In this document: in pieces, positions 1 to 64,000 of the stretch | Layout of the letters: each line of letters starts with the position of its first letter | Numbering within the stretch: position 1 is the first letter of the stretch | Source of the DNA: a virus | Taxonomy: Duplodnaviria > Caudoviricetes | DNA length: 64,000 nt | Reading direction: 5' to 3' (one strand) | Virus record (IMG/VR): IMGVR_UViG_2551306247_000001 | Span: 30,298-94,297 of that record | Notes under the pieces: generated by a model | Seen by the model: only the letters and a program-made list of their open reading frames with translations | What the model was told of the DNA's origin: nothing | The model's database searches: none | Made by a program: the position numbers and the translations under genes

Positions 1-1
1 T

Positions 2-493
2 GGTGTTAAAATCACCATTTCAAGTGCTATCAATGGTGCAAGAGATGCCGTGAGTAATGCCATCAATGCTATTAAAAATCTCTTTAACTTCCAAATCAGA
101 TGGCCGCATATTCCCCTTCCTCATTTTCGAGTGTCAGGCTCAGCCAATCCACTCGATTGGTTAAAGGGGGGTATTCCAAGAATCTCCATTGATTGGTATG
201 CCAAAGGTGGAATTTTAACCAAGCCCACTGCATTTGGAATGAATGGCAATAGCCTAATGGTTGGAGGTGAGGCTGGAAAAGAAGCAGTCTTGCCCTTGAA
301 TGAACAAACATTGGGTGCAATTGGTCGAGGAATCGCAAAGACCATGACAAGCAATTTACCAACCATTCACATCACCATTACTGGAAATACGATAAGAGAA
401 GAAACTGACCTTCACCGACTAGCGGAGATGGTTGGAGAAAAACTAGTGTATGAATTAGAACGTCAACAAGGATTGAGAGGAGTGAAACCATGA
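2..493 (+). CDS. Tail tape measure protein, C-terminal part (5' truncated by window)
   Basis: Frame open from base 2; typical TMP C-terminus (IDWYAKGGI...GGEAGKEAVLPL); directly upstream of Dit. Confidence 0.85.
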   Translation, partial: GVKITISSAINGARDAVSNAINAIKNLFNFQIRWPHIPLPHFRVSGSANPLDWLKGGIPRISIDWYAKGGILTKPTAFGMNGNSLMVGGEAGKEAVLPLNEQTLGAIGRGIAKTMTSNLPTIHITITGNTIREETDLHRLAEMVGEKLVYELERQQGLRGVKP

Positions 494-1212
494 TTAAACA
501 TAATGCATTAACCATTGGTGGAGTGTCCACGAGTTCTTTTCCTTTTAAGGTAATCGTGGAAGATAGTCCTTCAATCACAGTAAGTGAAAGTAAGACGCAA
601 TTGATAGAACACCAAGGCCTGTCAGGAGCGGTTCTTCAAACCAATCCTCGCAGAAGTGTCATGGAACTGAGCTACACCCTCTATCTTGTAAAACCTAGTG
701 AAGAACAGTTATTATCCTTTTTGAAGCTATTTTTGAAAGAAGGATTTTGGCTTGAGAACGCTAGTTTCAAGACCATACGCTTTTGGTGTTACAAGGTACA
801 CCATACTCCAGTTCAAAAGGATAAGCTGGGGGTGTATGAGTTTAAGGTTACATTTTCTTGTCACCCAACCAAGTGGTTCAAAACGACGACCTCGCAGGTG
901 TTTAGGACTAGTGGTACTTTTAGAAGTCAAGGTTCAGCCATTGCTTTTCCAAAGATTACCATAAGTGGCAACTCGACTAGTGAAACTAGCTTTACGATTG
1001 GGGATGATGTCATCCGCTTGGAGCGATTACAAGAAACACTCATTATGGATAATAATCCTAGTCAGCCAAGTTTTAAGACACAAAGAGGTCAGCCTGTAAA
1101 ATGGTCTGGCGATTTTATTTCCATTGATGCGGCCAGAAATGACTCGGTTGGAGTTGTCTTAGGTGCTGGCATTACATCATTAACAATAGAAATGAATTGG
1201 GGGTGGGCTTAG
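490..1212 (+). CDS. Distal tail protein (Dit, Sipho_tail-like)
   Basis: 240 aa, ATGA overlap with TMP stop, position between TMP and tail spike. Confidence 0.8.
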   Translation: MIKHNALTIGGVSTSSFPFKVIVEDSPSITVSESKTQLIEHQGLSGAVLQTNPRRSVMELSYTLYLVKPSEEQLLSFLKLFLKEGFWLENASFKTIRFWCYKVHHTPVQKDKLGVYEFKVTFSCHPTKWFKTTTSQVFRTSGTFRSQGSAIAFPKITISGNSTSETSFTIGDDVIRLERLQETLIMDNNPSQPSFKTQRGQPVKWSGDFISIDAARNDSVGVVLGAGITSLTIEMNWGWA

Positions 1213-4200
1213 TGCTATCTTTATTAGACAAAACCGTTCGAACGGCAAAATGGCATGGGAAACCACTCCCAGAGACCATAAAGGCAAGCGTTAAAGAAAC
1301 CTTGAATGGGGATTTTGTCCTAAATTTTACCTATCCAATCACAGACAGCGGACTATTTCGAGAGTTAAAAGAGGACTACCTCGTTCGTAGCCCAGTTCCA
1401 GTATTGGGACACCAGTTGTTTAGGATTAAGAAAGTCATTGAAGGAGACACCAGTCTTGAAGTTGTGGCCTATCACATATCAGATGACGTCATGACTAGGT
1501 TGGTATCTCCATTTAGGTGTGAACAGGTACCTTGTGCAACAGCACTATCAAGCATGGTCATGGCAAGCAAGTCTCCACTTGGAGATTTTTCTTTTACCAG
1601 TGACATTGTCAAGAATAGAACCTATACAACGGACAAGGAACAGACGCTGTACTCCAGCCTGATGGATGGTAAACACTCTATCCTTGGAACTTGGGAGGGA
1701 GAACTGGTTCGAGATAACCTTGCCTTATCAATTAAGAGTGAGCGAGGACAGGACCGTGGAGTTGTTATCTCTACTCACTACAATTTGAAAAAGTATCAGC
1801 GAACGAAAGAAAGTTCACAGATTATCACTCGTATCCATGCCACTTCAAGCTTTAAACAAGAGGGTCAGGATAGGGAAGCTGTCCTTCAAGTAACTGTAGA
1901 CAGTCCGTTGATAAACTCTTATCCTTTCATCAATGAAGTGACCTATACAAATAATAGTGTCAGAACTCGTCAAGAGTTAATAGAGTGGGCTAGTAGCAAG
2001 TTTCGCTTAGAGGGTATTGATAAGCCCAAAGATGCCATCATCATTGAGGCATTTGAATTAGATGGTCAAACAGTTCATCTAGGCGATACAGTGACTTTAA
2101 AAAGCAAGCTACACGGCATTGATGTGAGGAAGAAAGCCCTTGCTTATGATTATGATCCTCTAGCTAAGAATTACCGCTCTATCACGTTTGATGATAAGGC
2201 AAGTATCGGTACAGGTAAAACTGGCGGAAGCTTGACTACCCTAGCAAATAATCTCCTTGAAGGGAATAAGCGGAGTGAGGATGTTGCCGTTGAAATTGCC
2301 ATTGAGAATGCCAACAGAGCCTTTGATGCAGAATTTGAGAAACGTCAAGTAGCCATTGATAATGCAATCCTTCAGGCTCAAAGTCATGGGGAGGTCTATG
2401 CGGATCGATTAAAGGCTAGCATTGATAGTGAGCTTTCTTCTATTCACCAACAGATGCTGCAACAAGAAGAGGAACAGCAACGCACAACTCGTGATTTATT
2501 GGCAAAGGCTGGGGTAAATACCAACCTAGCCACAGAAGCCAAACAAAAGGCAGTACAGGCTCAAACTGGGGCAACTGAAGCTCTCAGAAGGGCAGAACAA
2601 GCCAAGCTCGATGCGATTCAAGAAGCTAACCGCTTGACTTCGACGGAGCGTAGTCAAACAGAGTTAAAAATTGCGACAGCAAAATCACAAGCTATCTCTG
2701 AGGCGAGTCGATTGGTTGATGTAGCAAAATCACTGATAGGTGGACAGTTGGCAACTGTCACTACCAATCTCACACAAACCAAGGAGGATATAAAACTACT
2801 TGCGAGTAAGCAACTGGTGGATGGTCTGACTGGTCGAGTAATTAGTGCAGAATCCATGATTCAAACGCAAGCAGACCAAATTTCCCAGCGTGTTAAGACT
2901 AGCGATTTTAACCAAGCAAAACAGAGAATCGAAACTGCAGAGTCAACGATTACGCAATTGGGGAATCGGATAACAACTGAGATTCGAGAGACCGTAGCTA
3001 AGATTCCAGTTGATTTTGGTGGTCGAAATTACATACTAAAAAGTGATACTTATATTACATCCGGGAGTAAGTTTCTAGATAGTGCTTCGGACTTTATCGA
3101 CTATGCTCAGGCAGGAAAGTTTGTGACGATCAGCGTTGATATCAAGGGGGAAAATCTGTCGCCTGATGAAAGAGGACAGTCTAGGATAGGATGCGAGCTA
3201 CGCTTGACTTTATCCAATGGCAATCCTCTCTATCTAAACTGCTATAAAGTTGTTTCAGCAACCCAACCTCGCGAGCGAATATACCGAACGGTTCGTATTC
3301 CTGATGGTGTATCGGTTGTTAGTGTAGCAAAGCTCAATCTTTTTGTGCAAGTCAGAGGAAATGCCTTAGCTGGAAGACCAAAGTTTGAACTTTCTTCTAT
3401 GCCTACTGACTGGTCACCTGCTCCTGAAGACTTAATCACAGATCTCAGTCAAACCAGAACACTAATTACTCAGACAGCTGAGGGCCAAACTCAGCTGTCT
3501 ACAAAGCTTACTCATACTGAGAATAAAATGATGAATGCTGAAACCCAAATCAGGCAATTGTTGGGTGATGTGGCTAGTAAAGTATCTAAAATGGACTATG
3601 ACAATCTCAAGAGTACAGTTGAGAATCATACGACAAGTATTAATCAAACGACCCAGTCCATTTTACTTAAAGCTGACAAGACCTTTGTGGACGGTGTGAA
3701 ATCTACGGCAGAAGCAGCCCTTTCAAAAGCAACTAGCAATGCGACAATGATTAGTCAGACCAAGTCTGAGCTAACTATTGCCAATGATGCCATCTCACAG
3801 AAAGTCGCAAAGACGGATTTTAATAATTTGAGCGGTCGAGTAGCAAGTGCGGAAACCACTATCCGAACACAGGCTGGGCAAATCGAACAACGACTGACGA
3901 GTACGCAAGTTGAATCTGCAATTAACTCAAAAGGCTACCAAACCAAGTCACAGGTCGATTCAAATATTATGGGTCGTGGCTATCTAACCAGCAGTTCTCT
4001 CCAGCCCTATGCGACGACAACTAGTGTGCAGAATTTGGTTAGAACCACCTATGATAGTTTTACCCAGCGAATCAGTCAAACGGAAAGCAGAATCCCTACC
4101 TCAGTTTCGCATCGCAACTTAATAGCTGGTACTTCAGACAGATGGAGTGCTTATCAGACGATAAATACCAATAGTAACTGGATAGCCTCTTTAGGAAGAG

Positions 4201-5693
4201 TGCAATTTGGGGATAGTAGTGGAATTTATGTTGGATCAAAAGTTCATTTATATGTTCATGTCTCAGCGGATGAGATTACCTTTGACCCCGCTGTAACGTC
4301 TCGTACTATGAAACTTCAAGGTCCAATCTTGGATAGTCAAAATGCCTGGACATGGACCAACTGGAATTTGTATCACCCTTTCTATAATAAATGGAGTAGC
4401 AATCTGACAACGGGTAACAACTATCGCTTGATAAAACTGACCGCCACCGTCACTCAAGAGATGTACCAACACTCTAAAGGATTTGAACTTCAAGTCAGAG
4501 TTGATGGGGTTAAAACTGGTAAGTTCCATGTGAGAGCCTTAATGGTATCAACTGGTGATATTTTTCCAGACTACTGGACACCGTCATTAGACGACTTTAC
4601 GACGGTAACCGCCTTTCATGAAGTGCGGGATACTGTAAGTAGTCATACTCGAACAATTGGAGATCACACCAATCAAATCAGTCAGGTTGTCCAAACGGCT
4701 AATGGGATTGTGACACGAGTGGGCAATCTAGAAACAAGTCGAGCGACAACGGCGGCAGTTAATGCCATTCAAACTCAGGTTTCAACACTTGCAGGGGCGT
4801 GGTCGGTTCGAAATCTGACCAGTGCAGGAACAGTCCTGAGTCAGCTCAATCTCAATAAGGATGGCACAGTCAAGATTGATGGAAAACTCGTCCAAATTAC
4901 AGGCACAACCTATATCCAAGATGGAGTAATTGCGAGCGGTAAGATTGCCAGTCTTGATGCAGGAAAGATTACGACAGGTATTATCTCTGCAGCTCGAATT
5001 GGAGCAGAAGCAATCACTGCGGATAAGTTAAAGGTTGACCAAGCTTTCTTTACCAAGTTTATGGCAACAGAAGCCTATCTTAAGCAGTTATTTGCCAAAT
5101 CAGCCTTTATAACCCAAGTGCAGTCAGTAACACTATCTGCCAACAACATTTCTGGTGGTATCTTGTCAGCAATCAACGGAGCCATGAAAATCAATCTGTC
5201 ACTTGGAAACATCAAGTTCTTTACAAACTCTCCATCCATTTCTCGTGAGGTTAGTGGTTATCCTCACCAGTGGGTTTCATTTGAAACAGGTACCTCAAAC
5301 GGCAAGCCATGTGGTGTAACCATTATCGGTTCCAATCGATGGAACAACTGGAATGCCAATGACGGTGGCTTTGTAGGGATTAGAGCATGGAACGGTACTG
5401 ATACTGACCAAATTGATGTGGTAGGTGATAAAGTACGTTTAGCTAGTGCTCCATATACCAATCCAGATGGGTGGGAGATTGTAACGTTGCCTAACCGACT
5501 GAGTATTGATGCTTTTAAAGCATCTGACCGACCAAGTTCTATTTTGAATATCGGAGATATCCGCATCTATCGAAATGGGACAACCTATGTCAGCTTGAAA
5601 GACGTACTTCATCAATTCAATCACAATTTTAAACACTTAGTAAACATCACAGGTCGAGGTGACGTCATCTTGACATGGGATACGATTAAATAA
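1212..5693 (+). CDS. Tail spike / host-specificity minor structural protein (Tal-like N-terminus, coiled-coil repeats, two variable inserts)
   Basis: About 1490 aa; probable GTG start overlapping the Dit stop; N-terminal prophage-tail region (ETLNGDF..F.YP); C-terminal LDAGKITTG..SAARIGAEAITADKL repeats. Confidence 0.85.
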   Translation: MLSLLDKTVRTAKWHGKPLPETIKASVKETLNGDFVLNFTYPITDSGLFRELKEDYLVRSPVPVLGHQLFRIKKVIEGDTSLEVVAYHISDDVMTRLVSPFRCEQVPCATALSSMVMASKSPLGDFSFTSDIVKNRTYTTDKEQTLYSSLMDGKHSILGTWEGELVRDNLALSIKSERGQDRGVVISTHYNLKKYQRTKESSQIITRIHATSSFKQEGQDREAVLQVTVDSPLINSYPFINEVTYTNNSVRTRQELIEWASSKFRLEGIDKPKDAIIIEAFELDGQTVHLGDTVTLKSKLHGIDVRKKALAYDYDPLAKNYRSITFDDKASIGTGKTGGSLTTLANNLLEGNKRSEDVAVEIAIENANRAFDAEFEKRQVAIDNAILQAQSHGEVYADRLKASIDSELSSIHQQMLQQEEEQQRTTRDLLAKAGVNTNLATEAKQKAVQAQTGATEALRRAEQAKLDAIQEANRLTSTERSQTELKIATAKSQAISEASRLVDVAKSLIGGQLATVTTNLTQTKEDIKLLASKQLVDGLTGRVISAESMIQTQADQISQRVKTSDFNQAKQRIETAESTITQLGNRITTEIRETVAKIPVDFGGRNYILKSDTYITSGSKFLDSASDFIDYAQAGKFVTISVDIKGENLSPDERGQSRIGCELRLTLSNGNPLYLNCYKVVSATQPRERIYRTVRIPDGVSVVSVAKLNLFVQVRGNALAGRPKFELSSMPTDWSPAPEDLITDLSQTRTLITQTAEGQTQLSTKLTHTENKMMNAETQIRQLLGDVASKVSKMDYDNLKSTVENHTTSINQTTQSILLKADKTFVDGVKSTAEAALSKATSNATMISQTKSELTIANDAISQKVAKTDFNNLSGRVASAETTIRTQAGQIEQRLTSTQVESAINSKGYQTKSQVDSNIMGRGYLTSSSLQPYATTTSVQNLVRTTYDSFTQRISQTESRIPTSVSHRNLIAGTSDRWSAYQTINTNSNWIASLGRVQFGDSSGIYVGSKVHLYVHVSADEITFDPAVTSRTMKLQGPILDSQNAWTWTNWNLYHPFYNKWSSNLTTGNNYRLIKLTATVTQEMYQHSKGFELQVRVDGVKTGKFHVRALMVSTGDIFPDYWTPSLDDFTTVTAFHEVRDTVSSHTRTIGDHTNQISQVVQTANGIVTRVGNLETSRATTAAVNAIQTQVSTLAGAWSVRNLTSAGTVLSQLNLNKDGTVKIDGKLVQITGTTYIQDGVIASGKIASLDAGKITTGIISAARIGAEAITADKLKVDQAFFTKFMATEAYLKQLFAKSAFITQVQSVTLSANNISGGILSAINGAMKINLSLGNIKFFTNSPSISREVSGYPHQWVSFETGTSNGKPCGVTIIGSNRWNNWNANDGGFVGIRAWNGTDTDQIDVVGDKVRLASAPYTNPDGWEIVTLPNRLSIDAFKASDRPSSILNIGDIRIYRNGTTYVSLKDVLHQFNHNFKHLVNITGRGDVILTWDTIK

Positions 5694-5705
5694 AGGAGTT
5701 CACAG

Positions 5706-5912
5706 ATGAATCTAGAACAAATCAACCAATCATTAAAATTAACCATCCAGGAGCTTGTCTCCAAGCTATCTGATGAGATTACCGCTAAGAACCTCATTGC
5801 CATCCAATTGGTGGAAAGGGATGAGGAACTTAGCCTATTGCGTAAAGAAAAACAGGAATTGACTGAGCTATTAGAAGTTCAGACAAAACCTGAAGAAAGG
5901 AAAGGAGAATAG
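5706..5912 (+). CDS. Small coiled-coil phage protein
   Basis: 68 aa, RBS AAAGGAG, follows the tail spike. Confidence 0.7.
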   Translation: MNLEQINQSLKLTIQELVSKLSDEITAKNLIAIQLVERDEELSLLRKEKQELTELLEVQTKPEERKGE

Positions 5913-5917
5913 TTATC

Positions 5918-6286
5918 ATGGCACTTCTCAATATTGACAAAGTAACAGAACCATTTGATTTGGAGACAGCTCTCGCTTACATGCGTAAGAATGGAGAGTT
6001 CATTCGTTGTAAGACAGCAGAGCAGGATTTTTACATGTATCTTGAAGAAGTAAGGCGACCTGCCATTAAAAATGGAAGGCGGCAGTTGGTTACAACAGAA
6101 ACAGTTTGGGCGTTTAATCAGTGGGGTAGTACCACATTAACTCTGAATCTTTCTGATTTATTTCATGAATGTTTTTATCTGATGCGGTTTGATGAGAACG
6201 GTCAACCGGATTGGTCAGACCCTACCATTGTGCAGGAAGGCCCAGTAGAAAGTGAGGTGACCGATGAAGGAACTGTTAACTCTTAA
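5918..6286 (+). CDS. Hypothetical phage protein
   Basis: 122 aa, RBS AAAGGAG, overlaps the holin start. Confidence 0.7.
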   Translation: MALLNIDKVTEPFDLETALAYMRKNGEFIRCKTAEQDFYMYLEEVRRPAIKNGRRQLVTTETVWAFNQWGSTTLTLNLSDLFHECFYLMRFDENGQPDWSDPTIVQEGPVESEVTDEGTVNS

Positions 6287-6659
6287 TAAGATTTTATTTT
6301 CCATGATTGGAGGCTTGATTGGTAGTCTATTTGGAGAGTTGGATGGTATCTTATATGCCCTACTTGTCTTCATTATTATTGACTATCTAACAGGAATTTT
6401 TGCGGCAGTTGTAGAGAAACAATTGTCAAGTAGTATCGGTTTTCGTGGCATCTTTAAAAAGATAGCCATTTTATTTTTAGTTTCACTAGGTCATCTGATT
6501 GATACTGCAATCATCAAGCAGGGTGGAACAATTCGAACCATGGTCATTTTCTTTTATCTCAGTAATGAGGGGTTAAGTATTCTAGAAAATACCGTTCGAA
6601 TTGGTTTACCAATACCTGAGAAACTACAAGCAATCTTAAAACAAATCAACGAGAGGTGA
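6264..6659 (+). CDS. Holin (phage_holin_4_1-like)
   Basis: Hydrophobic helices, DYLTG and NEGLSILEN motifs, immediately upstream of the lysin. Confidence 0.9.
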   Translation: MKELLTLNKILFSMIGGLIGSLFGELDGILYALLVFIIIDYLTGIFAAVVEKQLSSSIGFRGIFKKIAILFLVSLGHLIDTAIIKQGGTIRTMVIFFYLSNEGLSILENTVRIGLPIPEKLQAILKQINER

Positions 6660-6665
6660 GAAGAT

Positions 6666-8135
6666 ATGGGAAAACATCTAGTCATTTGTGGTCATGGCCA
6701 AGGGCGAACAAGCTATGATCCTGGAGCAGTGAATGCCAAACTAGGTATCACAGAAGCAGGAAAGGTTCGAGAATTAGCCAAGTTAATGTCTAAGTACAGT
6801 GGACAGCGAATTGATTTTATTACCGAACAAAATGTTTATGATTATCGGAGTATTACTAGTATTGGTAAGGGATACGACTCGATTACTGAATTGCACTTCA
6901 ATGCCTTTAATGGAAGTGCTAAAGGTACAGAAGTCTTGATTCAATCTTCCTTAGAAGCAGATAAGGAAGATATGGCTATCCTGTCTCTCCTTTCACACTA
7001 TTTCCAAAATCGTGGCATTAAGAAGGTAGATTGGTTATATAATGCCAATCAAGCAGCAAGTCGTGGATACACCTATCGTTTGGTGGAGATTGCTTTCATC
7101 GATAATGAACAAGATATGGCGATTTTTGAGAACAAGAAAGAGGATATTGCGAGAGGTCTTGTGTCAGCAATAACAGGAGTTGAGGTCAAGACCATAGTTC
7201 CCTCGACACCCAGTTCAACCGTTGGGAGTTCAGGAACTCCTTCAAAACCAGTCTATCTTGTTGGTGATAGTCTTAGGGTGTTGCCTCATGCGACTCATTA
7301 TCAGACTGGTCAGAAAATCGCCAACTGGGTCAAGGGGCGCACCTACAAAATCCTTCAAGTGAAGAATATTCACCAGTCCAACAGTAAGAGAGCTTATCTA
7401 CTTGATGGAATCAAGTCATGGGTGCTTGAGCAGGATGTAGAAGGAACAACTAAAGGCCATAGTGAGCAGACCTATCAAGCACAGAAAGGCGATACGTATT
7501 ATGGAATCGCTCGGAAGTTTGGTTTAACAGTAGATGCCCTACTTGCGGTGAATGGTTTGAAGAAGTCGGATATCCTGAAAGTTGGGCAAACACTCAAGGT
7601 TAACACAGCTTCAAGGACAACAACCGCTATTCCAACCAGTGTTGCAAGCCGTGTGGTTGCGTCAGCATTATCCAAGGTCGGTCAAAAGGTGACTGTTCCA
7701 TCTAACCCTTATGGTGGACAATGTGTTGCCTTGGTGGATAAGATTGTTCAAGAGCTTACGGACAAGAATATGTCTTATACTAATGCCATTGATTGTTTGA
7801 AGAAAGCAAAATCAAATGGTTTCCAAGTAATCTACGATGCTTGGGGTGTGAATCCTAAAGCAGGTGATTTTTATGTCATTGAGACAGATGGTTTGGTCTA
7901 TGGGCATATTGGTGTCTGTGTGACAGATTCTGACGGAAAAAGTATTGATGGTGTGGAACAGAATATTGATGGATATTCTGACTATAATAAGAACGGTATC
8001 AATGACCAATTAGAAATTGGTGGCGGTGGAATTACTCGTCGTGTGAAACGGCAATGGATGGCGGATGGCTCACTCTACGATTCTACTGGAACAGTTAAAC
8101 TCGGTAAAGTTGTAGGTTGGTTTAGAATATCATAA
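6666..8135 (+). CDS. Endolysin, Amidase_3 + LysM + CHAP (PlySK1249-like architecture)
   Basis: CGHG/ELHFNA/LVEIAF amidase motifs; LysM (YQAQKGDTYYGIARKFG); CHAP GQCV...YGHIG. Confidence 0.92.
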   Translation: MGKHLVICGHGQGRTSYDPGAVNAKLGITEAGKVRELAKLMSKYSGQRIDFITEQNVYDYRSITSIGKGYDSITELHFNAFNGSAKGTEVLIQSSLEADKEDMAILSLLSHYFQNRGIKKVDWLYNANQAASRGYTYRLVEIAFIDNEQDMAIFENKKEDIARGLVSAITGVEVKTIVPSTPSSTVGSSGTPSKPVYLVGDSLRVLPHATHYQTGQKIANWVKGRTYKILQVKNIHQSNSKRAYLLDGIKSWVLEQDVEGTTKGHSEQTYQAQKGDTYYGIARKFGLTVDALLAVNGLKKSDILKVGQTLKVNTASRTTTAIPTSVASRVVASALSKVGQKVTVPSNPYGGQCVALVDKIVQELTDKNMSYTNAIDCLKKAKSNGFQVIYDAWGVNPKAGDFYVIETDGLVYGHIGVCVTDSDGKSIDGVEQNIDGYSDYNKNGINDQLEIGGGGITRRVKRQWMADGSLYDSTGTVKLGKVVGWFRIS

Positions 8136-8144
8136 TTAAGTCTT

Positions 8145-8188
8145 AAGCCTGGTGGGAACATCAGGCTTTATTTTTTTGCTTTTTTTTT
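8145..8188 (+). terminator. Intrinsic terminator after the lysin
   Basis: AAGCCTGGTG-GGAA-CATCAGGCTT followed by T tracts. Confidence 0.8.
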
Positions 8189-8358
8189 CAATAAGTGCGG
8201 AAAAATTACTCCCAAACCTACCTAGTAAGGTAGGAGGAATATTTGTATTCCATGAACTTTGGCATAAATTTATCAGGTCGAATTAGTTTGTCTGATAACT
8301 TGACTTATTTTCCCTTTAGAGTGATATATAGTGTGCCATTACATAGGAAGGAGAGTAA

Positions 8359-9600
8359 ATGTCCGTAAAAAAGATTAGAGTCAATAAACAAAAACACAAG
8401 CAGAGGATCTGTGCCTACATTCGAGTTTCGACGACTAATGGAAGTCAGTTAGAATCGTTAGAAAATCAGAAACATTATTTTGAAAACCTGTATTCCAATA
8501 GAGACGATATTGATTTTGTAGGTGTTTATCATGACAGAGGTATATCTGGTTCTAAGGATAATCGTCCAAATTTTCAAGCCATGATTGAAAATTGTCGTAA
8601 AGGTATGATTGATATTATTCATACCAAGTCAATTGCTCGATTTGCTAGAAACACGGTTACAGTTCTTGAAATTAGTCGTGAACTGAAGGCAATAGGAGTA
8701 GACATTTTCTTTGAGGAACAAAACATTCATACCCTTTCTAGTGAAGGGGAAGTGATGCTTTCAGTATTAGCTAGTATTGCTGAGGACGAGTTGAGGAGTA
8801 TGAGTGGCAATCAACGTTGGGCATTTCAAAAGAAGTTTCAACGAGGAGAGCTAGTCATTAACACCAAGCGATTCTTAGGATATGATATAGACGAGAATGG
8901 TGAGTTGATTATCAATCCAGAAGAAGCTTTGATAGTCAGAAAAATATTTGCACTTTACCTTGAAGGGTATGGTACTCATCGTATTGCCAAACTGTTAAAT
9001 GAAAAGGGAGTTGCGACGGTTACAGGTGCTAAATGGCATGACACCACAATCCGTCAAATGTTAAGCAATGAAAAATACAACGGTTCGGTCTTATTGCAGA
9101 AGTATTTTCACGATGGTGTGAATGGTCCTAAAAAATTGAATCAGGGTGAACTCGAACAATACTTTATTGAGGATAATCATGAAGCTATTATTTCTATGGA
9201 AGATTGACAAGCAGTCCAGGACAAACTAATCAGTAGAAGATGGCAACAAGGTAGAAACAAAAACTATAAATTTACGGGGTTATTAAAGTGTCAGCATTGT
9301 GGTTCGACTTTAAAGAGACAAGTTTCTTACAAGAAAAAAATTGTTTGGTGCTGTTCCAAATACATAAAAGAGGGAAAAGCAACTTGTCAGGGTATGCGAG
9401 TGCCAGAAGTAGATATTTCAAATTGGGAGATAACCTCAACTGTTACAGTAATAGAAAGGGATAGAAATGGGGAAAAGTATTACAGTTATTCCGGCCAAGA
9501 AAGTGCAGACCAGCGTTCAACATCAGGTCAGAAAGAAAGTCAATGTAGCCGCATATTGCCGAGTGTCCACCGACCAAGACGAACAGCTATCAAGTTATGA
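8359..9600 (+). pseudogene. Large serine recombinase 1 with an in-frame TGA at 9205-9207
   Basis: AYIRVST catalytic motif; the same frame continues past TGA as QAVQ..FTGLLKCQHCGS..WCC (zinc ribbon) to 9600. Confidence 0.88.
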
Positions 9601-10855
9601 AAACCAAGTTAATTATTACCGAGATTATATCTCCAAACACGAGGACTATGAGTTAGTTGACATCTATGCGGATGAGGGCATCTCAGCAACTAATACCAAA
9701 AAACGTGATGCATTTAACCGCTTGATACAAGATTGTAGGGCTGGTAAGGTGGATAGGATTTTGGTCAAGTCAATCAGTCGATTTGCCAGAAACACCCTTG
9801 ACTGCATTAAGTACGTCCGAGAGTTGAAAGAACTTGGTGTTGGTGTGACTTTTGAGAAAGAGAATATTGACAGCCTAGATTCTAAAGGTGAGGTTCTTCT
9901 TACAATCCTTTCTTCCCTAGCACAGGATGAGTCACGCTCTATCTCAGAGAATGCGACGTGGGGAATTCGTAAGAAGTTTGAACGTGGTGAGGTTCGTGTT
10001 AATACCACAAAATTCATGGGTTATGACAAGGATGATAATGGTAGCCTTATCATAAACCCAGGGCAAGCAGAAATAGTAAAATTCATTTACGAGAAATTCT
10101 TAGAAGGCTATAGTCCTGAGTCCATAGCTAAATATTTGAATGACAACGAAATACCCGGTTGGACTGGAAAGGCTAACTGGTATCCAAGTGCTATACAGAA
10201 AATGCTTCAAAATGAAAAGTACAAGGGTGATGCCTTATTACAAAAGACTTTTACCGCTGATTTTCTGACTAAGAAACGAGTTCAAAATGACGGTCAGGTT
10301 AACCAATACTATGTAGAAAATAGTCATGAAGCTATTATTGACAAAGACACTTGGGAATTAGTACAGTTGGAATTGGACAGGAGGACAGCCTTTCGTGAAG
10401 AACATCAACTGAAAGCTTACATCATGTAGAGTGAGGACAACCCATTCACCACAAAAGTGTTCTGTGCAGAATGTGGTTCAGCCTTTGGACGAAAGAACTG
10501 GACAACCAGTCGAGGTAAACGTAAGGTGTGGCAATGTAACAACCGCTATCGCATTAAGGGGGTGGAAGGGTGTAATAGTAGACATTTGGATGAGGCGACA
10601 CTCGAGCAGATTTTCATAAAGGCATTAGAGTTACTAAGCGAGAACATTGATTTGCTAGATGGCAAGTGGGAGAAAATCTTGGCAGAGAATCGACTGCTTG
10701 ATACACACTACAGTATGGCATTGAGTGACCTGCTTAGGCAGGAACAGATAGACTTCAATTCCTCTGACATGTGCCGAGTACTAGACCATATCAGGATAGG
10801 GCTTGAAGGAGAGATAACCGTTCGCTTCCTGGAAGGCACTGAGATAGATTTATAA
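9467..10855 (+). pseudogene. Large serine recombinase 2 with an in-frame TAG at 10427-10429
   Basis: AYCRVST motif; the same frame continues as SEDNPFTTKVFCAECG..WQC to 10855. Confidence 0.88.
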
Positions 10856-10865
10856 AGTAGACGAT

Positions 10866-10910
10866 AGGCTGTAACGACAGTGGGAAACCAGTGTGGTTAC
10901 AGCCTTTTTT
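10866..10910 (+). terminator. Intrinsic terminator after the recombinases
   Basis: AGGCTGTAAC...GTTACAGCCT followed by a T run. Confidence 0.8.
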
Positions 10911-10919
10911 GCGTTTTTG

Positions 10920-10928
10920 TGGTATAAT
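10920..10928 (+). promoter_or_regulatory. Extended -10 promoter for the cargo operon
   Basis: TG-G-TATAAT directly downstream of the terminator. Confidence 0.65.
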
Positions 10929-10981
10929 TGAGGGTGAAAATGTTAATTGTATCAAACTGGTCAATGAGAAAAGGAAGATAT

Positions 10982-11941
10982 ATGAGAACTCATTTAACTG
11001 CACCACAAATTAAAGATTACATCATTGATACTATTATTATCAAGTCAAAACTTATATTACGAAAGAGTGATTTAGATGAATTATTGCAAAAATCAAGTCT
11101 GAGTTTTGCAAGTGGTTTATTAAAAAGTGACTCTAGAACAATTGGTTTTAGGCCTGAGGAACTCCAAGAACTAATCAATGAGATAAGAAGAAATATTGGA
11201 GATGTTGACCACCGAGATGGTCTGGTTATAACAAATTTTATTGCAGATAATGAACGGCTTTCTAAAGACTTTGAGGTAATGATCAAAAACAGTATTGCGT
11301 TATTGAGCTGGCATAGAGAAGAATTTGGTGTTGAAAAACCATTAGGTCTAGAATTTATTGATAAGGCAATTAGTGAATATGGTGTGAGTGAGCTCTCAGT
11401 ATTTCTTTTCTTGGAAAAAATGTCTATTCATTTAAATGAAAGTATTGGGAGTGAGTTTTCACAACGTATCCATGAAGAACCGATTGACTTGGATAATCTT
11501 TTTAAAAGTGAAAATTTACCCGAAAATAGCTTCTTTGATCAACGTTTTATTAATTACCTATCAATGAACTATGATAAGTTGGAAACAATTCATTGGAGAC
11601 AATTTGAAGGTTTGGTAGCTGAATTTTTTGCTCGTGAGGGATATGAAATTACTTTAAATAAGGGCAGGAATGATGGTGGTATAGATATTATTGCAAGAAA
11701 TAAAATTGAAGAGACAGTAACTATCATTCAATGTAAAAGATATCGGAAAAATAGATCTGTTTCTGTAGAATCAGTTAAGTCATTCTGCTTCGACGTGATT
11801 GATGGAAATTTTAATCAAGGTATAATTGTAACAACATCTTACTTGACTGATGGTGAAAAGAAAATATATAGAAATCGGTACCCGATTAGCGAAGTAGAAC
11901 ATCATGAACTTGAATCATGGTTACATAAAATGTTTAAATAG
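10982..11941 (+). CDS. Mrr-family (type IV-like) restriction endonuclease with unassigned N-terminal region
   Basis: C-terminal Mrr_cat motifs WRQFEGLVAEFF..EGY, DGGIDII, IIQCKRY; start uncertain (ATG 10982 after AAGGAAG, or ATG 10940). Confidence 0.82.
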   Translation: MRTHLTAPQIKDYIIDTIIIKSKLILRKSDLDELLQKSSLSFASGLLKSDSRTIGFRPEELQELINEIRRNIGDVDHRDGLVITNFIADNERLSKDFEVMIKNSIALLSWHREEFGVEKPLGLEFIDKAISEYGVSELSVFLFLEKMSIHLNESIGSEFSQRIHEEPIDLDNLFKSENLPENSFFDQRFINYLSMNYDKLETIHWRQFEGLVAEFFAREGYEITLNKGRNDGGIDIIARNKIEETVTIIQCKRYRKNRSVSVESVKSFCFDVIDGNFNQGIIVTTSYLTDGEKKIYRNRYPISEVEHHELESWLHKMFK

Positions 11942-11964
11942 AATAAATATTAAGGGAGTAAAGG

Positions 11965-13041
11965 ATGATTGATAATAATGATGTAAGCAAGGTGGAGCAT
12001 GATTCTATTAAAATAGATGTTGATAGTTTGACAAACTTACCTGAAAAAATAGGATTAGAACAAAGCTCGCTGATGATCTCAGCATTGACAAATTCGCTTA
12101 GTAACTTTCAAAATGTAATAAATAAGACAAATTTATCAGCACTTATAGCGGCTTCTAATGCATTAAATACATCTAGTTTAGCAAATCTTACTCATTTGAC
12201 TCTCCCTTTTGAAAAACTCAGTTCATCCATTCAAATAAACAAAAGTGCTATTAATGCAATATCGGAAGTTGTTTCTTTGTACAATAAGGTTTGGGCAGGT
12301 GAGCATTTACAAGCGATTCAGAGTATTACTGAATCTGCTAGAAGATTGATTGATAGCTATCAAATTGATTACTCTAAGATAGTTAGTAATTTAAGCGAAG
12401 TTCTAAAGTCACTTCCTTCACCTTATACGAAGGAGGAAATTGAACAAATTACCCTACGTGTAAAGCAATTAGCTGAGGACGGATGGGTTATCTATTTCCA
12501 GGATAGTAATATCTATCGTCGTATTTGTACTGAGGATTGGATTGAAATAGAGGAAAAGTGGTTTGTAACATTGAGAGAAAGGTTAGCGGATAAAGATGCT
12601 ATAGCTGAACTACAAAATTCACAATGTTATTCAAAACCGCTAATAAAGTCAATGGTTGATAGTTATCGGAATCAGAACTTCTATTCTGCGTATACTTTGG
12701 CTAGTTTAGCAATTGATGGAGCTCTCAATAGGGTTTCAGAAATGACTTCTTCAAAAAAAAGAATACCGGTTGGTCATAATGCTGTTGAAGAAATAGATGA
12801 ATTATTTATTGATAAATCATTTACTGATATCGGTTTGATGTATTGGTTATATAATTTTTTCAAAGATACCAAACGCTTTACAATTCATGAACCTAATCGT
12901 CACATGATTGGTCATGGCCGTTGGGAAGGAGAGATAACAGAGAAAATGTTTCTGCAGTTATTTAATGTCATTCTGTATATTTATGATGAGTATGATTATT
13001 GGGTGGAAGTTATCCGGTATGAACAGCAGAATGAAGGGTAG
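11965..13041 (+). CDS. Hypothetical protein with C-terminal HEPN-like Rx4H motif
   Basis: NRHMIGHG (RHMIGH at 12898-12915) preceded by helix SAYTLASLAIDGAL; S/N/L-rich helical N-terminal half. Confidence 0.6.
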   Translation: MIDNNDVSKVEHDSIKIDVDSLTNLPEKIGLEQSSLMISALTNSLSNFQNVINKTNLSALIAASNALNTSSLANLTHLTLPFEKLSSSIQINKSAINAISEVVSLYNKVWAGEHLQAIQSITESARRLIDSYQIDYSKIVSNLSEVLKSLPSPYTKEEIEQITLRVKQLAEDGWVIYFQDSNIYRRICTEDWIEIEEKWFVTLRERLADKDAIAELQNSQCYSKPLIKSMVDSYRNQNFYSAYTLASLAIDGALNRVSEMTSSKKRIPVGHNAVEEIDELFIDKSFTDIGLMYWLYNFFKDTKRFTIHEPNRHMIGHGRWEGEITEKMFLQLFNVILYIYDEYDYWVEVIRYEQQNEG

Positions 13042-14217
13042 ATGATCATGTTTGAACTGTATCCTTTTATTCAAGAAATGATTGATTGTGAAACTACTAT
13101 ACAAAAAATAGAAGTTTTCAATAGGTGGAACCTTGATAAGTGTAGAGTTTTTCTCTTTGATGAAGAAAAGTCAAATTTTGGAAATATAGGTAAATCAATT
13201 AGTTACGGAAAGTTTAATTTAATTGGTATAGGAGATTATCAAAAAATTTGGGTTATTGATAAAAATACTTCGAATACAAGGGACAATGTGTTACCTGTTG
13301 CTAGAATAGTTAACTATGATCTAAATGTATTTACCTATATAGACAATTTGTATCGTGGAAGAAATGTACCGGATAAGGAAAATTTTATTAAATTTTTAAA
13401 TGAAATAAAAAGCAGACATCTGTCAAATAATATTTCAACGGCATTAATGGAAAGATATACTACACCGATAAATTCGGAGTTGTTAGCTAAAATGGTTGAA
13501 AGTTACGTTTATTTTGACAGTCTTGAGTTTGATGTGTTTCAATCAAATGTGCCTCAGATTCTAGAGCAAGACAAATATATTTGGATGAGAGAAATTTGGG
13601 AAGATGCAGATATTTATCTAAACAATGATGAAGTGATACAACATTATGAGGCAGTTTGTTGCTATATATTGAAAGCATTTATTTTGAAAAACACAAAAAA
13701 TCTTTCTACAGAATCTAAAATAGCTGAGTTCAAACGCTATTGTTTTGAGGAGTTATGCATATTTTTAGAGTTGGAAATGCCTTTGCTAATATTGTTTTTG
13801 AAAAATGACAGTTCGGTTCAAGAAGTGTTTAAAAAGTTGCAGATAGGGGCTAAGCAGCTGGTAGATAAAATACATAATACAGCATGGGATATTTTTCATA
13901 TAAGATTATTAGAGCAAACTATTTTGTTCGATTGTATGGCAGATACAGAAGCTGTATATCTCCATTATTTTGCAACTGCAGATTCTGGATTAGCTGAGGT
14001 ACTTCGAGCTAATCCTATTAAAATGCTAGTTTATTATGATAAAAATCTTATACCTATACGTAGATATAGTGGTTTAGATTTTTTCAATCAGGATGAGTTA
14101 GATTATTATAATACTCAATCAAAAGTAAAATGGCGCTTGGAAGCAGTTCAGAGTATTGATTTCGGTTCTGTAAAGGAGAGGTTGATTGGTGAACTAGAGG
14201 ATTTACTTACGAAATAA
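13042..14217 (+). CDS. Hypothetical protein with PIN-like acidic motifs
   Basis: NYDLNVF, ALMERY, NTAWDIFH and FATADSGL in PIN-domain order; start abuts the upstream stop. Confidence 0.55.
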   Translation: MIMFELYPFIQEMIDCETTIQKIEVFNRWNLDKCRVFLFDEEKSNFGNIGKSISYGKFNLIGIGDYQKIWVIDKNTSNTRDNVLPVARIVNYDLNVFTYIDNLYRGRNVPDKENFIKFLNEIKSRHLSNNISTALMERYTTPINSELLAKMVESYVYFDSLEFDVFQSNVPQILEQDKYIWMREIWEDADIYLNNDEVIQHYEAVCCYILKAFILKNTKNLSTESKIAEFKRYCFEELCIFLELEMPLLILFLKNDSSVQEVFKKLQIGAKQLVDKIHNTAWDIFHIRLLEQTILFDCMADTEAVYLHYFATADSGLAEVLRANPIKMLVYYDKNLIPIRRYSGLDFFNQDELDYYNTQSKVKWRLEAVQSIDFGSVKERLIGELEDLLTK

Positions 14218-14300
14218 TTTTTTTATAACTTCCGTTCCACAGTATTATTCCAAAATCACCTTAACTCTCTTTCGTCTATTAGTATAGAAGAAAGCTCTCA

Positions 14301-14339
14301 GCACATGTTGAGGCGGTAAGTTTGCTAGTCAAGGCGTGA
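14301..14339 (+). other. rumA/rlmD 3'-end remnant 1, probable prophage attR
   Basis: GCA CAT GTT GAG GCG GTA AGT TTG CTA GTC AAG GCG TGA = AHVEAVSLLVKA*, matching the RlmD C-terminal HVE motif. Confidence 0.7.
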
Positions 14340-14411
14340 AGCAACGAAGAGTAGCATTTACTTCCGCCCATGCGATAGCTGTCGCAGAACATAGTGATGC
14401 GGTAACAGCGA

Positions 14412-14447
14412 ACCGCTGAGTGTGTTGCTCTACTCGTAAAAGCCTAG
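14412..14447 (+). other. rumA/rlmD 3'-end remnant 2 (older att scar)
   Basis: ACC GCT GAG TGT GTT GCT CTA CTC GTA AAA GCC TAG = TAECVALLVKA*. Confidence 0.65.
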
Positions 14448-14472
14448 AAACATTGGAACGAAAGGGATACTG

Positions 14473-14497
14473 AAAAGCCTTGAAACCAAGGCTTTTT
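14473..14497 (+). terminator. Terminator (possibly bidirectional) after the rumA remnant
   Basis: AAAAGCCTTG-AAAC-CAAGGCTTTTT. Confidence 0.8.
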
Positions 14498-14678
14498 GCT
14501 TTATGGTGGGGAAGTATCAGAGTGAGGAATTTTTTGGAGTGAGTAGAAGTGATAGCCAGAAATTTTCAGTTTCTATTTCCATTTACCCACCTAAAATTTT
14601 TAGAATATGTTAATTAATGTGCAAAATTAATGGTAAGTGGTAAGAGTTTTTAGAATTGAATATATACCTGTATTTATG

Positions 14679-14709
14679 AGGAGAACGGAGAAGTCTGTTC
14701 TCCTTTTTG
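14679..14709 (+). terminator. Terminator/attenuator-like hairpin upstream of the first element gene
   Basis: AGGAGAACGGA-GAAG-TCTGTTCTCCT followed by TTTTG. Confidence 0.6.
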
Positions 14710-14816
14710 TTCGTTTAAAATCTTATACGGAAAGGGGCTTTACCATGTGTTTAGATTTGGAGGAGTTGATTGCGGTAAACAGAGCATAGAGGGCTTGACA
14801 GAGTTAGGAGGCCAGA

Positions 14817-15311
14817 ATGATTAGAAACGAATTATACGAGCAGCTAATCAATAGTGAGCCAATAGGGTTCATTGATCCTTTTACTGATCTAGGGGAATTT
14901 GATTCTATTCAGATGAAGTTCAAGCAACCTGTTAGAAGCTTGGTAAACAAGTACTCTGGGAAACCTTACAATGCCCACTGGCAAAATAAGATTGAAGAGA
15001 TGAGGGTTCTATATATTCAATACCAGAGAAGCTTGAAACTCGAAGACGAGGAGCAGGCAGTTCATAATAGGGTTAGAAATAAAGAATCCAAAGAACATGT
15101 TCATGAAATCGTCACAACGTATTTGAAGTTGGGATTTAGGTTTAAAGAAATTGAAGCAAGAGTGTCACTATTCAACACTCGCTTACGTAGAAATTGGAAG
15201 AGGAGCGATTATGTCACAACTGCAACTCCTGAAGTTTATCTGAAGAGAGACTTACAGGACGGCATTTGTTCGTGTAGCTCCAGTATTCCAAAAAACATGA
15301 AGATTAACTAG
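14817..15311 (+). CDS. Hypothetical protein, possible HTH
   Basis: RBS AGGAGG; segment IVTTYLKLGFRFKEIEARV resembles a sigma-4-type HTH. Confidence 0.6.
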   Translation: MIRNELYEQLINSEPIGFIDPFTDLGEFDSIQMKFKQPVRSLVNKYSGKPYNAHWQNKIEEMRVLYIQYQRSLKLEDEEQAVHNRVRNKESKEHVHEIVTTYLKLGFRFKEIEARVSLFNTRLRRNWKRSDYVTTATPEVYLKRDLQDGICSCSSSIPKNMKIN

Positions 15312-15321
15312 AGGTGCTGCT

Positions 15322-15804
15322 ATGAAGCATGAAGAAATAAATGTAGATCCAGGGATATGCAGACGTTGCGCTTGTAACTGGGTTACACCCTGCATTCATG
15401 AAAAATATGGTCCGTGCTGGTGGATTGATAAGGGTCAAACATTATGTAGCCACTGTTTTTATGGGCTGAACGAAGAATCTTCTCAGATGAAAGTTTACTA
15501 TAGACCAGGGCATGATTGGCTAGAAAAAGATGAGGGGTTTGCGCAGGAGATATTGGCCAATCCTAAAAGACACTGGGTCTATGATATGGAGCATGATGTA
15601 CTATGTATCGTTATGATGGGCAATCATATTGGGGCTGTTCAGTTTATCGCAAAGCAATTCTACGGGCTTGGTCATATTTACCGTGAGGAAATTCCAAAAT
15701 GGCAAGAAATTATTGCCAATAATATGATTTTCTATAATGCAGCGGTCAATGAACCAAAGCACTATGCTTGGCACTTACCACGAAAATATCGCTTGGAGGA
15801 TTGA
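15322..15804 (+). CDS. Hypothetical protein with Cys-rich (Zn-binding?) N-terminus
   Basis: CRRCAC..PC..GPCWW..LCSHC. Confidence 0.65.
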   Translation: MKHEEINVDPGICRRCACNWVTPCIHEKYGPCWWIDKGQTLCSHCFYGLNEESSQMKVYYRPGHDWLEKDEGFAQEILANPKRHWVYDMEHDVLCIVMMGNHIGAVQFIAKQFYGLGHIYREEIPKWQEIIANNMIFYNAAVNEPKHYAWHLPRKYRLED

Positions 15805-15805
15805 C

Positions 15806-16492
15806 ATGGAAAATAAAATTATCGGGAAGATACAAAATCTTTTGGAGCTAGCTTATGATACACCAGACGATGAGGAGGGGCAAACAGCTCTTCTGATGGC
15901 TCAAAAACTCATGGTAAAACACAACATTTCCATGGCTGATGTCTCAGTTTCCCAGTTGAAAGAAATTATTGGAGAAAAAGTGGCGACTACTCAATATCGC
16001 TTGGTCTGGTGGAAAGAGCGATTAGCTGCGATACTCGGGGCAAATTTTAGATGCCAGGTTGTCAGAAGGAGAAGAGTCGACAAAGGGATTACTCAAATCA
16101 TTTTCTTTGGTTACGATTCGGATGCTGAGTTTTGCACAAAGGTCTATGAGGCGGCGCTGCTTTATTTAGACTATCGTCTGGACAGACTTTATAAGACCGC
16201 AGTAACCGCAAACTATAGGGAGTACAAGAAATCGTACTTACTTGGGTTCTTGGATGGTTTAGATCAACGCTTCAAGGATCAATGTTTAACTTCAGATGAG
16301 TTTGCCTTAGTCGTTCAAGTGCCTCAAGAGGTGTTAGAGGAACAAGCTAGACAACTAGGAGAAATCAGAGAAAGAGCTATTAAAGTTCCTATAGAAGAGA
16401 TTGACTTTGAAGGCTATTCTGAGGGGCTTGAGCATGCAAAAGAAACAATATTGATGCCAGATGAGTTGCTCAAAGCTAACGTTGGCGTATAA
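15806..16492 (+). CDS. DUF2786-domain protein
   Basis: KIQNLLELA..EGQTALLMAQKLMVKHNI N-terminus; ATG after GGAGG. Confidence 0.75.
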   Translation: MENKIIGKIQNLLELAYDTPDDEEGQTALLMAQKLMVKHNISMADVSVSQLKEIIGEKVATTQYRLVWWKERLAAILGANFRCQVVRRRRVDKGITQIIFFGYDSDAEFCTKVYEAALLYLDYRLDRLYKTAVTANYREYKKSYLLGFLDGLDQRFKDQCLTSDEFALVVQVPQEVLEEQARQLGEIRERAIKVPIEEIDFEGYSEGLEHAKETILMPDELLKANVGV

Positions 16493-16515
16493 AATCGTTG
16501 ATAGTAAGGAAACAG

Positions 16516-18009
16516 ATGAACTTAACGAACATTTACAGTTTGATTCTAAGAGATGGACTAAGACAGACCAAATATAGAAACAGTCACTTGCGGCCAGTTC
16601 CTTCAGCTGAAGAAGGGAAACGTGGGGCTATCTTTGCCTACCGTTCTAAAGAGAATATGGTCAAGGCACGTGGGGTCGTCTTAACATCGATGGAGGCTAT
16701 TTTAGAAAACCAGGATAGCTTTACTCACTGGACACCGAACGCCTACCGTTTTGGGGCTTACAGTGATGCTAACCGTCGGGTTACACGTGGGCACTCTGAA
16801 GACAATCTAAGGCAGATTAACACCTTCTATATTGACTTCGATATTACCTCTTCAGCTGAAGAAATGACAGCTGGAGATATTTTAACGACTACCATCGATT
16901 TAGGCTTCATGCCAACTCTGATTTTAAAATCAGATAAAGGGTTCCAAGCTTATTTTGTCCTAGAAGAGCCAGCTTACGTTACAGCACACTCCCAGTTTAG
17001 AGTGGTCAAGGTTGCAAAAGCTATCTCTCAAAATTTGCGTAACTACTTTAACCAAACCTTGCCAGTTGATATGACCTGCAACCACTTTGGTATTGCACGT
17101 ATACCACGGACGGACAACGTCGAATTTTTCCATGCAGACTACACCTACTCGTTCCAGGAATGGCTAGACTGGTCCATGAAGCAATCTGACCTTCCCTTTC
17201 CAGGAAAGAAACCAAATCTAACAGTTATTTCAGGCTCTGAAGGGGTAAAACAGATAGATGAACCCTGGTATGGCTTGCTGACGAGAGAATCCAATATCAA
17301 GGGTGCTAGGGACGTTATGGGACGAAATAACGTGCTATTTACCTTAGCTCTAGCTAACTTCTCTTCAGGTATTTCTCAGGGCGACTGTGAGGTCGCTTTG
17401 AACGATTTTAACTTGCAACTAGATGAACCGTTGTCTGCAGGCGAACTTCTGAAGCTGGTAGCTAGTGCCTATTCAGGAAAATACGAGGCGGCCAGTCGTG
17501 ATTATATCACGCTACTGTGCAGGGCTTGGGTCAATAAAGAGTTGAGTCCTTCAGACCTCTTTATCAAGCAGGGCTGGTACAAGTTCAAGAAGAAACGTGC
17601 TGATCGGAAACACAGCCATCTTCATGAGTGGAAAGCAGATGTGATGAACTACTTGGAAGGTTTTTATCAATCTGAAGATCCATTTATTCAGACGACAAAA
17701 AAAGCAATCAGGGAAGAATTAAACATACCTGAACGGTCATTAGATAAAGTTCTCAAGGTCTTAAAAGCTGAACAAAAGATTTTCTTTACAGTTAAATTTG
17801 GCCGTGGTGGAGGGATTAGACTAGCTTCTGTTAAAGCTATCGTCCTATCCATTATTCGGGTCAATAAAGAGCGCCAGGAAGCTTATTTTGCGAATATTGC
17901 TACTTTCTTTGATGAAAGTATAGAGTTCACCAAAAGGGTGATAGAAGGGGTTAAAAATGGGCTTAAACAAGCAAGACAATTATCTCTGTTTGAGGTTGAC
18001 ATCGGCTAA
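16516..18009 (+). CDS. Replication initiator, primase-C-terminal (PriCT) type, related to Inc18/pAMbeta1-type Rep
   Basis: THWTPN, FYIDFD, SDKGFQAYF and GRNNVLFTLALA motifs; C-terminal wHTH (GRGGG). Confidence 0.82.
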   Translation: MNLTNIYSLILRDGLRQTKYRNSHLRPVPSAEEGKRGAIFAYRSKENMVKARGVVLTSMEAILENQDSFTHWTPNAYRFGAYSDANRRVTRGHSEDNLRQINTFYIDFDITSSAEEMTAGDILTTTIDLGFMPTLILKSDKGFQAYFVLEEPAYVTAHSQFRVVKVAKAISQNLRNYFNQTLPVDMTCNHFGIARIPRTDNVEFFHADYTYSFQEWLDWSMKQSDLPFPGKKPNLTVISGSEGVKQIDEPWYGLLTRESNIKGARDVMGRNNVLFTLALANFSSGISQGDCEVALNDFNLQLDEPLSAGELLKLVASAYSGKYEAASRDYITLLCRAWVNKELSPSDLFIKQGWYKFKKKRADRKHSHLHEWKADVMNYLEGFYQSEDPFIQTTKKAIREELNIPERSLDKVLKVLKAEQKIFFTVKFGRGGGIRLASVKAIVLSIIRVNKERQEAYFANIATFFDESIEFTKRVIEGVKNGLKQARQLSLFEVDIG

Positions 18010-18060
18010 TGGATAAAACCCGCAAAGTCCCATTACATTATATCTATGATAATGGGAGTA
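18010..18060. other. Candidate replication origin/hairpin directly downstream of rep
   Basis: Inverted repeat TCCCATTA (18028-35)...TAATGGGA (18050-57); Inc18-type origins lie just 3' of rep. Confidence 0.35.
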
Positions 18061-18114
18061 GATTGTAAGGGGCCAGAATTTTGATTAGAGAAAATATAGA
18101 GAAGGAGTACATAT

Positions 18115-18267
18115 ATGATTTTAGTTGTTGTAGGAGTCTTTTCTTTAGGGGGCTCATTGTTTGTTGTATCGATGTTATATGCTAACCATCAGATCAGGTA
18201 TAGAAATGGATATGATGATGAATTAGAGGGAGACTACCAAACATTAATGGAGCAACAGAGAAAGTGA
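18115..18267 (+). CDS. Small 50-aa membrane protein (not in ORF track)
   Basis: RBS GAAGGAG; MILVVVGVFSLGGSLFVVSMLYANHQ...RK*. Confidence 0.6.
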   Translation: MILVVVGVFSLGGSLFVVSMLYANHQIRYRNGYDDELEGDYQTLMEQQRK

Positions 18268-18275
18268 GGAATACT

Positions 18276-18479
18276 ATGGGATATGTAGTTTTTAGTTTCG
18301 AGGATGGAGACTACCTTTGTGATAAAGAAGGGCGTATCTTGGTTTTTGAGAGTAGGGGATTAGCTTGCCAATACATGCAGGTAAACTATCATATTCCTCT
18401 ACCTGTTCAGAAGACAAAAAGGATTATTCATTATCCGAAGTACTACCAGGCCCCGTTTAGGGTTCAAAAGGTTTGCTAG
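18276..18479 (+). CDS. Hypothetical protein
   Basis: ATG after GAGGA, tightly packed operon. Confidence 0.6.
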   Translation: MGYVVFSFEDGDYLCDKEGRILVFESRGLACQYMQVNYHIPLPVQKTKRIIHYPKYYQAPFRVQKVC

Positions 18480-18493
18480 GGAAAGGGATTGTG

Positions 18494-18676
18494 ATGAGAG
18501 AGAAAGATGAAAAACTGTATGTTGGAAGATTTTATCTGTTTGATATTATTCCCTTATGGAAAGTAAAAATGACCAAGGAGGAATGGCTAGAAGAAGCATT
18601 TTTTAGGTCTTCCAAGAAGAAAATAATTGAATGTGTTTTTATTGATGAGGAGGAAGAGGATGACCGAGAAATTTAA
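18494..18676 (+). CDS. Hypothetical protein with acidic tail
   Basis: Packed between neighbouring genes, RBS-like AAAGGGA. Confidence 0.5.
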   Translation: MREKDEKLYVGRFYLFDIIPLWKVKMTKEEWLEEAFFRSSKKKIIECVFIDEEEEDDREI

Positions 18677-19070
18677 GATTGTACGTGGCTATTATTTAAC
18701 AGGAGTAGGGCAAGAAGATTCTGTCTATTACTTTAAAATCAATCAGGAATTTCCTGAGTTTGAAACTATAAAAGCAGGCGATGTTGCTTTGACCTTTTAC
18801 CAGAATGGGGATGCAATAACAAGTGTTCCAGCGCTGATCAGAGTAGATGGTATCATCGAGGCAGAGAAGCAAGTTCATGAATTTCTTCAGGGAGAGAAGA
18901 AGGACGGTCTTCCTATGCTACCACTGGTTGGGCTGTATGAGCATTTTGATCCTTTGCGTTTTAATTCTATGATGGCTGTCTTTGATAGTCTGAAAGTCGA
19001 TATAAAACGATTGGCAAAAGTAAACTATGTCCAAGGGGACTTGTTCGAGCTGATGGGAGGTGAAGTGTGA
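18660..19070 (+). CDS. Hypothetical protein (DUF5839-like)
   Basis: MTEKFKIVRGYYL start after AGGAGG. Confidence 0.6.
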   Translation: MTEKFKIVRGYYLTGVGQEDSVYYFKINQEFPEFETIKAGDVALTFYQNGDAITSVPALIRVDGIIEAEKQVHEFLQGEKKDGLPMLPLVGLYEHFDPLRFNSMMAVFDSLKVDIKRLAKVNYVQGDLFELMGGEV

Positions 19071-19516
19071 TGTCTGATAACTTTAGATTCCCTAAGATGA
19101 TTTTAGGGGCACTAGCAGTGATCGGCATATTATTTTTTACAGTTATAGGCGTACAAACGGTATGGAGTGAATATATCGTCAAAGATTATGATAAGCGGCT
19201 TATTGAACAGGTCTATGTGGATGCTGCGGTGGAACAGAACGTTAATCTAGTTTTTTATAGAACAGGTTGCCCCTATTGTGAAAAAGGGAAGCAGGCTGTT
19301 ATTAGCGCTGCGAAGAACAGCCCCTATCCGACATTTTTCATCGATGTAGAGTCAGAAGATGGTCAAATTCTTGTGAAGAAATACCAGGTCGAGTACGCTG
19401 CATCTATTATCAAAATTCGAGACGGGAAGTCGTCCATTTATCAGTATGCGATAAAAAATAAACCTGGGCAGATTGAAGCTGATCAGGTAACGATTAAGGA
19501 GGCTATGGGTGAGTAG
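19070..19516 (+). CDS. Membrane-anchored thioredoxin-like protein
   Basis: N-terminal TM helix and FYRTGCPYC (CxxC). Confidence 0.8.
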   Translation: MSDNFRFPKMILGALAVIGILFFTVIGVQTVWSEYIVKDYDKRLIEQVYVDAAVEQNVNLVFYRTGCPYCEKGKQAVISAAKNSPYPTFFIDVESEDGQILVKKYQVEYAASIIKIRDGKSSIYQYAIKNKPGQIEADQVTIKEAMGE

Positions 19517-19739
19517 AAAAAGCAAGCTCAGTAAGTGGGCCGAAATTGCCTTTCACTTTGATAGTGAATTATGGCGAGCAAAAACAGAAGAAGGTATGGT
19601 TGTTTTAGGGAGACTTCTAGATGGAACCTTTACCTTGTTTCGTTTCAACGATGAGGGTGGGAAACTGACTCATATTTCAGAAAATGAAGCCCTGTGGTTA
19701 ACACTTGAGTTAGTTCCAGAGAAGATGGACTGTATTTAG
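19509..19739 (+). CDS. Hypothetical protein
   Basis: 76 aa, overlaps the upstream stop, RBS AAGGAGG. Confidence 0.6.
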   Translation: MSRKSKLSKWAEIAFHFDSELWRAKTEEGMVVLGRLLDGTFTLFRFNDEGGKLTHISENEALWLTLELVPEKMDCI

Positions 19740-19751
19740 GAAAGGGGAGAA

Positions 19752-20315
19752 ATGATGAAGACAATTCGGAAAAATAAATCATTTGAACAGAAGAAAAAAA
19801 GGCCCAATGCTCATCATGTAGGAAAACAGTATCAAGCTTCAGATAATAAAAAAAGTAGCGGTTCTATGAATATTTTCCTGCGAAGAAAAATGTTGTTTGA
19901 AACTAATAAAGAATACAGGAATGCTGAGTTCCAGCAATCTGTTGGGGCGTTATTAGCTACAGTAGGGACAATCTATCTTTTGGTTGGGTTTCTGTATTAC
20001 TTCAACGTTAAGGTTTTTCTTCAATTTGTATTGAAGATGATAAGCTTAGGATTTCTTAAACCTTCCGTTGCAGATTCATTTCAAGAACCTACCGTTTGGG
20101 AAATTGTTAATAATTATTCTATGGGACAACCAGTAGCTGTTGCAATAGGCTTAGTTATTTTGTTAGTGGCAGGCTTCTCCCTTGGGCATAAGGGTCAAAC
20201 TACACAGTCTATGATTGACTCAAATACTGATGATGAGAAACTCAAAAAGGACTACGAAAAATTGAAAGAGGAGAGGTATAGTGATTATGATTGCTACAAT
20301 CAAAAGTTGGATTGA
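19752..20315 (+). CDS. Membrane protein
   Basis: Basic N-terminus, 2-3 TM segments. Confidence 0.65.
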   Translation: MMKTIRKNKSFEQKKKRPNAHHVGKQYQASDNKKSSGSMNIFLRRKMLFETNKEYRNAEFQQSVGALLATVGTIYLLVGFLYYFNVKVFLQFVLKMISLGFLKPSVADSFQEPTVWEIVNNYSMGQPVAVAIGLVILLVAGFSLGHKGQTTQSMIDSNTDDEKLKKDYEKLKEERYSDYDCYNQKLD

Positions 20316-21291
20316 GAAGATAAAATCTAGCCCGATAGCTAAACCAGTCATAGCTACGAACAGATGGTTCAAAGACAATGTGATTAAGCGGAAATTAGTT
20401 ATTTTTTCAGTTCTGTTTACCGCCTGGCTGAGTCTGTTGCTGGGAGCCATTTACTCTCCACAGAGGCAAACTTTTACGGATGAACAGCTAAAAACAAAGA
20501 GAACATTTGAGAATGGAACTGGAGAAATTAGGCTATTAAGTCAAATATATTCTCCTGAGACGGGCATCATTGTCCTACAGTTTGAGACTAAGGATTCGAC
20601 TTCTCCGATAGCTCGTGGGATTGACACAAAGCGTCTCGAATGGAACCTATACGCTCAGAAAAAATCAGCGGATACGTTTATGGAAATTGTTCCAATCGTA
20701 GATAATAAAATCTCCGTTATTATCCGAAATGTCCCTGAAAATTTTGGTGCCTTTGCGATCGATATTACTAATAAGACGGTTGCTACCCGTTCTATTGATA
20801 TTGATATCTCTAGTCCTTCAATGGATCAGGAAAGTAACATAAAGAAAACAGAGAGTGACGAAAGTAAAGTTGTGCAATTTTATGTGACCACTCAAAATAG
20901 TAAACTTAAAATTGAGAAGGTTGAGAGTGTTTCTCGTGAGGAATTTGCCTTGTCAGAAATTTCAGTAGAAAAGGAATTTCAAGTAGGGGAGATTGAAAAA
21001 TTAAATCATTCTATTGAACAATTAAAGAGTTCTATTGAGGATGATGAGTCTAGAAAATCTGGACTCATGAAAGAAGCTGCTTACTTATCAGGCGATGATT
21101 TAGAATCTAACCAAAGGGATATTGCAACTGTCGAGACTCATATTGAAACGAAAAACAGGTCTATTGAAATAGCACTACAAAATATTGAAAAAGTTCAAGT
21201 AAAAATTAGCAGCTTAGAAAAGAAAGAGGCAGCTATTAAAGACGGGACCTTTGAATTTTCTAACCCTATCGAAACGATTGAAATGGATTAA
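20281..21291 (+). CDS. Membrane-anchored coiled-coil protein
   Basis: One TM helix, beta-rich middle, long C-terminal coiled coil. Confidence 0.7.
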   Translation: MIMIATIKSWIEKIKSSPIAKPVIATNRWFKDNVIKRKLVIFSVLFTAWLSLLLGAIYSPQRQTFTDEQLKTKRTFENGTGEIRLLSQIYSPETGIIVLQFETKDSTSPIARGIDTKRLEWNLYAQKKSADTFMEIVPIVDNKISVIIRNVPENFGAFAIDITNKTVATRSIDIDISSPSMDQESNIKKTESDESKVVQFYVTTQNSKLKIEKVESVSREEFALSEISVEKEFQVGEIEKLNHSIEQLKSSIEDDESRKSGLMKEAAYLSGDDLESNQRDIATVETHIETKNRSIEIALQNIEKVQVKISSLEKKEAAIKDGTFEFSNPIETIEMD

Positions 21292-21309
21292 AGAAAGGAA
21301 AAAATAATC

Positions 21310-22152
21310 ATGAAAAAATTTAGTCAAACTTGGAAAAATGTAGACAGGAAAGGTCTAAAATTATCGCTTATCTATTTCCTAAACAGTCTTATTAAAATTC
21401 TCTTTGTAGAACAATTTTTTTGGATATCAGCTATATTATTAGGAGTGCTTGTGGGAATAGCTCCTTCGAAATATCACTTAGGGATTGGGCTAACTCTTAT
21501 AGTTCTTTTAAGTGGGGAACTAACACGGAGGCTAGTAATTATGTTTGTTGATCGAGGTAGCAAACAATTCATCTGGGCATTAAAGGAAATGGTGTATTTT
21601 TACTTTTTCTCAGAAGGATTTAAAACTGTAGGTCAACAAATAATAACAAATGAGTATTTTGGAAATCTACTAATAGCTTGGTTGTGTAGTATTGTTATTG
21701 CCATCGCTACTTACAATTTACAGCCAAGGTTATTTAACCGTTATCTTTTTAAAAATGTGATTGATAAAGACTATTTAGGGATTCGAAAATTTACAGATCC
21801 TCTTCCTCCTGAAAGCAATTTATATAGTGACAGTAAGGAAGCAGATGTGGACAAACGGATGCGAATGATCAATCAAAGAGTCATCAAAGAGCCGTATCAA
21901 AATGTTGTAGAATTGAGCTTTTTGAACAGAGAAATGACGACAGCTATTGCCTATAAAGCGGTACCGTTTCCTGAAAAAAAGGAACGTAATTTTATTGAAT
22001 GTGATACCATTTATTATCCTGTATTTAGAGTCTATCCTTTCGGTAAGAAGGTTGACTTTTATCATAGACTCCTTCAGATAAAGTTGAGCAGAAATGCAGC
22101 GTTCGCGAAAAGTGCAAGTATATCAATTCTGAAAGGTTCAGATCTTAGTTAA
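21310..22152 (+). CDS. Multi-pass membrane protein
   Basis: Several N-terminal TM helices, RBS AAAGGAA. Confidence 0.7.
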   Translation: MKKFSQTWKNVDRKGLKLSLIYFLNSLIKILFVEQFFWISAILLGVLVGIAPSKYHLGIGLTLIVLLSGELTRRLVIMFVDRGSKQFIWALKEMVYFYFFSEGFKTVGQQIITNEYFGNLLIAWLCSIVIAIATYNLQPRLFNRYLFKNVIDKDYLGIRKFTDPLPPESNLYSDSKEADVDKRMRMINQRVIKEPYQNVVELSFLNREMTTAIAYKAVPFPEKKERNFIECDTIYYPVFRVYPFGKKVDFYHRLLQIKLSRNAAFAKSASISILKGSDLS

Positions 22153-22160
22153 ACTAATAT

Positions 22161-22193
22161 TGCTCCCTAATTGAGATTAGGGAGTATTCTTTT
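22161..22193 (+). terminator. Hairpin terminator
   Basis: TGCTCCCTAAT-TGAG-ATTAGGGAGTA followed by TTCTTTT. Confidence 0.7.
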
Positions 22194-22204
22194 CTAAATT
22201 TTTT

Positions 22205-22243
22205 TGTCCCCTTAACACACAACTTACTATTATCTCTTATACT
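22205..22243 (+). promoter_or_regulatory. 39-bp bipartite promoter motif, copy 1
   Basis: TGTCCCCTTAACACA-N11-TATCTCTTATACT. Confidence 0.8.
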
Positions 22244-22273
22244 AAAACTAATTAAAGAAAAGGAGGCCTTCAG

Positions 22274-22549
22274 ATGGCAAAAAAAGATCTGATTAAAATT
22301 GATAATGAACTGGAAGAAGCTAAGAAAAAAGTAGCGTTTTTAGAAAATGAACGTAAGGCTGCCGAAGAAAATCTTCAAAAACAAATTGGTAAAATCTACG
22401 TACAGATACAATTAAAAAAAGACAAAAATCAAACTTATGATTCAATCCTAGATGATCTCAAAACAGAGCTGGCGATTATCAAAGAAGAGGAAAAAGAGAA
22501 GCGCCAGGCAGCTAAAATGGTGCAAGAAGCAGGAGAACAAAACACCTAG
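22274..22549 (+). CDS. Small coiled-coil protein
   Basis: 91 aa, RBS AAGGAGG. Confidence 0.7.
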   Translation: MAKKDLIKIDNELEEAKKKVAFLENERKAAEENLQKQIGKIYVQIQLKKDKNQTYDSILDDLKTELAIIKEEEKEKRQAAKMVQEAGEQNT

Positions 22550-22559
22550 ATGTTCTCAC

Positions 22560-22960
22560 TTCTCAGCTGAAAAATCACTCTGTTTGAATTGTTAAATCTA
22601 GTGTGTGTTTGTAGCTGTTACGGTGTGTATAGGTGTGTGTTTTCGCATTCGTTGTGTGTGTAGGTGTGTAAACGCAGTGTGTGTAAGTAGGCGTAGCCGA
22701 GAAAATTACCGGTACGGGAAACGTTGATACTATCAACATATCACGCCTAGTGATATCAGTTTCCCTTATGCTCTTTTCTAGCACAGCACACCCAAAAGGC
22801 ATTAGCCGCAACAGTGTGTGCTTGTGTGTGGAAAAACCGCAACAGTAGAACCTTACAGGTTCGTGACGTTGCGAGGTTGAGGTTTTCTTTTTTGCTTCTT
22901 TTTTCCTTTTGCCTCGCCAAAAGAAAAAAGAAGGGCGTCTAGCTGATAGGAAGGGCGGTA
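22560..22960. other. Putative oriT
   Basis: Intergenic region upstream of two RHH-like genes and the relaxase; GTGTGT repeats, nested inverted repeats at 22716-22765, CCCTTATGCTCT at 22763-22774. Confidence 0.72.
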
Positions 22961-22966
22961 ACTGAA

Positions 22967-23302
22967 ATGGCAAAAAGCCACCAAACAAGAATTGAAATTC
23001 GAGGACTATCTGCTCAAGAGGTAGATTACTTAAAGGCCCTTGCGAGGGAAGCCAAAGCAAAATCATTGAATGAATTTTTGCTTGGCATGTGTCGTGAAAA
23101 AATTGAAAAAGGTCAGTTCAATTTTGTTGAAGCGAACTACCTTGCTCATTTAGAAAATATGAAACTGACATCATATCATGTCTTGCTTTTGACTGAAAAG
23201 CAGACAGGTCTTTTGTCTGTTTTTGAAGAAAAAATGACCCGCTATGCAGATCATATTTCGAGGTGGTTAGAATATGAAGGAGAGGTCGATAGCAGTGACT
23301 AA
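22967..23302 (+). CDS. RHH-type relaxosome auxiliary protein 1
   Basis: RIEIRGLS..EVDYLKALA..SLNEFL strand-helix-helix pattern next to the oriT. Confidence 0.65.
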   Translation: MAKSHQTRIEIRGLSAQEVDYLKALAREAKAKSLNEFLLGMCREKIEKGQFNFVEANYLAHLENMKLTSYHVLLLTEKQTGLLSVFEEKMTRYADHISRWLEYEGEVDSSD

Positions 23303-23642
23303 AAATTTTATTATACGTAATGTTCCTGAAAAAGTATTTACGCAATTAAAAATGATATCGAAAGGATATGAGTATTCATCTTTTAATGAATTTATGCTGG
23401 CCCAACTTCAACGAATTGTTGAGAATGATGGATTGGATTTATATGATAACAAGTTTGCAGAAACGCTGGCAGACATTAAGGAACAACAAGCGAAAATCTT
23501 GGAGATGTTACTTAGAAATGAAATCAAGTTATTAGGTTGCAGCGCCAAACAAGATATTGTAGAAGAGCTAACAGTAGATTGGCTTCGTTTCATGGATGAT
23601 GTTGATGCACTTGCCGCTGAACGAGGAGGAAGTTGCTTATGA
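23295..23642 (+). CDS. RHH-type relaxosome auxiliary protein 2
   Basis: NFIIRNVPEKVFTQLK..SFNEFM RHH pattern; probable GTG start. Confidence 0.65.
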   Translation: MTKNFIIRNVPEKVFTQLKMISKGYEYSSFNEFMLAQLQRIVENDGLDLYDNKFAETLADIKEQQAKILEMLLRNEIKLLGCSAKQDIVEELTVDWLRFMDDVDALAAERGGSCL

Positions 23643-24430
23643 AGAAAAATAAATTCTTGTTAGTCAGTATTATATTTACGGCCATTCTTCTAGTGCAGCC
23701 ACAAAATTTTCAATTTTTAAAAAGTACGTTCACTCAAAATGATTTGGCCAGTCAGTTGAATATCTCAGATTCTCCTGAAGAAAAAAATGCTGATTTGAGA
23801 AACGCCCATCACACCCAGAATGAGGAATTAAAATCAAAAGTATTTGATGGTCAAGAACAAATAATTGTGGTCAATGAACGAGCACAGTTTACGACAGAAG
23901 AATTGAGTTTAGAAAATGGTTCCTGGGAAAACTATAGTGATCTAGATTTTTTGAATCGTGTCGGAGTTGCTGAGGCAATGCTAGGCCAAGATTTGATGCC
24001 GACAAGCGAACGTGAAGATATTTCATCTGTGAAACCTACTGGCTGGAAAAATAAAAAAATCGTGTTCAATGGAAAAGAAGATTATTTGTATAACCGCTCA
24101 CACTTGATTGGTTTTCAGTTAAGCGGAGAGAAAGCAAATGTAAAAAATCTATTTACAGGAACACGGGCACTCAATGCAAATCTTGATGATGAAAAATCGT
24201 CAATGCTCTATTATGAAAATTTGGTTGCCGACTATATTAGACAGTCGGGCCATCATGTCCGTTATCGAGTAACCCCACTCTTTAAAAATGTGGAATTGGT
24301 GGCACGTGGTATTCGTCTGGAAGCACAAAGTGTGGAAGATGATACCATATCATTTGATGTTTATATTTTTAATATCCAACCAGGATATGAGATTAACTAT
24401 TTGACAGGTACTTCAGAAAAATTACAGTGA
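23639..24430 (+). CDS. Secreted/anchored DNA/RNA non-specific endonuclease (EndA/streptodornase-like)
   Basis: Signal/anchor peptide, LDFLNR, PTGW, YNRSHLIG and VRYRVTP motifs. Confidence 0.88.
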   Translation: MKKNKFLLVSIIFTAILLVQPQNFQFLKSTFTQNDLASQLNISDSPEEKNADLRNAHHTQNEELKSKVFDGQEQIIVVNERAQFTTEELSLENGSWENYSDLDFLNRVGVAEAMLGQDLMPTSEREDISSVKPTGWKNKKIVFNGKEDYLYNRSHLIGFQLSGEKANVKNLFTGTRALNANLDDEKSSMLYYENLVADYIRQSGHHVRYRVTPLFKNVELVARGIRLEAQSVEDDTISFDVYIFNIQPGYEINYLTGTSEKLQ

Positions 24431-24437
24431 GGATAAT

Positions 24438-24893
24438 ATGACAAAAAGAATCAACGTCTATTTTAACGAAGAGACATTACAGAAGTTCAGTGAAATAAGA
24501 AACTACTTGGAAGAAGAAATGGGAGGCAGTTTGAACCGTCAAAGTCCTAATCATTCGGCCACAGTTGTTAAGGTGATTCATACTTTTCATAAACTGTTTT
24601 TAGAATCAGGAGAAAAGCAACCGTTCGCAGAACGGCTGTCTCGGCTGGAAAAAAATTTGGCCAATTCAGATGAGCAAAAAATTCTAAAATCAATTCGCCA
24701 TCAAATGGACCAGCTGCTCTACTTGGAGCTGACCAATTTTCATGCACTCACGAAAGGAAATCAGTTTGACATTCAAGATCTGGAGTCCATTCACTCTCAT
24801 TTTGATCCAAAGCAAAATGAATTGATCGCACGTATTGACGATATTATTAAAGAGGATGTTAGTCGAGGACAAGTAATCAAACATTCTCATTGA
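24438..24893 (+). CDS. Possible RHH DNA-binding protein
   Basis: MTKRINVYFNEETLQKF N-terminus. Confidence 0.55.
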   Translation: MTKRINVYFNEETLQKFSEIRNYLEEEMGGSLNRQSPNHSATVVKVIHTFHKLFLESGEKQPFAERLSRLEKNLANSDEQKILKSIRHQMDQLLYLELTNFHALTKGNQFDIQDLESIHSHFDPKQNELIARIDDIIKEDVSRGQVIKHSH

Positions 24894-24903
24894 GGTTCTA
24901 AAA

Positions 24904-25464
24904 ATGACAGATATTATTGACCTATATTTAGAGACAGGTGACTTTCATGAAGCAGTAAAGAAATCTGGCTTACCGACTCATGTTGCTCACTTACAATTGA
25001 TTAAAAGCGGCTGCTTAAAAATTCAAGATAAAATTCAGTATGGTTCTCGGACTGCCCGACTTGGAGGAATGGCTGAAGAGCTTTTTCAAAAGTATGTTCC
25101 TGAAGCAACAGATGCCAATAAGTACTTCAAGAAAAACAATCCTGTCTACGATTTCTGGTTTGATGGTTTAACAATTGATGTGAAGTATAGTTCGCTGCAC
25201 AAAAGAAAAGATGGAGACTCTTATCATTGGCAATTTAGAGTAAAAGGAGATCAGGACTTCATAGTTGCCTTTCTAGAACGAGAGAGTGGTTTGGAATTAG
25301 AACAACCAAATATCTTATTGGTTCCAATGCAATTTATCGAGGAAAAGAAGGAGCTACATATTTCTCCTTCTGGTCCATGGTTTAATGGATTCAAGGTTGA
25401 AGCTGAAGAGTTGCAGCCGCTGCTGAAAGACTATGCTCGATTAAGGAAAGATGGTTTATTTTAA
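24904..25464 (+). CDS. PD-(D/E)xK nuclease-fold protein
   Basis: GGMAEELF..PVYDF..TIDVKYS. Confidence 0.55.
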   Translation: MTDIIDLYLETGDFHEAVKKSGLPTHVAHLQLIKSGCLKIQDKIQYGSRTARLGGMAEELFQKYVPEATDANKYFKKNNPVYDFWFDGLTIDVKYSSLHKRKDGDSYHWQFRVKGDQDFIVAFLERESGLELEQPNILLVPMQFIEEKKELHISPSGPWFNGFKVEAEELQPLLKDYARLRKDGLF

Positions 25465-25479
25465 TTAGAGAGTGGTGAA

Positions 25480-27849
25480 ATGATGAATACGTCTTCTAGC
25501 CCGAATATCACGTTCATGCTGCAATATACAGAGGCAAATAGCCAGTATGTTGATTACACTAATCGTAGCGAAGCGGTCAAAATAGATGAGGAACTATCTT
25601 TAGAAATCAACCGCCAAATGATTGAAGGATTGACTGAGGCGGAGTTGAATCGTATCCAGAAAGCCGTTCCTGAAACACAGTTAAACTTTCGAGAGTATAT
25701 TGATTATATGAACCGTTCTTACGCTACAGAATCGCAGTCAGAAGAACTGACTGCTGTCTTTACGCAAGAAGCCGACTATCTTCAAAAGCGACGGTTAACG
25801 GATTTGAAAAATCAGTTAGAGGCCGCTTACCAAAATGGATCTCTACTTTGGCAGGGTGTTATCTCATTTGATAATACTTTTCTAGCTAAACAAGGTTTAT
25901 ATGACGTTGTGACTGGACAAGTTGACCAAAAAGCAATCAAGACTGTTATGCGTGATATGATGCCAACACTCATTCAGAAGGAAAGACTTTCTGACTCGGC
26001 TTTCTGGTGGGGGAATATCCATCTTAATACTGACAACATCCATATCCACTTTGGTTTATCAGAGGTTGAGTCAAATCGTGAAAAAATCTTTTATCGTCCA
26101 CGAGGTCGGATGGAATATAAGGGAAATTTTTCTCAAAAAACAATCAATCGATTTAAAAGTGGTATCTATCACGGGCTTCTAAAAGAGGAGACACGGTCAA
26201 ATCTTCTGCGAAAAGAGCAGGTGCTGGCTAACCTTAAAGCTAATTTACTAACTTCAGTTTACCAGGAAGACAAAATTACCTCTTCAGCTGAAAAAAATTT
26301 TTTGGAACAAGCCTACAATCACTTGCCAATGGGTAAGAAGTGGCGGTATGGGTCTAATGCCAGGGATTTTGCGGTGAGTAAGTTCTTTCTGGATCGTTAC
26401 CTAGATTCTTATTTGCAGAATGAAGGAAATGCTGCCTATCAAGAGTTTTTACAGGAAACTAGAGAGTTTCTTGCGACTTATGAGGGTGTCTATTCAGCTG
26501 AAAAAAATCAAGCCTATGAGAAGATCCGAAAGGTTGATGGAAGAACCATTCGGTCATTGTCAGAATCGAAAGGCTATGATCTAGAACATCATCTGGCCCG
26601 TCGAGTTATGGATCTAAGAGAACGGTTGGCCAATAATATCCTTCATTCATTTAGAGAGGCAGCCCCTCAAATTCAAAGCCTTCAGCTGGAAAAAAATTTG
26701 GATAACTTTTCTACTCTGAACCAGGAAAAAATATTAGAACGACTACCTGAAGCCAGTGTAGTAAAAAGCAAAGAAGCCTGGCAAAAACTAGGCTATTCAG
26801 TGAAGGCTGGAGAAGAAGCGCTTGAAATTATAAAACCTGTGTACGGGGAATATGATGAAAACGGCAAAGGAAGAGGTCGGCCAGATTTTGTAACAGACTA
26901 TGTTTATGATGTCAGTCAGCTGACAGAGAATATCCAGATGAAGACTATGACCCTAAGGGAACTATCCTTGTTATCATCGGATGAGCTAAAAGAGCTGGTT
27001 GATGCTGCTAAGTTGAAATCAAATCCAACTGAAAAAGAACGTCGTGAATTAGGGACTTTCCGTTATGCTTTGAAATTAAGTATGCTGGAAGCAAGTCAGA
27101 AAGAATTACAGATCCAACAAAAACTCTTGGATCAGCTTCAACCTCTAGCTTCTGATCGGCCGTTTATAGATTTCAAGAAACAGTCAATCAATCAGGAATT
27201 GGAAGCAATTAAGCTACAGCTTACCCCGAATTTCAAACTGTCTGATGAGCAGCAGCTACTGAGACAACGCTTAAAGAATCAATTTGAAGACAGCGTTGCA
27301 CTCCCTATCAAAAAGGCTACTGCTGGAACTATCCAGCTTCCGATCAGGCAACTACGTACGGAGATAGATTTTGCTAGTCGACTTCAGGATGATAGTGTCC
27401 TATCACTTCTGAAGGGTTCTGCGACGACAAAGGAAGCCTATATTGAGGAACTTCAAACTCATGTCTCTATTTTTCAGCTGAAATACCATATTAACGCCCG
27501 AAACCAACAGATGGAACGACTATCAGATGAATCAGCTATCAAGCAGCTGAGGATAACTAATGCCCAGGGCTTTTCAGAATTGAAACGCTTATATGCTAAA
27601 TTACAACCGACCGAAGAAAACCAAAGTCAGATTGTTCAAGCTGTTTCTAAACAATTGCAGGAGCGGAAAGTTGTTAAAAAAGCCCAACTGCAGCAGTCAA
27701 AAGGAGCTGCTAGGATAAATACAAACTTCATGCGACAGCTAACAGCTTCATTGAAGCGGTCTCAACAAGCAAGTAAAAAAGCCCTTATGGACCGTGCTAG
27801 AAGTGATGAACGTGAGGAGCAAGAAGAGCGCAAACAAGCTCAGCGATAA
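25480..27849 (+). CDS. Relaxase, MOBL (MobP2-type)
   Basis: YVDYTNR/YIDYMNR, WQGVISFD and HLNTDNIHIH (3H) motifs. Confidence 0.88.
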   Translation: MMNTSSSPNITFMLQYTEANSQYVDYTNRSEAVKIDEELSLEINRQMIEGLTEAELNRIQKAVPETQLNFREYIDYMNRSYATESQSEELTAVFTQEADYLQKRRLTDLKNQLEAAYQNGSLLWQGVISFDNTFLAKQGLYDVVTGQVDQKAIKTVMRDMMPTLIQKERLSDSAFWWGNIHLNTDNIHIHFGLSEVESNREKIFYRPRGRMEYKGNFSQKTINRFKSGIYHGLLKEETRSNLLRKEQVLANLKANLLTSVYQEDKITSSAEKNFLEQAYNHLPMGKKWRYGSNARDFAVSKFFLDRYLDSYLQNEGNAAYQEFLQETREFLATYEGVYSAEKNQAYEKIRKVDGRTIRSLSESKGYDLEHHLARRVMDLRERLANNILHSFREAAPQIQSLQLEKNLDNFSTLNQEKILERLPEASVVKSKEAWQKLGYSVKAGEEALEIIKPVYGEYDENGKGRGRPDFVTDYVYDVSQLTENIQMKTMTLRELSLLSSDELKELVDAAKLKSNPTEKERRELGTFRYALKLSMLEASQKELQIQQKLLDQLQPLASDRPFIDFKKQSINQELEAIKLQLTPNFKLSDEQQLLRQRLKNQFEDSVALPIKKATAGTIQLPIRQLRTEIDFASRLQDDSVLSLLKGSATTKEAYIEELQTHVSIFQLKYHINARNQQMERLSDESAIKQLRITNAQGFSELKRLYAKLQPTEENQSQIVQAVSKQLQERKVVKKAQLQQSKGAARINTNFMRQLTASLKRSQQASKKALMDRARSDEREEQEERKQAQR

Positions 27850-27851
27850 TC

Positions 27852-27882
27852 AGTCATTGATGTTTTATCAATGGCTTTTTTC
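27852..27882 (+). terminator. Intrinsic terminator after the relaxase
   Basis: AGTCATTGAT-GTTTT-ATCAATGGCT followed by a T run. Confidence 0.75.
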
Positions 27883-27902
27883 ATCGAAAAATCATCTCAA
27901 TT

Positions 27903-27941
27903 TGTCCTCTTAACACAAGGATTTTGATTATCCCTTACACT
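27903..27941 (+). promoter_or_regulatory. 39-bp bipartite promoter motif, copy 2
   Basis: TGTCCTCTTAACACA-N11-TATCCCTTACACT. Confidence 0.8.
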
Positions 27942-27973
27942 AGAACTGACTATAGAAAAAGGAGGAACAGACA

Positions 27974-28231
27974 ATGTTACATTTCCCAGGTGTATCAGAA
28001 AAAGAGTTTGATTTTGATGCTGATTGGTTGGTAAAAGCAACCGATGATATTCAAAAGAAAATTCTTTTTGTCGGTCAAGGAAAAAATGGTGATCTAGAGT
28101 TAGAACTTGATTACCAGGCTAATCCAGAGCAGTTTGAGAGTTTTTCAGTTGGAGAACTTGTTCAACTACCAAGAGAAATTTTCCTGGTACCTGAAATAAT
28201 ACCTTACCAACCACAGTACGAGTGTTTTTAG
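27974..28231 (+). CDS. Small acidic hypothetical protein
   Basis: 85 aa, RBS AAGGAGG. Confidence 0.7.
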   Translation: MLHFPGVSEKEFDFDADWLVKATDDIQKKILFVGQGKNGDLELELDYQANPEQFESFSVGELVQLPREIFLVPEIIPYQPQYECF

Positions 28232-28249
28232 TGAATGAAAGGAGTCTTT

Positions 28250-31200
28250 ATGGCAGAAGAACATACACAGCAGCCATCATCACGAGGAAAGAGCCGTCGA
28301 GAGAGGGTCGAGTATGCCAGGTCACGTGATATTTTAGATGTTGCTAATGAACTTAATATTGAGCTGGTTCAATCAGGACGAGACTATCGCTGGAAAGAAC
28401 ATGATTCTATGGTTGTTTCCACTAAAAAAAATATGTGGAATTGGTTTTCACGTCATCAGGGTGGTGATGTTATTGCTTTAGTTCAAACAATAAAAGAAGT
28501 TGACTTTAATCAGGCGATTGATTTTCTCAATGACGGCACCTTTAAAGAATTTACAAAAGTCGAACATGTGCAGGAACCCTTTTCTTATTATCTGGCTCCT
28601 TATGAGCAGCCGTTTGAAGCTGCTAGAAGCTATCTAAAAGACCAACGTGGGCTTTCAGATGAAACCATTGGTTTTTTCTTTGAAAAAGGGGTACTTGCCC
28701 AGGCTAATGCCAAGGTAAACGGAAGTATCGAACCCGTTGTTGTCTTCAAATCACTTGATTTTTCAGGTGAGATTGTCGGAGCTACACTACAAGGTATTGA
28801 AGAAAATTGGGAGAAATGGCCTGAACGTGGCTATGCTAAGAATATTGTCAGAAACTCAGACGGTATTATTGGTATGCACGTAGATATCGGCCAACCTAAC
28901 CGCCTTATCTTTGCGGAAAGTGCAATTGATCTAATGTCTTATTATGAATTACACCGAGACCACCTTCAAGATGTGCGGTTAATCTCAATGGATGGTCTGA
29001 AGGAAGCAGTTGTGGGCCGACATGTGGCGCAACTCCAGTCGGAAGTTTCAGGACGGCCTCTGACCTGGAGCCATGATCAGCTGGCGGAGGGGTTGCAGAC
29101 TGCGATCGATAACGGCTTCTTTGCAGATGGTAAACATGCAGATTGGATCACCCTGGCAGTTGACAACGACGAAGGTGGACGGAATTTTATCGCCTCTTTA
29201 CGTGAAAAAGGGGCTACTGTTACTGAGGATTTGCCTCTTTTGAAAGAAGGGCAAGTAAAAACTGACTGGAACGATGCACTCAAGCAGCCTCCTATTGATA
29301 ATAGTCGCTTAGGTCAAGCTAGACGAAAACTAGATCGTTTGAATCAGGAATTCTCAGATGCTACAGAAGCAGTTTATGGACACGCGGCGCAGACAAATGG
29401 CCAGCCAATGAATGATAAACGTGGCGGTGCTAGATTCTTTAAACGTCAAGAACAGCTGGAGAATAGAGTCTTTGATAAGTTGAATGAAATCAAGAAGCAA
29501 GAAGAACGTGTTGAACGGCTAGAACAACAGGCAGAGTTCAAGGAACAGGGGCTCAATCGTCAAGGTACAGGCCTTGAGATGAGTGTTCAAAATATACCTC
29601 GGATAAGAGAAGAACTTGAAAAGGCGGAACGTGGGGAATCAATGTATACCAAAGCCACCCTTAAACGCTACCGTGAGGAGTTAACTCGTCTGGAGAAAAT
29701 TTCAGAACAGCTTGCAATGACAACCATTCAACCAGGTGCTCAAGCCTTGATAGAAGCTGGCAGCGTAACACAGTGGGAAAAACGGCCCAATCTGTACTTT
29801 GTAAAAGGACTACGTCGAGTAGCTCTTGAACTTGGTGAAGATGGAAACTTTAGAGAATCCGCCGGATACCGTCCACGTACTGCTGAAGAACAAGAGCGAG
29901 TTAATGAACTATTAGAACAACAGGGCAAGAACGAGGGTGAACCTCAGATTTCCACAGTTGAAGCAGAACACAAAGAAGGGTTAATTCATGGGCAAACAAA
30001 CGAGGGACAAGGTCTTCTATTTGAAAATCTTGTCGATGTAATACCAGCTTCAAATCATGCAACGGTACCAGAATTACAAGTTGTTTTTGATTTCTCAGAG
30101 AATCCAAAATTGTCTAATCTGTATTCTTCAGAAGAGGTCATCCCTTATAATGACTTCATAGCTAATCTATATGAGGAAAATGAGTGGCAATCCATCAGCC
30201 CAGACTTAGGGTATTATAAGACTTATTTTGCTTTGCAAGACGAATCAAGGAATCCTTTAACCCCCAAAATCCGCTTTGATATTGGTAGTGAAACTGAAGA
30301 TCTCTCTGAACAATTGAGTCAGGATTTACCGAGTCCGTATTTGGAGTTGGCTCAAAAGGCAGATCATGACTACCATGCCAAAGTGTCCTATGATACTTTT
30401 AAAGCTAATCAAAAAGGACTATCTGAGGCAGTTCAAAGTCAAATTCAAGCGGGTGTCTTGCAGGTTACTCTCTCAGATGATGCCTATTTCTATACCTTGG
30501 TCAACTATACTGGGTGGAGCCATCCTTTGCAGCAGTTGAAACCCAAAGCACTAGAGGGATTGAAAGAGTATCGTGCATTCTTTGAATCCATCAACGATAC
30601 TAATATTGAGCGGTTTAAAGAAAAAGGTACACCTGAACAGAATCGGATGTACGATATCTTAAAAAACCTTCAAAAAGATTTAGGTCGTTCAAATACTTCT
30701 ACGGTCTTTTCAGAAGAAATAGCAATCAGTGCCTATAATCTCAATCGAAAATTAGAAAGTTTGACAGCTGAAAATTGGGCTAGTAGCATTGTAGATCCAC
30801 TAGGCTCACTAGGCCGTGATGTATGGAATATTATCAATTACCCTGCTAACGACATTGTGACTGGAAATACAGACTACTATTTCCAGATAGTCCCCTATCA
30901 CCTGCTAGAATACCTTAACGGTAAAACTGGAATTGTTGAAATATCTCTGGAAACTTATAATCATATTCTTCAACAGTTGAGAGATGAAGAAATCATTATT
31001 GCTCCTGAAACGCCTGAAGATGTTGCACAGGTAGAACATGGGAAGAAATCAACAGCTGAAGAAACAGTGCATGAAGCCCCTGCTTTATCGTCGGGAGGCT
31101 CAGAAGTTAGTCAAGAGGACCAAAAATGGCTAAAGGAGAACTGGGAGAATATTCGTTTCACTGTTCAGCCACCAAAAACTATCACAGGAAAAGATGAGGC

Positions 31201-34200
31201 CTCTTTCCAAGATCCAGAGCGGCAGCCAAATTTGCAAATTGTTTTTCAATCGTCTGGAGAACAGGTGATTTTAGATAAATACGAGCCAGGAGAAATTGTT
31301 CCTTACGATATATTTGTGAAAGATCTCTATTCGGAAAATAGGAAACGACTAGAGGAAGCAACTGAATTACCTACTTTCCCAGTACTACACCTACCAGGAG
31401 ATGAAAGTGGAACCTGGTTTGATCTGCTAGACGAGAATGGGAACACCTTAATTGAAAGATTTAGGTACGACATTGGAGTAGAAAATGAGACGATTTCAGA
31501 AAGATTGGAGCGCTCAATTCCCTCCGAATATCTGGAAATTGCACAACAGATAGATGCCCTATTCCCGAAAATATCGTTGCCAGAAGTTGTTCTAGAAGAA
31601 CCAGGGATCCCCGTCACCATATATTCAGAGCATCAAAAGATTGGGACCATCGACCTCGACGATTTATTCAACAAAGGCGATTTAGGAATCATTTCAGATG
31701 AGCTAGGGTATGGTTGGGCAGTCAATCCAAGCAGAATGCTTGCAGTTATCAATGATGAAACATTGAACCAAGTTCAAGTAGATAATCTTATTGAACGAAT
31801 GATTGAGAATGGGATAAGTGGTGTTGATCTTAAACAATATCTGGATAATCCTGAATTTTCTTTGAAGAGTTATGCTGAGACAGGTGATATTGGCTTGCAG
31901 GAAAAAGAAAAAGCCCAAGAAGGGCAATCAGAGCAAAATAAAAAGGAGAGGACCAATGTTAGTAAGGGTTCTTTACAGCCCGAAGCTGAAGGCAGTGCCA
32001 TACCCGTGCCATCAGATGGCACCTTTGAGCCAGCTGTTACCAGCCACCCGACGTTATCCTCTCGTTACTTAAAGTTTACCATAGATAACGGCTATGTGTC
32101 AAATGTCAGAGATGGCTACCATGTGATAAGCCAGAGAGAACTGGATAAACTCAATAATTTTGCACCTTCCATTCAGGAAATGGCCAACTGGTATCGAGAT
32201 AATCTAGCTTCATCAGATATATTGTATGTGGTTCAAAATGGTGCTGAGACAGATATTGTACGTCTGACTTTTGAGGAGAAAAATTTTTCGCATCTAACAG
32301 GCATTCAACCTGTAGAAAAAAATCATAGTGCTGCCAAGACTTTACACGATTTTGCAGAAGGGATAGGGCATTACAATAATATTCTACTGGCTAATCAGAA
32401 TAACACGTTCAAGAAGTTAGGTGTATTGCCGAACTTAAAGGCAGTTCTTAATCCAGTATCCTTTTATTTCGATGATTTAGAAGAAATAAAACGGTTTAGA
32501 CGTATGGATGTTTCGAGGGCAATCAAGTCAGACGATGAAGACATTCTACTTGCGTTTAGAACTGTAGACGGGACTTCTTACCCAGCTACCTTACTGAAAG
32601 TTAAGGGAGGAGTAAAGGCTGATATTGATTCGGTAGAGGGTAAAACCATCCTTGGAATCTATCGTGAACGTGCTGGTCAGATTGAGCAGATAGCTGTCAA
32701 CGAAAAGCTGGTAAAGGATAACGGTAAAGCGATGTTTGAAGTCTTGAAAAATCAAGAGTACGAAGAACCAGACCAGGAAATAGCAATAGAAGAAGCTCAA
32801 CAAATAGTAGATATTGACTCTGACGGAGATGGTTACACGGATCAGGTAGAGATTGCCTTAGGTACAGATCCTTTCGATAGCCGAGATCACCTAGGAAAGG
32901 CAAGAGAGGTTTCCACAGAACAGTTCACCCAAGTATTGGATGCTGTCTATAACGTTGGTGCCCCAGAAAGTCTTGAACGCATTCCAGAAGAGCTTCATGC
33001 GGCCTGGAATCGTTACTTTAGCTATGCTGAAGAGCATGGCGACGACTTAGGGAAAATCATTGCTGCAGCGGACGGTGATCAGCTGTTGGATAAGACCTCA
33101 AACCTCTATCAAGAGTGGCATCAGGACCAGATATACCAGAATGATTACCATGTACGTATTCAGTGGGCGGAGGAGTGGCCAGAAGGTCCTCAGATTCCAT
33201 TTAAGGAAACAGAGCTTGTAACCTACCAAACATTCATTGAAACGTTGTATGAGCAAAATCAAGCCTTCTATAAACGTCATCAAGACAGTATGGCAATAGT
33301 TAATGAGACAGGAAACCAAGAGGCATATATTCCATTTACAAAAGTGAAATTTGATATATATGCTCCTGGTGGGACACTGATTAAGTCAGATGTTCGCTAT
33401 AATATTGGTGATGAAACAGAACCGATTTCACGTCTGCTTGGTTTAGGCTATCGTCGTTTAGAAGGCCAACCTCAACTAGCTGCTATTGATAAACAGGTCC
33501 TTTCTCAGCTGGAAAATCAGGAAGTGAATCAGGAAATTTCTACGGAAGCTAATGAGCAGAGCTTGAAGGCGACAGAGATAATACCTGATGAAAGTGGTCA
33601 TTCCAGGGGGAATTTCCATTCGCCTAATGAGGCTATGAAGGTTGGATTGACTCAACGGGTTGAAGAGATAATGGCAGAGGATGCAGCCAAGATTTTAGTT
33701 TCTTCCATTCCTCAAATCCAAGAAAGTTTATCATTTGAAGGTAACTTGATTGGCACTTCTCAGTTGGATGGCCGAATGCTATATATCAACCGAGAAGACT
33801 TTGGCCAAGATTATCATTTAGAATTAGCAGTTCACAGTCCAATGATGATTGAACAGCTATCTGATACCCAGGCACCTTGGACCTTGGCGCTTATCAAAGG
33901 GGACGAACCACTTGGCTATGTGGCCTATGGTAGTGACTGGGGCAACGACTTCCAAATTGCAGAAGAGTTAGAGAAGTTTGCTGAACAAATCGGATCAGAA
34001 AGAGTACCAGAAGGCCTGTATAAACAGGAAGAAGTGGATACCTTCCTTGCTACAAGTCAGACAAATGAAAATACTCAAAAAGAGTCGAAACCAGCAATTT
34101 CAGACGAACCCTTTGACTATAGCAGTGCCACTGCCTACGAAATAAGCGAACATGCTTTCCAGAAAATTCGTGAGTATACAAAATCACCAGAAGATATGTT

Positions 34201-35272
34201 GGAGTATATGGACTTCATGAGTAAATTCCCACAACTATCACCACGCAACGTCGCTCTAATTCATGACCAGTGGCGTGGAGCAAATGTGGTCGCAACCTAT
34301 GACCAATGGCAAGCAATGGGAGACGTTTTAGGAATTAAGCCAGAGGACGTTATCCAAACCAAGGCAGTATACACCAACAAGCGGACGGGTGAAACTAAGG
34401 AGGTCCTTCATCAAGGTTTGTCAGTCAAAACAGGTGAAAAGTCGCAGATCACTTTGTTTAGACCGTTGATGGTTAAGATGATTCCAGTCCTTGATGAGAA
34501 TGGTCGCCAGGTAAAAAATGACAAAGGAAATCCAAAGTATAAGAAGTTCTCAGAAGCATCAGCACAAGAAAAGGCTCTAGTGAAAGAAGGTAAGATTCCT
34601 GTACGTCAATTCCAGGAAAGGGACCCTAAAACAGGTCAAGCACGTTTTACGACTTACAAGGTCTTTGAACTATCACAGACTACACTGAAGCCAGAAAGTT
34701 ATCCTAAAGCAATGCCTAACCGTCACTACAACTTTAATGTTGATAAGGTTAAGACAAAAGAAGTGCTGGAAGGCTTGTGTGATTATGCTGAAAGCATTGG
34801 GGTTAAGATGATGAAAGATGAGGCTCGTGTTTTAGGTAATGCAAAAGGTGCCTTTTTCCCAGGAGAACAGCTCATTTTGATCAATCCAGACAATACACCT
34901 GGAGAAAAAATTGCCACAACCATTCACGAGTTAGCGCATGCCACACTCCATAACCCTAAATTAGCTGAGCAGTATAAGGAGAACCTTCCGAAAGGTCAAA
35001 AAGAACTTGAAGCCGAGATGACCAGTCATCTACTTTCAAAACACTTTGGCTTGGATACTTCCGAGAAAGCTATCGACTATATAGCAAGTTGGACAAAGAA
35101 TTTGACAGTCTTAGACGATAAGCAGTTGGCAGATTCATTGAAACGAATTCATAAAACAGTTTCTACGATGCTGAAGCAGGTTGAAACTCGCACCAAGCCC
35201 TATCAGGTTGGGAAAATGAGAGGACAAGCACCAAATTTTCCTAAAGCGCAAGTGAAAGGGCCTAGTCGATAA
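28250..35272 (+). CDS. Polyvalent LtrC-like protein: primase-like Toprim, repeated LPD-like domains, PBECR4-like nuclease, ArdC-N and metallopeptidase
   Basis: ESAIDLMSY/AVDND Toprim; FEEKNFSHLTGI; LSPRNVALI..YDQW; TIHELAHA..ELEAE. Confidence 0.8.
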   Translation: MAEEHTQQPSSRGKSRRERVEYARSRDILDVANELNIELVQSGRDYRWKEHDSMVVSTKKNMWNWFSRHQGGDVIALVQTIKEVDFNQAIDFLNDGTFKEFTKVEHVQEPFSYYLAPYEQPFEAARSYLKDQRGLSDETIGFFFEKGVLAQANAKVNGSIEPVVVFKSLDFSGEIVGATLQGIEENWEKWPERGYAKNIVRNSDGIIGMHVDIGQPNRLIFAESAIDLMSYYELHRDHLQDVRLISMDGLKEAVVGRHVAQLQSEVSGRPLTWSHDQLAEGLQTAIDNGFFADGKHADWITLAVDNDEGGRNFIASLREKGATVTEDLPLLKEGQVKTDWNDALKQPPIDNSRLGQARRKLDRLNQEFSDATEAVYGHAAQTNGQPMNDKRGGARFFKRQEQLENRVFDKLNEIKKQEERVERLEQQAEFKEQGLNRQGTGLEMSVQNIPRIREELEKAERGESMYTKATLKRYREELTRLEKISEQLAMTTIQPGAQALIEAGSVTQWEKRPNLYFVKGLRRVALELGEDGNFRESAGYRPRTAEEQERVNELLEQQGKNEGEPQISTVEAEHKEGLIHGQTNEGQGLLFENLVDVIPASNHATVPELQVVFDFSENPKLSNLYSSEEVIPYNDFIANLYEENEWQSISPDLGYYKTYFALQDESRNPLTPKIRFDIGSETEDLSEQLSQDLPSPYLELAQKADHDYHAKVSYDTFKANQKGLSEAVQSQIQAGVLQVTLSDDAYFYTLVNYTGWSHPLQQLKPKALEGLKEYRAFFESINDTNIERFKEKGTPEQNRMYDILKNLQKDLGRSNTSTVFSEEIAISAYNLNRKLESLTAENWASSIVDPLGSLGRDVWNIINYPANDIVTGNTDYYFQIVPYHLLEYLNGKTGIVEISLETYNHILQQLRDEEIIIAPETPEDVAQVEHGKKSTAEETVHEAPALSSGGSEVSQEDQKWLKENWENIRFTVQPPKTITGKDEASFQDPERQPNLQIVFQSSGEQVILDKYEPGEIVPYDIFVKDLYSENRKRLEEATELPTFPVLHLPGDESGTWFDLLDENGNTLIERFRYDIGVENETISERLERSIPSEYLEIAQQIDALFPKISLPEVVLEEPGIPVTIYSEHQKIGTIDLDDLFNKGDLGIISDELGYGWAVNPSRMLAVINDETLNQVQVDNLIERMIENGISGVDLKQYLDNPEFSLKSYAETGDIGLQEKEKAQEGQSEQNKKERTNVSKGSLQPEAEGSAIPVPSDGTFEPAVTSHPTLSSRYLKFTIDNGYVSNVRDGYHVISQRELDKLNNFAPSIQEMANWYRDNLASSDILYVVQNGAETDIVRLTFEEKNFSHLTGIQPVEKNHSAAKTLHDFAEGIGHYNNILLANQNNTFKKLGVLPNLKAVLNPVSFYFDDLEEIKRFRRMDVSRAIKSDDEDILLAFRTVDGTSYPATLLKVKGGVKADIDSVEGKTILGIYRERAGQIEQIAVNEKLVKDNGKAMFEVLKNQEYEEPDQEIAIEEAQQIVDIDSDGDGYTDQVEIALGTDPFDSRDHLGKAREVSTEQFTQVLDAVYNVGAPESLERIPEELHAAWNRYFSYAEEHGDDLGKIIAAADGDQLLDKTSNLYQEWHQDQIYQNDYHVRIQWAEEWPEGPQIPFKETELVTYQTFIETLYEQNQAFYKRHQDSMAIVNETGNQEAYIPFTKVKFDIYAPGGTLIKSDVRYNIGDETEPISRLLGLGYRRLEGQPQLAAIDKQVLSQLENQEVNQEISTEANEQSLKATEIIPDESGHSRGNFHSPNEAMKVGLTQRVEEIMAEDAAKILVSSIPQIQESLSFEGNLIGTSQLDGRMLYINREDFGQDYHLELAVHSPMMIEQLSDTQAPWTLALIKGDEPLGYVAYGSDWGNDFQIAEELEKFAEQIGSERVPEGLYKQEEVDTFLATSQTNENTQKESKPAISDEPFDYSSATAYEISEHAFQKIREYTKSPEDMLEYMDFMSKFPQLSPRNVALIHDQWRGANVVATYDQWQAMGDVLGIKPEDVIQTKAVYTNKRTGETKEVLHQGLSVKTGEKSQITLFRPLMVKMIPVLDENGRQVKNDKGNPKYKKFSEASAQEKALVKEGKIPVRQFQERDPKTGQARFTTYKVFELSQTTLKPESYPKAMPNRHYNFNVDKVKTKEVLEGLCDYAESIGVKMMKDEARVLGNAKGAFFPGEQLILINPDNTPGEKIATTIHELAHATLHNPKLAEQYKENLPKGQKELEAEMTSHLLSKHFGLDTSEKAIDYIASWTKNLTVLDDKQLADSLKRIHKTVSTMLKQVETRTKPYQVGKMRGQAPNFPKAQVKGPSR

Positions 35273-35279
35273 TCAATCA

Positions 35280-35305
35280 GGCACTCTCTTTCGAGGGTGC
35301 TTTTT
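35280..35305 (+). terminator. Intrinsic terminator
   Basis: GCACTCTC-loop-GAGGGTGC followed by TTTTT. Confidence 0.75.
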
Positions 35306-35328
35306 ATATATAAGAAATGACATAAAAA

Positions 35329-35338
35329 GTTATATAAC
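35329..35338. promoter_or_regulatory. GTTATATAAC palindromic operator
   Basis: Perfect palindrome inside CATAAA..TTTATG; recurs at three other loci. Confidence 0.6.
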
Positions 35339-35370
35339 AATTTATGCTGTTTCTAATAATAAGAATTAAG

Positions 35371-35409
35371 TGTCCTCTTAACGCACAAATTGTCATTATC
35401 TCTTATGAT
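35371..35409 (+). promoter_or_regulatory. 39-bp bipartite promoter motif, copy 3
   Basis: TGTCCTCTTAACGCA-N11-TATCTCTTATGAT. Confidence 0.8.
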
Positions 35410-35437
35410 GAAGCTATCAAGAGAGAGGAGATAAGAT

Positions 35438-37186
35438 ATGGTAACAGTGATTCTAGCTGAGAAAGAAACACAGGCAGTGGCTTATGCAGAGTGTTTGGGC
35501 AAGGCTAGTAAAAAAGGAAAGGTACACATTATTAAACAAACACCCTATTTTTCAGATGAGGTGCATATCATTGCAGCAGAGGGGCATTTGTTTGAATATG
35601 GGCTACCCAAGGATAATTGGGATTTGGATAAACTACCATTGGTCGATGTTTCCTTTAAGCAGACCTTAAAGCAGGACAAAATATCTAAAGATACTTTCAA
35701 ACAGATCTATCAGGAAGTAACAGCAGCGAGTCAGGTGATTATCGGTACAGACTCTGATAGGGAAGGGGAGCGGATTGCCTATTCAATCTTGTCCCACATT
35801 CCAGAAGGGAAAGATAAAGTAACTAAGCGCCTATGGGCCAACTCGTTGACTATACGAGGCCTTCAGAAAGCCTTTCAAAATTTAAGAGAACCTATGGAAA
35901 CCTATAACTACTATCTGGAAGCTGAAGCACGTGCACAGTCAGATTGGCTAGTAGGCATGAATTTGTCTCCTCTAGTTACTTTAGAATTACAAAGTAAGGG
36001 GCGACTTCCAAAAGGGAAGGGAAATAGTTTGTCTGTCGGCCGTGTTCAAACTCCTGGAGTACGGCTAATCTGTGAGAACGATATAGCGATTCAAAATTTC
36101 CAGCCAGAAACCTATTGGAAATTACAATTGCAAGATAAGGAAACGGAGATCAGTTTCACAAATAAGGATAAGTACTCAGATAGTGAACTTATCCTTACAA
36201 CGTCACGAGAACTAAGCACAGTTTCTACCGTTTCTTCAGTTGAAACAGAAGAGAAACAGAGAGCAGCACCACATCTATTTAATCTATCCGATATTCAGGG
36301 ATTAGCGGCTAGACAGTGGGGATTTGAACCAACTAAAACAGAAAGCATAATAGAAAGTCTCTATTTGAAAAAATACTTATCTTATCCTAGAACAGATACT
36401 CGATATATCGATGAGGAAGAGTTTAGCTATTTAAGAAACTATCTGAAGAGTTATCAAGAGGCGATTAATTGTCCTTTTGAACCAGTAAATATGGAACCAA
36501 GGGAAGATTATGTTAATCCTAAGAAAGTAGCCAAAACAAGTCACTATGCTCTTATTCCAACTGAGAATATCCCGAACCTAGTAACCCTGAAGCCAGAAGA
36601 AAGGCTAATCTATGAAGCTGTTGTTCGCAGAACCCTTCTGATGTTTGCTGCTGATTGTCGCTGTCTAACAACGACGGTTGAAGTGGAAAACCAGGGGATG
36701 GTTTTCAAAACAAAAGGCCGTCAAATGATTGACCCAGGTTGGGCCGCTCTTAGCCAGCAAAAACTAAAAGGGGATGTAGAGCTACCAGATTATCGTATAG
36801 GAGATCAGTTTGAGACAAAGGTCAATATCCTTGAGGGAGTGACAAAGCCACCAAAGAGGATTACAGAAAGCCAATTGATTAGTGAAATCCTACCCAAGTA
36901 CGGCTTAGGTACACAGGCAACTAGGGCAACCATGTTGAAAACCATTCAAGATCGAGGTTATATCAAAAAGGACAAGAAGACAGGGCAATTATTCCCAACG
37001 AATCAGGCTTACCTCTTGATTCATTACCTCTATGATAATGAGTTTGCCAGTCCTGAAACAACAGGCGGATGGGAAACGTTTCTATCTCAAATTGGAGAAG
37101 GAGAGATAAACCCACGTGAATTTGTGGATGCTATCAAGGAAAAATTAACGCATCAAATTTTGGCCGCAAAAGAAAGGAGAGATTGA
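35438..37186 (+). CDS. topB: Type IA DNA topoisomerase III
   Basis: ILAEK, GHL, TDSDREGE, SVGRVQTP, SYPRTD (catalytic Tyr), GLGTQATRA. Confidence 0.92.
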   Translation: MVTVILAEKETQAVAYAECLGKASKKGKVHIIKQTPYFSDEVHIIAAEGHLFEYGLPKDNWDLDKLPLVDVSFKQTLKQDKISKDTFKQIYQEVTAASQVIIGTDSDREGERIAYSILSHIPEGKDKVTKRLWANSLTIRGLQKAFQNLREPMETYNYYLEAEARAQSDWLVGMNLSPLVTLELQSKGRLPKGKGNSLSVGRVQTPGVRLICENDIAIQNFQPETYWKLQLQDKETEISFTNKDKYSDSELILTTSRELSTVSTVSSVETEEKQRAAPHLFNLSDIQGLAARQWGFEPTKTESIIESLYLKKYLSYPRTDTRYIDEEEFSYLRNYLKSYQEAINCPFEPVNMEPREDYVNPKKVAKTSHYALIPTENIPNLVTLKPEERLIYEAVVRRTLLMFAADCRCLTTTVEVENQGMVFKTKGRQMIDPGWAALSQQKLKGDVELPDYRIGDQFETKVNILEGVTKPPKRITESQLISEILPKYGLGTQATRATMLKTIQDRGYIKKDKKTGQLFPTNQAYLLIHYLYDNEFASPETTGGWETFLSQIGEGEINPREFVDAIKEKLTHQILAAKERRD

Positions 37187-37187
37187 A

Positions 37188-39020
37188 GTGGAAGACGAAG
37201 TGAAGACACCCTATTTTGATAAGTACACTGACAATTTGTCAGACAAAGTCTCAAAGAAGGTGGCTGATTACCAGGTTTATGGACGAGATAAAGAGGTTCA
37301 GGCCGTCATCGTTTCCCTTCTCAGGCGAACGAAAAACAATCCTGTCTTAGTTGGAGAGGCTGGAGTCGGGAAGACAGCTATTGTCGAAGGCTTAACTCTT
37401 GCTATCTTGCGTGGTCAGGTTCCATCTGCCTTAAAGGGTTTAACGGTACGCTCTTTGGAACTGTCTAGCTTAATGAGTGAAGAAGATGGTGGCTTCATAG
37501 CCAAGTTCAAGAAAATCATTGAGGAGATGGTTGCTACACGAGGACAGAATCTCCTCTTTGTAGATGAATTTCATACTATTGTTGGTGCAGGTGGCCAAGA
37601 CGGTCAGGCTCTTGATGCAGGAAATGTTATCAAGCCAGTCTTGGCACGTGGCGACATTCAGTTGGTCGGTGCAACTACCTTAGATGAGTTCCATGACTAT
37701 ATCGAAACAGATAGAGCATTGGAACGTCGGGTCCAGCCAGTTATGGTAGAGGAACCGACAATTCCGCAAGCGATAGCGATTATCGAACAGGCAAAAGGCG
37801 TTTATGAAACATTTCATGGGCTAAAAATTTCTTCAGAAGCAGTTCGACAAGCAGTCCGTTTGTCTGTTCGCTATATTACAGATCGTTTTTTACCAGATAA
37901 AGCCTTTGATTTGATCGATGAAGCAGCAACTATTGCTTCAGTTGAAGGAAAAGAGAGTGTAACAGAAGTAGATATAGCCCAAGTCTTGAAGGATAAAACT
38001 GGTATTCCTGTTACGACAATTTTAAAAGGAGATCAGGAGCGGCTAGATGGTCTCAAGGAAAAATTGATGAGACGAGTCAAGGGTCAGGAAGAAGCGATTG
38101 ATGCAATTGTTGATGCTGTGACCATTGCTCAAGCAGGCTTACAAGATGAAAACAGACCAATCTCCTCGTTCCTCTTCCTTGGTGCGACTGGAGTTGGGAA
38201 GACAGAGTTAGCCAAAGCCTTGGCAGAAGCACTTTTTGATGATGAAGATGCCATGATTCGTTTTGATATGTCTGAGTATAAACAGAAAGAAGATGTGGCC
38301 AAACTAATCGGAAATCGTGCTACGAAAACAAAAGGGCAGCTGACGGAAGGAGTCAAGCAGAAACCTTATTGTGTTTTGCTACTGGATGAGCTTGAAAAAG
38401 CGCACGGTGAAGTCATAGACCTATTTCTCCAGGTGCTTGCTGATGGGCGCTTGACAGACAGTACAGGTCGTCTGGTTAGCTTCAAAAACACAATTGTCAT
38501 TATGACCACAAATAGTGGTGATAAGAAAATTATCAATAAGTGGGAATTAAAAGGCAATTTCAAAAATTTATCCGATCGTGAGTGGCTTCAGTTTGAGAAA
38601 TCTATGGTCAGCGAGCTTCAAAATGAATTTAGACCAGAGTTTTTGAATCGGATTGAAAATAAACTCATCTTTAATCTCCTGGAGCGTGATGTTATTGAAG
38701 AAATCGCAGAGAAAAATTTATCTGAGATTGAAGCTAGGTTGAGCCAACAAAATGTAACGTTCTCTTATGAACCAAGTTTAATTCAGTATCTGTCGGACGT
38801 GGGAACCGATGTAAAGAATGGTGCACGGCCCTTAGAGCATTTGATTAAACAAAAAGTATTGCCACCGATCTCGGCTAAGATTCTATTGTTGGATAGGAGT
38901 AAACAAACTTACAATGTTCATTTATGGGTGGAAGGGGAGGCACCAGATGGCCAACATCGCAAAGACTTGAGGCAGATCAAACTAGATATTGAAGGAGAAA
39001 TGGATGCTCTCTTCAGCTGA
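37188..39020 (+). CDS. ClpA/ClpB-like double-AAA+ ATPase lacking the N-domain
   Basis: KNNPVLVGEAGVGKT, DEFH, LPDKAFDLIDEA, GATGVGKT, FDMSEY, RPEFLNR, GARPL. Confidence 0.9.
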   Translation: MEDEVKTPYFDKYTDNLSDKVSKKVADYQVYGRDKEVQAVIVSLLRRTKNNPVLVGEAGVGKTAIVEGLTLAILRGQVPSALKGLTVRSLELSSLMSEEDGGFIAKFKKIIEEMVATRGQNLLFVDEFHTIVGAGGQDGQALDAGNVIKPVLARGDIQLVGATTLDEFHDYIETDRALERRVQPVMVEEPTIPQAIAIIEQAKGVYETFHGLKISSEAVRQAVRLSVRYITDRFLPDKAFDLIDEAATIASVEGKESVTEVDIAQVLKDKTGIPVTTILKGDQERLDGLKEKLMRRVKGQEEAIDAIVDAVTIAQAGLQDENRPISSFLFLGATGVGKTELAKALAEALFDDEDAMIRFDMSEYKQKEDVAKLIGNRATKTKGQLTEGVKQKPYCVLLLDELEKAHGEVIDLFLQVLADGRLTDSTGRLVSFKNTIVIMTTNSGDKKIINKWELKGNFKNLSDREWLQFEKSMVSELQNEFRPEFLNRIENKLIFNLLERDVIEEIAEKNLSEIEARLSQQNVTFSYEPSLIQYLSDVGTDVKNGARPLEHLIKQKVLPPISAKILLLDRSKQTYNVHLWVEGEAPDGQHRKDLRQIKLDIEGEMDALFS

Positions 39021-39040
39021 AAAATATTTTTCCTGCGATT

Positions 39041-39079
39041 TGTCCTCTTAACGCAGGAATGTTATTTATCCCTTACACT
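39041..39079 (+). promoter_or_regulatory. 39-bp bipartite promoter motif, copy 4
   Basis: TGTCCTCTTAACGCA-N11-TATCCCTTACACT. Confidence 0.8.
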
Positions 39080-39110
39080 AATCATGTCAATAAAAATAAG
39101 GAGGGCTTCT

Positions 39111-39458
39111 ATGAAGGACACATTGACAAATTATTTCGGTGAAGTGAAGACCAAAGGCAGGAACTACTTGCTCAGTCTATCACTCTTTCTATCAGGCATC
39201 TTGACAAATACCGTCTATGCAGATGATCCTTTCGCAAAAACAGAAGAGTTAGCACAACAAGGTATTACTAAAGTGCAAGGAATTGGTATCGTGATGTTTG
39301 GATTGGCTGTTGTAGTGACTGGTCTAATCTATGGGTTCGGTGGTCGTGAACTTAAAGCAGGGATTAAGAAGCATTGGGTAGCTATTGCTATTGCGATTAT
39401 TGCTGTTTCTGCTGGACCAAGTATCATTGAGTGGTGCTTTAACTTTGTGAAGGGGTAA
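39111..39458 (+). CDS. VirB2/TrbC-like pilin
   Basis: Signal ending VYA-DD, then two hydrophobic helices; ATG 39111 after AAGGAGG. Confidence 0.7.
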   Translation: MKDTLTNYFGEVKTKGRNYLLSLSLFLSGILTNTVYADDPFAKTEELAQQGITKVQGIGIVMFGLAVVVTGLIYGFGGRELKAGIKKHWVAIAIAIIAVSAGPSIIEWCFNFVKG

Positions 39459-39468
39459 GGTGGTTACA

Positions 39469-40545
39469 ATGGCATTTATACCTTTTAAGAAAAGCAATAA
39501 ATGCTTGGTGACAGATGACTTATTTCTTGAAGTGATCTGGGAAGATGGTAAGTCTCCAGATGATGATAGTGAGCTTCTTGGTATTATTGAAGGACTGGAC
39601 CAACAGTATCTAGATTCCTTCCAGCATACCATTGAAGAGTCGCTACCTTATCTAACCTTCCTGCAAGCAGAACGACTATTTCAGGCTTTAAAAGAGGTTT
39701 ACGGTCAGGTGCAGCTGAAAAAGGTGGCTATTTGCCACCTGGAAGGAAGAGAGGCGGTCTCTGAAGGGGAAGTCTATGCCAGCTCTTTCATCATTGATCG
39801 TAGGTATCAGAATTTACTCTTACCACTGATTCAATCTATTATGACTGAACTAGATTTTCAGCATTATACTTACCAGGAAAAGCGTGAGTATTTCATCAAC
39901 CAGATTTATCCATCTTATAAAGCTAGTCTGGGGCTCCCAGAGTCAGCCCTGCCATTTTTTCCAGAAGAAGGGGAACAGGTGCTAGGTAACTCCTATCAAC
40001 CGAGTCCAGTATCGAGCGTTTCAATGAATGCAACTCCAACAGTCCCTCATCAAGCTCCTAAAACACAATCCCTGAAGAAGGTGTACCTACTCATGGGACT
40101 TATTGGAGTATTGGCTCTCGGAGGGATAGCTTCATCTATCATTGCATATACGCAACTGGCCAAGCAGAATGAACAGGTTGCTTATCTCTATCAAGAATTA
40201 AAGCATACCCAGCACTTAGTAAGTACGGAGCATCAAGTAGATGTCTTCAGTCGCTACTTTTTACCAAATTATTATTCTGGTCAAAAAGAAAACCTGGTGG
40301 ATTTTCTGTCTGATGGAGATGCAAAGTATACTGTCCCTAAAATAGGAACGCTGCAATCGGTGATTCTGGAGCAGATGACTTATGATTCAGATGCTAAGGA
40401 ATATCAAGTTACCTATGTTCTTGCCGTCAAGCAGGAGGAGAAGACCACAAGTCTACGCCTTAGTTTCACGGTCAAAGTCTCGGAATCTAGTAAATACGGT
40501 TTTGTGGTGACCACAGAGCCAATGGAAACCAGTTATCTTAAATAA
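39469..40545 (+). CDS. Conjugal transfer protein, VirB8/TcpC-like
   Basis: Single TM, short coiled coil, C-terminal VDVFSRYFL..Y...YQVTY NTF2-like region. Confidence 0.65.
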   Translation: MAFIPFKKSNKCLVTDDLFLEVIWEDGKSPDDDSELLGIIEGLDQQYLDSFQHTIEESLPYLTFLQAERLFQALKEVYGQVQLKKVAICHLEGREAVSEGEVYASSFIIDRRYQNLLLPLIQSIMTELDFQHYTYQEKREYFINQIYPSYKASLGLPESALPFFPEEGEQVLGNSYQPSPVSSVSMNATPTVPHQAPKTQSLKKVYLLMGLIGVLALGGIASSIIAYTQLAKQNEQVAYLYQELKHTQHLVSTEHQVDVFSRYFLPNYYSGQKENLVDFLSDGDAKYTVPKIGTLQSVILEQMTYDSDAKEYQVTYVLAVKQEEKTTSLRLSFTVKVSESSKYGFVVTTEPMETSYLK

Positions 40546-40557
40546 AAATGAAAGGAA

Positions 40558-41439
40558 ATGCAACATATGAGAACCAAGGACTTATATGATGAAAATAACA
40601 CACTGAAGCTAACCGTAGTATTTGGGTTGGCAACGGGGGCGGTCTTAACCTATGGTCAGCCTGCATATGCAGAGAACACCGCTTTAGAAACTTCTGCAAC
40701 GGAAGTTGTGGCACTGCCAACTGATCCAGTTACCCCTGTTCCAGCGGACAATGCGGGGGATGATTCACCAGCTGAGAGCGAAACGACTGTCGATGTTCCA
40801 ACTGTTCCAACTGATTCAACTGTTCCAATGACACCAACGAATACGACGGAAGAAATTCCAGTCGATCCGACATTGCCAACGGAAACTTCTGGTGAGACAA
40901 CAGAAACGTCTGAAGCACCAAAGGAGTCAGAAACTCCAACTACCCCAGGGATGACTGAGACACCAACTGACTCTACCGTTGTTCCTCCAAGCGAGCAACC
41001 AAACACAACAGAACCGTCAACGGCAGTTGTAACTGACAACCAGCCTACAACACCGACTACGCCACAAGCAACCGAAAATAACAACACTCAAACGGCACCA
41101 TTACAGCCTCAAGTAGATCCATCTCCTACGGTTGAAGAAGATTTTGAACCAATCGTAACGGACCAAGGCTACACTGTTATCAGTACTGAGAATAGTGTTG
41201 TTACGGTTGCTAACGTCGATGGTACAAAGTCGACAGGGAAAGCTGAAGACTTTGGTGGCGTAACTAATCAAAACGGAACCGTTTCTTTCATTACGAAAGA
41301 AGGGAAGAAGGAAACCTTGCCAGAAACAGGGGTGGTTGAAAATATAGCGCTAACCTTACTAGGATTTTTACTCCTACTATTTGGATTTACTATTTCTGGT
41401 AAAAATAATACGTCAGAATCACGCTACATTTACTTGTAA
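40558..41439 (+). CDS. Pro/Thr/Glu-rich LPXTG surface protein
   Basis: Signal peptide (PAYA), low-complexity stalk, LPETG plus TM. Confidence 0.82.
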   Translation: MQHMRTKDLYDENNTLKLTVVFGLATGAVLTYGQPAYAENTALETSATEVVALPTDPVTPVPADNAGDDSPAESETTVDVPTVPTDSTVPMTPTNTTEEIPVDPTLPTETSGETTETSEAPKESETPTTPGMTETPTDSTVVPPSEQPNTTEPSTAVVTDNQPTTPTTPQATENNNTQTAPLQPQVDPSPTVEEDFEPIVTDQGYTVISTENSVVTVANVDGTKSTGKAEDFGGVTNQNGTVSFITKEGKKETLPETGVVENIALTLLGFLLLLFGFTISGKNNTSESRYIYL

Positions 41440-41465
41440 AATCAGAAAAGGATGAGATTTAAGGT

Positions 41466-44400
41466 ATGAATAGAAAAGAACTTTTTAGCAAATCGGCAGA
41501 AACTCAAGCGCGGCAGCGTTTGGTAACCACGAAGGCTTATGGTCTCGTATCAACAATAGCTCTTGCAGGTGCCCTTACTGTTGCTGGCGCTAATACCGTA
41601 TCAGCAGATGAAGTAACGACATCAGTTGCGACGGAGACAGTGGTCACAACGGATAATCCAGCTACTAACCTGGTTGAAGTTCAGCCAGCTACACCAGTTG
41701 AAAATACAGACCTTCAAGCCCATGCCAATACAAATACCGGGGCAATTGTAACACCTGTTGAAACACCAGCGCTTGATCGAGCAGTTGCAGAGGCAGAGGC
41801 AAACGGTGTAGTTGTGACCAAGGGTGAAATAGCGGTCCATGATAGCCTTGAAGCCGCTCAAAATGATACTGCCAATCAGGAAGCAGCTGTAAAAAATGCA
41901 GAAGCCGAAAAGGTTGAAAACAACGAAGAAATCGCAGCCGCAAATGCTACGAATGCTCAAATCGATGCAGACAATGCAGCAGAGGCAAAACGTGTTGAAG
42001 AAGCCAATAAACAAGGTCAAGAAGCAACAGACCAGCGGAACAAAGCTGGCCAGGAAGCAGTAGAGGCACGTAACAAAGCAGGTCAAGAAGCAGTTGATAA
42101 ACGCAATCAGGTGAAACTGGATGATATTGAAGCAGAAAAGTTAGCAGTTGAGGAACGCAATAAGGCTGGTCAAGCAGTGACAGACCAACGAAATAAGTTG
42201 GGCCAAGAAGCAGTTGATAAACGCAACGCAAACGCTCTGGCAGAATGGGAAGCTAACAAAGAAACCACCATCGCAGCTGATGCAGCAGCACTGGTTGGCT
42301 ATAACGAACGTAAAAAAGCAAATGAAGAAGCTAACGCAAAAGGTCAAGCTGAAACTGATGCCAAAAATGCAGCATTGAAGGCTGAGTATGACGAAGCTAT
42401 CAAAGAGTACAATGACTTGCTTGCTGAAAATGATGAAATTCAGAAACGGAACGATGCCGCTGCAGCCGTCGCAAAAGCAGAAAATGAACGTTTGCAGGCG
42501 GAGTATCAGAAAAAGTTGGCAGATATGCTGGCCAAAACCAAGGAAGATGGGTATGCAACTCAGGTTTTAGTACAAAATTTGAATCTTGCAGATGATGAAT
42601 TAAATTCGGTAGTGAGTCTTTCTGGTTCAAAAGGTTTCATTGTCGAAACCACAGAACAAAATGTATATTTATTGTCTCAAAATGCATTAAATGGCCGATT
42701 AGACATTTCGTCAACGGTTACTAAAATGTCTATTCCTAATAAACAAACTTGGGTAGAATATGGCTTGATTGTACCTAGTGGCCAAACGGTTGTAGCTACG
42801 TTTACAGGTCTTGAAAAATCAACCTATAATGGGGAATTTATCTCTAGCATTAAAATGACAATTACTCCAACATCAAATGATGGTTCAGATTTAATTGTAT
42901 TTTTAAGTGACAAAATCACAAATGGTTATGAAGTGTATTCTGTTGTGGCTAATCAGAGAGAAGAAGTCACTTTACAGTTTTTTGATGCTGGAGGGAACAT
43001 TATTTCATTTAGTGAAGCCAGTCCTGCTCTTTTTGGTTTTGGTAGTTTGAATAGACATCCTGGCTCACTTGAGTATATTTCTGATTATAACTTTGATTTT
43101 GTTGCAATCAATGGTTCTTCGATTACAGAACATGTAGATGGTATTTATGCTGATGGAGATAATGATTATAGAGCTAATGGGTCAAGGTATGATAATCATG
43201 AATGGGATCCAGATGGTTCTCCTTTAGCGTATTATGGCGCTGGGATTGGAGTAGTTACTTCTGGTGATACAGTGCGCTTTTCTGGGGGCAATAGAGAGTT
43301 TGTAGGGCACTGGACAGATATTTCAAGCAAGGTCGCAGCACCAACAGTCACACCACCACCTCCTCTTAAAGAAGTAACCCCAGAGAAGCTGAAACCAGTT
43401 CCTGCTACACCACCAAAACTTGAAACGGTAACCTTTAACCCAACACCGTTCAATGAAGAACCACCAACGCCATCTAAAATTCCACACGAACCTACGTTTG
43501 AAACGTTCACTCCAGAGGTCTTTACCCCTGAAACGTACACGCCCACGCCGTATACTCCTGAAGTCTTTGTTCCTGAAACATTTACCCCAGAGGTATATAA
43601 TCCAATCACACCAGTTGTGAAGCAACATGTACCTATTCCAGAAGCGAAAACCATTAAAGCAACGGTCCATCCAGTTGCGGTCAAGGATGCTCCTGCTATC
43701 ACAAAAGATGTTGTCAATGCCGAAGGAACTAGCATCGATGGTGAGCTGGTTGCGAAAAATTCAACTGAGACGTGGGTACTCAATCCAGGTACACTGAAGG
43801 CTGGTCGGGAAGCAATGACTTCCGTTGTCCTATTAGATCCTTTCCCAGCTGGAACAAAAATCCTCAAAGATGATACCGCTAAACTTAGTCCAGAATGGTT
43901 AGTTTCCTATGATGAAACTGGCAAGGCAAGTGTGACTCTGTCTGCAAACGGACTTGCCAAAGTCAACGCAGACCTGTCTAAAGATTTCGTCCTCCCGACA
44001 TTTAATGCCGTCTTCACGGTATTGAATGATGCTGCAACGTACAAGAACACTTACACACTGACGTTGACAACTAAGTCAGGCAAGACCTATACGGCAACGT
44101 CTAACACGCCAGTGATCTACACACCAGGTTCTGAGACTCGTACCTACAACGGTAACATAGTCGTGCGCTACTTTGACGAAGATACAAACAAGAAAATTGC
44201 ACCAAACCAAGTAGACCTTGAGGATGCCAAGGTTGGCACAGTATACAATACCACGGACCAAAAACAAGAAGTCATCGCCTATAAAGGCAACTTGTACAAA
44301 CTTACTTCAAAAGTTGTCGGTACTGAAACTGGTAAGGTCACTGACGGAACTATCTATGTTGATTACTTCTACAAAGTGGTTGAAAATGAACGAGGTAAAG

Positions 44401-45893
44401 GTAACGTAGTCATCCACTATGTGAACGAAGATGAAAAGACAATCGCAAATGATGTTGTAGACTCTTCAAATGTTCCAACAGGTACAAGCTACGATACCAC
44501 GGACCACAAACCAGGAAGAATTACAACTGAAGATGGAATCGAGTATGAACTGGTTCCTGAAAAGACAATTGGTCAGGAAACTGGAGAAGTTATCGAAGGG
44601 ACAACAGAAGTGACCTACGTTTACAAGCGTATCACACCACGTCCAGAGACACCAACTCCAAATGATAGCTTGATTGAGCCAGAGAAACACCTTTACCAAG
44701 TGGGCCAGATAAGCGAAGCTAATTTGGATGGTCTTCAGTTACTTCCAAACAAATCCTATTCCTATACCGCTGTCACAGACAACAATCAATATAAAGGGCT
44801 AAAAGCAACTCAGGGAGAAATTCTCAAAGGCTTCCTACCACTGGTTGATGATCCTCAAGACAATACAGTTCTGTTTGACTTCTCTACCCTGAAGACAACC
44901 CTAGCTGATGGCCGTGATGTATCTTCTGACTTTGAAGTGCGGTCTTATGAAAGTCTTGAAAAAGCGGATGCTGAAGTTGCAGCTATCCTAAAAGCCGCTG
45001 GCATTACCCCAGAAGGATATTTCTCAGTTGTAGTTCCTAAAGGTCTTGATTTTGAAGGCTACTTTAACAAGTACGTGTTCACTGGTTTGAACCTGTTCCA
45101 TACTTTTGATGTGAAAACAGGGGATTACATTGGAGACTTTAGCAATAAAGTATGGCAAGTCGACTTTGGAAATGGCTACGCAGGCAATACGGTAGAAAAC
45201 AATGTGCCAAAACTAGATGGTATTAAGAAAATCCTGGAATCAATCGGATCTAATAAAGACCTGACAGGCGGTACTATTGAATTGGGCCAAACCTACCCAG
45301 CTAGACTTTCTTTCCCAGTTGTCAAGACAACGATTGATGGCAAATTGAAATCACTATACGGAATCGAAAACTTCGATGAAAACTTTGACGAGTACAACGG
45401 TGAGTTTTATGCTTTTGCTTCTGGTGATATGAAGCTCAAAGACGGTTCGATCATTAAACTAGATGAAGAACTGACTCGCTACATTGTCCAAGAGTTGATT
45501 CGAGATGAAAAGACAGGCCAAGTCGTGGCGGTTAAGTACACTGTGAATCCTGAGTTCTATGACCTTCTAGCAGAAGGAGAAGAAATCAAAATCGATGTCT
45601 ACTCAATGTTGAAACGTATCGCTTACGGTGAAAATATTGAAAATGAGTGGATAGTCTATGTTAACGATGTTGAAGTAGATAAGGATATTGTTACGACCAA
45701 CACACCTAAGCCTAAGGAAGAAACGCCAGAGGTACCAGAAACTCCTGTTACTCCAGGAACGCCAGTAGCTCGTGCGCAGACACTCCCTTCAACAGGTGAA
45801 GAAAGCTCTATGGCTTTGGCTTCCCTCGGTGCAAGTATGGCAATCGCAGGGCTTGGATTGGCTCGTCGCAAGCGTGATTCTGAAGTTGATTAG
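41466..45893 (+). CDS. Antigen I/II-family adhesin with two MucBP-like inserts
   Basis: Signal peptide, Ala-rich repeats, V domain (YYGAG), Pro-rich repeats, C domains (WQVDFGNGY), LPSTG anchor. Confidence 0.88.
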   Translation: MNRKELFSKSAETQARQRLVTTKAYGLVSTIALAGALTVAGANTVSADEVTTSVATETVVTTDNPATNLVEVQPATPVENTDLQAHANTNTGAIVTPVETPALDRAVAEAEANGVVVTKGEIAVHDSLEAAQNDTANQEAAVKNAEAEKVENNEEIAAANATNAQIDADNAAEAKRVEEANKQGQEATDQRNKAGQEAVEARNKAGQEAVDKRNQVKLDDIEAEKLAVEERNKAGQAVTDQRNKLGQEAVDKRNANALAEWEANKETTIAADAAALVGYNERKKANEEANAKGQAETDAKNAALKAEYDEAIKEYNDLLAENDEIQKRNDAAAAVAKAENERLQAEYQKKLADMLAKTKEDGYATQVLVQNLNLADDELNSVVSLSGSKGFIVETTEQNVYLLSQNALNGRLDISSTVTKMSIPNKQTWVEYGLIVPSGQTVVATFTGLEKSTYNGEFISSIKMTITPTSNDGSDLIVFLSDKITNGYEVYSVVANQREEVTLQFFDAGGNIISFSEASPALFGFGSLNRHPGSLEYISDYNFDFVAINGSSITEHVDGIYADGDNDYRANGSRYDNHEWDPDGSPLAYYGAGIGVVTSGDTVRFSGGNREFVGHWTDISSKVAAPTVTPPPPLKEVTPEKLKPVPATPPKLETVTFNPTPFNEEPPTPSKIPHEPTFETFTPEVFTPETYTPTPYTPEVFVPETFTPEVYNPITPVVKQHVPIPEAKTIKATVHPVAVKDAPAITKDVVNAEGTSIDGELVAKNSTETWVLNPGTLKAGREAMTSVVLLDPFPAGTKILKDDTAKLSPEWLVSYDETGKASVTLSANGLAKVNADLSKDFVLPTFNAVFTVLNDAATYKNTYTLTLTTKSGKTYTATSNTPVIYTPGSETRTYNGNIVVRYFDEDTNKKIAPNQVDLEDAKVGTVYNTTDQKQEVIAYKGNLYKLTSKVVGTETGKVTDGTIYVDYFYKVVENERGKGNVVIHYVNEDEKTIANDVVDSSNVPTGTSYDTTDHKPGRITTEDGIEYELVPEKTIGQETGEVIEGTTEVTYVYKRITPRPETPTPNDSLIEPEKHLYQVGQISEANLDGLQLLPNKSYSYTAVTDNNQYKGLKATQGEILKGFLPLVDDPQDNTVLFDFSTLKTTLADGRDVSSDFEVRSYESLEKADAEVAAILKAAGITPEGYFSVVVPKGLDFEGYFNKYVFTGLNLFHTFDVKTGDYIGDFSNKVWQVDFGNGYAGNTVENNVPKLDGIKKILESIGSNKDLTGGTIELGQTYPARLSFPVVKTTIDGKLKSLYGIENFDENFDEYNGEFYAFASGDMKLKDGSIIKLDEELTRYIVQELIRDEKTGQVVAVKYTVNPEFYDLLAEGEEIKIDVYSMLKRIAYGENIENEWIVYVNDVEVDKDIVTTNTPKPKEETPEVPETPVTPGTPVARAQTLPSTGEESSMALASLGASMAIAGLGLARRKRDSEVD

Positions 45894-45900
45894 TCTTTAA

Positions 45901-45942
45901 TTGCAAAGATCCAGGTTCTTACAGGACTTGGATTTTTTGCAA
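45901..45942 (+). terminator. Hairpin terminator
   Basis: ATCCAGGTTCT-TAC-AGGACTTGGAT followed by a T run. Confidence 0.7.
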
Positions 45943-45972
45943 AAAGTCAATGATAAAAAAAAATAAAAATAG

Positions 45973-46001
45973 TTGACTTTGCAGATTTTATAGTGTATAA
46001 T
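45973..46001 (+). promoter_or_regulatory. Consensus sigma-A promoter for the surface-exclusion operon
   Basis: TTGACT-17-TATAAT with an A-rich UP region. Confidence 0.75.
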
Positions 46002-46061
46002 AATATTGTCCTAGAAAAAGTGTAGGGTAAATAACAGCAACTGAGAAAGGGGGGAGCTTTA

Positions 46062-46418
46062 TTGAAAAAGTTGCATCTCAAGCTATCCAGTAAGGCTCAT
46101 GCAAGATTAACCAAATATATTGAAGAGCAGTACACAGTGCTTGAAACCACTAGAAGTAGGGATGGAACCTTGGAGATGACCATTAGGTCTAGGAGTGAAA
46201 AACCTCCTGAGGTGGAGGAAGCTCTAGTAAACGAATATCTCGCCTGGAAAAAGTTAAAACAAGAGAACCCTTCAGTTGGAACGTGGTACCATGTCCGACA
46301 TGGAGAACCTTACGGGTTATCTGGATGGCAAGTTAAACGCATTCTAGAGAAAGCTGGGGTGTATGATCCTAGCTTACAAAATGGAACACACTATAAAATC
46401 AAAAATAAAGAAAGTTAA
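46062..46418 (+). CDS. Hypothetical protein, possibly DNA-binding
   Basis: TTG start after GGGGGAG; RHH-like N-terminus, HTH-like YGLSGWQVKRIL. Confidence 0.55.
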   Translation: MKKLHLKLSSKAHARLTKYIEEQYTVLETTRSRDGTLEMTIRSRSEKPPEVEEALVNEYLAWKKLKQENPSVGTWYHVRHGEPYGLSGWQVKRILEKAGVYDPSLQNGTHYKIKNKES

Positions 46419-46430
46419 ATAGGTGATAAA

Positions 46431-48995
46431 ATGGAAAAGAAATTAGTTAAAGGTTTGGCAGCTGTGGGTCTCTTGACTCTTGGATTAGGTTCTGTGACAA
46501 CTTATGCAGAAGAAACTACACTAACTCCAGAAGTTGACAATGCTCCAGAAACTGTACAAGCTGAGAAGGTTGCTGATGCAACTGTGACAGCAGAACAAGT
46601 TTCAGAAGCGAAAGCAGAATTGGATGGCACTACGCAAGAGGTAACTAAGGCACAAGCTGTTGAGCAAACTGCTCAAGAGCAAGCAACTCAAGCTAACAAA
46701 GACGTAGAGCAAGCCCAATCAGAAGTGACTGAAGCACAAGCTCTTGTAGCTGAAGTGACACCTGAAGTGATTGCAGTACAAGAAACTAAGGTAGTAGATA
46801 CAAAGGCAGCAGTAACCCAAGCTGAAGAAGCGGTAACAGCTGCTGAATCATCTGTGACAGAATCAAAAGGCGCAGTAACTCGACAACAGACCGTTGTTGC
46901 TGAAGCGGAAAAAACTGTTTCCAAAGAGCAGGCCGATGTAGACCAAGCACAAGCTGAAGTTGACAATGCTCAAGCTATCCTAGATGGTACTGGACAGTCT
47001 AAGCTCATTGCAGAGAAAGAAGCAGCAGAGATTGCCGTTGCTGAAGCGGAAGCTGCTGTAACAGTAGCTGAAGGTGACCTGACAGTAGCGCAAGAAGCGG
47101 AAAAAACACGTGCCATCATGCTTGATGCCAGCGAAACAAGTCTCAGAAACAGAGGAGTTGACGTGGCTAACGCCAAGCAAGCTCTGGATCAATCAAACGT
47201 GACCGCTCAAAATGCAGCAACTGCCTTGTCAGAAGCGAACAAAGACTTGGCAGCAGCAACACAATTGGTTGACAGTTTGACTAAGGAATTGGCTAGCAAG
47301 AATACCATCACAGTTCCATCAGGATATGCGGAGGCACTTAAAGCATTTGCAGCTGATAAATCAGAAAGCAACAAGACTGCGGTCGCTAACGCTTCAGCAA
47401 CTGGAGTTTCGCTAAACCAGTTCAAGTCACTGGATAGGGACAAGAAAATTGTGATTTCTGATATCAATAACTTGTCTCAAGCGCAACGTGAGGAGTTGAC
47501 ACTTTTTGCGGTTGACTTGATGAACCAAGTTCGCAAACAAGTAGGTACTTCAGCTGTTGTTGCTAATCTGTCTGCTATCTCATTTGCAGATGATGTAGCA
47601 AATACTTCAAAATCTTTGGGCCATGACTTGCAAGCTATCCCAGCTGCAGCAGGCAGAAAAGGATTAGACGGTACAGATGGCGTAAACTACTATGAGAACT
47701 TCTCATCTGGTTACTTTGATCCACGACAAACTGTCACGATGGATGACCTGAAGAAAGCAGTCTACAACACGATTTCTGAAATGCTGTTTGATGATGCAGA
47801 CTCAAATTGGGGCCATTCAACTTCACTTGCAGGAGTTCGTGCCACAACAAGCTCAAAATATATCGGTCTCGACGTGAGCAAACTTGAATATGAGTTCTCA
47901 ACTGGAAATACAATACCACTTGGACGAGTTCATATCCTGGGAGTATCTGATACTCAAATTGAAGATACTAGCATGTTTGATACCACTTCAAACCTATCAT
48001 CACGTAACATTGATAATGAGTTAGCGGCAGCTAAGTCTGCTCAATCAACTGCCCAAGTAACTCTCTCAAAAGCTCAAACAGCAGACTCTGATGCTAAAGC
48101 TGCGCAAACCTTAGCTCAGAGCAATTACAGCAGCGCTCTAGTTGCTCAAACAAGAGCACAGGAGGAACTTTCCTACTGGCAAAATAAAACAGTACAAACT
48201 CCTGGAGCCCTTGCAGCACTTCAAACTGCTAAAGATAACCTGACAGCTGCAGAAGAACGTGCTAAGGCAGCACAGGATTCGGTAAATGCTTTCTCAGCCG
48301 ACGTTGCGACTAAAAAAGCTAACCTTGATGAGAAGAAGGCTAAATTAGCAACTCAAAAAGCAGAGTTGCAAACTGTTAAAGCTAACTTGGATAAAGAAAA
48401 GCAAAAGCTTGAAAACTTGCAGGCTAAAGTCACTGAGTTTGAATCAACTCTTGCAAAAGCTAAGTCAGCTCTTGCAACCGCAAAATCTAACCAAGCAGCA
48501 AGTGAGAAACGCTTGAATGACTTGCTAAATGCTGATGACGTTCTTGCCAAAGCGCAAGCGAAATTAGATGCTGCTAAAGCTACCTTGGCAGAAAAAGCGG
48601 AGGCACTTGAAAAAGCTAAGTCAGTCCTTGCTGACTTGCTCGAAAAACAAACGATTGATCAAAAGAATTACGATATCCTTTTGGCCCGCTTTACAGCACA
48701 GGAAGAAGCGAAGCGTCAAGCAGAACTAGAAGCCAAACGAGTAGCCCTTGAGACAACAGGACAAGTTGCTATTCCAGTTGTAGATGCAGCAGGTAAAATT
48801 GTTGATTACGTGGCTGGTAACAAGCCAGCACCAGCAGGAACAACAAAAACTGTTGCTCGTCCAGTTTCTACCTCATCTAGCAAGAAGGCAGCATTGCCTG
48901 AAACAGGTGATGCAGGAAGCATGGGACTTCTGGCAGTAGGTTTGATGACTTTGTTCTCAGCAGTTGGTTTGGTAGACAAACGTAAGAAAGGTTAA
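46431..48995 (+). CDS. Surface exclusion protein, Sec10/PrgA-like
   Basis: Signal peptide, long coiled coils, central domain (YYEN..LFDDADSNWGH), LPETG anchor. Confidence 0.85.
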   Translation: MEKKLVKGLAAVGLLTLGLGSVTTYAEETTLTPEVDNAPETVQAEKVADATVTAEQVSEAKAELDGTTQEVTKAQAVEQTAQEQATQANKDVEQAQSEVTEAQALVAEVTPEVIAVQETKVVDTKAAVTQAEEAVTAAESSVTESKGAVTRQQTVVAEAEKTVSKEQADVDQAQAEVDNAQAILDGTGQSKLIAEKEAAEIAVAEAEAAVTVAEGDLTVAQEAEKTRAIMLDASETSLRNRGVDVANAKQALDQSNVTAQNAATALSEANKDLAAATQLVDSLTKELASKNTITVPSGYAEALKAFAADKSESNKTAVANASATGVSLNQFKSLDRDKKIVISDINNLSQAQREELTLFAVDLMNQVRKQVGTSAVVANLSAISFADDVANTSKSLGHDLQAIPAAAGRKGLDGTDGVNYYENFSSGYFDPRQTVTMDDLKKAVYNTISEMLFDDADSNWGHSTSLAGVRATTSSKYIGLDVSKLEYEFSTGNTIPLGRVHILGVSDTQIEDTSMFDTTSNLSSRNIDNELAAAKSAQSTAQVTLSKAQTADSDAKAAQTLAQSNYSSALVAQTRAQEELSYWQNKTVQTPGALAALQTAKDNLTAAEERAKAAQDSVNAFSADVATKKANLDEKKAKLATQKAELQTVKANLDKEKQKLENLQAKVTEFESTLAKAKSALATAKSNQAASEKRLNDLLNADDVLAKAQAKLDAAKATLAEKAEALEKAKSVLADLLEKQTIDQKNYDILLARFTAQEEAKRQAELEAKRVALETTGQVAIPVVDAAGKIVDYVAGNKPAPAGTTKTVARPVSTSSSKKAALPETGDAGSMGLLAVGLMTLFSAVGLVDKRKKG

Positions 48996-48998
48996 TCA

Positions 48999-49637
48999 AT
49001 GCTAGAACTGTTGATTTTTTCAAAAAAGGTGACGAAGATTGTCAGACCTTTGCTTGTATCACTTATTTTGGTCGCAGCGGCAGCTTATGTCGTTACGACC
49101 TATACAAGTGAAGAGATTGCTGAAATCATCAAGTGGGGTACCCTTGGAATGTCCGCTATTTTGTTGGTCATTGGCAGCATTGTCGCAAGCGTAACCGAGG
49201 ATTACCGTCGCTATATCAAGTACCCATATCGGTTGATTCTGTGGAGCGCCTCTCTGACTTTGTTGGGAATATTGTTATGGCAGACTGACGGAGTTCTTAT
49301 CCTAGTAAATTCTGTCCCGTATCTGGTGGGGGCTTGGATTGTTCTTACGCTCTACCATAGACAATTTAAGCGATTGATTACAAGTCTTGTCTTGAAATCT
49401 GAGCTTGATGACGAGCTGGACTACATTCCACACGATATTGAGAAGTCAGCAGCGATGGTAGCCAGTCAGATGGGAAATTCCATTAAAGAAAAGTACCGAA
49501 GTAAAATTAAGACAGTAGCCCTCACTCCAGGTAGGAACGGAGACACAAAGCTGATGGATTTTCCAGTCGGATTTGTGACAAATAAAAAGCGCCCTTCAGT
49601 ACTATTTGAATTGATCGCAGCACTAGAAATGGAGTGA
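48999..49637 (+). CDS. Membrane protein
   Basis: Four TM helices. Confidence 0.7.
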   Translation: MLELLIFSKKVTKIVRPLLVSLILVAAAAYVVTTYTSEEIAEIIKWGTLGMSAILLVIGSIVASVTEDYRRYIKYPYRLILWSASLTLLGILLWQTDGVLILVNSVPYLVGAWIVLTLYHRQFKRLITSLVLKSELDDELDYIPHDIEKSAAMVASQMGNSIKEKYRSKIKTVALTPGRNGDTKLMDFPVGFVTNKKRPSVLFELIAALEME

Positions 49638-49640
49638 GAA

Positions 49641-50204
49641 ATGACAGAACAGCAAAAAGCAGTTATTACCAAGGAACAAGCTAGATTTTTGGCACATCTT
49701 GAGCTGAAAAGCTATGCTGTCAAAATGGATGCCATTGCCAGAGCAAATACAGAACTGACTTTTCAGAGTGATTATGACCGAGAAGAGTTTGTGAAGGCAG
49801 TCATGGCAGATGATTGGGTCATTGACACGGGCCATTATTTAATCAATGTATTGGCTCCTTTGCAGGAAAAAGGCTTTATCACTGCAACCACAAATAATAA
49901 TCCATTATCAGGCGAAGTTGTGTATACTGTCACGGCCGACGTGGCGAAGGCGGCACTCTTTACCGAGGAGGAACTTGGAAGCATTAAAGCCTTGCAGCCA
50001 TACGTTAAGACAGAATTTTTGATAGCGGAGTATGATGCCATTAAACGCTATGGCCATGTGATGGACTGGTTGAATGAAGCTGACCAGGGACCTGGGACAG
50101 TAGAGGAAAGCGAAGTAGCTTCTCCAGAAGGATTGACTGTTGCAGATTCCAGTTCGGAGGAGCCAACGGTACACCATGCCAAAGCCAATTATCGTATCAA
50201 GTAA
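49641..50204 (+). CDS. Hypothetical protein
   Basis: 187 aa, in operon. Confidence 0.65.
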   Translation: MTEQQKAVITKEQARFLAHLELKSYAVKMDAIARANTELTFQSDYDREEFVKAVMADDWVIDTGHYLINVLAPLQEKGFITATTNNNPLSGEVVYTVTADVAKAALFTEEELGSIKALQPYVKTEFLIAEYDAIKRYGHVMDWLNEADQGPGTVEESEVASPEGLTVADSSSEEPTVHHAKANYRIK

Positions 50205-50218
50205 GAGGAGGAGAAGAG

Positions 50219-50641
50219 ATGCAAACTTTTATTGCTGACGGAAGAGTAGCGAGCATTCCAGATGATGCTGTCGGCAGAACTTCTAAAGGAAATGCCAGCT
50301 TCAAATTCGAGTTTGTTTGTGATTCAAGTCTACAAGATGAACAAGGAAAACCAATACCAAGTTATTTCCATGTTCAGATATATGGCAAACAAGCTGAAAT
50401 GATGGCTCAAAGTCTTGTAAAAGGTTCTCCTATCCTGGTAAAGGGAGAAATTATCCAACGGCCTTATCAAGATAGTCAAGGCCAACGTCGATACTATCAA
50501 TATATTTCCCCAGACCAGAATCGAGGGATCACTTTTCTGGAGACTAAGGATGCAGCCAACAAACGTAGACAGGGAATGCAGGTTCCACCGCCACCGCCTA
50601 CTGACTATCCAGAACCATTTGATTCAGGAGAACCCTTCTAA
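50219..50641 (+). CDS. ssb: Single-stranded DNA-binding protein
   Basis: OB-fold pattern (GR..IYGKQAE..LVKGS..VKGE), Pro-rich linker, acidic tail ending EPF. Confidence 0.82.
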   Translation: MQTFIADGRVASIPDDAVGRTSKGNASFKFEFVCDSSLQDEQGKPIPSYFHVQIYGKQAEMMAQSLVKGSPILVKGEIIQRPYQDSQGQRRYYQYISPDQNRGITFLETKDAANKRRQGMQVPPPPPTDYPEPFDSGEPF

Positions 50642-50651
50642 ACTAACAAAG

Positions 50652-50686
50652 TAGCATGTGAGATAAACCACTCACGTGCTATTTTT
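50652..50686 (+). terminator. Intrinsic terminator after ssb
   Basis: TAGCATGTGAG...CTCACGTGCTA followed by TTTTT. Confidence 0.75.
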
Positions 50687-50732
50687 GTTTTAATCAGGGT
50701 CCTGAAACCGCTGTTTATATATAGTTTCTACT

Positions 50733-50771
50733 TGTCCCCTTAACGCAGAAAAGGCTAATATCCCTTAGACT
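50733..50771 (+). promoter_or_regulatory. 39-bp bipartite promoter motif, copy 5
   Basis: TGTCCCCTTAACGCA-N11-TATCCCTTAGACT. Confidence 0.8.
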
Positions 50772-50807
50772 AAGAGTGTGCAAAAATATAAGAAAGGATG
50801 GTTGCTT

Positions 50808-51065
50808 ATGATGAAGCAACAAGTAGAATATCAATCAGATGATCTGATGGCTGATTCACTTCAAATAGAAAATTTCCTGAAGCAAGGTAGAACATGCCAT
50901 CTATATACTGTTCAATTGGGCATCGAAGCAGGTGTTAGCTCCTATCTGGAGCGTTACCAGCTAGCTTCCTCTCAGCAGAAATTCAAAATTTTCCTTTTCT
51001 CTACGCTTTATGGTGAGAAAATCAAACGCTTTTTAGAAGATATGCGAGGTGAGCAACGTGTTTAG
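50808..51065 (+). CDS. Hypothetical protein
   Basis: ATG after AAAGGA, overlaps the virD4 start. Confidence 0.6.
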   Translation: MMKQQVEYQSDDLMADSLQIENFLKQGRTCHLYTVQLGIEAGVSSYLERYQLASSQQKFKIFLFSTLYGEKIKRFLEDMRGEQRV

Positions 51066-54000
51066 TTGGCTAGAAGCGATTTATTACACTCTGGTCCAGC
51101 TTGCGAAGATTAATCCCTTTAATGCAATACTCATAGTCAGTTTTGTCAGCTATCTTTGTTACCAGGGGGTTAGGACTATCAGGAAGCCATTGCATGACTT
51201 TCTTCAGGTGATGAAAGGCTTTATAGATGATAAAGATATCATAAAACAATACTTCATGGACAAAAAGGAAGCGCTACTACATCCCTGGAGACATCGACGT
51301 GAGGTTGACTGGGGCTCAGCTGGAAAAGAAATAGGGAAGAAAGCCTGGCGATATTTTAAACGATGTGCAACAATTGTTCCCTCATTCTTGTTCCTGCTCC
51401 TGGGGAATATTCTTTTTCGGCTCATCTACAAACTGCCCTTTGTTCAACCAGACAGGAAGCGTTTCGACAAAGAAATGAAGCCTCTGCTATATTTCAAAAA
51501 TGTTCGTAGCTTTGTGCTTATGGGGATAGGGTTTAGCTTCATAGCCTTTATTATCACAAACTATTTTGTGACTGTATTAAGGGCAGCAATTCGTTTTCTT
51601 TATTTCTCGGTCATGAGTTTGCGAGATAGTAGCCTAGTAGATAGCTTTGACATCGATAGCTTGTTAATTCAAAACCTATTCAATGCTAGGGTATTTGTGA
51701 TTGCTCCAATTCTGGCAGTGCCTATCTTTCTGGTTAGTTTGGTGATAGCTTGGCGATCAGCTTGGGTAAACTTTGAGCAGTATCGAGACTATAACCACAA
51801 TGAAGAAGGTGATGATCGCTTTGCGACAGTCAAGGAAATCCACCAACAATATAAGAAGGTCCCAAACAAGACAGAAATCTATCCAGGTGAAGGAGGGGTT
51901 CCTGTTCTCCACGAAACAAGGAAGAGCCTATCAGGACTAACTCTAGGTTCTCAAATGCTCTGGCAAAATCGTACGTTTAGCCGTTATCTGACGAACGCAG
52001 AAAGAATACTAGGGATCTATTCCAAACCTTCAGGGGACTACTATATAGAAGACAGCACAACAAACATGCTGGGTATTGGTATGACTCGTTCAGGTAAAGG
52101 TGAGGGGCATATCACGACAACAATTGATATTAATAGTCGGGCTGAGATACAGCCGTCTATGGTCTTGGCTGATCCGAAAGGTGAGCATTATCAATCCTCT
52201 TACAAAACCATGCGTCGACGTGGTTATGATGTCAATGTCCTATCTTTCCAGAATATGGACTGGTCAATGTCTTATAACCCTCTAGCTCTAGCAATTGCAG
52301 CTGCAAAGAAGGGCTACTATGAAATGACTCAGACAAGGGTAAATGCAGTCGCTGAAGCAATCTATCGTAAAACAAAACCAGGTGTTGGCAATGGTAACGC
52401 AAAATACTGGGAAGATACATCTATTTCCCTCTTCAATGCGATTGCTATGGCTTTAATTGATCGTGCTAATGAAACCTTTAAGAATGGAGAAACGGATGCT
52501 TGGGACACGGTCACTGTTCGTAACATTGCCAAGTTTCTAACTGATTTGGGTTCAGAAGAAGTATTTGTTAATGACTTTGGAGAAATCGTTGAGAATCCAG
52601 ACCGTGATCAGCCAGTTAAGAAGAAATCAAAAATAACAGTTTACTTTGATAACTTACGTAAGATTAACCAGGAACAGTTTTCTAAGTTTAGAGATATGGC
52701 AGACTTGAACTTCAGGTCCTCAGATTTTGCCTCTGAAGAGACCAAGGGGAACGTCTTCTCCAGTATGATGTCTGGAATCAACCTCTTCTTACAAGACAAT
52801 ATTGCCAAGCTCACGTCTAAAAATTCTATTGACTTGGAATCGGTTGGTTTCCCACGTCGCCTGTCGATTAAGTTCCGATCAAGCTCTAATGTCGCTATGC
52901 GTAACGAATACGCCCACAAGACGGCCAAGGTTACGATTATCAGTCAAACAGCTTGGGGCAAATCAACTAGACAAGTTGTTCACGTAAACGCAGCTACGGC
53001 TCTTATCGATGGAGAGGGCTATCTAACCTATGTGATTGAGCCAAAACTTCCTGATAAGTTTGTAGTAACGATCGATTTTGATCATGAGAACAATGGTGAC
53101 TCTATTATTCGTGATAGCACCTTCCAATTTTCAGCTGAAAAAGTTTATAAGAAACTTGGTAAGGTAGTTGCTCTGGACGAGTATACGAAGAAACCAATAT
53201 TGGATTATATCAAAGTCTCCATCCTAGATAAGCAAGCAGACAGTCTTCTCCAGGAAGAGGATATTGAGTTTGTGTATTCAGATAATCCAAAAGTGATTTA
53301 CCTGGTCACACCGCCAAACCGAACAGAATACAACAGTATTGTATCTCTGTTCCTGGATCAGCTGTTTAATGCCAATTATGAGCTGGCCCTGTCGAATGGT
53401 CGTAAATGTGTTAATCGCATCCTCCATATTCTAGATGAGTTCACCAATATTCCAGCCATTCCTCATATGGACACCAAGATTTCAATCGGTCTTGGTCAAA
53501 ATATCTTATACTATCTCTGGATTCAGAACCTCAAGCAGCTAATTGACAAGTACGGTGAGAATATTGCTGAAACCATTAAGGAGAACTGTTCGCTCACAGT
53601 TTATATCAAATCAACGTCTAATACTACGAACACTTCCATTAGTAAGGACCTCGGTACTCGGACCATCACACGTCGGAGACGGTCAAGCAATATCCTAGAT
53701 GAGGCTAATCCAAATGTAGCCATTGAAAATCCAAAACAGGAACTTCTAACGCCTACACAGTTAGCCAAGCTACAAGAAGGAGAAGCGGTTATCTTACGTG
53801 GAGTTAAGGGCCGTGACAATGTAGGTCGCAAGATAACAACGGACCCAATTTTCCTACACGAGAAAACCAGTCTACCGTATCGCTATATGTTCCTTCAAGA
53901 AGAGTTTGATCATTCGATGACCTTGGCTGATATTCCTGTAGAAAGTGGCCATAGAGAGCTTGACTTGCAGGATATTGCAGTAGGGGCCCAAAGTACCTTT

Positions 54001-54207
54001 GGTAAGATTATTGATTGGCGGATAGCTCTGACGGACCGTATGAGGACCAATGGAGAAACACCTAAATTGGCTACGAGAAGGCAGGAGAATAAACCATTGA
54101 GTCAGGCCCGTTTCACCTCTCCAGTTGAATTGACTCAAGCTGTAATTGCTGAAGTTTTCGATGATGAGGACGAAGATGACATTTTCTTTGTAGATGATGT
54201 TATATAA
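51049..54207 (+). CDS. virD4: Type IV coupling protein, VirD4-like
   Basis: N-terminal TMs, GMTRSGKG (Walker A), DPKGE, YNPL, ILDEFTN (Walker B), IQNLKQL..YG. Confidence 0.9.
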   Translation: MSNVFSWLEAIYYTLVQLAKINPFNAILIVSFVSYLCYQGVRTIRKPLHDFLQVMKGFIDDKDIIKQYFMDKKEALLHPWRHRREVDWGSAGKEIGKKAWRYFKRCATIVPSFLFLLLGNILFRLIYKLPFVQPDRKRFDKEMKPLLYFKNVRSFVLMGIGFSFIAFIITNYFVTVLRAAIRFLYFSVMSLRDSSLVDSFDIDSLLIQNLFNARVFVIAPILAVPIFLVSLVIAWRSAWVNFEQYRDYNHNEEGDDRFATVKEIHQQYKKVPNKTEIYPGEGGVPVLHETRKSLSGLTLGSQMLWQNRTFSRYLTNAERILGIYSKPSGDYYIEDSTTNMLGIGMTRSGKGEGHITTTIDINSRAEIQPSMVLADPKGEHYQSSYKTMRRRGYDVNVLSFQNMDWSMSYNPLALAIAAAKKGYYEMTQTRVNAVAEAIYRKTKPGVGNGNAKYWEDTSISLFNAIAMALIDRANETFKNGETDAWDTVTVRNIAKFLTDLGSEEVFVNDFGEIVENPDRDQPVKKKSKITVYFDNLRKINQEQFSKFRDMADLNFRSSDFASEETKGNVFSSMMSGINLFLQDNIAKLTSKNSIDLESVGFPRRLSIKFRSSSNVAMRNEYAHKTAKVTIISQTAWGKSTRQVVHVNAATALIDGEGYLTYVIEPKLPDKFVVTIDFDHENNGDSIIRDSTFQFSAEKVYKKLGKVVALDEYTKKPILDYIKVSILDKQADSLLQEEDIEFVYSDNPKVIYLVTPPNRTEYNSIVSLFLDQLFNANYELALSNGRKCVNRILHILDEFTNIPAIPHMDTKISIGLGQNILYYLWIQNLKQLIDKYGENIAETIKENCSLTVYIKSTSNTTNTSISKDLGTRTITRRRRSSNILDEANPNVAIENPKQELLTPTQLAKLQEGEAVILRGVKGRDNVGRKITTDPIFLHEKTSLPYRYMFLQEEFDHSMTLADIPVESGHRELDLQDIAVGAQSTFGKIIDWRIALTDRMRTNGETPKLATRRQENKPLSQARFTSPVELTQAVIAEVFDDEDEDDIFFVDDVI

Positions 54208-54263
54208 CAAGGTAAATAAAAAGTTATATAACCATTGAGCGAACATAATATTTCTGTTATAAT
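54199..54263 (+). promoter_or_regulatory. Two GTTATATAAC operators plus a sigma-A promoter for the lipoprotein gene
   Basis: Palindromes at 54199 and 54223; TTGAGC-17-TATAAT with TG extension. Confidence 0.68.
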
Positions 54264-54293
54264 GAAGCCAAGAAATATCAAGGAGAGTTCACT

Positions 54294-54776
54294 ATGAAGT
54301 TGAAACGTTATCTAAGTCTATTTGTACTTGGTATCGCTCTGGTTGTTCTGGCAGCCTGTGGTCAAAAAACCTCTGAGGACATTGTCAAAACTGAATTAAA
54401 GGATAGCTACGTTGGTTATTCAAGTTTTCCAGGGTATGATAGCTTAATCTTCACTGGGGGTGGACAGGAAATCGTTTTTGATAAGAAAAATCATAAACTG
54501 AAGTCAGGGGATGAAGAAGTTTATTATGAAGTCGTTCCTGAAGATAAACTATCTAGCTCTATGAAAGGAATATTGGCTTCTCATGAGTCAGAATTAAAGG
54601 GAGAACACTATTTCGTTATTAACGTTGGATATCATGAAGATGATATCTGGGGGAAATTAGGCGACCAGCTCTACTGTGTTGTTTTATCAGAGGAAGGACA
54701 ATCAATTCGTATATTCGAGTTTGAAACTGGATATACCTCTGATGGTTATTTTGACTTTACAGGTGAAGCTGAGTAA
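54294..54776 (+). CDS. Lipoprotein, candidate entry-exclusion factor
   Basis: Lipobox LAAC; own promoter and terminator between virD4 and the virB6-like gene. Confidence 0.75.
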   Translation: MKLKRYLSLFVLGIALVVLAACGQKTSEDIVKTELKDSYVGYSSFPGYDSLIFTGGGQEIVFDKKNHKLKSGDEEVYYEVVPEDKLSSSMKGILASHESELKGEHYFVINVGYHEDDIWGKLGDQLYCVVLSEEGQSIRIFEFETGYTSDGYFDFTGEAE

Positions 54777-54780
54777 AGGA

Positions 54781-54805
54781 AAAGTCTCAATTTGAGGCTT
54801 TTTTT
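54781..54805 (+). terminator. Intrinsic terminator
   Basis: AAAGTCTCA-ATT-TGAGGCTTT followed by a T run. Confidence 0.7.
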
Positions 54806-54818
54806 CTTTCCTATGATT

Positions 54819-54857
54819 TGTCCTCTTAACGCAGGAATTTTATTTATCCCTTATGAT
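54819..54857 (+). promoter_or_regulatory. 39-bp bipartite promoter motif, copy 6
   Basis: TGTCCTCTTAACGCA-N11-TATCCCTTATGAT. Confidence 0.8.
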
Positions 54858-54890
54858 GAGGGTATCATATAGAGAAAGCAGGTACCTTAT

Positions 54891-57188
54891 GTGACTTATG
54901 ATACTTACTCTGATCTGGTCAATTCATTAGAAACAGGATTCTTGGATATTAATGGTGCGACAAATGGAAATATCACAGGAGAAAATGCGGAAAAGATGGC
55001 CTCCTTTTATAAATATTGGAGTAACTATCTGGATTCTACTCCAGCTTTTCTATCTTTCTTAGCTTATATTCCAGGTGGAATTGCCAAAGCCTTGTATTCT
55101 ATTACAGCCAGCCTTGAACATGTCTTTAACAATATGTTCAAGCTCTTTGGTTTATTTGGCTACTTAGGTGATAGCAACACGGTTATAGGTCAGTTCTATT
55201 TTTGGTTCCAAATTGTCGGAACCAGCCTCTTTAGCCTAATTCTTGTTGTTTCGGCTATCACTGGAGTCTTTACAAAGCCAGTCAAGTATAAAGGGGTGAT
55301 TACTAATTTCCTCTTAGTTACAATGGTGACAGCAGTTCTTCCTTTAGCCTTGACGACTATATCGTCTGTCATGGCCCAAGATGCGATGAATATCCAGACG
55401 ATTTCTAGCGATGCACCGGACGGAAGCAAGCATTATTCATCCTTGGCGATCCAGCCTATGAAGAACAATATCGTAGATCTCAAGGTACTGATTGACAATG
55501 ACTTTTCAACGGAGCTTTTTCCTCTAGATGATTATGGCTACATTAAGCCACCAAAAGAAGGTTCAACACCCGTCAATAATATTACGGATAGTCTTGATAA
55601 GCGAGATACTAGCGACTTTGCAACACGAATTGATTTTGGGGCAACCTATGGAGCTACTAGCTCTGGATTGTTAGAGGTGCTGGAAAAGAAGCTTCCAGGA
55701 ATAAAGGGATTGTTCTTGCATAAATTAAATGCCAATCAGGACGGTGTTGAGACTATCACACAACACCGTGTTGTCGGTCAGTTAAATGCCTTTGAGCCAG
55801 TCTATATGCGGTACAAGGTCAACTGGATAGGGATGTTCATGCAGTACATTATCCTGATTGTTTTGTTGATTTCTATGTCAATCAAGTTTGTTAAGTCGGT
55901 CTTCGATATTGTGGTGGAAGCCATGATTTCACCAATCCAAGGATACTCTTCCTTGTCCAACTCTAAGAAGTATAAAGAGCTTTTACGTACAATGGGAGGC
56001 GCACTGGCAGGTATCTTCTTTGAAGTTGTGATTATGCGTGTAACCCTTGAAATCTTCCGAGATTTGCCAACTTTGTCGGTTTCGGCAGTAACAAAACTTT
56101 CAGGCGGTTTCTTTGATGGACTGAACATGTGGGAACAGTGTCTAGCGGCCTCCTTGGTATATATTGGCGTTTTCCTGGCAGCCATGCAGGGAGTGACAAT
56201 GATCGAACGTTGGTTGGGTGTTTCTACTGGCCACAGTGACACTGCACAGCAATTGCTAGGTGCGATGATGATGGGGAACGCTTTTGCGACTGGAGCGGGT
56301 GCAGTAGGTAACGGTGCTATGGCATTGGGTGGTTTTGGTCTTGATATGGCTAAGAAAGCCCCAGGCGCATTTGCAGCAGGGAGCAAAGTCCTTGGAAACA
56401 GTCTAGCAACGACAGGTGGCGGTATTCGAGGAGCTATCAACGCTGCTAGGGATCAAGGAGCCTGGAATGCAGCTAAAGGTGGTGTCAGCAACATGGTAGA
56501 CCTGGCTGATGTGATGGGCAAAGAAGCAGTAGGTAAGGCGAAAGACTTTACAGGTGCTATAGCGGACAATTTAGGTAAAAAAGAACAAGCTGCTCATGAT
56601 GCTGTCTACAAAGGTTTGAAGAATGATGCGGTTCCGCCACGACCAGGTTTTAATGATAATGGGGAGTATACTTTAAATCCTTCAGGTCAGTACGGTGGTG
56701 AAGGACTATCTCCTGAAGCTCCTTATGAATCCCAGGCGGTTGACAATGGCGATAGTAGTCCGAATGACGGAGGTATTACTGATCCAAACATACAGTCAGC
56801 AGAAGTATCTGACAACATCGACAGTGGTCCAAGTGGTGGAGGTATTATAGATCCAACGGCACCGCCTACAGAGCCAACTGGTGAAGCCTTTGGAGGCATC
56901 AGTGACCCAACTGGAACTCCCTCAGGAATATCTGGTAACTCCTCTGGTGGAATTAAAGACCCAGCTTCTTCATCTGAAAAAAGCACTCATCCAATTGAAA
57001 ATAGCCCACTTCTAAATAATCCCCACAACAGCTCTCGACCAACTGGCGGTTCAACCCCTCCTAGACGTAGTCTCGATCAATCGATGCAGCAAATGAACTA
57101 CATGAAGCACCAAATGCAGCAAGCAGGTCAATACATGCAAGGTCAATCGCATATCAGCGGTGCAGAGATTGATGAAAATGAGGAGTAA
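54891..57188 (+). CDS. VirB6-like polytopic conjugation membrane protein (pLS20_p028-like)
   Basis: Multiple TMs, YMRYKVNW, IERWLG, G/A-rich and low-complexity tail. Confidence 0.75.
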   Translation: MTYDTYSDLVNSLETGFLDINGATNGNITGENAEKMASFYKYWSNYLDSTPAFLSFLAYIPGGIAKALYSITASLEHVFNNMFKLFGLFGYLGDSNTVIGQFYFWFQIVGTSLFSLILVVSAITGVFTKPVKYKGVITNFLLVTMVTAVLPLALTTISSVMAQDAMNIQTISSDAPDGSKHYSSLAIQPMKNNIVDLKVLIDNDFSTELFPLDDYGYIKPPKEGSTPVNNITDSLDKRDTSDFATRIDFGATYGATSSGLLEVLEKKLPGIKGLFLHKLNANQDGVETITQHRVVGQLNAFEPVYMRYKVNWIGMFMQYIILIVLLISMSIKFVKSVFDIVVEAMISPIQGYSSLSNSKKYKELLRTMGGALAGIFFEVVIMRVTLEIFRDLPTLSVSAVTKLSGGFFDGLNMWEQCLAASLVYIGVFLAAMQGVTMIERWLGVSTGHSDTAQQLLGAMMMGNAFATGAGAVGNGAMALGGFGLDMAKKAPGAFAAGSKVLGNSLATTGGGIRGAINAARDQGAWNAAKGGVSNMVDLADVMGKEAVGKAKDFTGAIADNLGKKEQAAHDAVYKGLKNDAVPPRPGFNDNGEYTLNPSGQYGGEGLSPEAPYESQAVDNGDSSPNDGGITDPNIQSAEVSDNIDSGPSGGGIIDPTAPPTEPTGEAFGGISDPTGTPSGISGNSSGGIKDPASSSEKSTHPIENSPLLNNPHNSSRPTGGSTPPRRSLDQSMQQMNYMKHQMQQAGQYMQGQSHISGAEIDENEE

Positions 57189-57192
57189 ATCA

Positions 57193-57477
57193 ATGTTTGA
57201 TGTTGCGGGTAAGGTTATTGTGATCACAGGGAGTTTACGCCCAATGACCAGGCAAGATGTAATTGCCTTTCTAGAGCGTAGAGGGGCGGTTGTTCAGAAT
57301 TACATTTCGGCTCAAACAGATATTCTTATTGCTGGTCATAAGCAATTAAATCTCTTTGATCCTGATAAACGTTCCAAGAAATATGAGGCTGCTATGTCTA
57401 GAATAGCAGAAGGGCAGTCAATCATCATTTTGTCAGAAGAAGAATTTTTCAATATGGTTAAAGAGTCTCAGCTTTGA
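57193..57477 (+). CDS. Stand-alone BRCT-domain protein
   Basis: GKVIVITGSL..MTRQD..GA.V...IS..TDILIAG..SKK..A..I.ILSEEEF. Confidence 0.8.
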   Translation: MFDVAGKVIVITGSLRPMTRQDVIAFLERRGAVVQNYISAQTDILIAGHKQLNLFDPDKRSKKYEAAMSRIAEGQSIIILSEEEFFNMVKESQL

Positions 57478-57496
57478 GGCTCTTTTTATGCATAAA

Positions 57497-57518
57497 GATA
57501 TATAACTTTTTATATAAC
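57497..57518. promoter_or_regulatory. Two near-consensus GTTATATAAC operators, 12 bp apart
   Basis: GATATATAAC-TT-TTTATATAAC, just after a terminator hairpin (about 57461-57487). Confidence 0.55.
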
Positions 57519-57546
57519 AAATATCGTGATTGTCAGCTAGGCAGTT

Positions 57547-57585
57547 TGTCCTCTTAACGCAGGAAATGTCATTATCTCTTATGAT
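57547..57585 (+). promoter_or_regulatory. 39-bp bipartite promoter motif, copy 7
   Basis: TGTCCTCTTAACGCA-N11-TATCTCTTATGAT. Confidence 0.8.
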
Positions 57586-57614
57586 GGAAGTATTAAGAGA
57601 AAGGAATTAGATAT

Positions 57615-57920
57615 ATGGATGAAAAATACGGTGTTCCACGTGACATCTATGCCAAAGTAAAAATTATAGGGCTCTTTATGGCTGATATAGTCTTTGTAGG
57701 AGGTTCAGCGGTTGCTGCGGTATCTGTTGGGACGAAGATATTTCCAACTAGCCAGTGGCCACAGTTGCTTGCTTTTATTCTCTTAACACCTCTGATGTGC
57801 CTTTACTTGGTTCTACCAACAAATGGTGGAAAGAAAAATTGGCATAGTATGCTTCTCTTTTTCAGAAGACGAAGGAAACGTTATATTAGCCTTAATTATC
57901 AAAGAAGGGAGGTTCACTAA
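57615..57920 (+). CDS. VirB3-like membrane protein (DUF5592-like)
   Basis: YGVPRDI..KI, two TMs, upstream of virB4. Confidence 0.65.
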   Translation: MDEKYGVPRDIYAKVKIIGLFMADIVFVGGSAVAAVSVGTKIFPTSQWPQLLAFILLTPLMCLYLVLPTNGGKKNWHSMLLFFRRRRKRYISLNYQRREVH

Positions 57921-58567
57921 TGGCTATTAAGCAGGCACAAACACAGCCAATTGAAAAACGTCCGTTGGGACGAAAACAGGATACGAAGAAAGGCGGTCAA
58001 GAGTATTTTGACCTTCATTCCTGTGTGGAACTGCTCGATGTCAAATCAATCATTGATAACCGTCAAGCTTATATTCAATTGGTTGATTATGGCTATCTTC
58101 AGCTGATGGAGATTCCAGGGAAAGACTTGGGGTCGCTCTCTTATAACGAGATTAGACGTACTCTTGATAACTTTGAAACCTGGCTAACCAACTTTAACAC
58201 AGATATTCAGATCGAGACCACGACTTTGCCAACTAACACTGATACTCAGATAATGGATCTTCGACACCATTTGAGCAAGGTTCGGCAGGAAAAAGCGAAG
58301 CTACTTCCTGACTCTCGTCGATATTTGCAACTACTGGATCGTGAAACATTGCTTATCAATGAAATTCAGGTTGAAGAGAGCATTCAACAAGAAATTTATA
58401 ATACAGAGTTTATCCTCTGGCTCTTTGCACCTACTACAACAGAACTAGACGATCTGGTCCGTAAGGCCAAGACGAATGGAAATGGCGATTTTGTTCCACG
58501 TGAAATTACTAGGGTTAAGAAGGAACAAATTATCAAGCAGTATAACAACATGAATGAAAAGGTTTAA
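57920..58567 (+). CDS. TrsD/TraD-like conjugal transfer protein
   Basis: Between virB3-like and virB4; GKDLGSLS..E..PTNT..Q pattern. Confidence 0.6.
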   Translation: MAIKQAQTQPIEKRPLGRKQDTKKGGQEYFDLHSCVELLDVKSIIDNRQAYIQLVDYGYLQLMEIPGKDLGSLSYNEIRRTLDNFETWLTNFNTDIQIETTTLPTNTDTQIMDLRHHLSKVRQEKAKLLPDSRRYLQLLDRETLLINEIQVEESIQQEIYNTEFILWLFAPTTTELDDLVRKAKTNGNGDFVPREITRVKKEQIIKQYNNMNEKV

Positions 58568-58582
58568 GAAGGGAAGGATAAG

Positions 58583-60532
58583 ATGCCAGAACTATCAAAG
58601 CGTAGACAGCGACAGTTAAAAGCCCAGGGATATGACCTGGCCTTTCTCAGTCGGATTCAACCACAAGGAAATATTGATTTCAAAAAGGATGACCGTTCCT
58701 GGGTAAGTGGAGATGGCTACCATACAGTGCTTCATTTTTATGAGTACCCCTCAGAAGACTTGGACCGTTTTTGGTTATCCGACCTCATGCTGATTCCAGG
58801 AACACGTTCTTTTCTATCGCTTTACCGTGCAAATAATAAGGAACTGAAGGAAGACATAAAAGATGCCATCGAGGAAAAGTCAACTCGTATTACAGGCAAC
58901 AGCAAGATCGTTGATAACCAGCGAGAAATGGATGAAATTAAAGATTTGACTCAATTGGATAGAGAGATCTCCAAGAAGAATATTGCAATGCTTGGTATGT
59001 ATGTTCGGAATTATTCTTCAGCATCGACTAAAGAAGGTCTCTTTAAGAAAGTAGAGGACATTAAAGATAAGACTTCTAACTTCAAATCAACAATTCTCTC
59101 AGGTGAATTGGATTTTGAGTACCATGCACCATTCATACCAGCACAATATCAAATAGATTTGCCTAATCATAGAAGAGGTATTCCGATTAGAGCACGTGAT
59201 TTGGCAGGTGGATACTTCTTTAACCATACCAAGCTAGAAGACCAAAGGGGTGTCTATATGGGATGGACACCGACCAAGGGAGCTGTAAACTTCAATTTCC
59301 TAGAACGGGATGAACGTCGGACCCGCTCGTTTATGATTATTTCAGGGAATCCGAAGATGGGACAACGCTCCTTCATTCTGAAGCATACAGACGGCCTCTA
59401 TTCCAAAGGAAACTATATTCGTAATTTTGATGCCAATGGAACGTTCCTAGATCAAACAAGGCAGCAACATGGCATCATACTTGATTTATCAGGTGAAGCC
59501 AACCGCATTAACATTTTTCAGGTGTTTCCAACAGTTACCAACGAGGCAGGGACAGAAGTTGATAAGAAGAAATCCTATAATCTTCATATTCAAAAACTCA
59601 AGAGCATTTTCAAGCTACTTAATAGTGAAGTAACAGGTGATGATCTGACGACTTTTGGCGATATGCTTAATGAATTTTATATTGAAGAAGGCTTGTGGGC
59701 CCGTAATCCTAAGCTGAATCCAGAGAGACTGAAGGCTACGGACTTGGTAAACGAAGAATATCCTATCCTATCTGATTTTATTTTGTATGCAGAGGACTAT
59801 AAGCGTAGTTTGATGAGCCAAAGTAACCCTGATGAAATAGAAATTAAATCAGTCAATCGTATTCATAAGACCTTCAATGAACTGCTAACAACAAATGCTG
59901 AGATGTTTGAAGGTACAACAGAATTTCAGGACATTTCTTCGGAGCAAGTAGTAACCTTTGACTTTTCAGGATTGAAGGGGACAACGCATTTGCTCAACGC
60001 TCAGATCTTTTCAGTTCTATCTTTGGTATCAGCTGATATTGTCAATAATGGTAAACGCTGTAAGCAGCTCATCAAGGCTAATCCAAGTCTGATGGAAATG
60101 GATATGGAGCATTATATTGTGAACATTAGCGAGGCTCAAACCTTAATTAATCCCAAGTATGAGAGCAGCGTGGAATTGCTGGCGGATATGATTGATTCGA
60201 TGGGAGAGAACTTTGCAGGGGTGGTATTATCTGTAAACTCTCTTCGAGGCATCCTTTTTGAAACAGGAATCGGCAGTCATAAGGATCCCTATGTGACAGC
60301 AGTTCAGCGGATCTTTGGATTGATGCAGTATCGTGTATTTGCACAGACAGATGAGACGAGCATCCCTCTGCTTGCTAATGCTCTAGCAGGGTCTATGAAC
60401 CAATCTGAGTTGGAAACACTACCTCGATTAGCTAAGGGCCAGCTCTTTATGAACATTGCAGGAGTTGGGAACTTAGTCTTCAACCAACAATTATTGACAC
60501 CAGAAATTCAACGTTATGGTGGCATTCAGTAG
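58583..60532 (+). CDS. virB4: VirB4/TrsE-like protein with degenerate Walker motifs
   Basis: IQPQGNIDF, D.RGVYMG.T, INIFQV; Walker A reads GNPKMGQR and Walker B reads VNISEA. Confidence 0.8.
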   Translation: MPELSKRRQRQLKAQGYDLAFLSRIQPQGNIDFKKDDRSWVSGDGYHTVLHFYEYPSEDLDRFWLSDLMLIPGTRSFLSLYRANNKELKEDIKDAIEEKSTRITGNSKIVDNQREMDEIKDLTQLDREISKKNIAMLGMYVRNYSSASTKEGLFKKVEDIKDKTSNFKSTILSGELDFEYHAPFIPAQYQIDLPNHRRGIPIRARDLAGGYFFNHTKLEDQRGVYMGWTPTKGAVNFNFLERDERRTRSFMIISGNPKMGQRSFILKHTDGLYSKGNYIRNFDANGTFLDQTRQQHGIILDLSGEANRINIFQVFPTVTNEAGTEVDKKKSYNLHIQKLKSIFKLLNSEVTGDDLTTFGDMLNEFYIEEGLWARNPKLNPERLKATDLVNEEYPILSDFILYAEDYKRSLMSQSNPDEIEIKSVNRIHKTFNELLTTNAEMFEGTTEFQDISSEQVVTFDFSGLKGTTHLLNAQIFSVLSLVSADIVNNGKRCKQLIKANPSLMEMDMEHYIVNISEAQTLINPKYESSVELLADMIDSMGENFAGVVLSVNSLRGILFETGIGSHKDPYVTAVQRIFGLMQYRVFAQTDETSIPLLANALAGSMNQSELETLPRLAKGQLFMNIAGVGNLVFNQQLLTPEIQRYGGIQ

Positions 60533-60545
60533 AAAGGATGAGGGT

Positions 60546-60806
60546 ATGTCAAATAAGAGACAATACAAACTTGGCCCAATTGCAAGACGAAAACAAGCTA
60601 TCAATAACTATTTTACGGTCCGTAGAATTAGAAACCAAGAAATTAGAGAGTATTTTGCCTCTGAAGGAGAATCTGACCCTGAACGTTTGGCTGCTCAAGA
60701 AGCCCGTGATCGAGAGTTTCTAAAAAGTCTGAAGAAGTTAGGCATCGGATTCATTGTCTTTCTAATGTTCTATGCTGCCATAAAAACTATTCTAGGCTTG
60801 TGGTAG
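60546..60806 (+). CDS. Small C-terminally anchored membrane protein
   Basis: Basic N-terminus, C-terminal TM. Confidence 0.6.
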   Translation: MSNKRQYKLGPIARRKQAINNYFTVRRIRNQEIREYFASEGESDPERLAAQEARDREFLKSLKKLGIGFIVFLMFYAAIKTILGLW

Positions 60807-60819
60807 AAAGTAGGGTGAC

Positions 60820-62157
60820 GTGAAAAAAGTTGTTTTCTTAAAAATACTGGTTCCACTGATTTCATTCCTTTTTCTAATCAGCATAGGCGTAACGATATTA
60901 GTAGGGGTTTTAGGTGCTGCTATTGGTGGGACACAAGAAAATTGTTCAACGGAAATAGTAACATCGACCTCTACGCAGTCTTCTGTATATTCAGGTGACG
61001 GTTCCATCGATTCATTTGTTAAGGAGCACAAGGAGGCTTATATCCTCTCCTGGAAGGCAGGTGGTTTTTTGCCATCTGCCTCCATTACTCAAACGATGAT
61101 TGAAAATGGATTCAATTTCTCTAATCCTAACGGCACTTCTTTCTGGCAAGCTCACAATATGGGAGGGGTAAAAACCTCTACGAAGAGTGACTTTCCAGTT
61201 ACAATTGCCACCTATGGCGAAGATAGTGTGGACCTATCGGGTACTAAGCCTGGGGCCAATGTTGGAGATGGAATAGGTGGAGCTTATACCTGGTTTTCAA
61301 GTTATGCAGCAGGGATCGTCGGTAAGGCAGAGTTTATGGCCCATCAGACTCTCTATACTGGAGCGATCAATAATACAGACGGCATTGCTACTTTAAGTGC
61401 CATTGCTGATGGTGGATGGGCTACAGATACCACCTATAAGACCAAGCTGATAGATATGTATAACACCCTTGGTAAAAAGTACCAGTGGTTGGATAAAGAG
61501 GCTATCAGTGCTCATGGAGACAAGCCATACAAGGCTGCTGCTAGTTCTGGTGATAGTAGTCCGTCAGATACTTTCACAAGTACAAGCAAAGATTGTAGTG
61601 ACTCTTCTTCAGCTGTCGTTACTGATGGGACAGGGAAGGTTCCAGCAGATGCAACTGCCTGGGGCTATAGTCCAGATAATATTCCAGAGAGTTTGAAGCA
61701 GTATATTATTGACCCGAAAAGTCTCGGTATGGCATACGCAAGCTCTACGGGATGGTTTAACCCAGGTAGTGATTCTTTAGCAGGTCAATGTGTCAACCTA
61801 ACTATCAGCATGGGTAATCACCTCTGGGGTCATTCAGGATCTGTTATTGGAAACGGGAAAGACCAGGCTGCAGCTTGGGCTAACATCTTTGGAAATACTG
61901 TTACAACAACACCTAAAAAAGGAGCTATCTTCTCTACGCAGACTGGAGGCGGAGGATATGGGCACACAGGGATTGTCTGCCATGTGTTTGAAGATGGTTC
62001 AATCTTGATTGTAGAACAAAATACAGTGCTATCAGGTTGGGATTATTTCAAGAAGCCTTATACCTGGAACTACCGTGTATGGAGTCCAGAACAGCAAAAG
62101 GCAGCGATCACTACCTTTGCCTACCCAGATGGTAAAGAACCAAAGCTAGGAAAGTAG
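60820..62157 (+). CDS. VirB1-like cell-wall hydrolase (glucosaminidase-like + CHAP)
   Basis: TM anchor, LPSASITQ..IE, AHNMGGVK, GWATD..Y; CHAP GQCV..YGHTG..VEQN. Confidence 0.85.
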   Translation: MKKVVFLKILVPLISFLFLISIGVTILVGVLGAAIGGTQENCSTEIVTSTSTQSSVYSGDGSIDSFVKEHKEAYILSWKAGGFLPSASITQTMIENGFNFSNPNGTSFWQAHNMGGVKTSTKSDFPVTIATYGEDSVDLSGTKPGANVGDGIGGAYTWFSSYAAGIVGKAEFMAHQTLYTGAINNTDGIATLSAIADGGWATDTTYKTKLIDMYNTLGKKYQWLDKEAISAHGDKPYKAAASSGDSSPSDTFTSTSKDCSDSSSAVVTDGTGKVPADATAWGYSPDNIPESLKQYIIDPKSLGMAYASSTGWFNPGSDSLAGQCVNLTISMGNHLWGHSGSVIGNGKDQAAAWANIFGNTVTTTPKKGAIFSTQTGGGGYGHTGIVCHVFEDGSILIVEQNTVLSGWDYFKKPYTWNYRVWSPEQQKAAITTFAYPDGKEPKLGK

Positions 62158-62169
62158 AAGGATAAATCA

Positions 62170-62757
62170 ATGAAAGAATGGATGAAAGAAAATTGGGTAT
62201 ATGTAATCGTTGTTGGATTAATGCTTATTTTCTCAGGAGTAGCAGCCTCCAAGAACTTCACGAGCAGCAAGCTTCAGGAAGAACCAAGAAGTGAGCAAAC
62301 TAGCCCGTCAGAGGCTGAAATTGAGTCAGAACCAGTCCCAGAAACTGCGGATGAAAAGAACTATAGAACTGCCAAATTGAAATTAGAGCACCCGTATACA
62401 GAAAGCAGTGAGGAGGAGAATGAGCAGGTAGCCCAAGCATTTGAAGAAGCCATTCAGATGATCGGTCAAGCCAGTCACCTGACTGAAGTAAAAGGAACGA
62501 TAGAGAATCATCTGTCAATGAGTCAGGATGCTATGGTTCAAACTTTGACGATGGCGCTCCTGGTAAATGAATACAGCTACCAAGCCTCTCGGTTGGAAGT
62601 GACAAAGTCAGAAAGCGAGGACGTTGTCCAATTCCTTATTGTATTGACTAAGGCTGGGGAAGATAATTGTTACTTTGTTGGAAACTTCAACACTACCGTC
62701 AATCAGATTCAGCTGAAGAATTATGTTGGTGGAAATATTGGTGGAACCTTTGGTTAA
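62170..62757 (+). CDS. Membrane-anchored conjugation-region protein
   Basis: N-terminal TM, acidic extracellular domain. Confidence 0.65.
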   Translation: MKEWMKENWVYVIVVGLMLIFSGVAASKNFTSSKLQEEPRSEQTSPSEAEIESEPVPETADEKNYRTAKLKLEHPYTESSEEENEQVAQAFEEAIQMIGQASHLTEVKGTIENHLSMSQDAMVQTLTMALLVNEYSYQASRLEVTKSESEDVVQFLIVLTKAGEDNCYFVGNFNTTVNQIQLKNYVGGNIGGTFG

Positions 62758-62778
62758 TTAAATAATCGGATACATAAC

Positions 62779-62883
62779 AATATGCACAAAAAGTTATATA
62801 ACAATTTGTGCATATTTTGTTGACAAAAGGAATTGTATGTTGTAAAATAAGTATATAAAAAGTTATATAACTTTTTATATAAC
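62779..62883 (+). promoter_or_regulatory. parA promoter with flanking palindromic operator/centromere-like sites
   Basis: TTGACA (62820)-17-TAAAAT; GTTATATAAC at 62793 inside a 12-bp IR; 30-bp perfect palindrome at 62852-62881. Confidence 0.75.
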
Positions 62884-62909
62884 AATATCAAGGATAAGGG
62901 AGTCACTTC

Positions 62910-63728
62910 ATGAAAATTCAAACAACAAACCTAGACAAAGGTGGCGGTGGGAAAAGCAGCCAGACCTTCAACCAGGGTGATTGGTTGTCACGTATTAAAA
63001 ATAAACGGACCCTGTTGATTGATGGCGCAAGAGAATGTAATTTAACGCATTCCTTCGACGTAACCAGCGAGAAGACTATCTATGATATTTTTACAACTGG
63101 CGAGTATGAAATTTGTCGCATCAACGATAATCTTAGTCTCATTCGTGGGGATGAACGCTTAACGGATGAACAATTAGACCTATCCAGTAGAAATAATAAA
63201 TACCTTCAGCTGTTCATGTGGTTTAGTGAGCATTACGATGAGCTAGCAGAACAGTTTGATATTATCTTGATCGATACCCACAATGACGAAAGTCTTGTGA
63301 CAGCTAATTTTATTGCTGTTTCTGATATCGTCTTAGGAGTAACTGATGCTTCAACGAATGGTTTTCGTGCCTGGCTTGCTCTCAAAAGGTTTGTAGATCG
63401 GATTAAGAGTGAGGCAATTGAGGTTATCACCAAGAAGAGTTATGTCAAAGCAGAGCCTTATATTATTGGCAATAAAATCGAGTATTACGGAAACAATGTA
63501 ACAGATACCTGTAACCAATTCCTGGATGTTATTCAAGAAGATGAGGCGTACCTGGGTTCTATTCAGAAGAAAGAGTTGGTCGCTAAGAGCCTAGTCATTA
63601 ACCAGAGTGTGTTTGAGCAGCGTGAACAAATGACAGACAAACAAAAACAAGCGCACCAAAAGTTTTATGATAATATAGAGTATGTCTATCAAAACATCTT
63701 AAAAGTACTAGAAGGAGAGGCTGCATAA
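62910..63728 (+). CDS. parA: ParA/Soj-family ATPase
   Basis: KGGGGKS deviant Walker A, LLIDG, DIILIDT. Confidence 0.88.
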   Translation: MKIQTTNLDKGGGGKSSQTFNQGDWLSRIKNKRTLLIDGARECNLTHSFDVTSEKTIYDIFTTGEYEICRINDNLSLIRGDERLTDEQLDLSSRNNKYLQLFMWFSEHYDELAEQFDIILIDTHNDESLVTANFIAVSDIVLGVTDASTNGFRAWLALKRFVDRIKSEAIEVITKKSYVKAEPYIIGNKIEYYGNNVTDTCNQFLDVIQEDEAYLGSIQKKELVAKSLVINQSVFEQREQMTDKQKQAHQKFYDNIEYVYQNILKVLEGEAA

Positions 63729-64000
63729 TGACAAATAATCGTTTTGCCCAATTAAAAGAAAAATTTGAAAAAGAACCACCAAAAGAACGGACGCCAGTTC
63801 AGCGTGCAGGGGCTAATCGAAAAGCACCTGATAGTTATGATAGAAAAGGGCGTTTTGTCTTTTCGCTACACCATGACGTACGCCACAGCAAGCTAGAAGA
63901 CCTAGTAGTTCACAATAGAGCGAGGTCAGCATCTGATTACTTGGAAAAATTGATTATCCAGGAATGGGAGAAACTTCAACAAGAATTATCAGGAGAATAG
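63728..64000 (+). CDS. ParG/omega-like RHH partner of ParA
   Basis: TAATG coupling to parA; flexible N-terminus, then RFVFSL..SASDYLEKLI. Confidence 0.6.
   Translation: MTNNRFAQLKEKFEKEPPKERTPVQRAGANRKAPDSYDRKGRFVFSLHHDVRHSKLEDLVVHNRARSASDYLEKLIIQEWEKLQQELSGE

Follow-up and report, generated by a model that had tools for sequence, protein, structure and literature searches.

Seven promoter-like copies of a bipartite motif as putative activator-dependent sigma-A promoters of a TnGBS1-like conjugative element

Here, we propose that seven copies of a bipartite motif dispersed along a streptococcal TnGBS1-like conjugative element are most likely activator-dependent promoters of the host sigma-A and make up one conjugation regulon. 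This is based on the anatomy of the sites, their conservation in related elements, and the co-variation of part of the motif with a candidate DNA-binding protein. Somewhat more probable than its negation, in our judgement, is the fuller reading in which host sigma-A would work at all seven transfer-operon promoters with an element activator on the upstream box (box 1), most likely a 164-aa protein.

In the window (the whole 64,000-nt stretch of DNA analysed), the pattern TGTCCYCTTAACRCA-N11-TATCYCTTA has seven matches, all on the + strand and all with 0 mismatches in a scan that tolerated up to 3. They lie at 22205-22243, 27903-27941, 35371-35409, 39041-39079, 50733-50771, 54819-54857 and 57547-57585, where the first-pass annotation had placed them. 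Shuffled sequences contain 0.01 matches on average, with none of 100 shuffles attaining seven; a shorter form of the pattern returns the same seven sites in the window, and the whole 94,297-bp contig, searched with up to 5 substitutions tolerated, yields these copies and none further. Each of the seven lies between genes and runs in the direction of the genes. Exact matching gives every copy an 11-nt spacer and 25 bp from CTTA to CTTA, the fixed geometry that had been claimed. Searched on its own with at most 1 mismatch, box 1 has 8 matches against 1.15 expected, the extra one being intragenic on the - strand at 24118. The half-site TATCYCTTA occurs at 3 additional, isolated places in the contig. 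A literature search, which reached neither the principal TnGBS paper nor any supplement, returned no description of the motif.

Each copy has the anatomy of a promoter lacking one element. Box 1 (TGTCCNCTTA..RCA) occupies motif positions 1-15, or about -45 to -31 (about -45 to -36 in a narrower delimitation); box 2, (T/A)TATCYC, spans about -20 to -14 (or -19 to -13); and the -10 hexamer, TANNNT, occupies positions 34-39, with a conserved T-purine 6-7 nt 3' of it. In site order the hexamers are TATACT, TACACT, TATGAT, TACACT, TAGACT, TATGAT and TATGAT, which recovers all four previously listed forms, and the predicted +1 positions are 22250, 27948, 35416, 39086, 50778, 54864 and 57592. By our own reading the hexamer stands 28-36 nt from the likely start codon, close to the 30-40 bp first estimated. 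At 17 bp 5' of the hexamer all seven copies have ACRCAN, which does not match a -35, again as described earlier. A recognisable -10, no -35, and a conserved box adjoining the -35 position are together what the sequence of a class II activator-dependent sigma-A promoter would be expected to display.

Could the sites be constitutive sigma-A promoters that an element repressor silences by binding to box 1 and/or box 2? A repressor would be well placed on box 2, which reaches into the region just 5' of the -10, and operon 1 encodes several proteins that look RHH-like by eye. Furthermore, most characterised Gram-positive conjugation systems are described as repressor-controlled (PMC6540685). We nevertheless regard this explanation as unlikely. 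The seven copies have neither a -35 nor a TG-extended -10 and their hexamers agree with TATAAT at just 4-5 of 6 positions; therefore, they look too weak for constitutive use. Box 1 lies 5' of the would-be -35, a poor position for repression. In addition, the ordinary sigma-A-like promoters of the same element, before parA (promoter at 62820-62848, an 11/12 match, as proposed before) and before the lipoprotein gene at 54294 (promoter at 54235-54263, with a TG), do have both -35 and -10 elements.

The arrangement of the copies fits that of insulated operons. Terminator-like hairpins precede six of the seven, as had been reported: a terminator scan found five on the + strand (22161-22186, 27852-27876, 35279-35302, 50648-50685 and 54777-54805, before copies 1, 2, 3, 5 and 6), and folding added a 6-bp hairpin with a U-run behind it before copy 7 (57465-57487, +) that the scan missed. 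The sole copy without one, copy 4, begins 20 nt past the clp-like stop. The transfer blocks said to follow the copies were all found. Copy 1 heads 22274-27849, encoding a coiled-coil protein, two RHH-like proteins, a nuclease, 151-aa and 186-aa proteins and the MobL relaxase, and copy 2 heads 27974-35272, with an 85-aa protein and a 2345-aa polyvalent protein. Copy 3 precedes a topB-like gene (35438-37186) and a Clp-type ATPase gene (37188-39020), and copy 4 precedes VirB2-like and TcpC-like genes with a variable adhesin/LPXTG block (AgI/II adhesin genes). A 95-aa ORF and VirD4 (51049-54207) follow copy 5, whereas copy 6 is followed by the gene of a pLS20_p028-family (VirB6-like) membrane protein (54891-57188) and a BRCT protein gene (57160-57477). 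Copy 7 precedes a VirB3-like gene, a split VirB4 (57920-58567 and 58583-60532), a CHAP/glucosaminidase gene (60820-62157) and 62170-62757.

This layout also bears on whether the motif has a role in RNA or DNA other than that of a promoter, as a processing, antitermination, recombination or replication site, which we consider highly improbable. With the spacer counted, conservation extends over a long stretch of about 50 bp, and processive antitermination is known from the related pLS20 conjugation operon. However, no Rfam family reaches its gathering score, no conserved self-complementarity is seen by eye, and the spacer varies. With a terminator 5' of six of the seven copies, little read-through RNA would get as far as these, and a promoter is what the strict co-orientation and the constant spacing to ribosome-binding sites fit.

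By its gene content the carrier is a TnGBS1-like conjugative element with pLS20-type transfer machinery, the label TnGBS1-like resting here on relaxase class, VirD4 and VirB4; a further family criterion is >56% signature-protein identity to TnGBS1. The product of 25480-27849 matches Pfam MobL (E 1.5e-52), the same relaxase class as in the TnGBS1 family, where it was called 'Rel-III' and, as of 2016, lacked any recognised domain (PMC4701971). VirD4 domains in 51049-54207 and VirB4 (NF045975, with scores below the model cut-off) in the two genes of the split VirB4 are likewise shared with that family, as is the host genus. The family is also defined by a DDE transposase at one end in place of an integrase. 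Relatives have such a transposase, of UPF0236/ISLre2 type, at their right end; one syntenic element (G001) is closed by a 443-aa UPF0236 protein, and the window contig ends (64000) before the right end. The accessible literature on the TnGBS1 family contains nothing on its promoters or regulators.

The closest characterised transfer machinery is that of pLS20 from Bacillus subtilis, with which the element shares the MobL relaxase, the pLS20_p028-family membrane protein and, by eye, two RHH-like proteins before the relaxase. In pLS20 the transfer genes are described as one long operon under one repressor-controlled promoter (PMC6540685). Measured against that account, the element differs in having seven promoter-like sites, six of them after terminators.

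A motif search across TnGBS1-like elements found the seven-copy arrangement to recur. All five related genomes have seven same-strand copies and 0 matches to a reversed-pattern control, and among 401 sampled Streptococcus genomes exactly seven same-strand copies occur in 11 and six in 2, with 2 control matches over all 401. The architecture is kept in relatives whereas the flanks diverge. By this recurrence, TnGBS1-like conjugative elements have the motif as a conserved trait.

Conservation also extends beyond the search pattern. Among 34 copies from five elements, the positions outside it that are conserved are T0 (33/34), A19, A25 and T26 (each 32/34), T39 (34/34), T45 (33/34) and a purine at 46 (33/34). 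TANNNT is present in 34/34, positions 36-38 being variable. A sigma-A -10 and start typically look like this, a TANNNT with Y-R at +6/+7 after it, and the conserved T39, T45 and R46 fit a -10 hexamer with its start 7 nt 3'; the invariant TANNNT suggests host sigma-A. The hexamer middle has an identity of 0.79 between orthologous slots versus 0.40 within an element, and positions 11-25 have 0.71 within an element versus 0.66 between orthologous slots. By these values, the upstream half of the motif tracks the element and the downstream half tracks the operon.

In class C elements (G029, G404), box 1 is altered at each of the seven dispersed promoters, where TGTCC is now variable and CCCTTAAYGCA fixed. 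Box 2 and the hexamer are constant across very divergent elements, including where box 1 changes; our proposal names no reader for box 2. Such constancy is what a conserved host partner would produce, and streptococci have ComX and, in some hosts, an ECF-type sigma. Even so, it is quite improbable that a host regulator or host alternative sigma reads the motif, with the element plugging into a host regulon. In the five related genomes the matches are confined to the element or its deleted derivative, with one exception, a 3-mismatch match that we judged to be chance. Box 1 differs among element classes of one genus, an ECF-type sigma scores above cut-off in just 3 of the 5 host genomes, and the motif is unlike the ComX box consensus as generally known.

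In light of the sites being putative activator-dependent sigma-A promoters, which protein might read them? The best candidate is a putative DNA-binding protein of 164 aa (14817-15311, + strand), and its position, its predicted HTH and the way it co-varies with box 1 lend support to the first-pass proposal of this gene. Of the backbone genes it comes first, at the left end of the element and outside the regulon. The left end itself falls in 14633-14705 (+), where similarity to relatives starts from about 14633 and a conserved 12-bp hairpin with a T-run lies at 14678-14705. Homologues occur in 39 of the 401 Streptococcus genomes and in 14 of 15 genomes with at least 3 motif matches; none was found in the fragmented assembly of G177, which has 4 matches. 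Those named from S. agalactiae reach up to 84% identity. Two other candidates put forward at the outset fared less well: 46062-46418 has a counterpart in 0 of 15 other elements compared, and 24438-24893 is itself part of the first motif-driven operon, its product resembling by eye a ribbon-helix-helix accessory protein.

The 164-aa protein has no Pfam match. Its N-terminal 70 residues are highly conserved. In the model of the N-terminal domain a helix, coil and short strands come ahead of a single long helix; the domain has no recognisable fold, and none of its structural matches exceeds a generic Z of 6.5. Towards the C-terminus, residues of about 85-133 are predicted to form a three-helix HTH, whose predicted recognition helix (about 119-135) is variable. 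A fold search with residues 85-133 returned small HTH DNA-binding domains at Z 5.1-5.7, which are generic values (Z <6), and distant members of the family have sub-threshold HTH matches at the C-terminal part in 3 of 10 cases.

The co-variation comes from comparing classes A and C. The class C backbone nests within class A, A-C identity being not below within-A identity in 22 of 30 proteins. Of the 30, the 164-aa protein stands out most, with 79.2% within A versus 69.0% A-C; the proteins ranked next drop by 5.4 and 3.0 points. Fixed differences between A and C number 11 in the 164-aa protein (6.7 per 100 aa), and 7 of them fall at residues 119-135, the predicted recognition helix. This first rank of 30 in class specificity is suggestive, the contrast being between two closely related elements and thus one evolutionary event. 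No simple helix-to-box code was seen across classes; G134 has a class-C-like box and a different recognition helix. In a Ligilactobacillus salivarius plasmid remnant, a homologue (31% identity) lies directly 5' of the relaxase gene, a placement that would also fit a relaxosome accessory role.

Might this protein, or another, instead be a divergent sigma-like factor encoded by the element that replaces sigma-A and reads box 1 as a -35 and box 2 as a -10? In favour are the fixed spacing of the bipartite motif and the length of the protein, since small sigma factors are not far from 164 aa. On our reading, the roughly 16 nt from the end of box 1 (near position 12) to TCYC at 29-32 would also be ECF-like. 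One distant family member matches Sigma70_r4_2 at its C-terminal HTH (E 0.011, sub-threshold and alongside other HTH families). We still find this reading rather unlikely. Pfam Sigma70_r2 and r4_2 have no match at E <= 1 inside five complete elements, and the N-terminal model is not a helical sigma-2 bundle and is without a structural match. Invariant T39, variable positions 36-38 and Y-R 7 nt on fit a sigma-A -10 at 34-39 better than a -10 at box 2; in class D elements the core of box 2 decays and TANNNT stays. The lack of sigma-70 matches in the five elements and the invariant TANNNT favour an activator over an element-encoded sigma. Of the original suggestion of an activator or alternative sigma, the activator part is thus the favoured one, a very divergent sigma being the less likely reading.

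The logic proposed for activator and sigma-A has parallels elsewhere. AcaCD of IncA/C plasmids and SetCD of SXT/R391 ICEs are each described as one element-encoded activator serving many dispersed transfer operons through a box that overlaps or adjoins a -35 that is weak or missing. Both are FlhDC-type heteromers from Gram-negatives. Our candidate, by contrast, is one protein of 164 aa from a family without annotation, and its box is unrelated in sequence to theirs. Among the window proteins scanned, Pfam gave no match to FlhD or FlhC, and the fold search of the 164-aa protein contained one FlhDC row at a generic Z of 5.1. Phage T4 middle promoters combine a MotA box, at about -30, with a sigma-70 -10 and involve AsiA. 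There too the host primary sigma reads TAnnnT and the box of a small element protein replaces the -35, a likeness of logic alone. Box 1 here lies at about -45 to -36, and no AsiA-like or MotA-like protein was identified.

How, then, might the regulon operate? Host sigma-A RNA polymerase would be unable to use the sites alone. An element-encoded activator would bind box 1, just 5' of the missing -35, and in a class II manner recruit or stabilise the polymerase, with transcription starting at the conserved purine at position 46. In the 164-aa protein the variable C-terminal HTH would read box 1, while the N-terminal domain, which hardly varies, would serve for contact with a partner that is itself conserved, presumably the polymerase. 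With a shared activator, and with each operon insulated by a terminator from the preceding one, all transfer operons of the element would be switched on simultaneously.

Here, we propose that seven sites in this window are activator-dependent sigma-A promoters forming one transfer regulon, with the 164-aa protein encoded at 14817-15311 (+), which has a predicted HTH, as the putative activator; on the comparison of sequences presented here, we consider this reading somewhat better than evenly probable. A scan of the window with TGTCCYCTTAACRCA-N11-TATCYCTTA, permitting up to 3 mismatches, returned 7 matches, all with 0 mismatches and all on the + strand (22205, 27903, 35371, 39041, 50733, 54819 and 57547). 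The mean across shuffled sequences was 0.01 and none of 100 shuffles reached 7. The seven copies located by the first-pass annotation stand, each at its exact coordinate. A shorter pattern gave the same seven sites, and when the entire 94,297-bp contig (of which the window is bases 30298-94297, both ending together) was searched at up to 5 substitutions, the same seven copies and no more were found.

The same annotation had described each copy as ending in a -10-like hexamer with no -35, and this description was borne out: the hexamers on the + strand are, in order, TATACT, TACACT, TATGAT, TACACT, TAGACT, TATGAT and TATGAT, all of them TANNNT, with ACRCAN occupying the -35 position in every copy. 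Between the copies and the likely start codons (as we read them) lie 28-36 nt. Terminator-like hairpins, said to precede six of the seven copies, were found upstream of five by a terminator scan and upstream of a sixth (57547) on folding, while copy 39041 lies 20 nt after the stop codon of the clp-like gene with no preceding terminator. Megablast with 39000-58000 gave no plasmid matches, and a gathering-score scan matched no Rfam family. Four RNA runs bearing the same species label gave 0-1 reads over 38500-58499, too few to bear on transcription from these sites.

By sequence comparison, the motif is conserved across the TnGBS1-like family. In an exact scan with one genome per species, 35 loci turned up, spread over 11 records that are all from Streptococcus (those named include S. 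suis, S. hyointestinalis, S. orisratti, S. porci, S. sinensis and S. oralis). In all five related genomes compared, seven same-strand copies fall within one element, and the reversed-pattern control gave 0 matches; one additional copy lies outside the seven-copy element of genome G002, and one 3-mismatch match in G004 was judged to be chance. Among 401 sampled Streptococcus genomes, 64 had at least one match at up to 2 mismatches, 11 had exactly seven same-strand copies and 2 had six, with 2 control matches in total. Many of the single matches are a recurrent chromosomal sequence (TTCCCTCTTATTCCAC...), as in G262, G398, G214 and G248, which have no homologue of the 164-aa protein, and these matches were treated as unrelated to the motif. 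The motif is a sharp marker for annotation: seven same-strand copies point to an intact element and single copies to remnants. G002 also carries a deleted element derivative (locus L106, G002:C1:1715001, and 1721299-1721775), which has its own 164-aa gene, keeps a PriCT gene, two RHH-like genes and a lipoprotein gene, and has a single motif copy before its p028/VirB6-like gene. At 1818012, this genome has the 164-aa gene a third time.

Aligning 34 copies from five elements revealed further positions that are conserved though unconstrained by the search: T0 (33/34), A19 (32/34), A25 (32/34), T26 (32/34), T39 (34/34), T45 (33/34) and a purine at 46 (33/34). The sigma-A -10 and start signature consists of TANNNT followed 6-7 nt on by a pyrimidine-purine step, and the alignment predicts +1 at motif position 46. 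Counted from this predicted start, box 1 spans roughly -45 to -31, and box 2 roughly -20 to -14. We give hardly any credence to a role for the motif other than as a promoter; that the boxes are instead an operator for a repressor is a reading that we find quite unlikely. MerR-type long-spacer promoters and CiaR or VicR type repeats were also considered and set aside, as no conserved dyad or second repeat was visible by eye.

Comparison with remoter elements shows which parts of the motif are essential. In class C (G029 and G404), the TGTCC part of box 1 is variable, CCCTTAAYGCA is fixed and box 2 is retained. Class D (G040 and G338) has TGTCCCTTTAA as box 1, and the core of its box 2 has decayed with TTAT and TANNNT retained, and for this reason a functional core made of a direct CYCTTA repeat with a 25-bp distance was rejected. 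Three unclassed elements (G134, G386 and G257, with 164-aa proteins 59%, 50% and 41% identical) have other box 1 sequences; a TTATCYCTTA-type box 2 and the hexamer are nearly unchanged in G386 and G257 and partly retained in G134. Within class A, the hexamer middle and downstream region track the operon slot (identity of 0.79 between orthologous slots versus 0.40 within an element), and positions 11-25 track the element (0.71 within an element versus 0.66 between orthologous slots). The upstream half therefore looks as if it were read element-specifically and the downstream half as if it were tuned to the operon. Motif positions 6 and 11-13 are likewise element-specific and not slot-specific (for instance, 11-13 reads CTG in 6/7 copies of G011 and ATG in 6/7 copies of G384, and position 6 is a G in 7/7 copies of G350), which suggests either homogenisation of the copies within an element or co-evolution with a factor.

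What might read these promoters? One option is a divergent sigma-like factor, which we hold to be unlikely; a Pfam search (E <= 1) of five complete genomes found no Sigma70_r2 or r4_2 domain inside the element and did detect the sigma genes of the hosts themselves. Few genes are conserved in the left part of the backbone, where the motif is absent, and 14817-15311 is the only one with DNA-binding features. Its 164-aa product has no Pfam or NCBIfam match (NCBIfam likewise returned no match for the element's small proteins), and databases name it either hypothetical or "modification methylase Sau96I", a function for which our analysis gave no support. The family is narrow, with 42 cluster representatives at E <= 0.001 among 1.84 billion proteins. 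In an AlphaFold model (pLDDT 80), the conserved N-terminal part is followed by a long helix and then by three C-terminal helices, a unit that aligns with small HTH DNA-binding domains, those of Sin recombinase, GcrA, Tc3 and TrpR, at Z scores in the generic range (5.1-5.7). Sub-threshold HTH matches fall at the same C-terminal place in 3 of 10 distant members. Modelled alone, the N-terminal domain (pLDDT 84, pTM 0.70) drew generic rows in structure comparison (Z up to 6.5) with no specific match, as did the whole model (Z up to 6.1); Foldseek with either model gave nothing below E 3.5, the family profile against PDB sequences nothing below E 0.24, and the ESM Atlas only unnamed clusters (0.77-0.78).

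Homologues of the 164-aa protein occur in 39 of the 401 genomes, and in 14 of the 15 with at least 3 motif matches (the exception, G177, is a fragmented assembly). To the possibility that a host factor reads the motif we assign little probability. The 164-aa gene was one of several candidates put forward by the first-pass annotation, and it gains support from this distribution, from its predicted HTH and from being the top outlier in the comparison of classes A and C. Another of them, 46062-46418, is missing from all 15 relatives and was dropped. A 186-aa protein (24904-25464), which ranks second in the same comparison, was also rejected as the factor, being missing from 6 of 16 elements, all 6 with motif copies.

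In class C, box 1 is altered at all seven dispersed promoters, and the backbone nests within class A diversity. For 22 of 30 backbone proteins, identity between A and C is not below identity within A. The strongest exception is the 164-aa protein (79.2% within A versus 69.0% between A and C), the next-largest drops being 5.4 and 3.0 points. Fixed A/C differences in this protein number 11 (6.7 per 100 aa), 7 of which fall within the predicted recognition helix, residues 119-135 (SLFNTRLRRNWKR in class A versus PLSYKQLIRGRKR in class C). As class C consists of two closely related elements, this contrast counts as one event. No simple code linking helix residues to box bases was found across the classes.

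We also raise, tentatively and with some doubt, a broader reading, in which the 164-aa protein would be the founding member of a new, narrow transcription factor family that directs polymerase, giving each TnGBS1 lineage a private, co-evolving set of activator and promoters. The nearly invariant N-terminal domain would dock on the host RNA polymerase, the fast-evolving HTH would read the box at -45 to -36, and the private activator would fire its lineage's seven transfer operons without cross-talk. A homologue 31% identical (locus L107, NZ_CP007647.1 112202-112756) is encoded on a Ligilactobacillus salivarius megaplasmid, within a TnGBS1-like remnant that is transfer-defective; it lies directly upstream of the relaxase gene there, a position that would also fit a relaxosome role. 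A promoter-like sequence related to the motif precedes this operon, an observation made by eye and given little weight.

The record carries a virus label, although a conjugative element makes up two thirds of the window. The prophage end occupies window 1-8135, with an ORF of tail size (1498 aa) and, at 6666-8135, an amidase/LysM/CHAP lysin; contig bases 1-30297 are filled with phage-sized ORFs, so the ICE adjoins a prophage. Two serine-recombinase genes follow (8359-10855), the second read as two ORFs (9467-10429, with Resolvase and Recombinase domains, and 10457-10855, with a zinc-ribbon domain) and thus possibly interrupted, and then a Mrr-type nuclease gene and two unknown genes; all of these are without counterpart in related elements, similarity to which starts at about 14633. 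The backbone comprises a PriCT-domain protein, MobL relaxase, polyvalent protein, TopB, Clp-type ATPase, SSB, VirD4, a VirB2-like protein, a TcpC-like protein, an AgI/II adhesin, a pLS20_p028-family membrane protein, a split VirB4, a CHAP/glucosaminidase hydrolase and ParA. A syntenic element in the complete genome G001 (1428945-1473156) has a UPF0236/ISLre2-type transposase at its right end. By the family definition in PMC4701971, the element fits the ConjTnGBS1 family. VirB4 is encoded by two ORFs of 215 and 649 aa (57920-60532), a split kept in all compared relatives and therefore apparently natural, not broken. Variable cargo makes up the block after the fourth promoter (40558-50204), which encodes an AgI/II-type adhesin and LPXTG proteins, besides unknown genes. 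This block has little or no counterpart in relatives, and a sigma-A-like promoter of its own lies at 45973-46001 (11 of 12).

At the left end, a hairpin precedes the 164-aa gene, which is the element's first gene on that side. In relatives, a strong outward sigma-A-like promoter (TTGCGC-17-TGTTATAAT) lies near the right end, after the transposase terminator (L039:3200-3300 in G001, with equivalents in loci L043 and L046). In a circularised element, this promoter would face the left end and the 164-aa gene, so that excision and circularisation may be linked to expression of the candidate activator. Between the joined promoter and the gene would lie a conserved hairpin followed by a T-run (window 14678-14705). 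In the interval that separates the left end from the 164-aa gene (window 14745-14789; L036:18945-19241), three relatives (G001, G002 and G003) also have a small acidic ORF, about 60 residues long and possibly a modulator of the candidate activator; owing to a deletion, only a 14-codon remnant is left in the window.

In the papers open to our search, we found no description of the motif or its geometry, of the candidate factor family or of a TnGBS1 regulator, and nothing on the control of TnGBS1-like transfer genes. S. agalactiae NEM316 serves to mobilise oriT-TnGBS1 plasmids in a preprint (10.1101/2022.03.15.484266). TnGBS1-like elements carry genes between streptococci of animals and people, and a single promoter type with one candidate factor would make the control of their transfer genes directly testable. 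In addition, an element-specific box paired with a variable recognition helix would offer a natural setting in which to follow the co-evolution of an activator with its sites. A master activator of transfer operons is already known in Gram-negative elements, and the same idea is proposed here; if true, the regulon would be a Gram-positive counterpart to the master-activator regulons of Gram-negative plasmids and ICEs.
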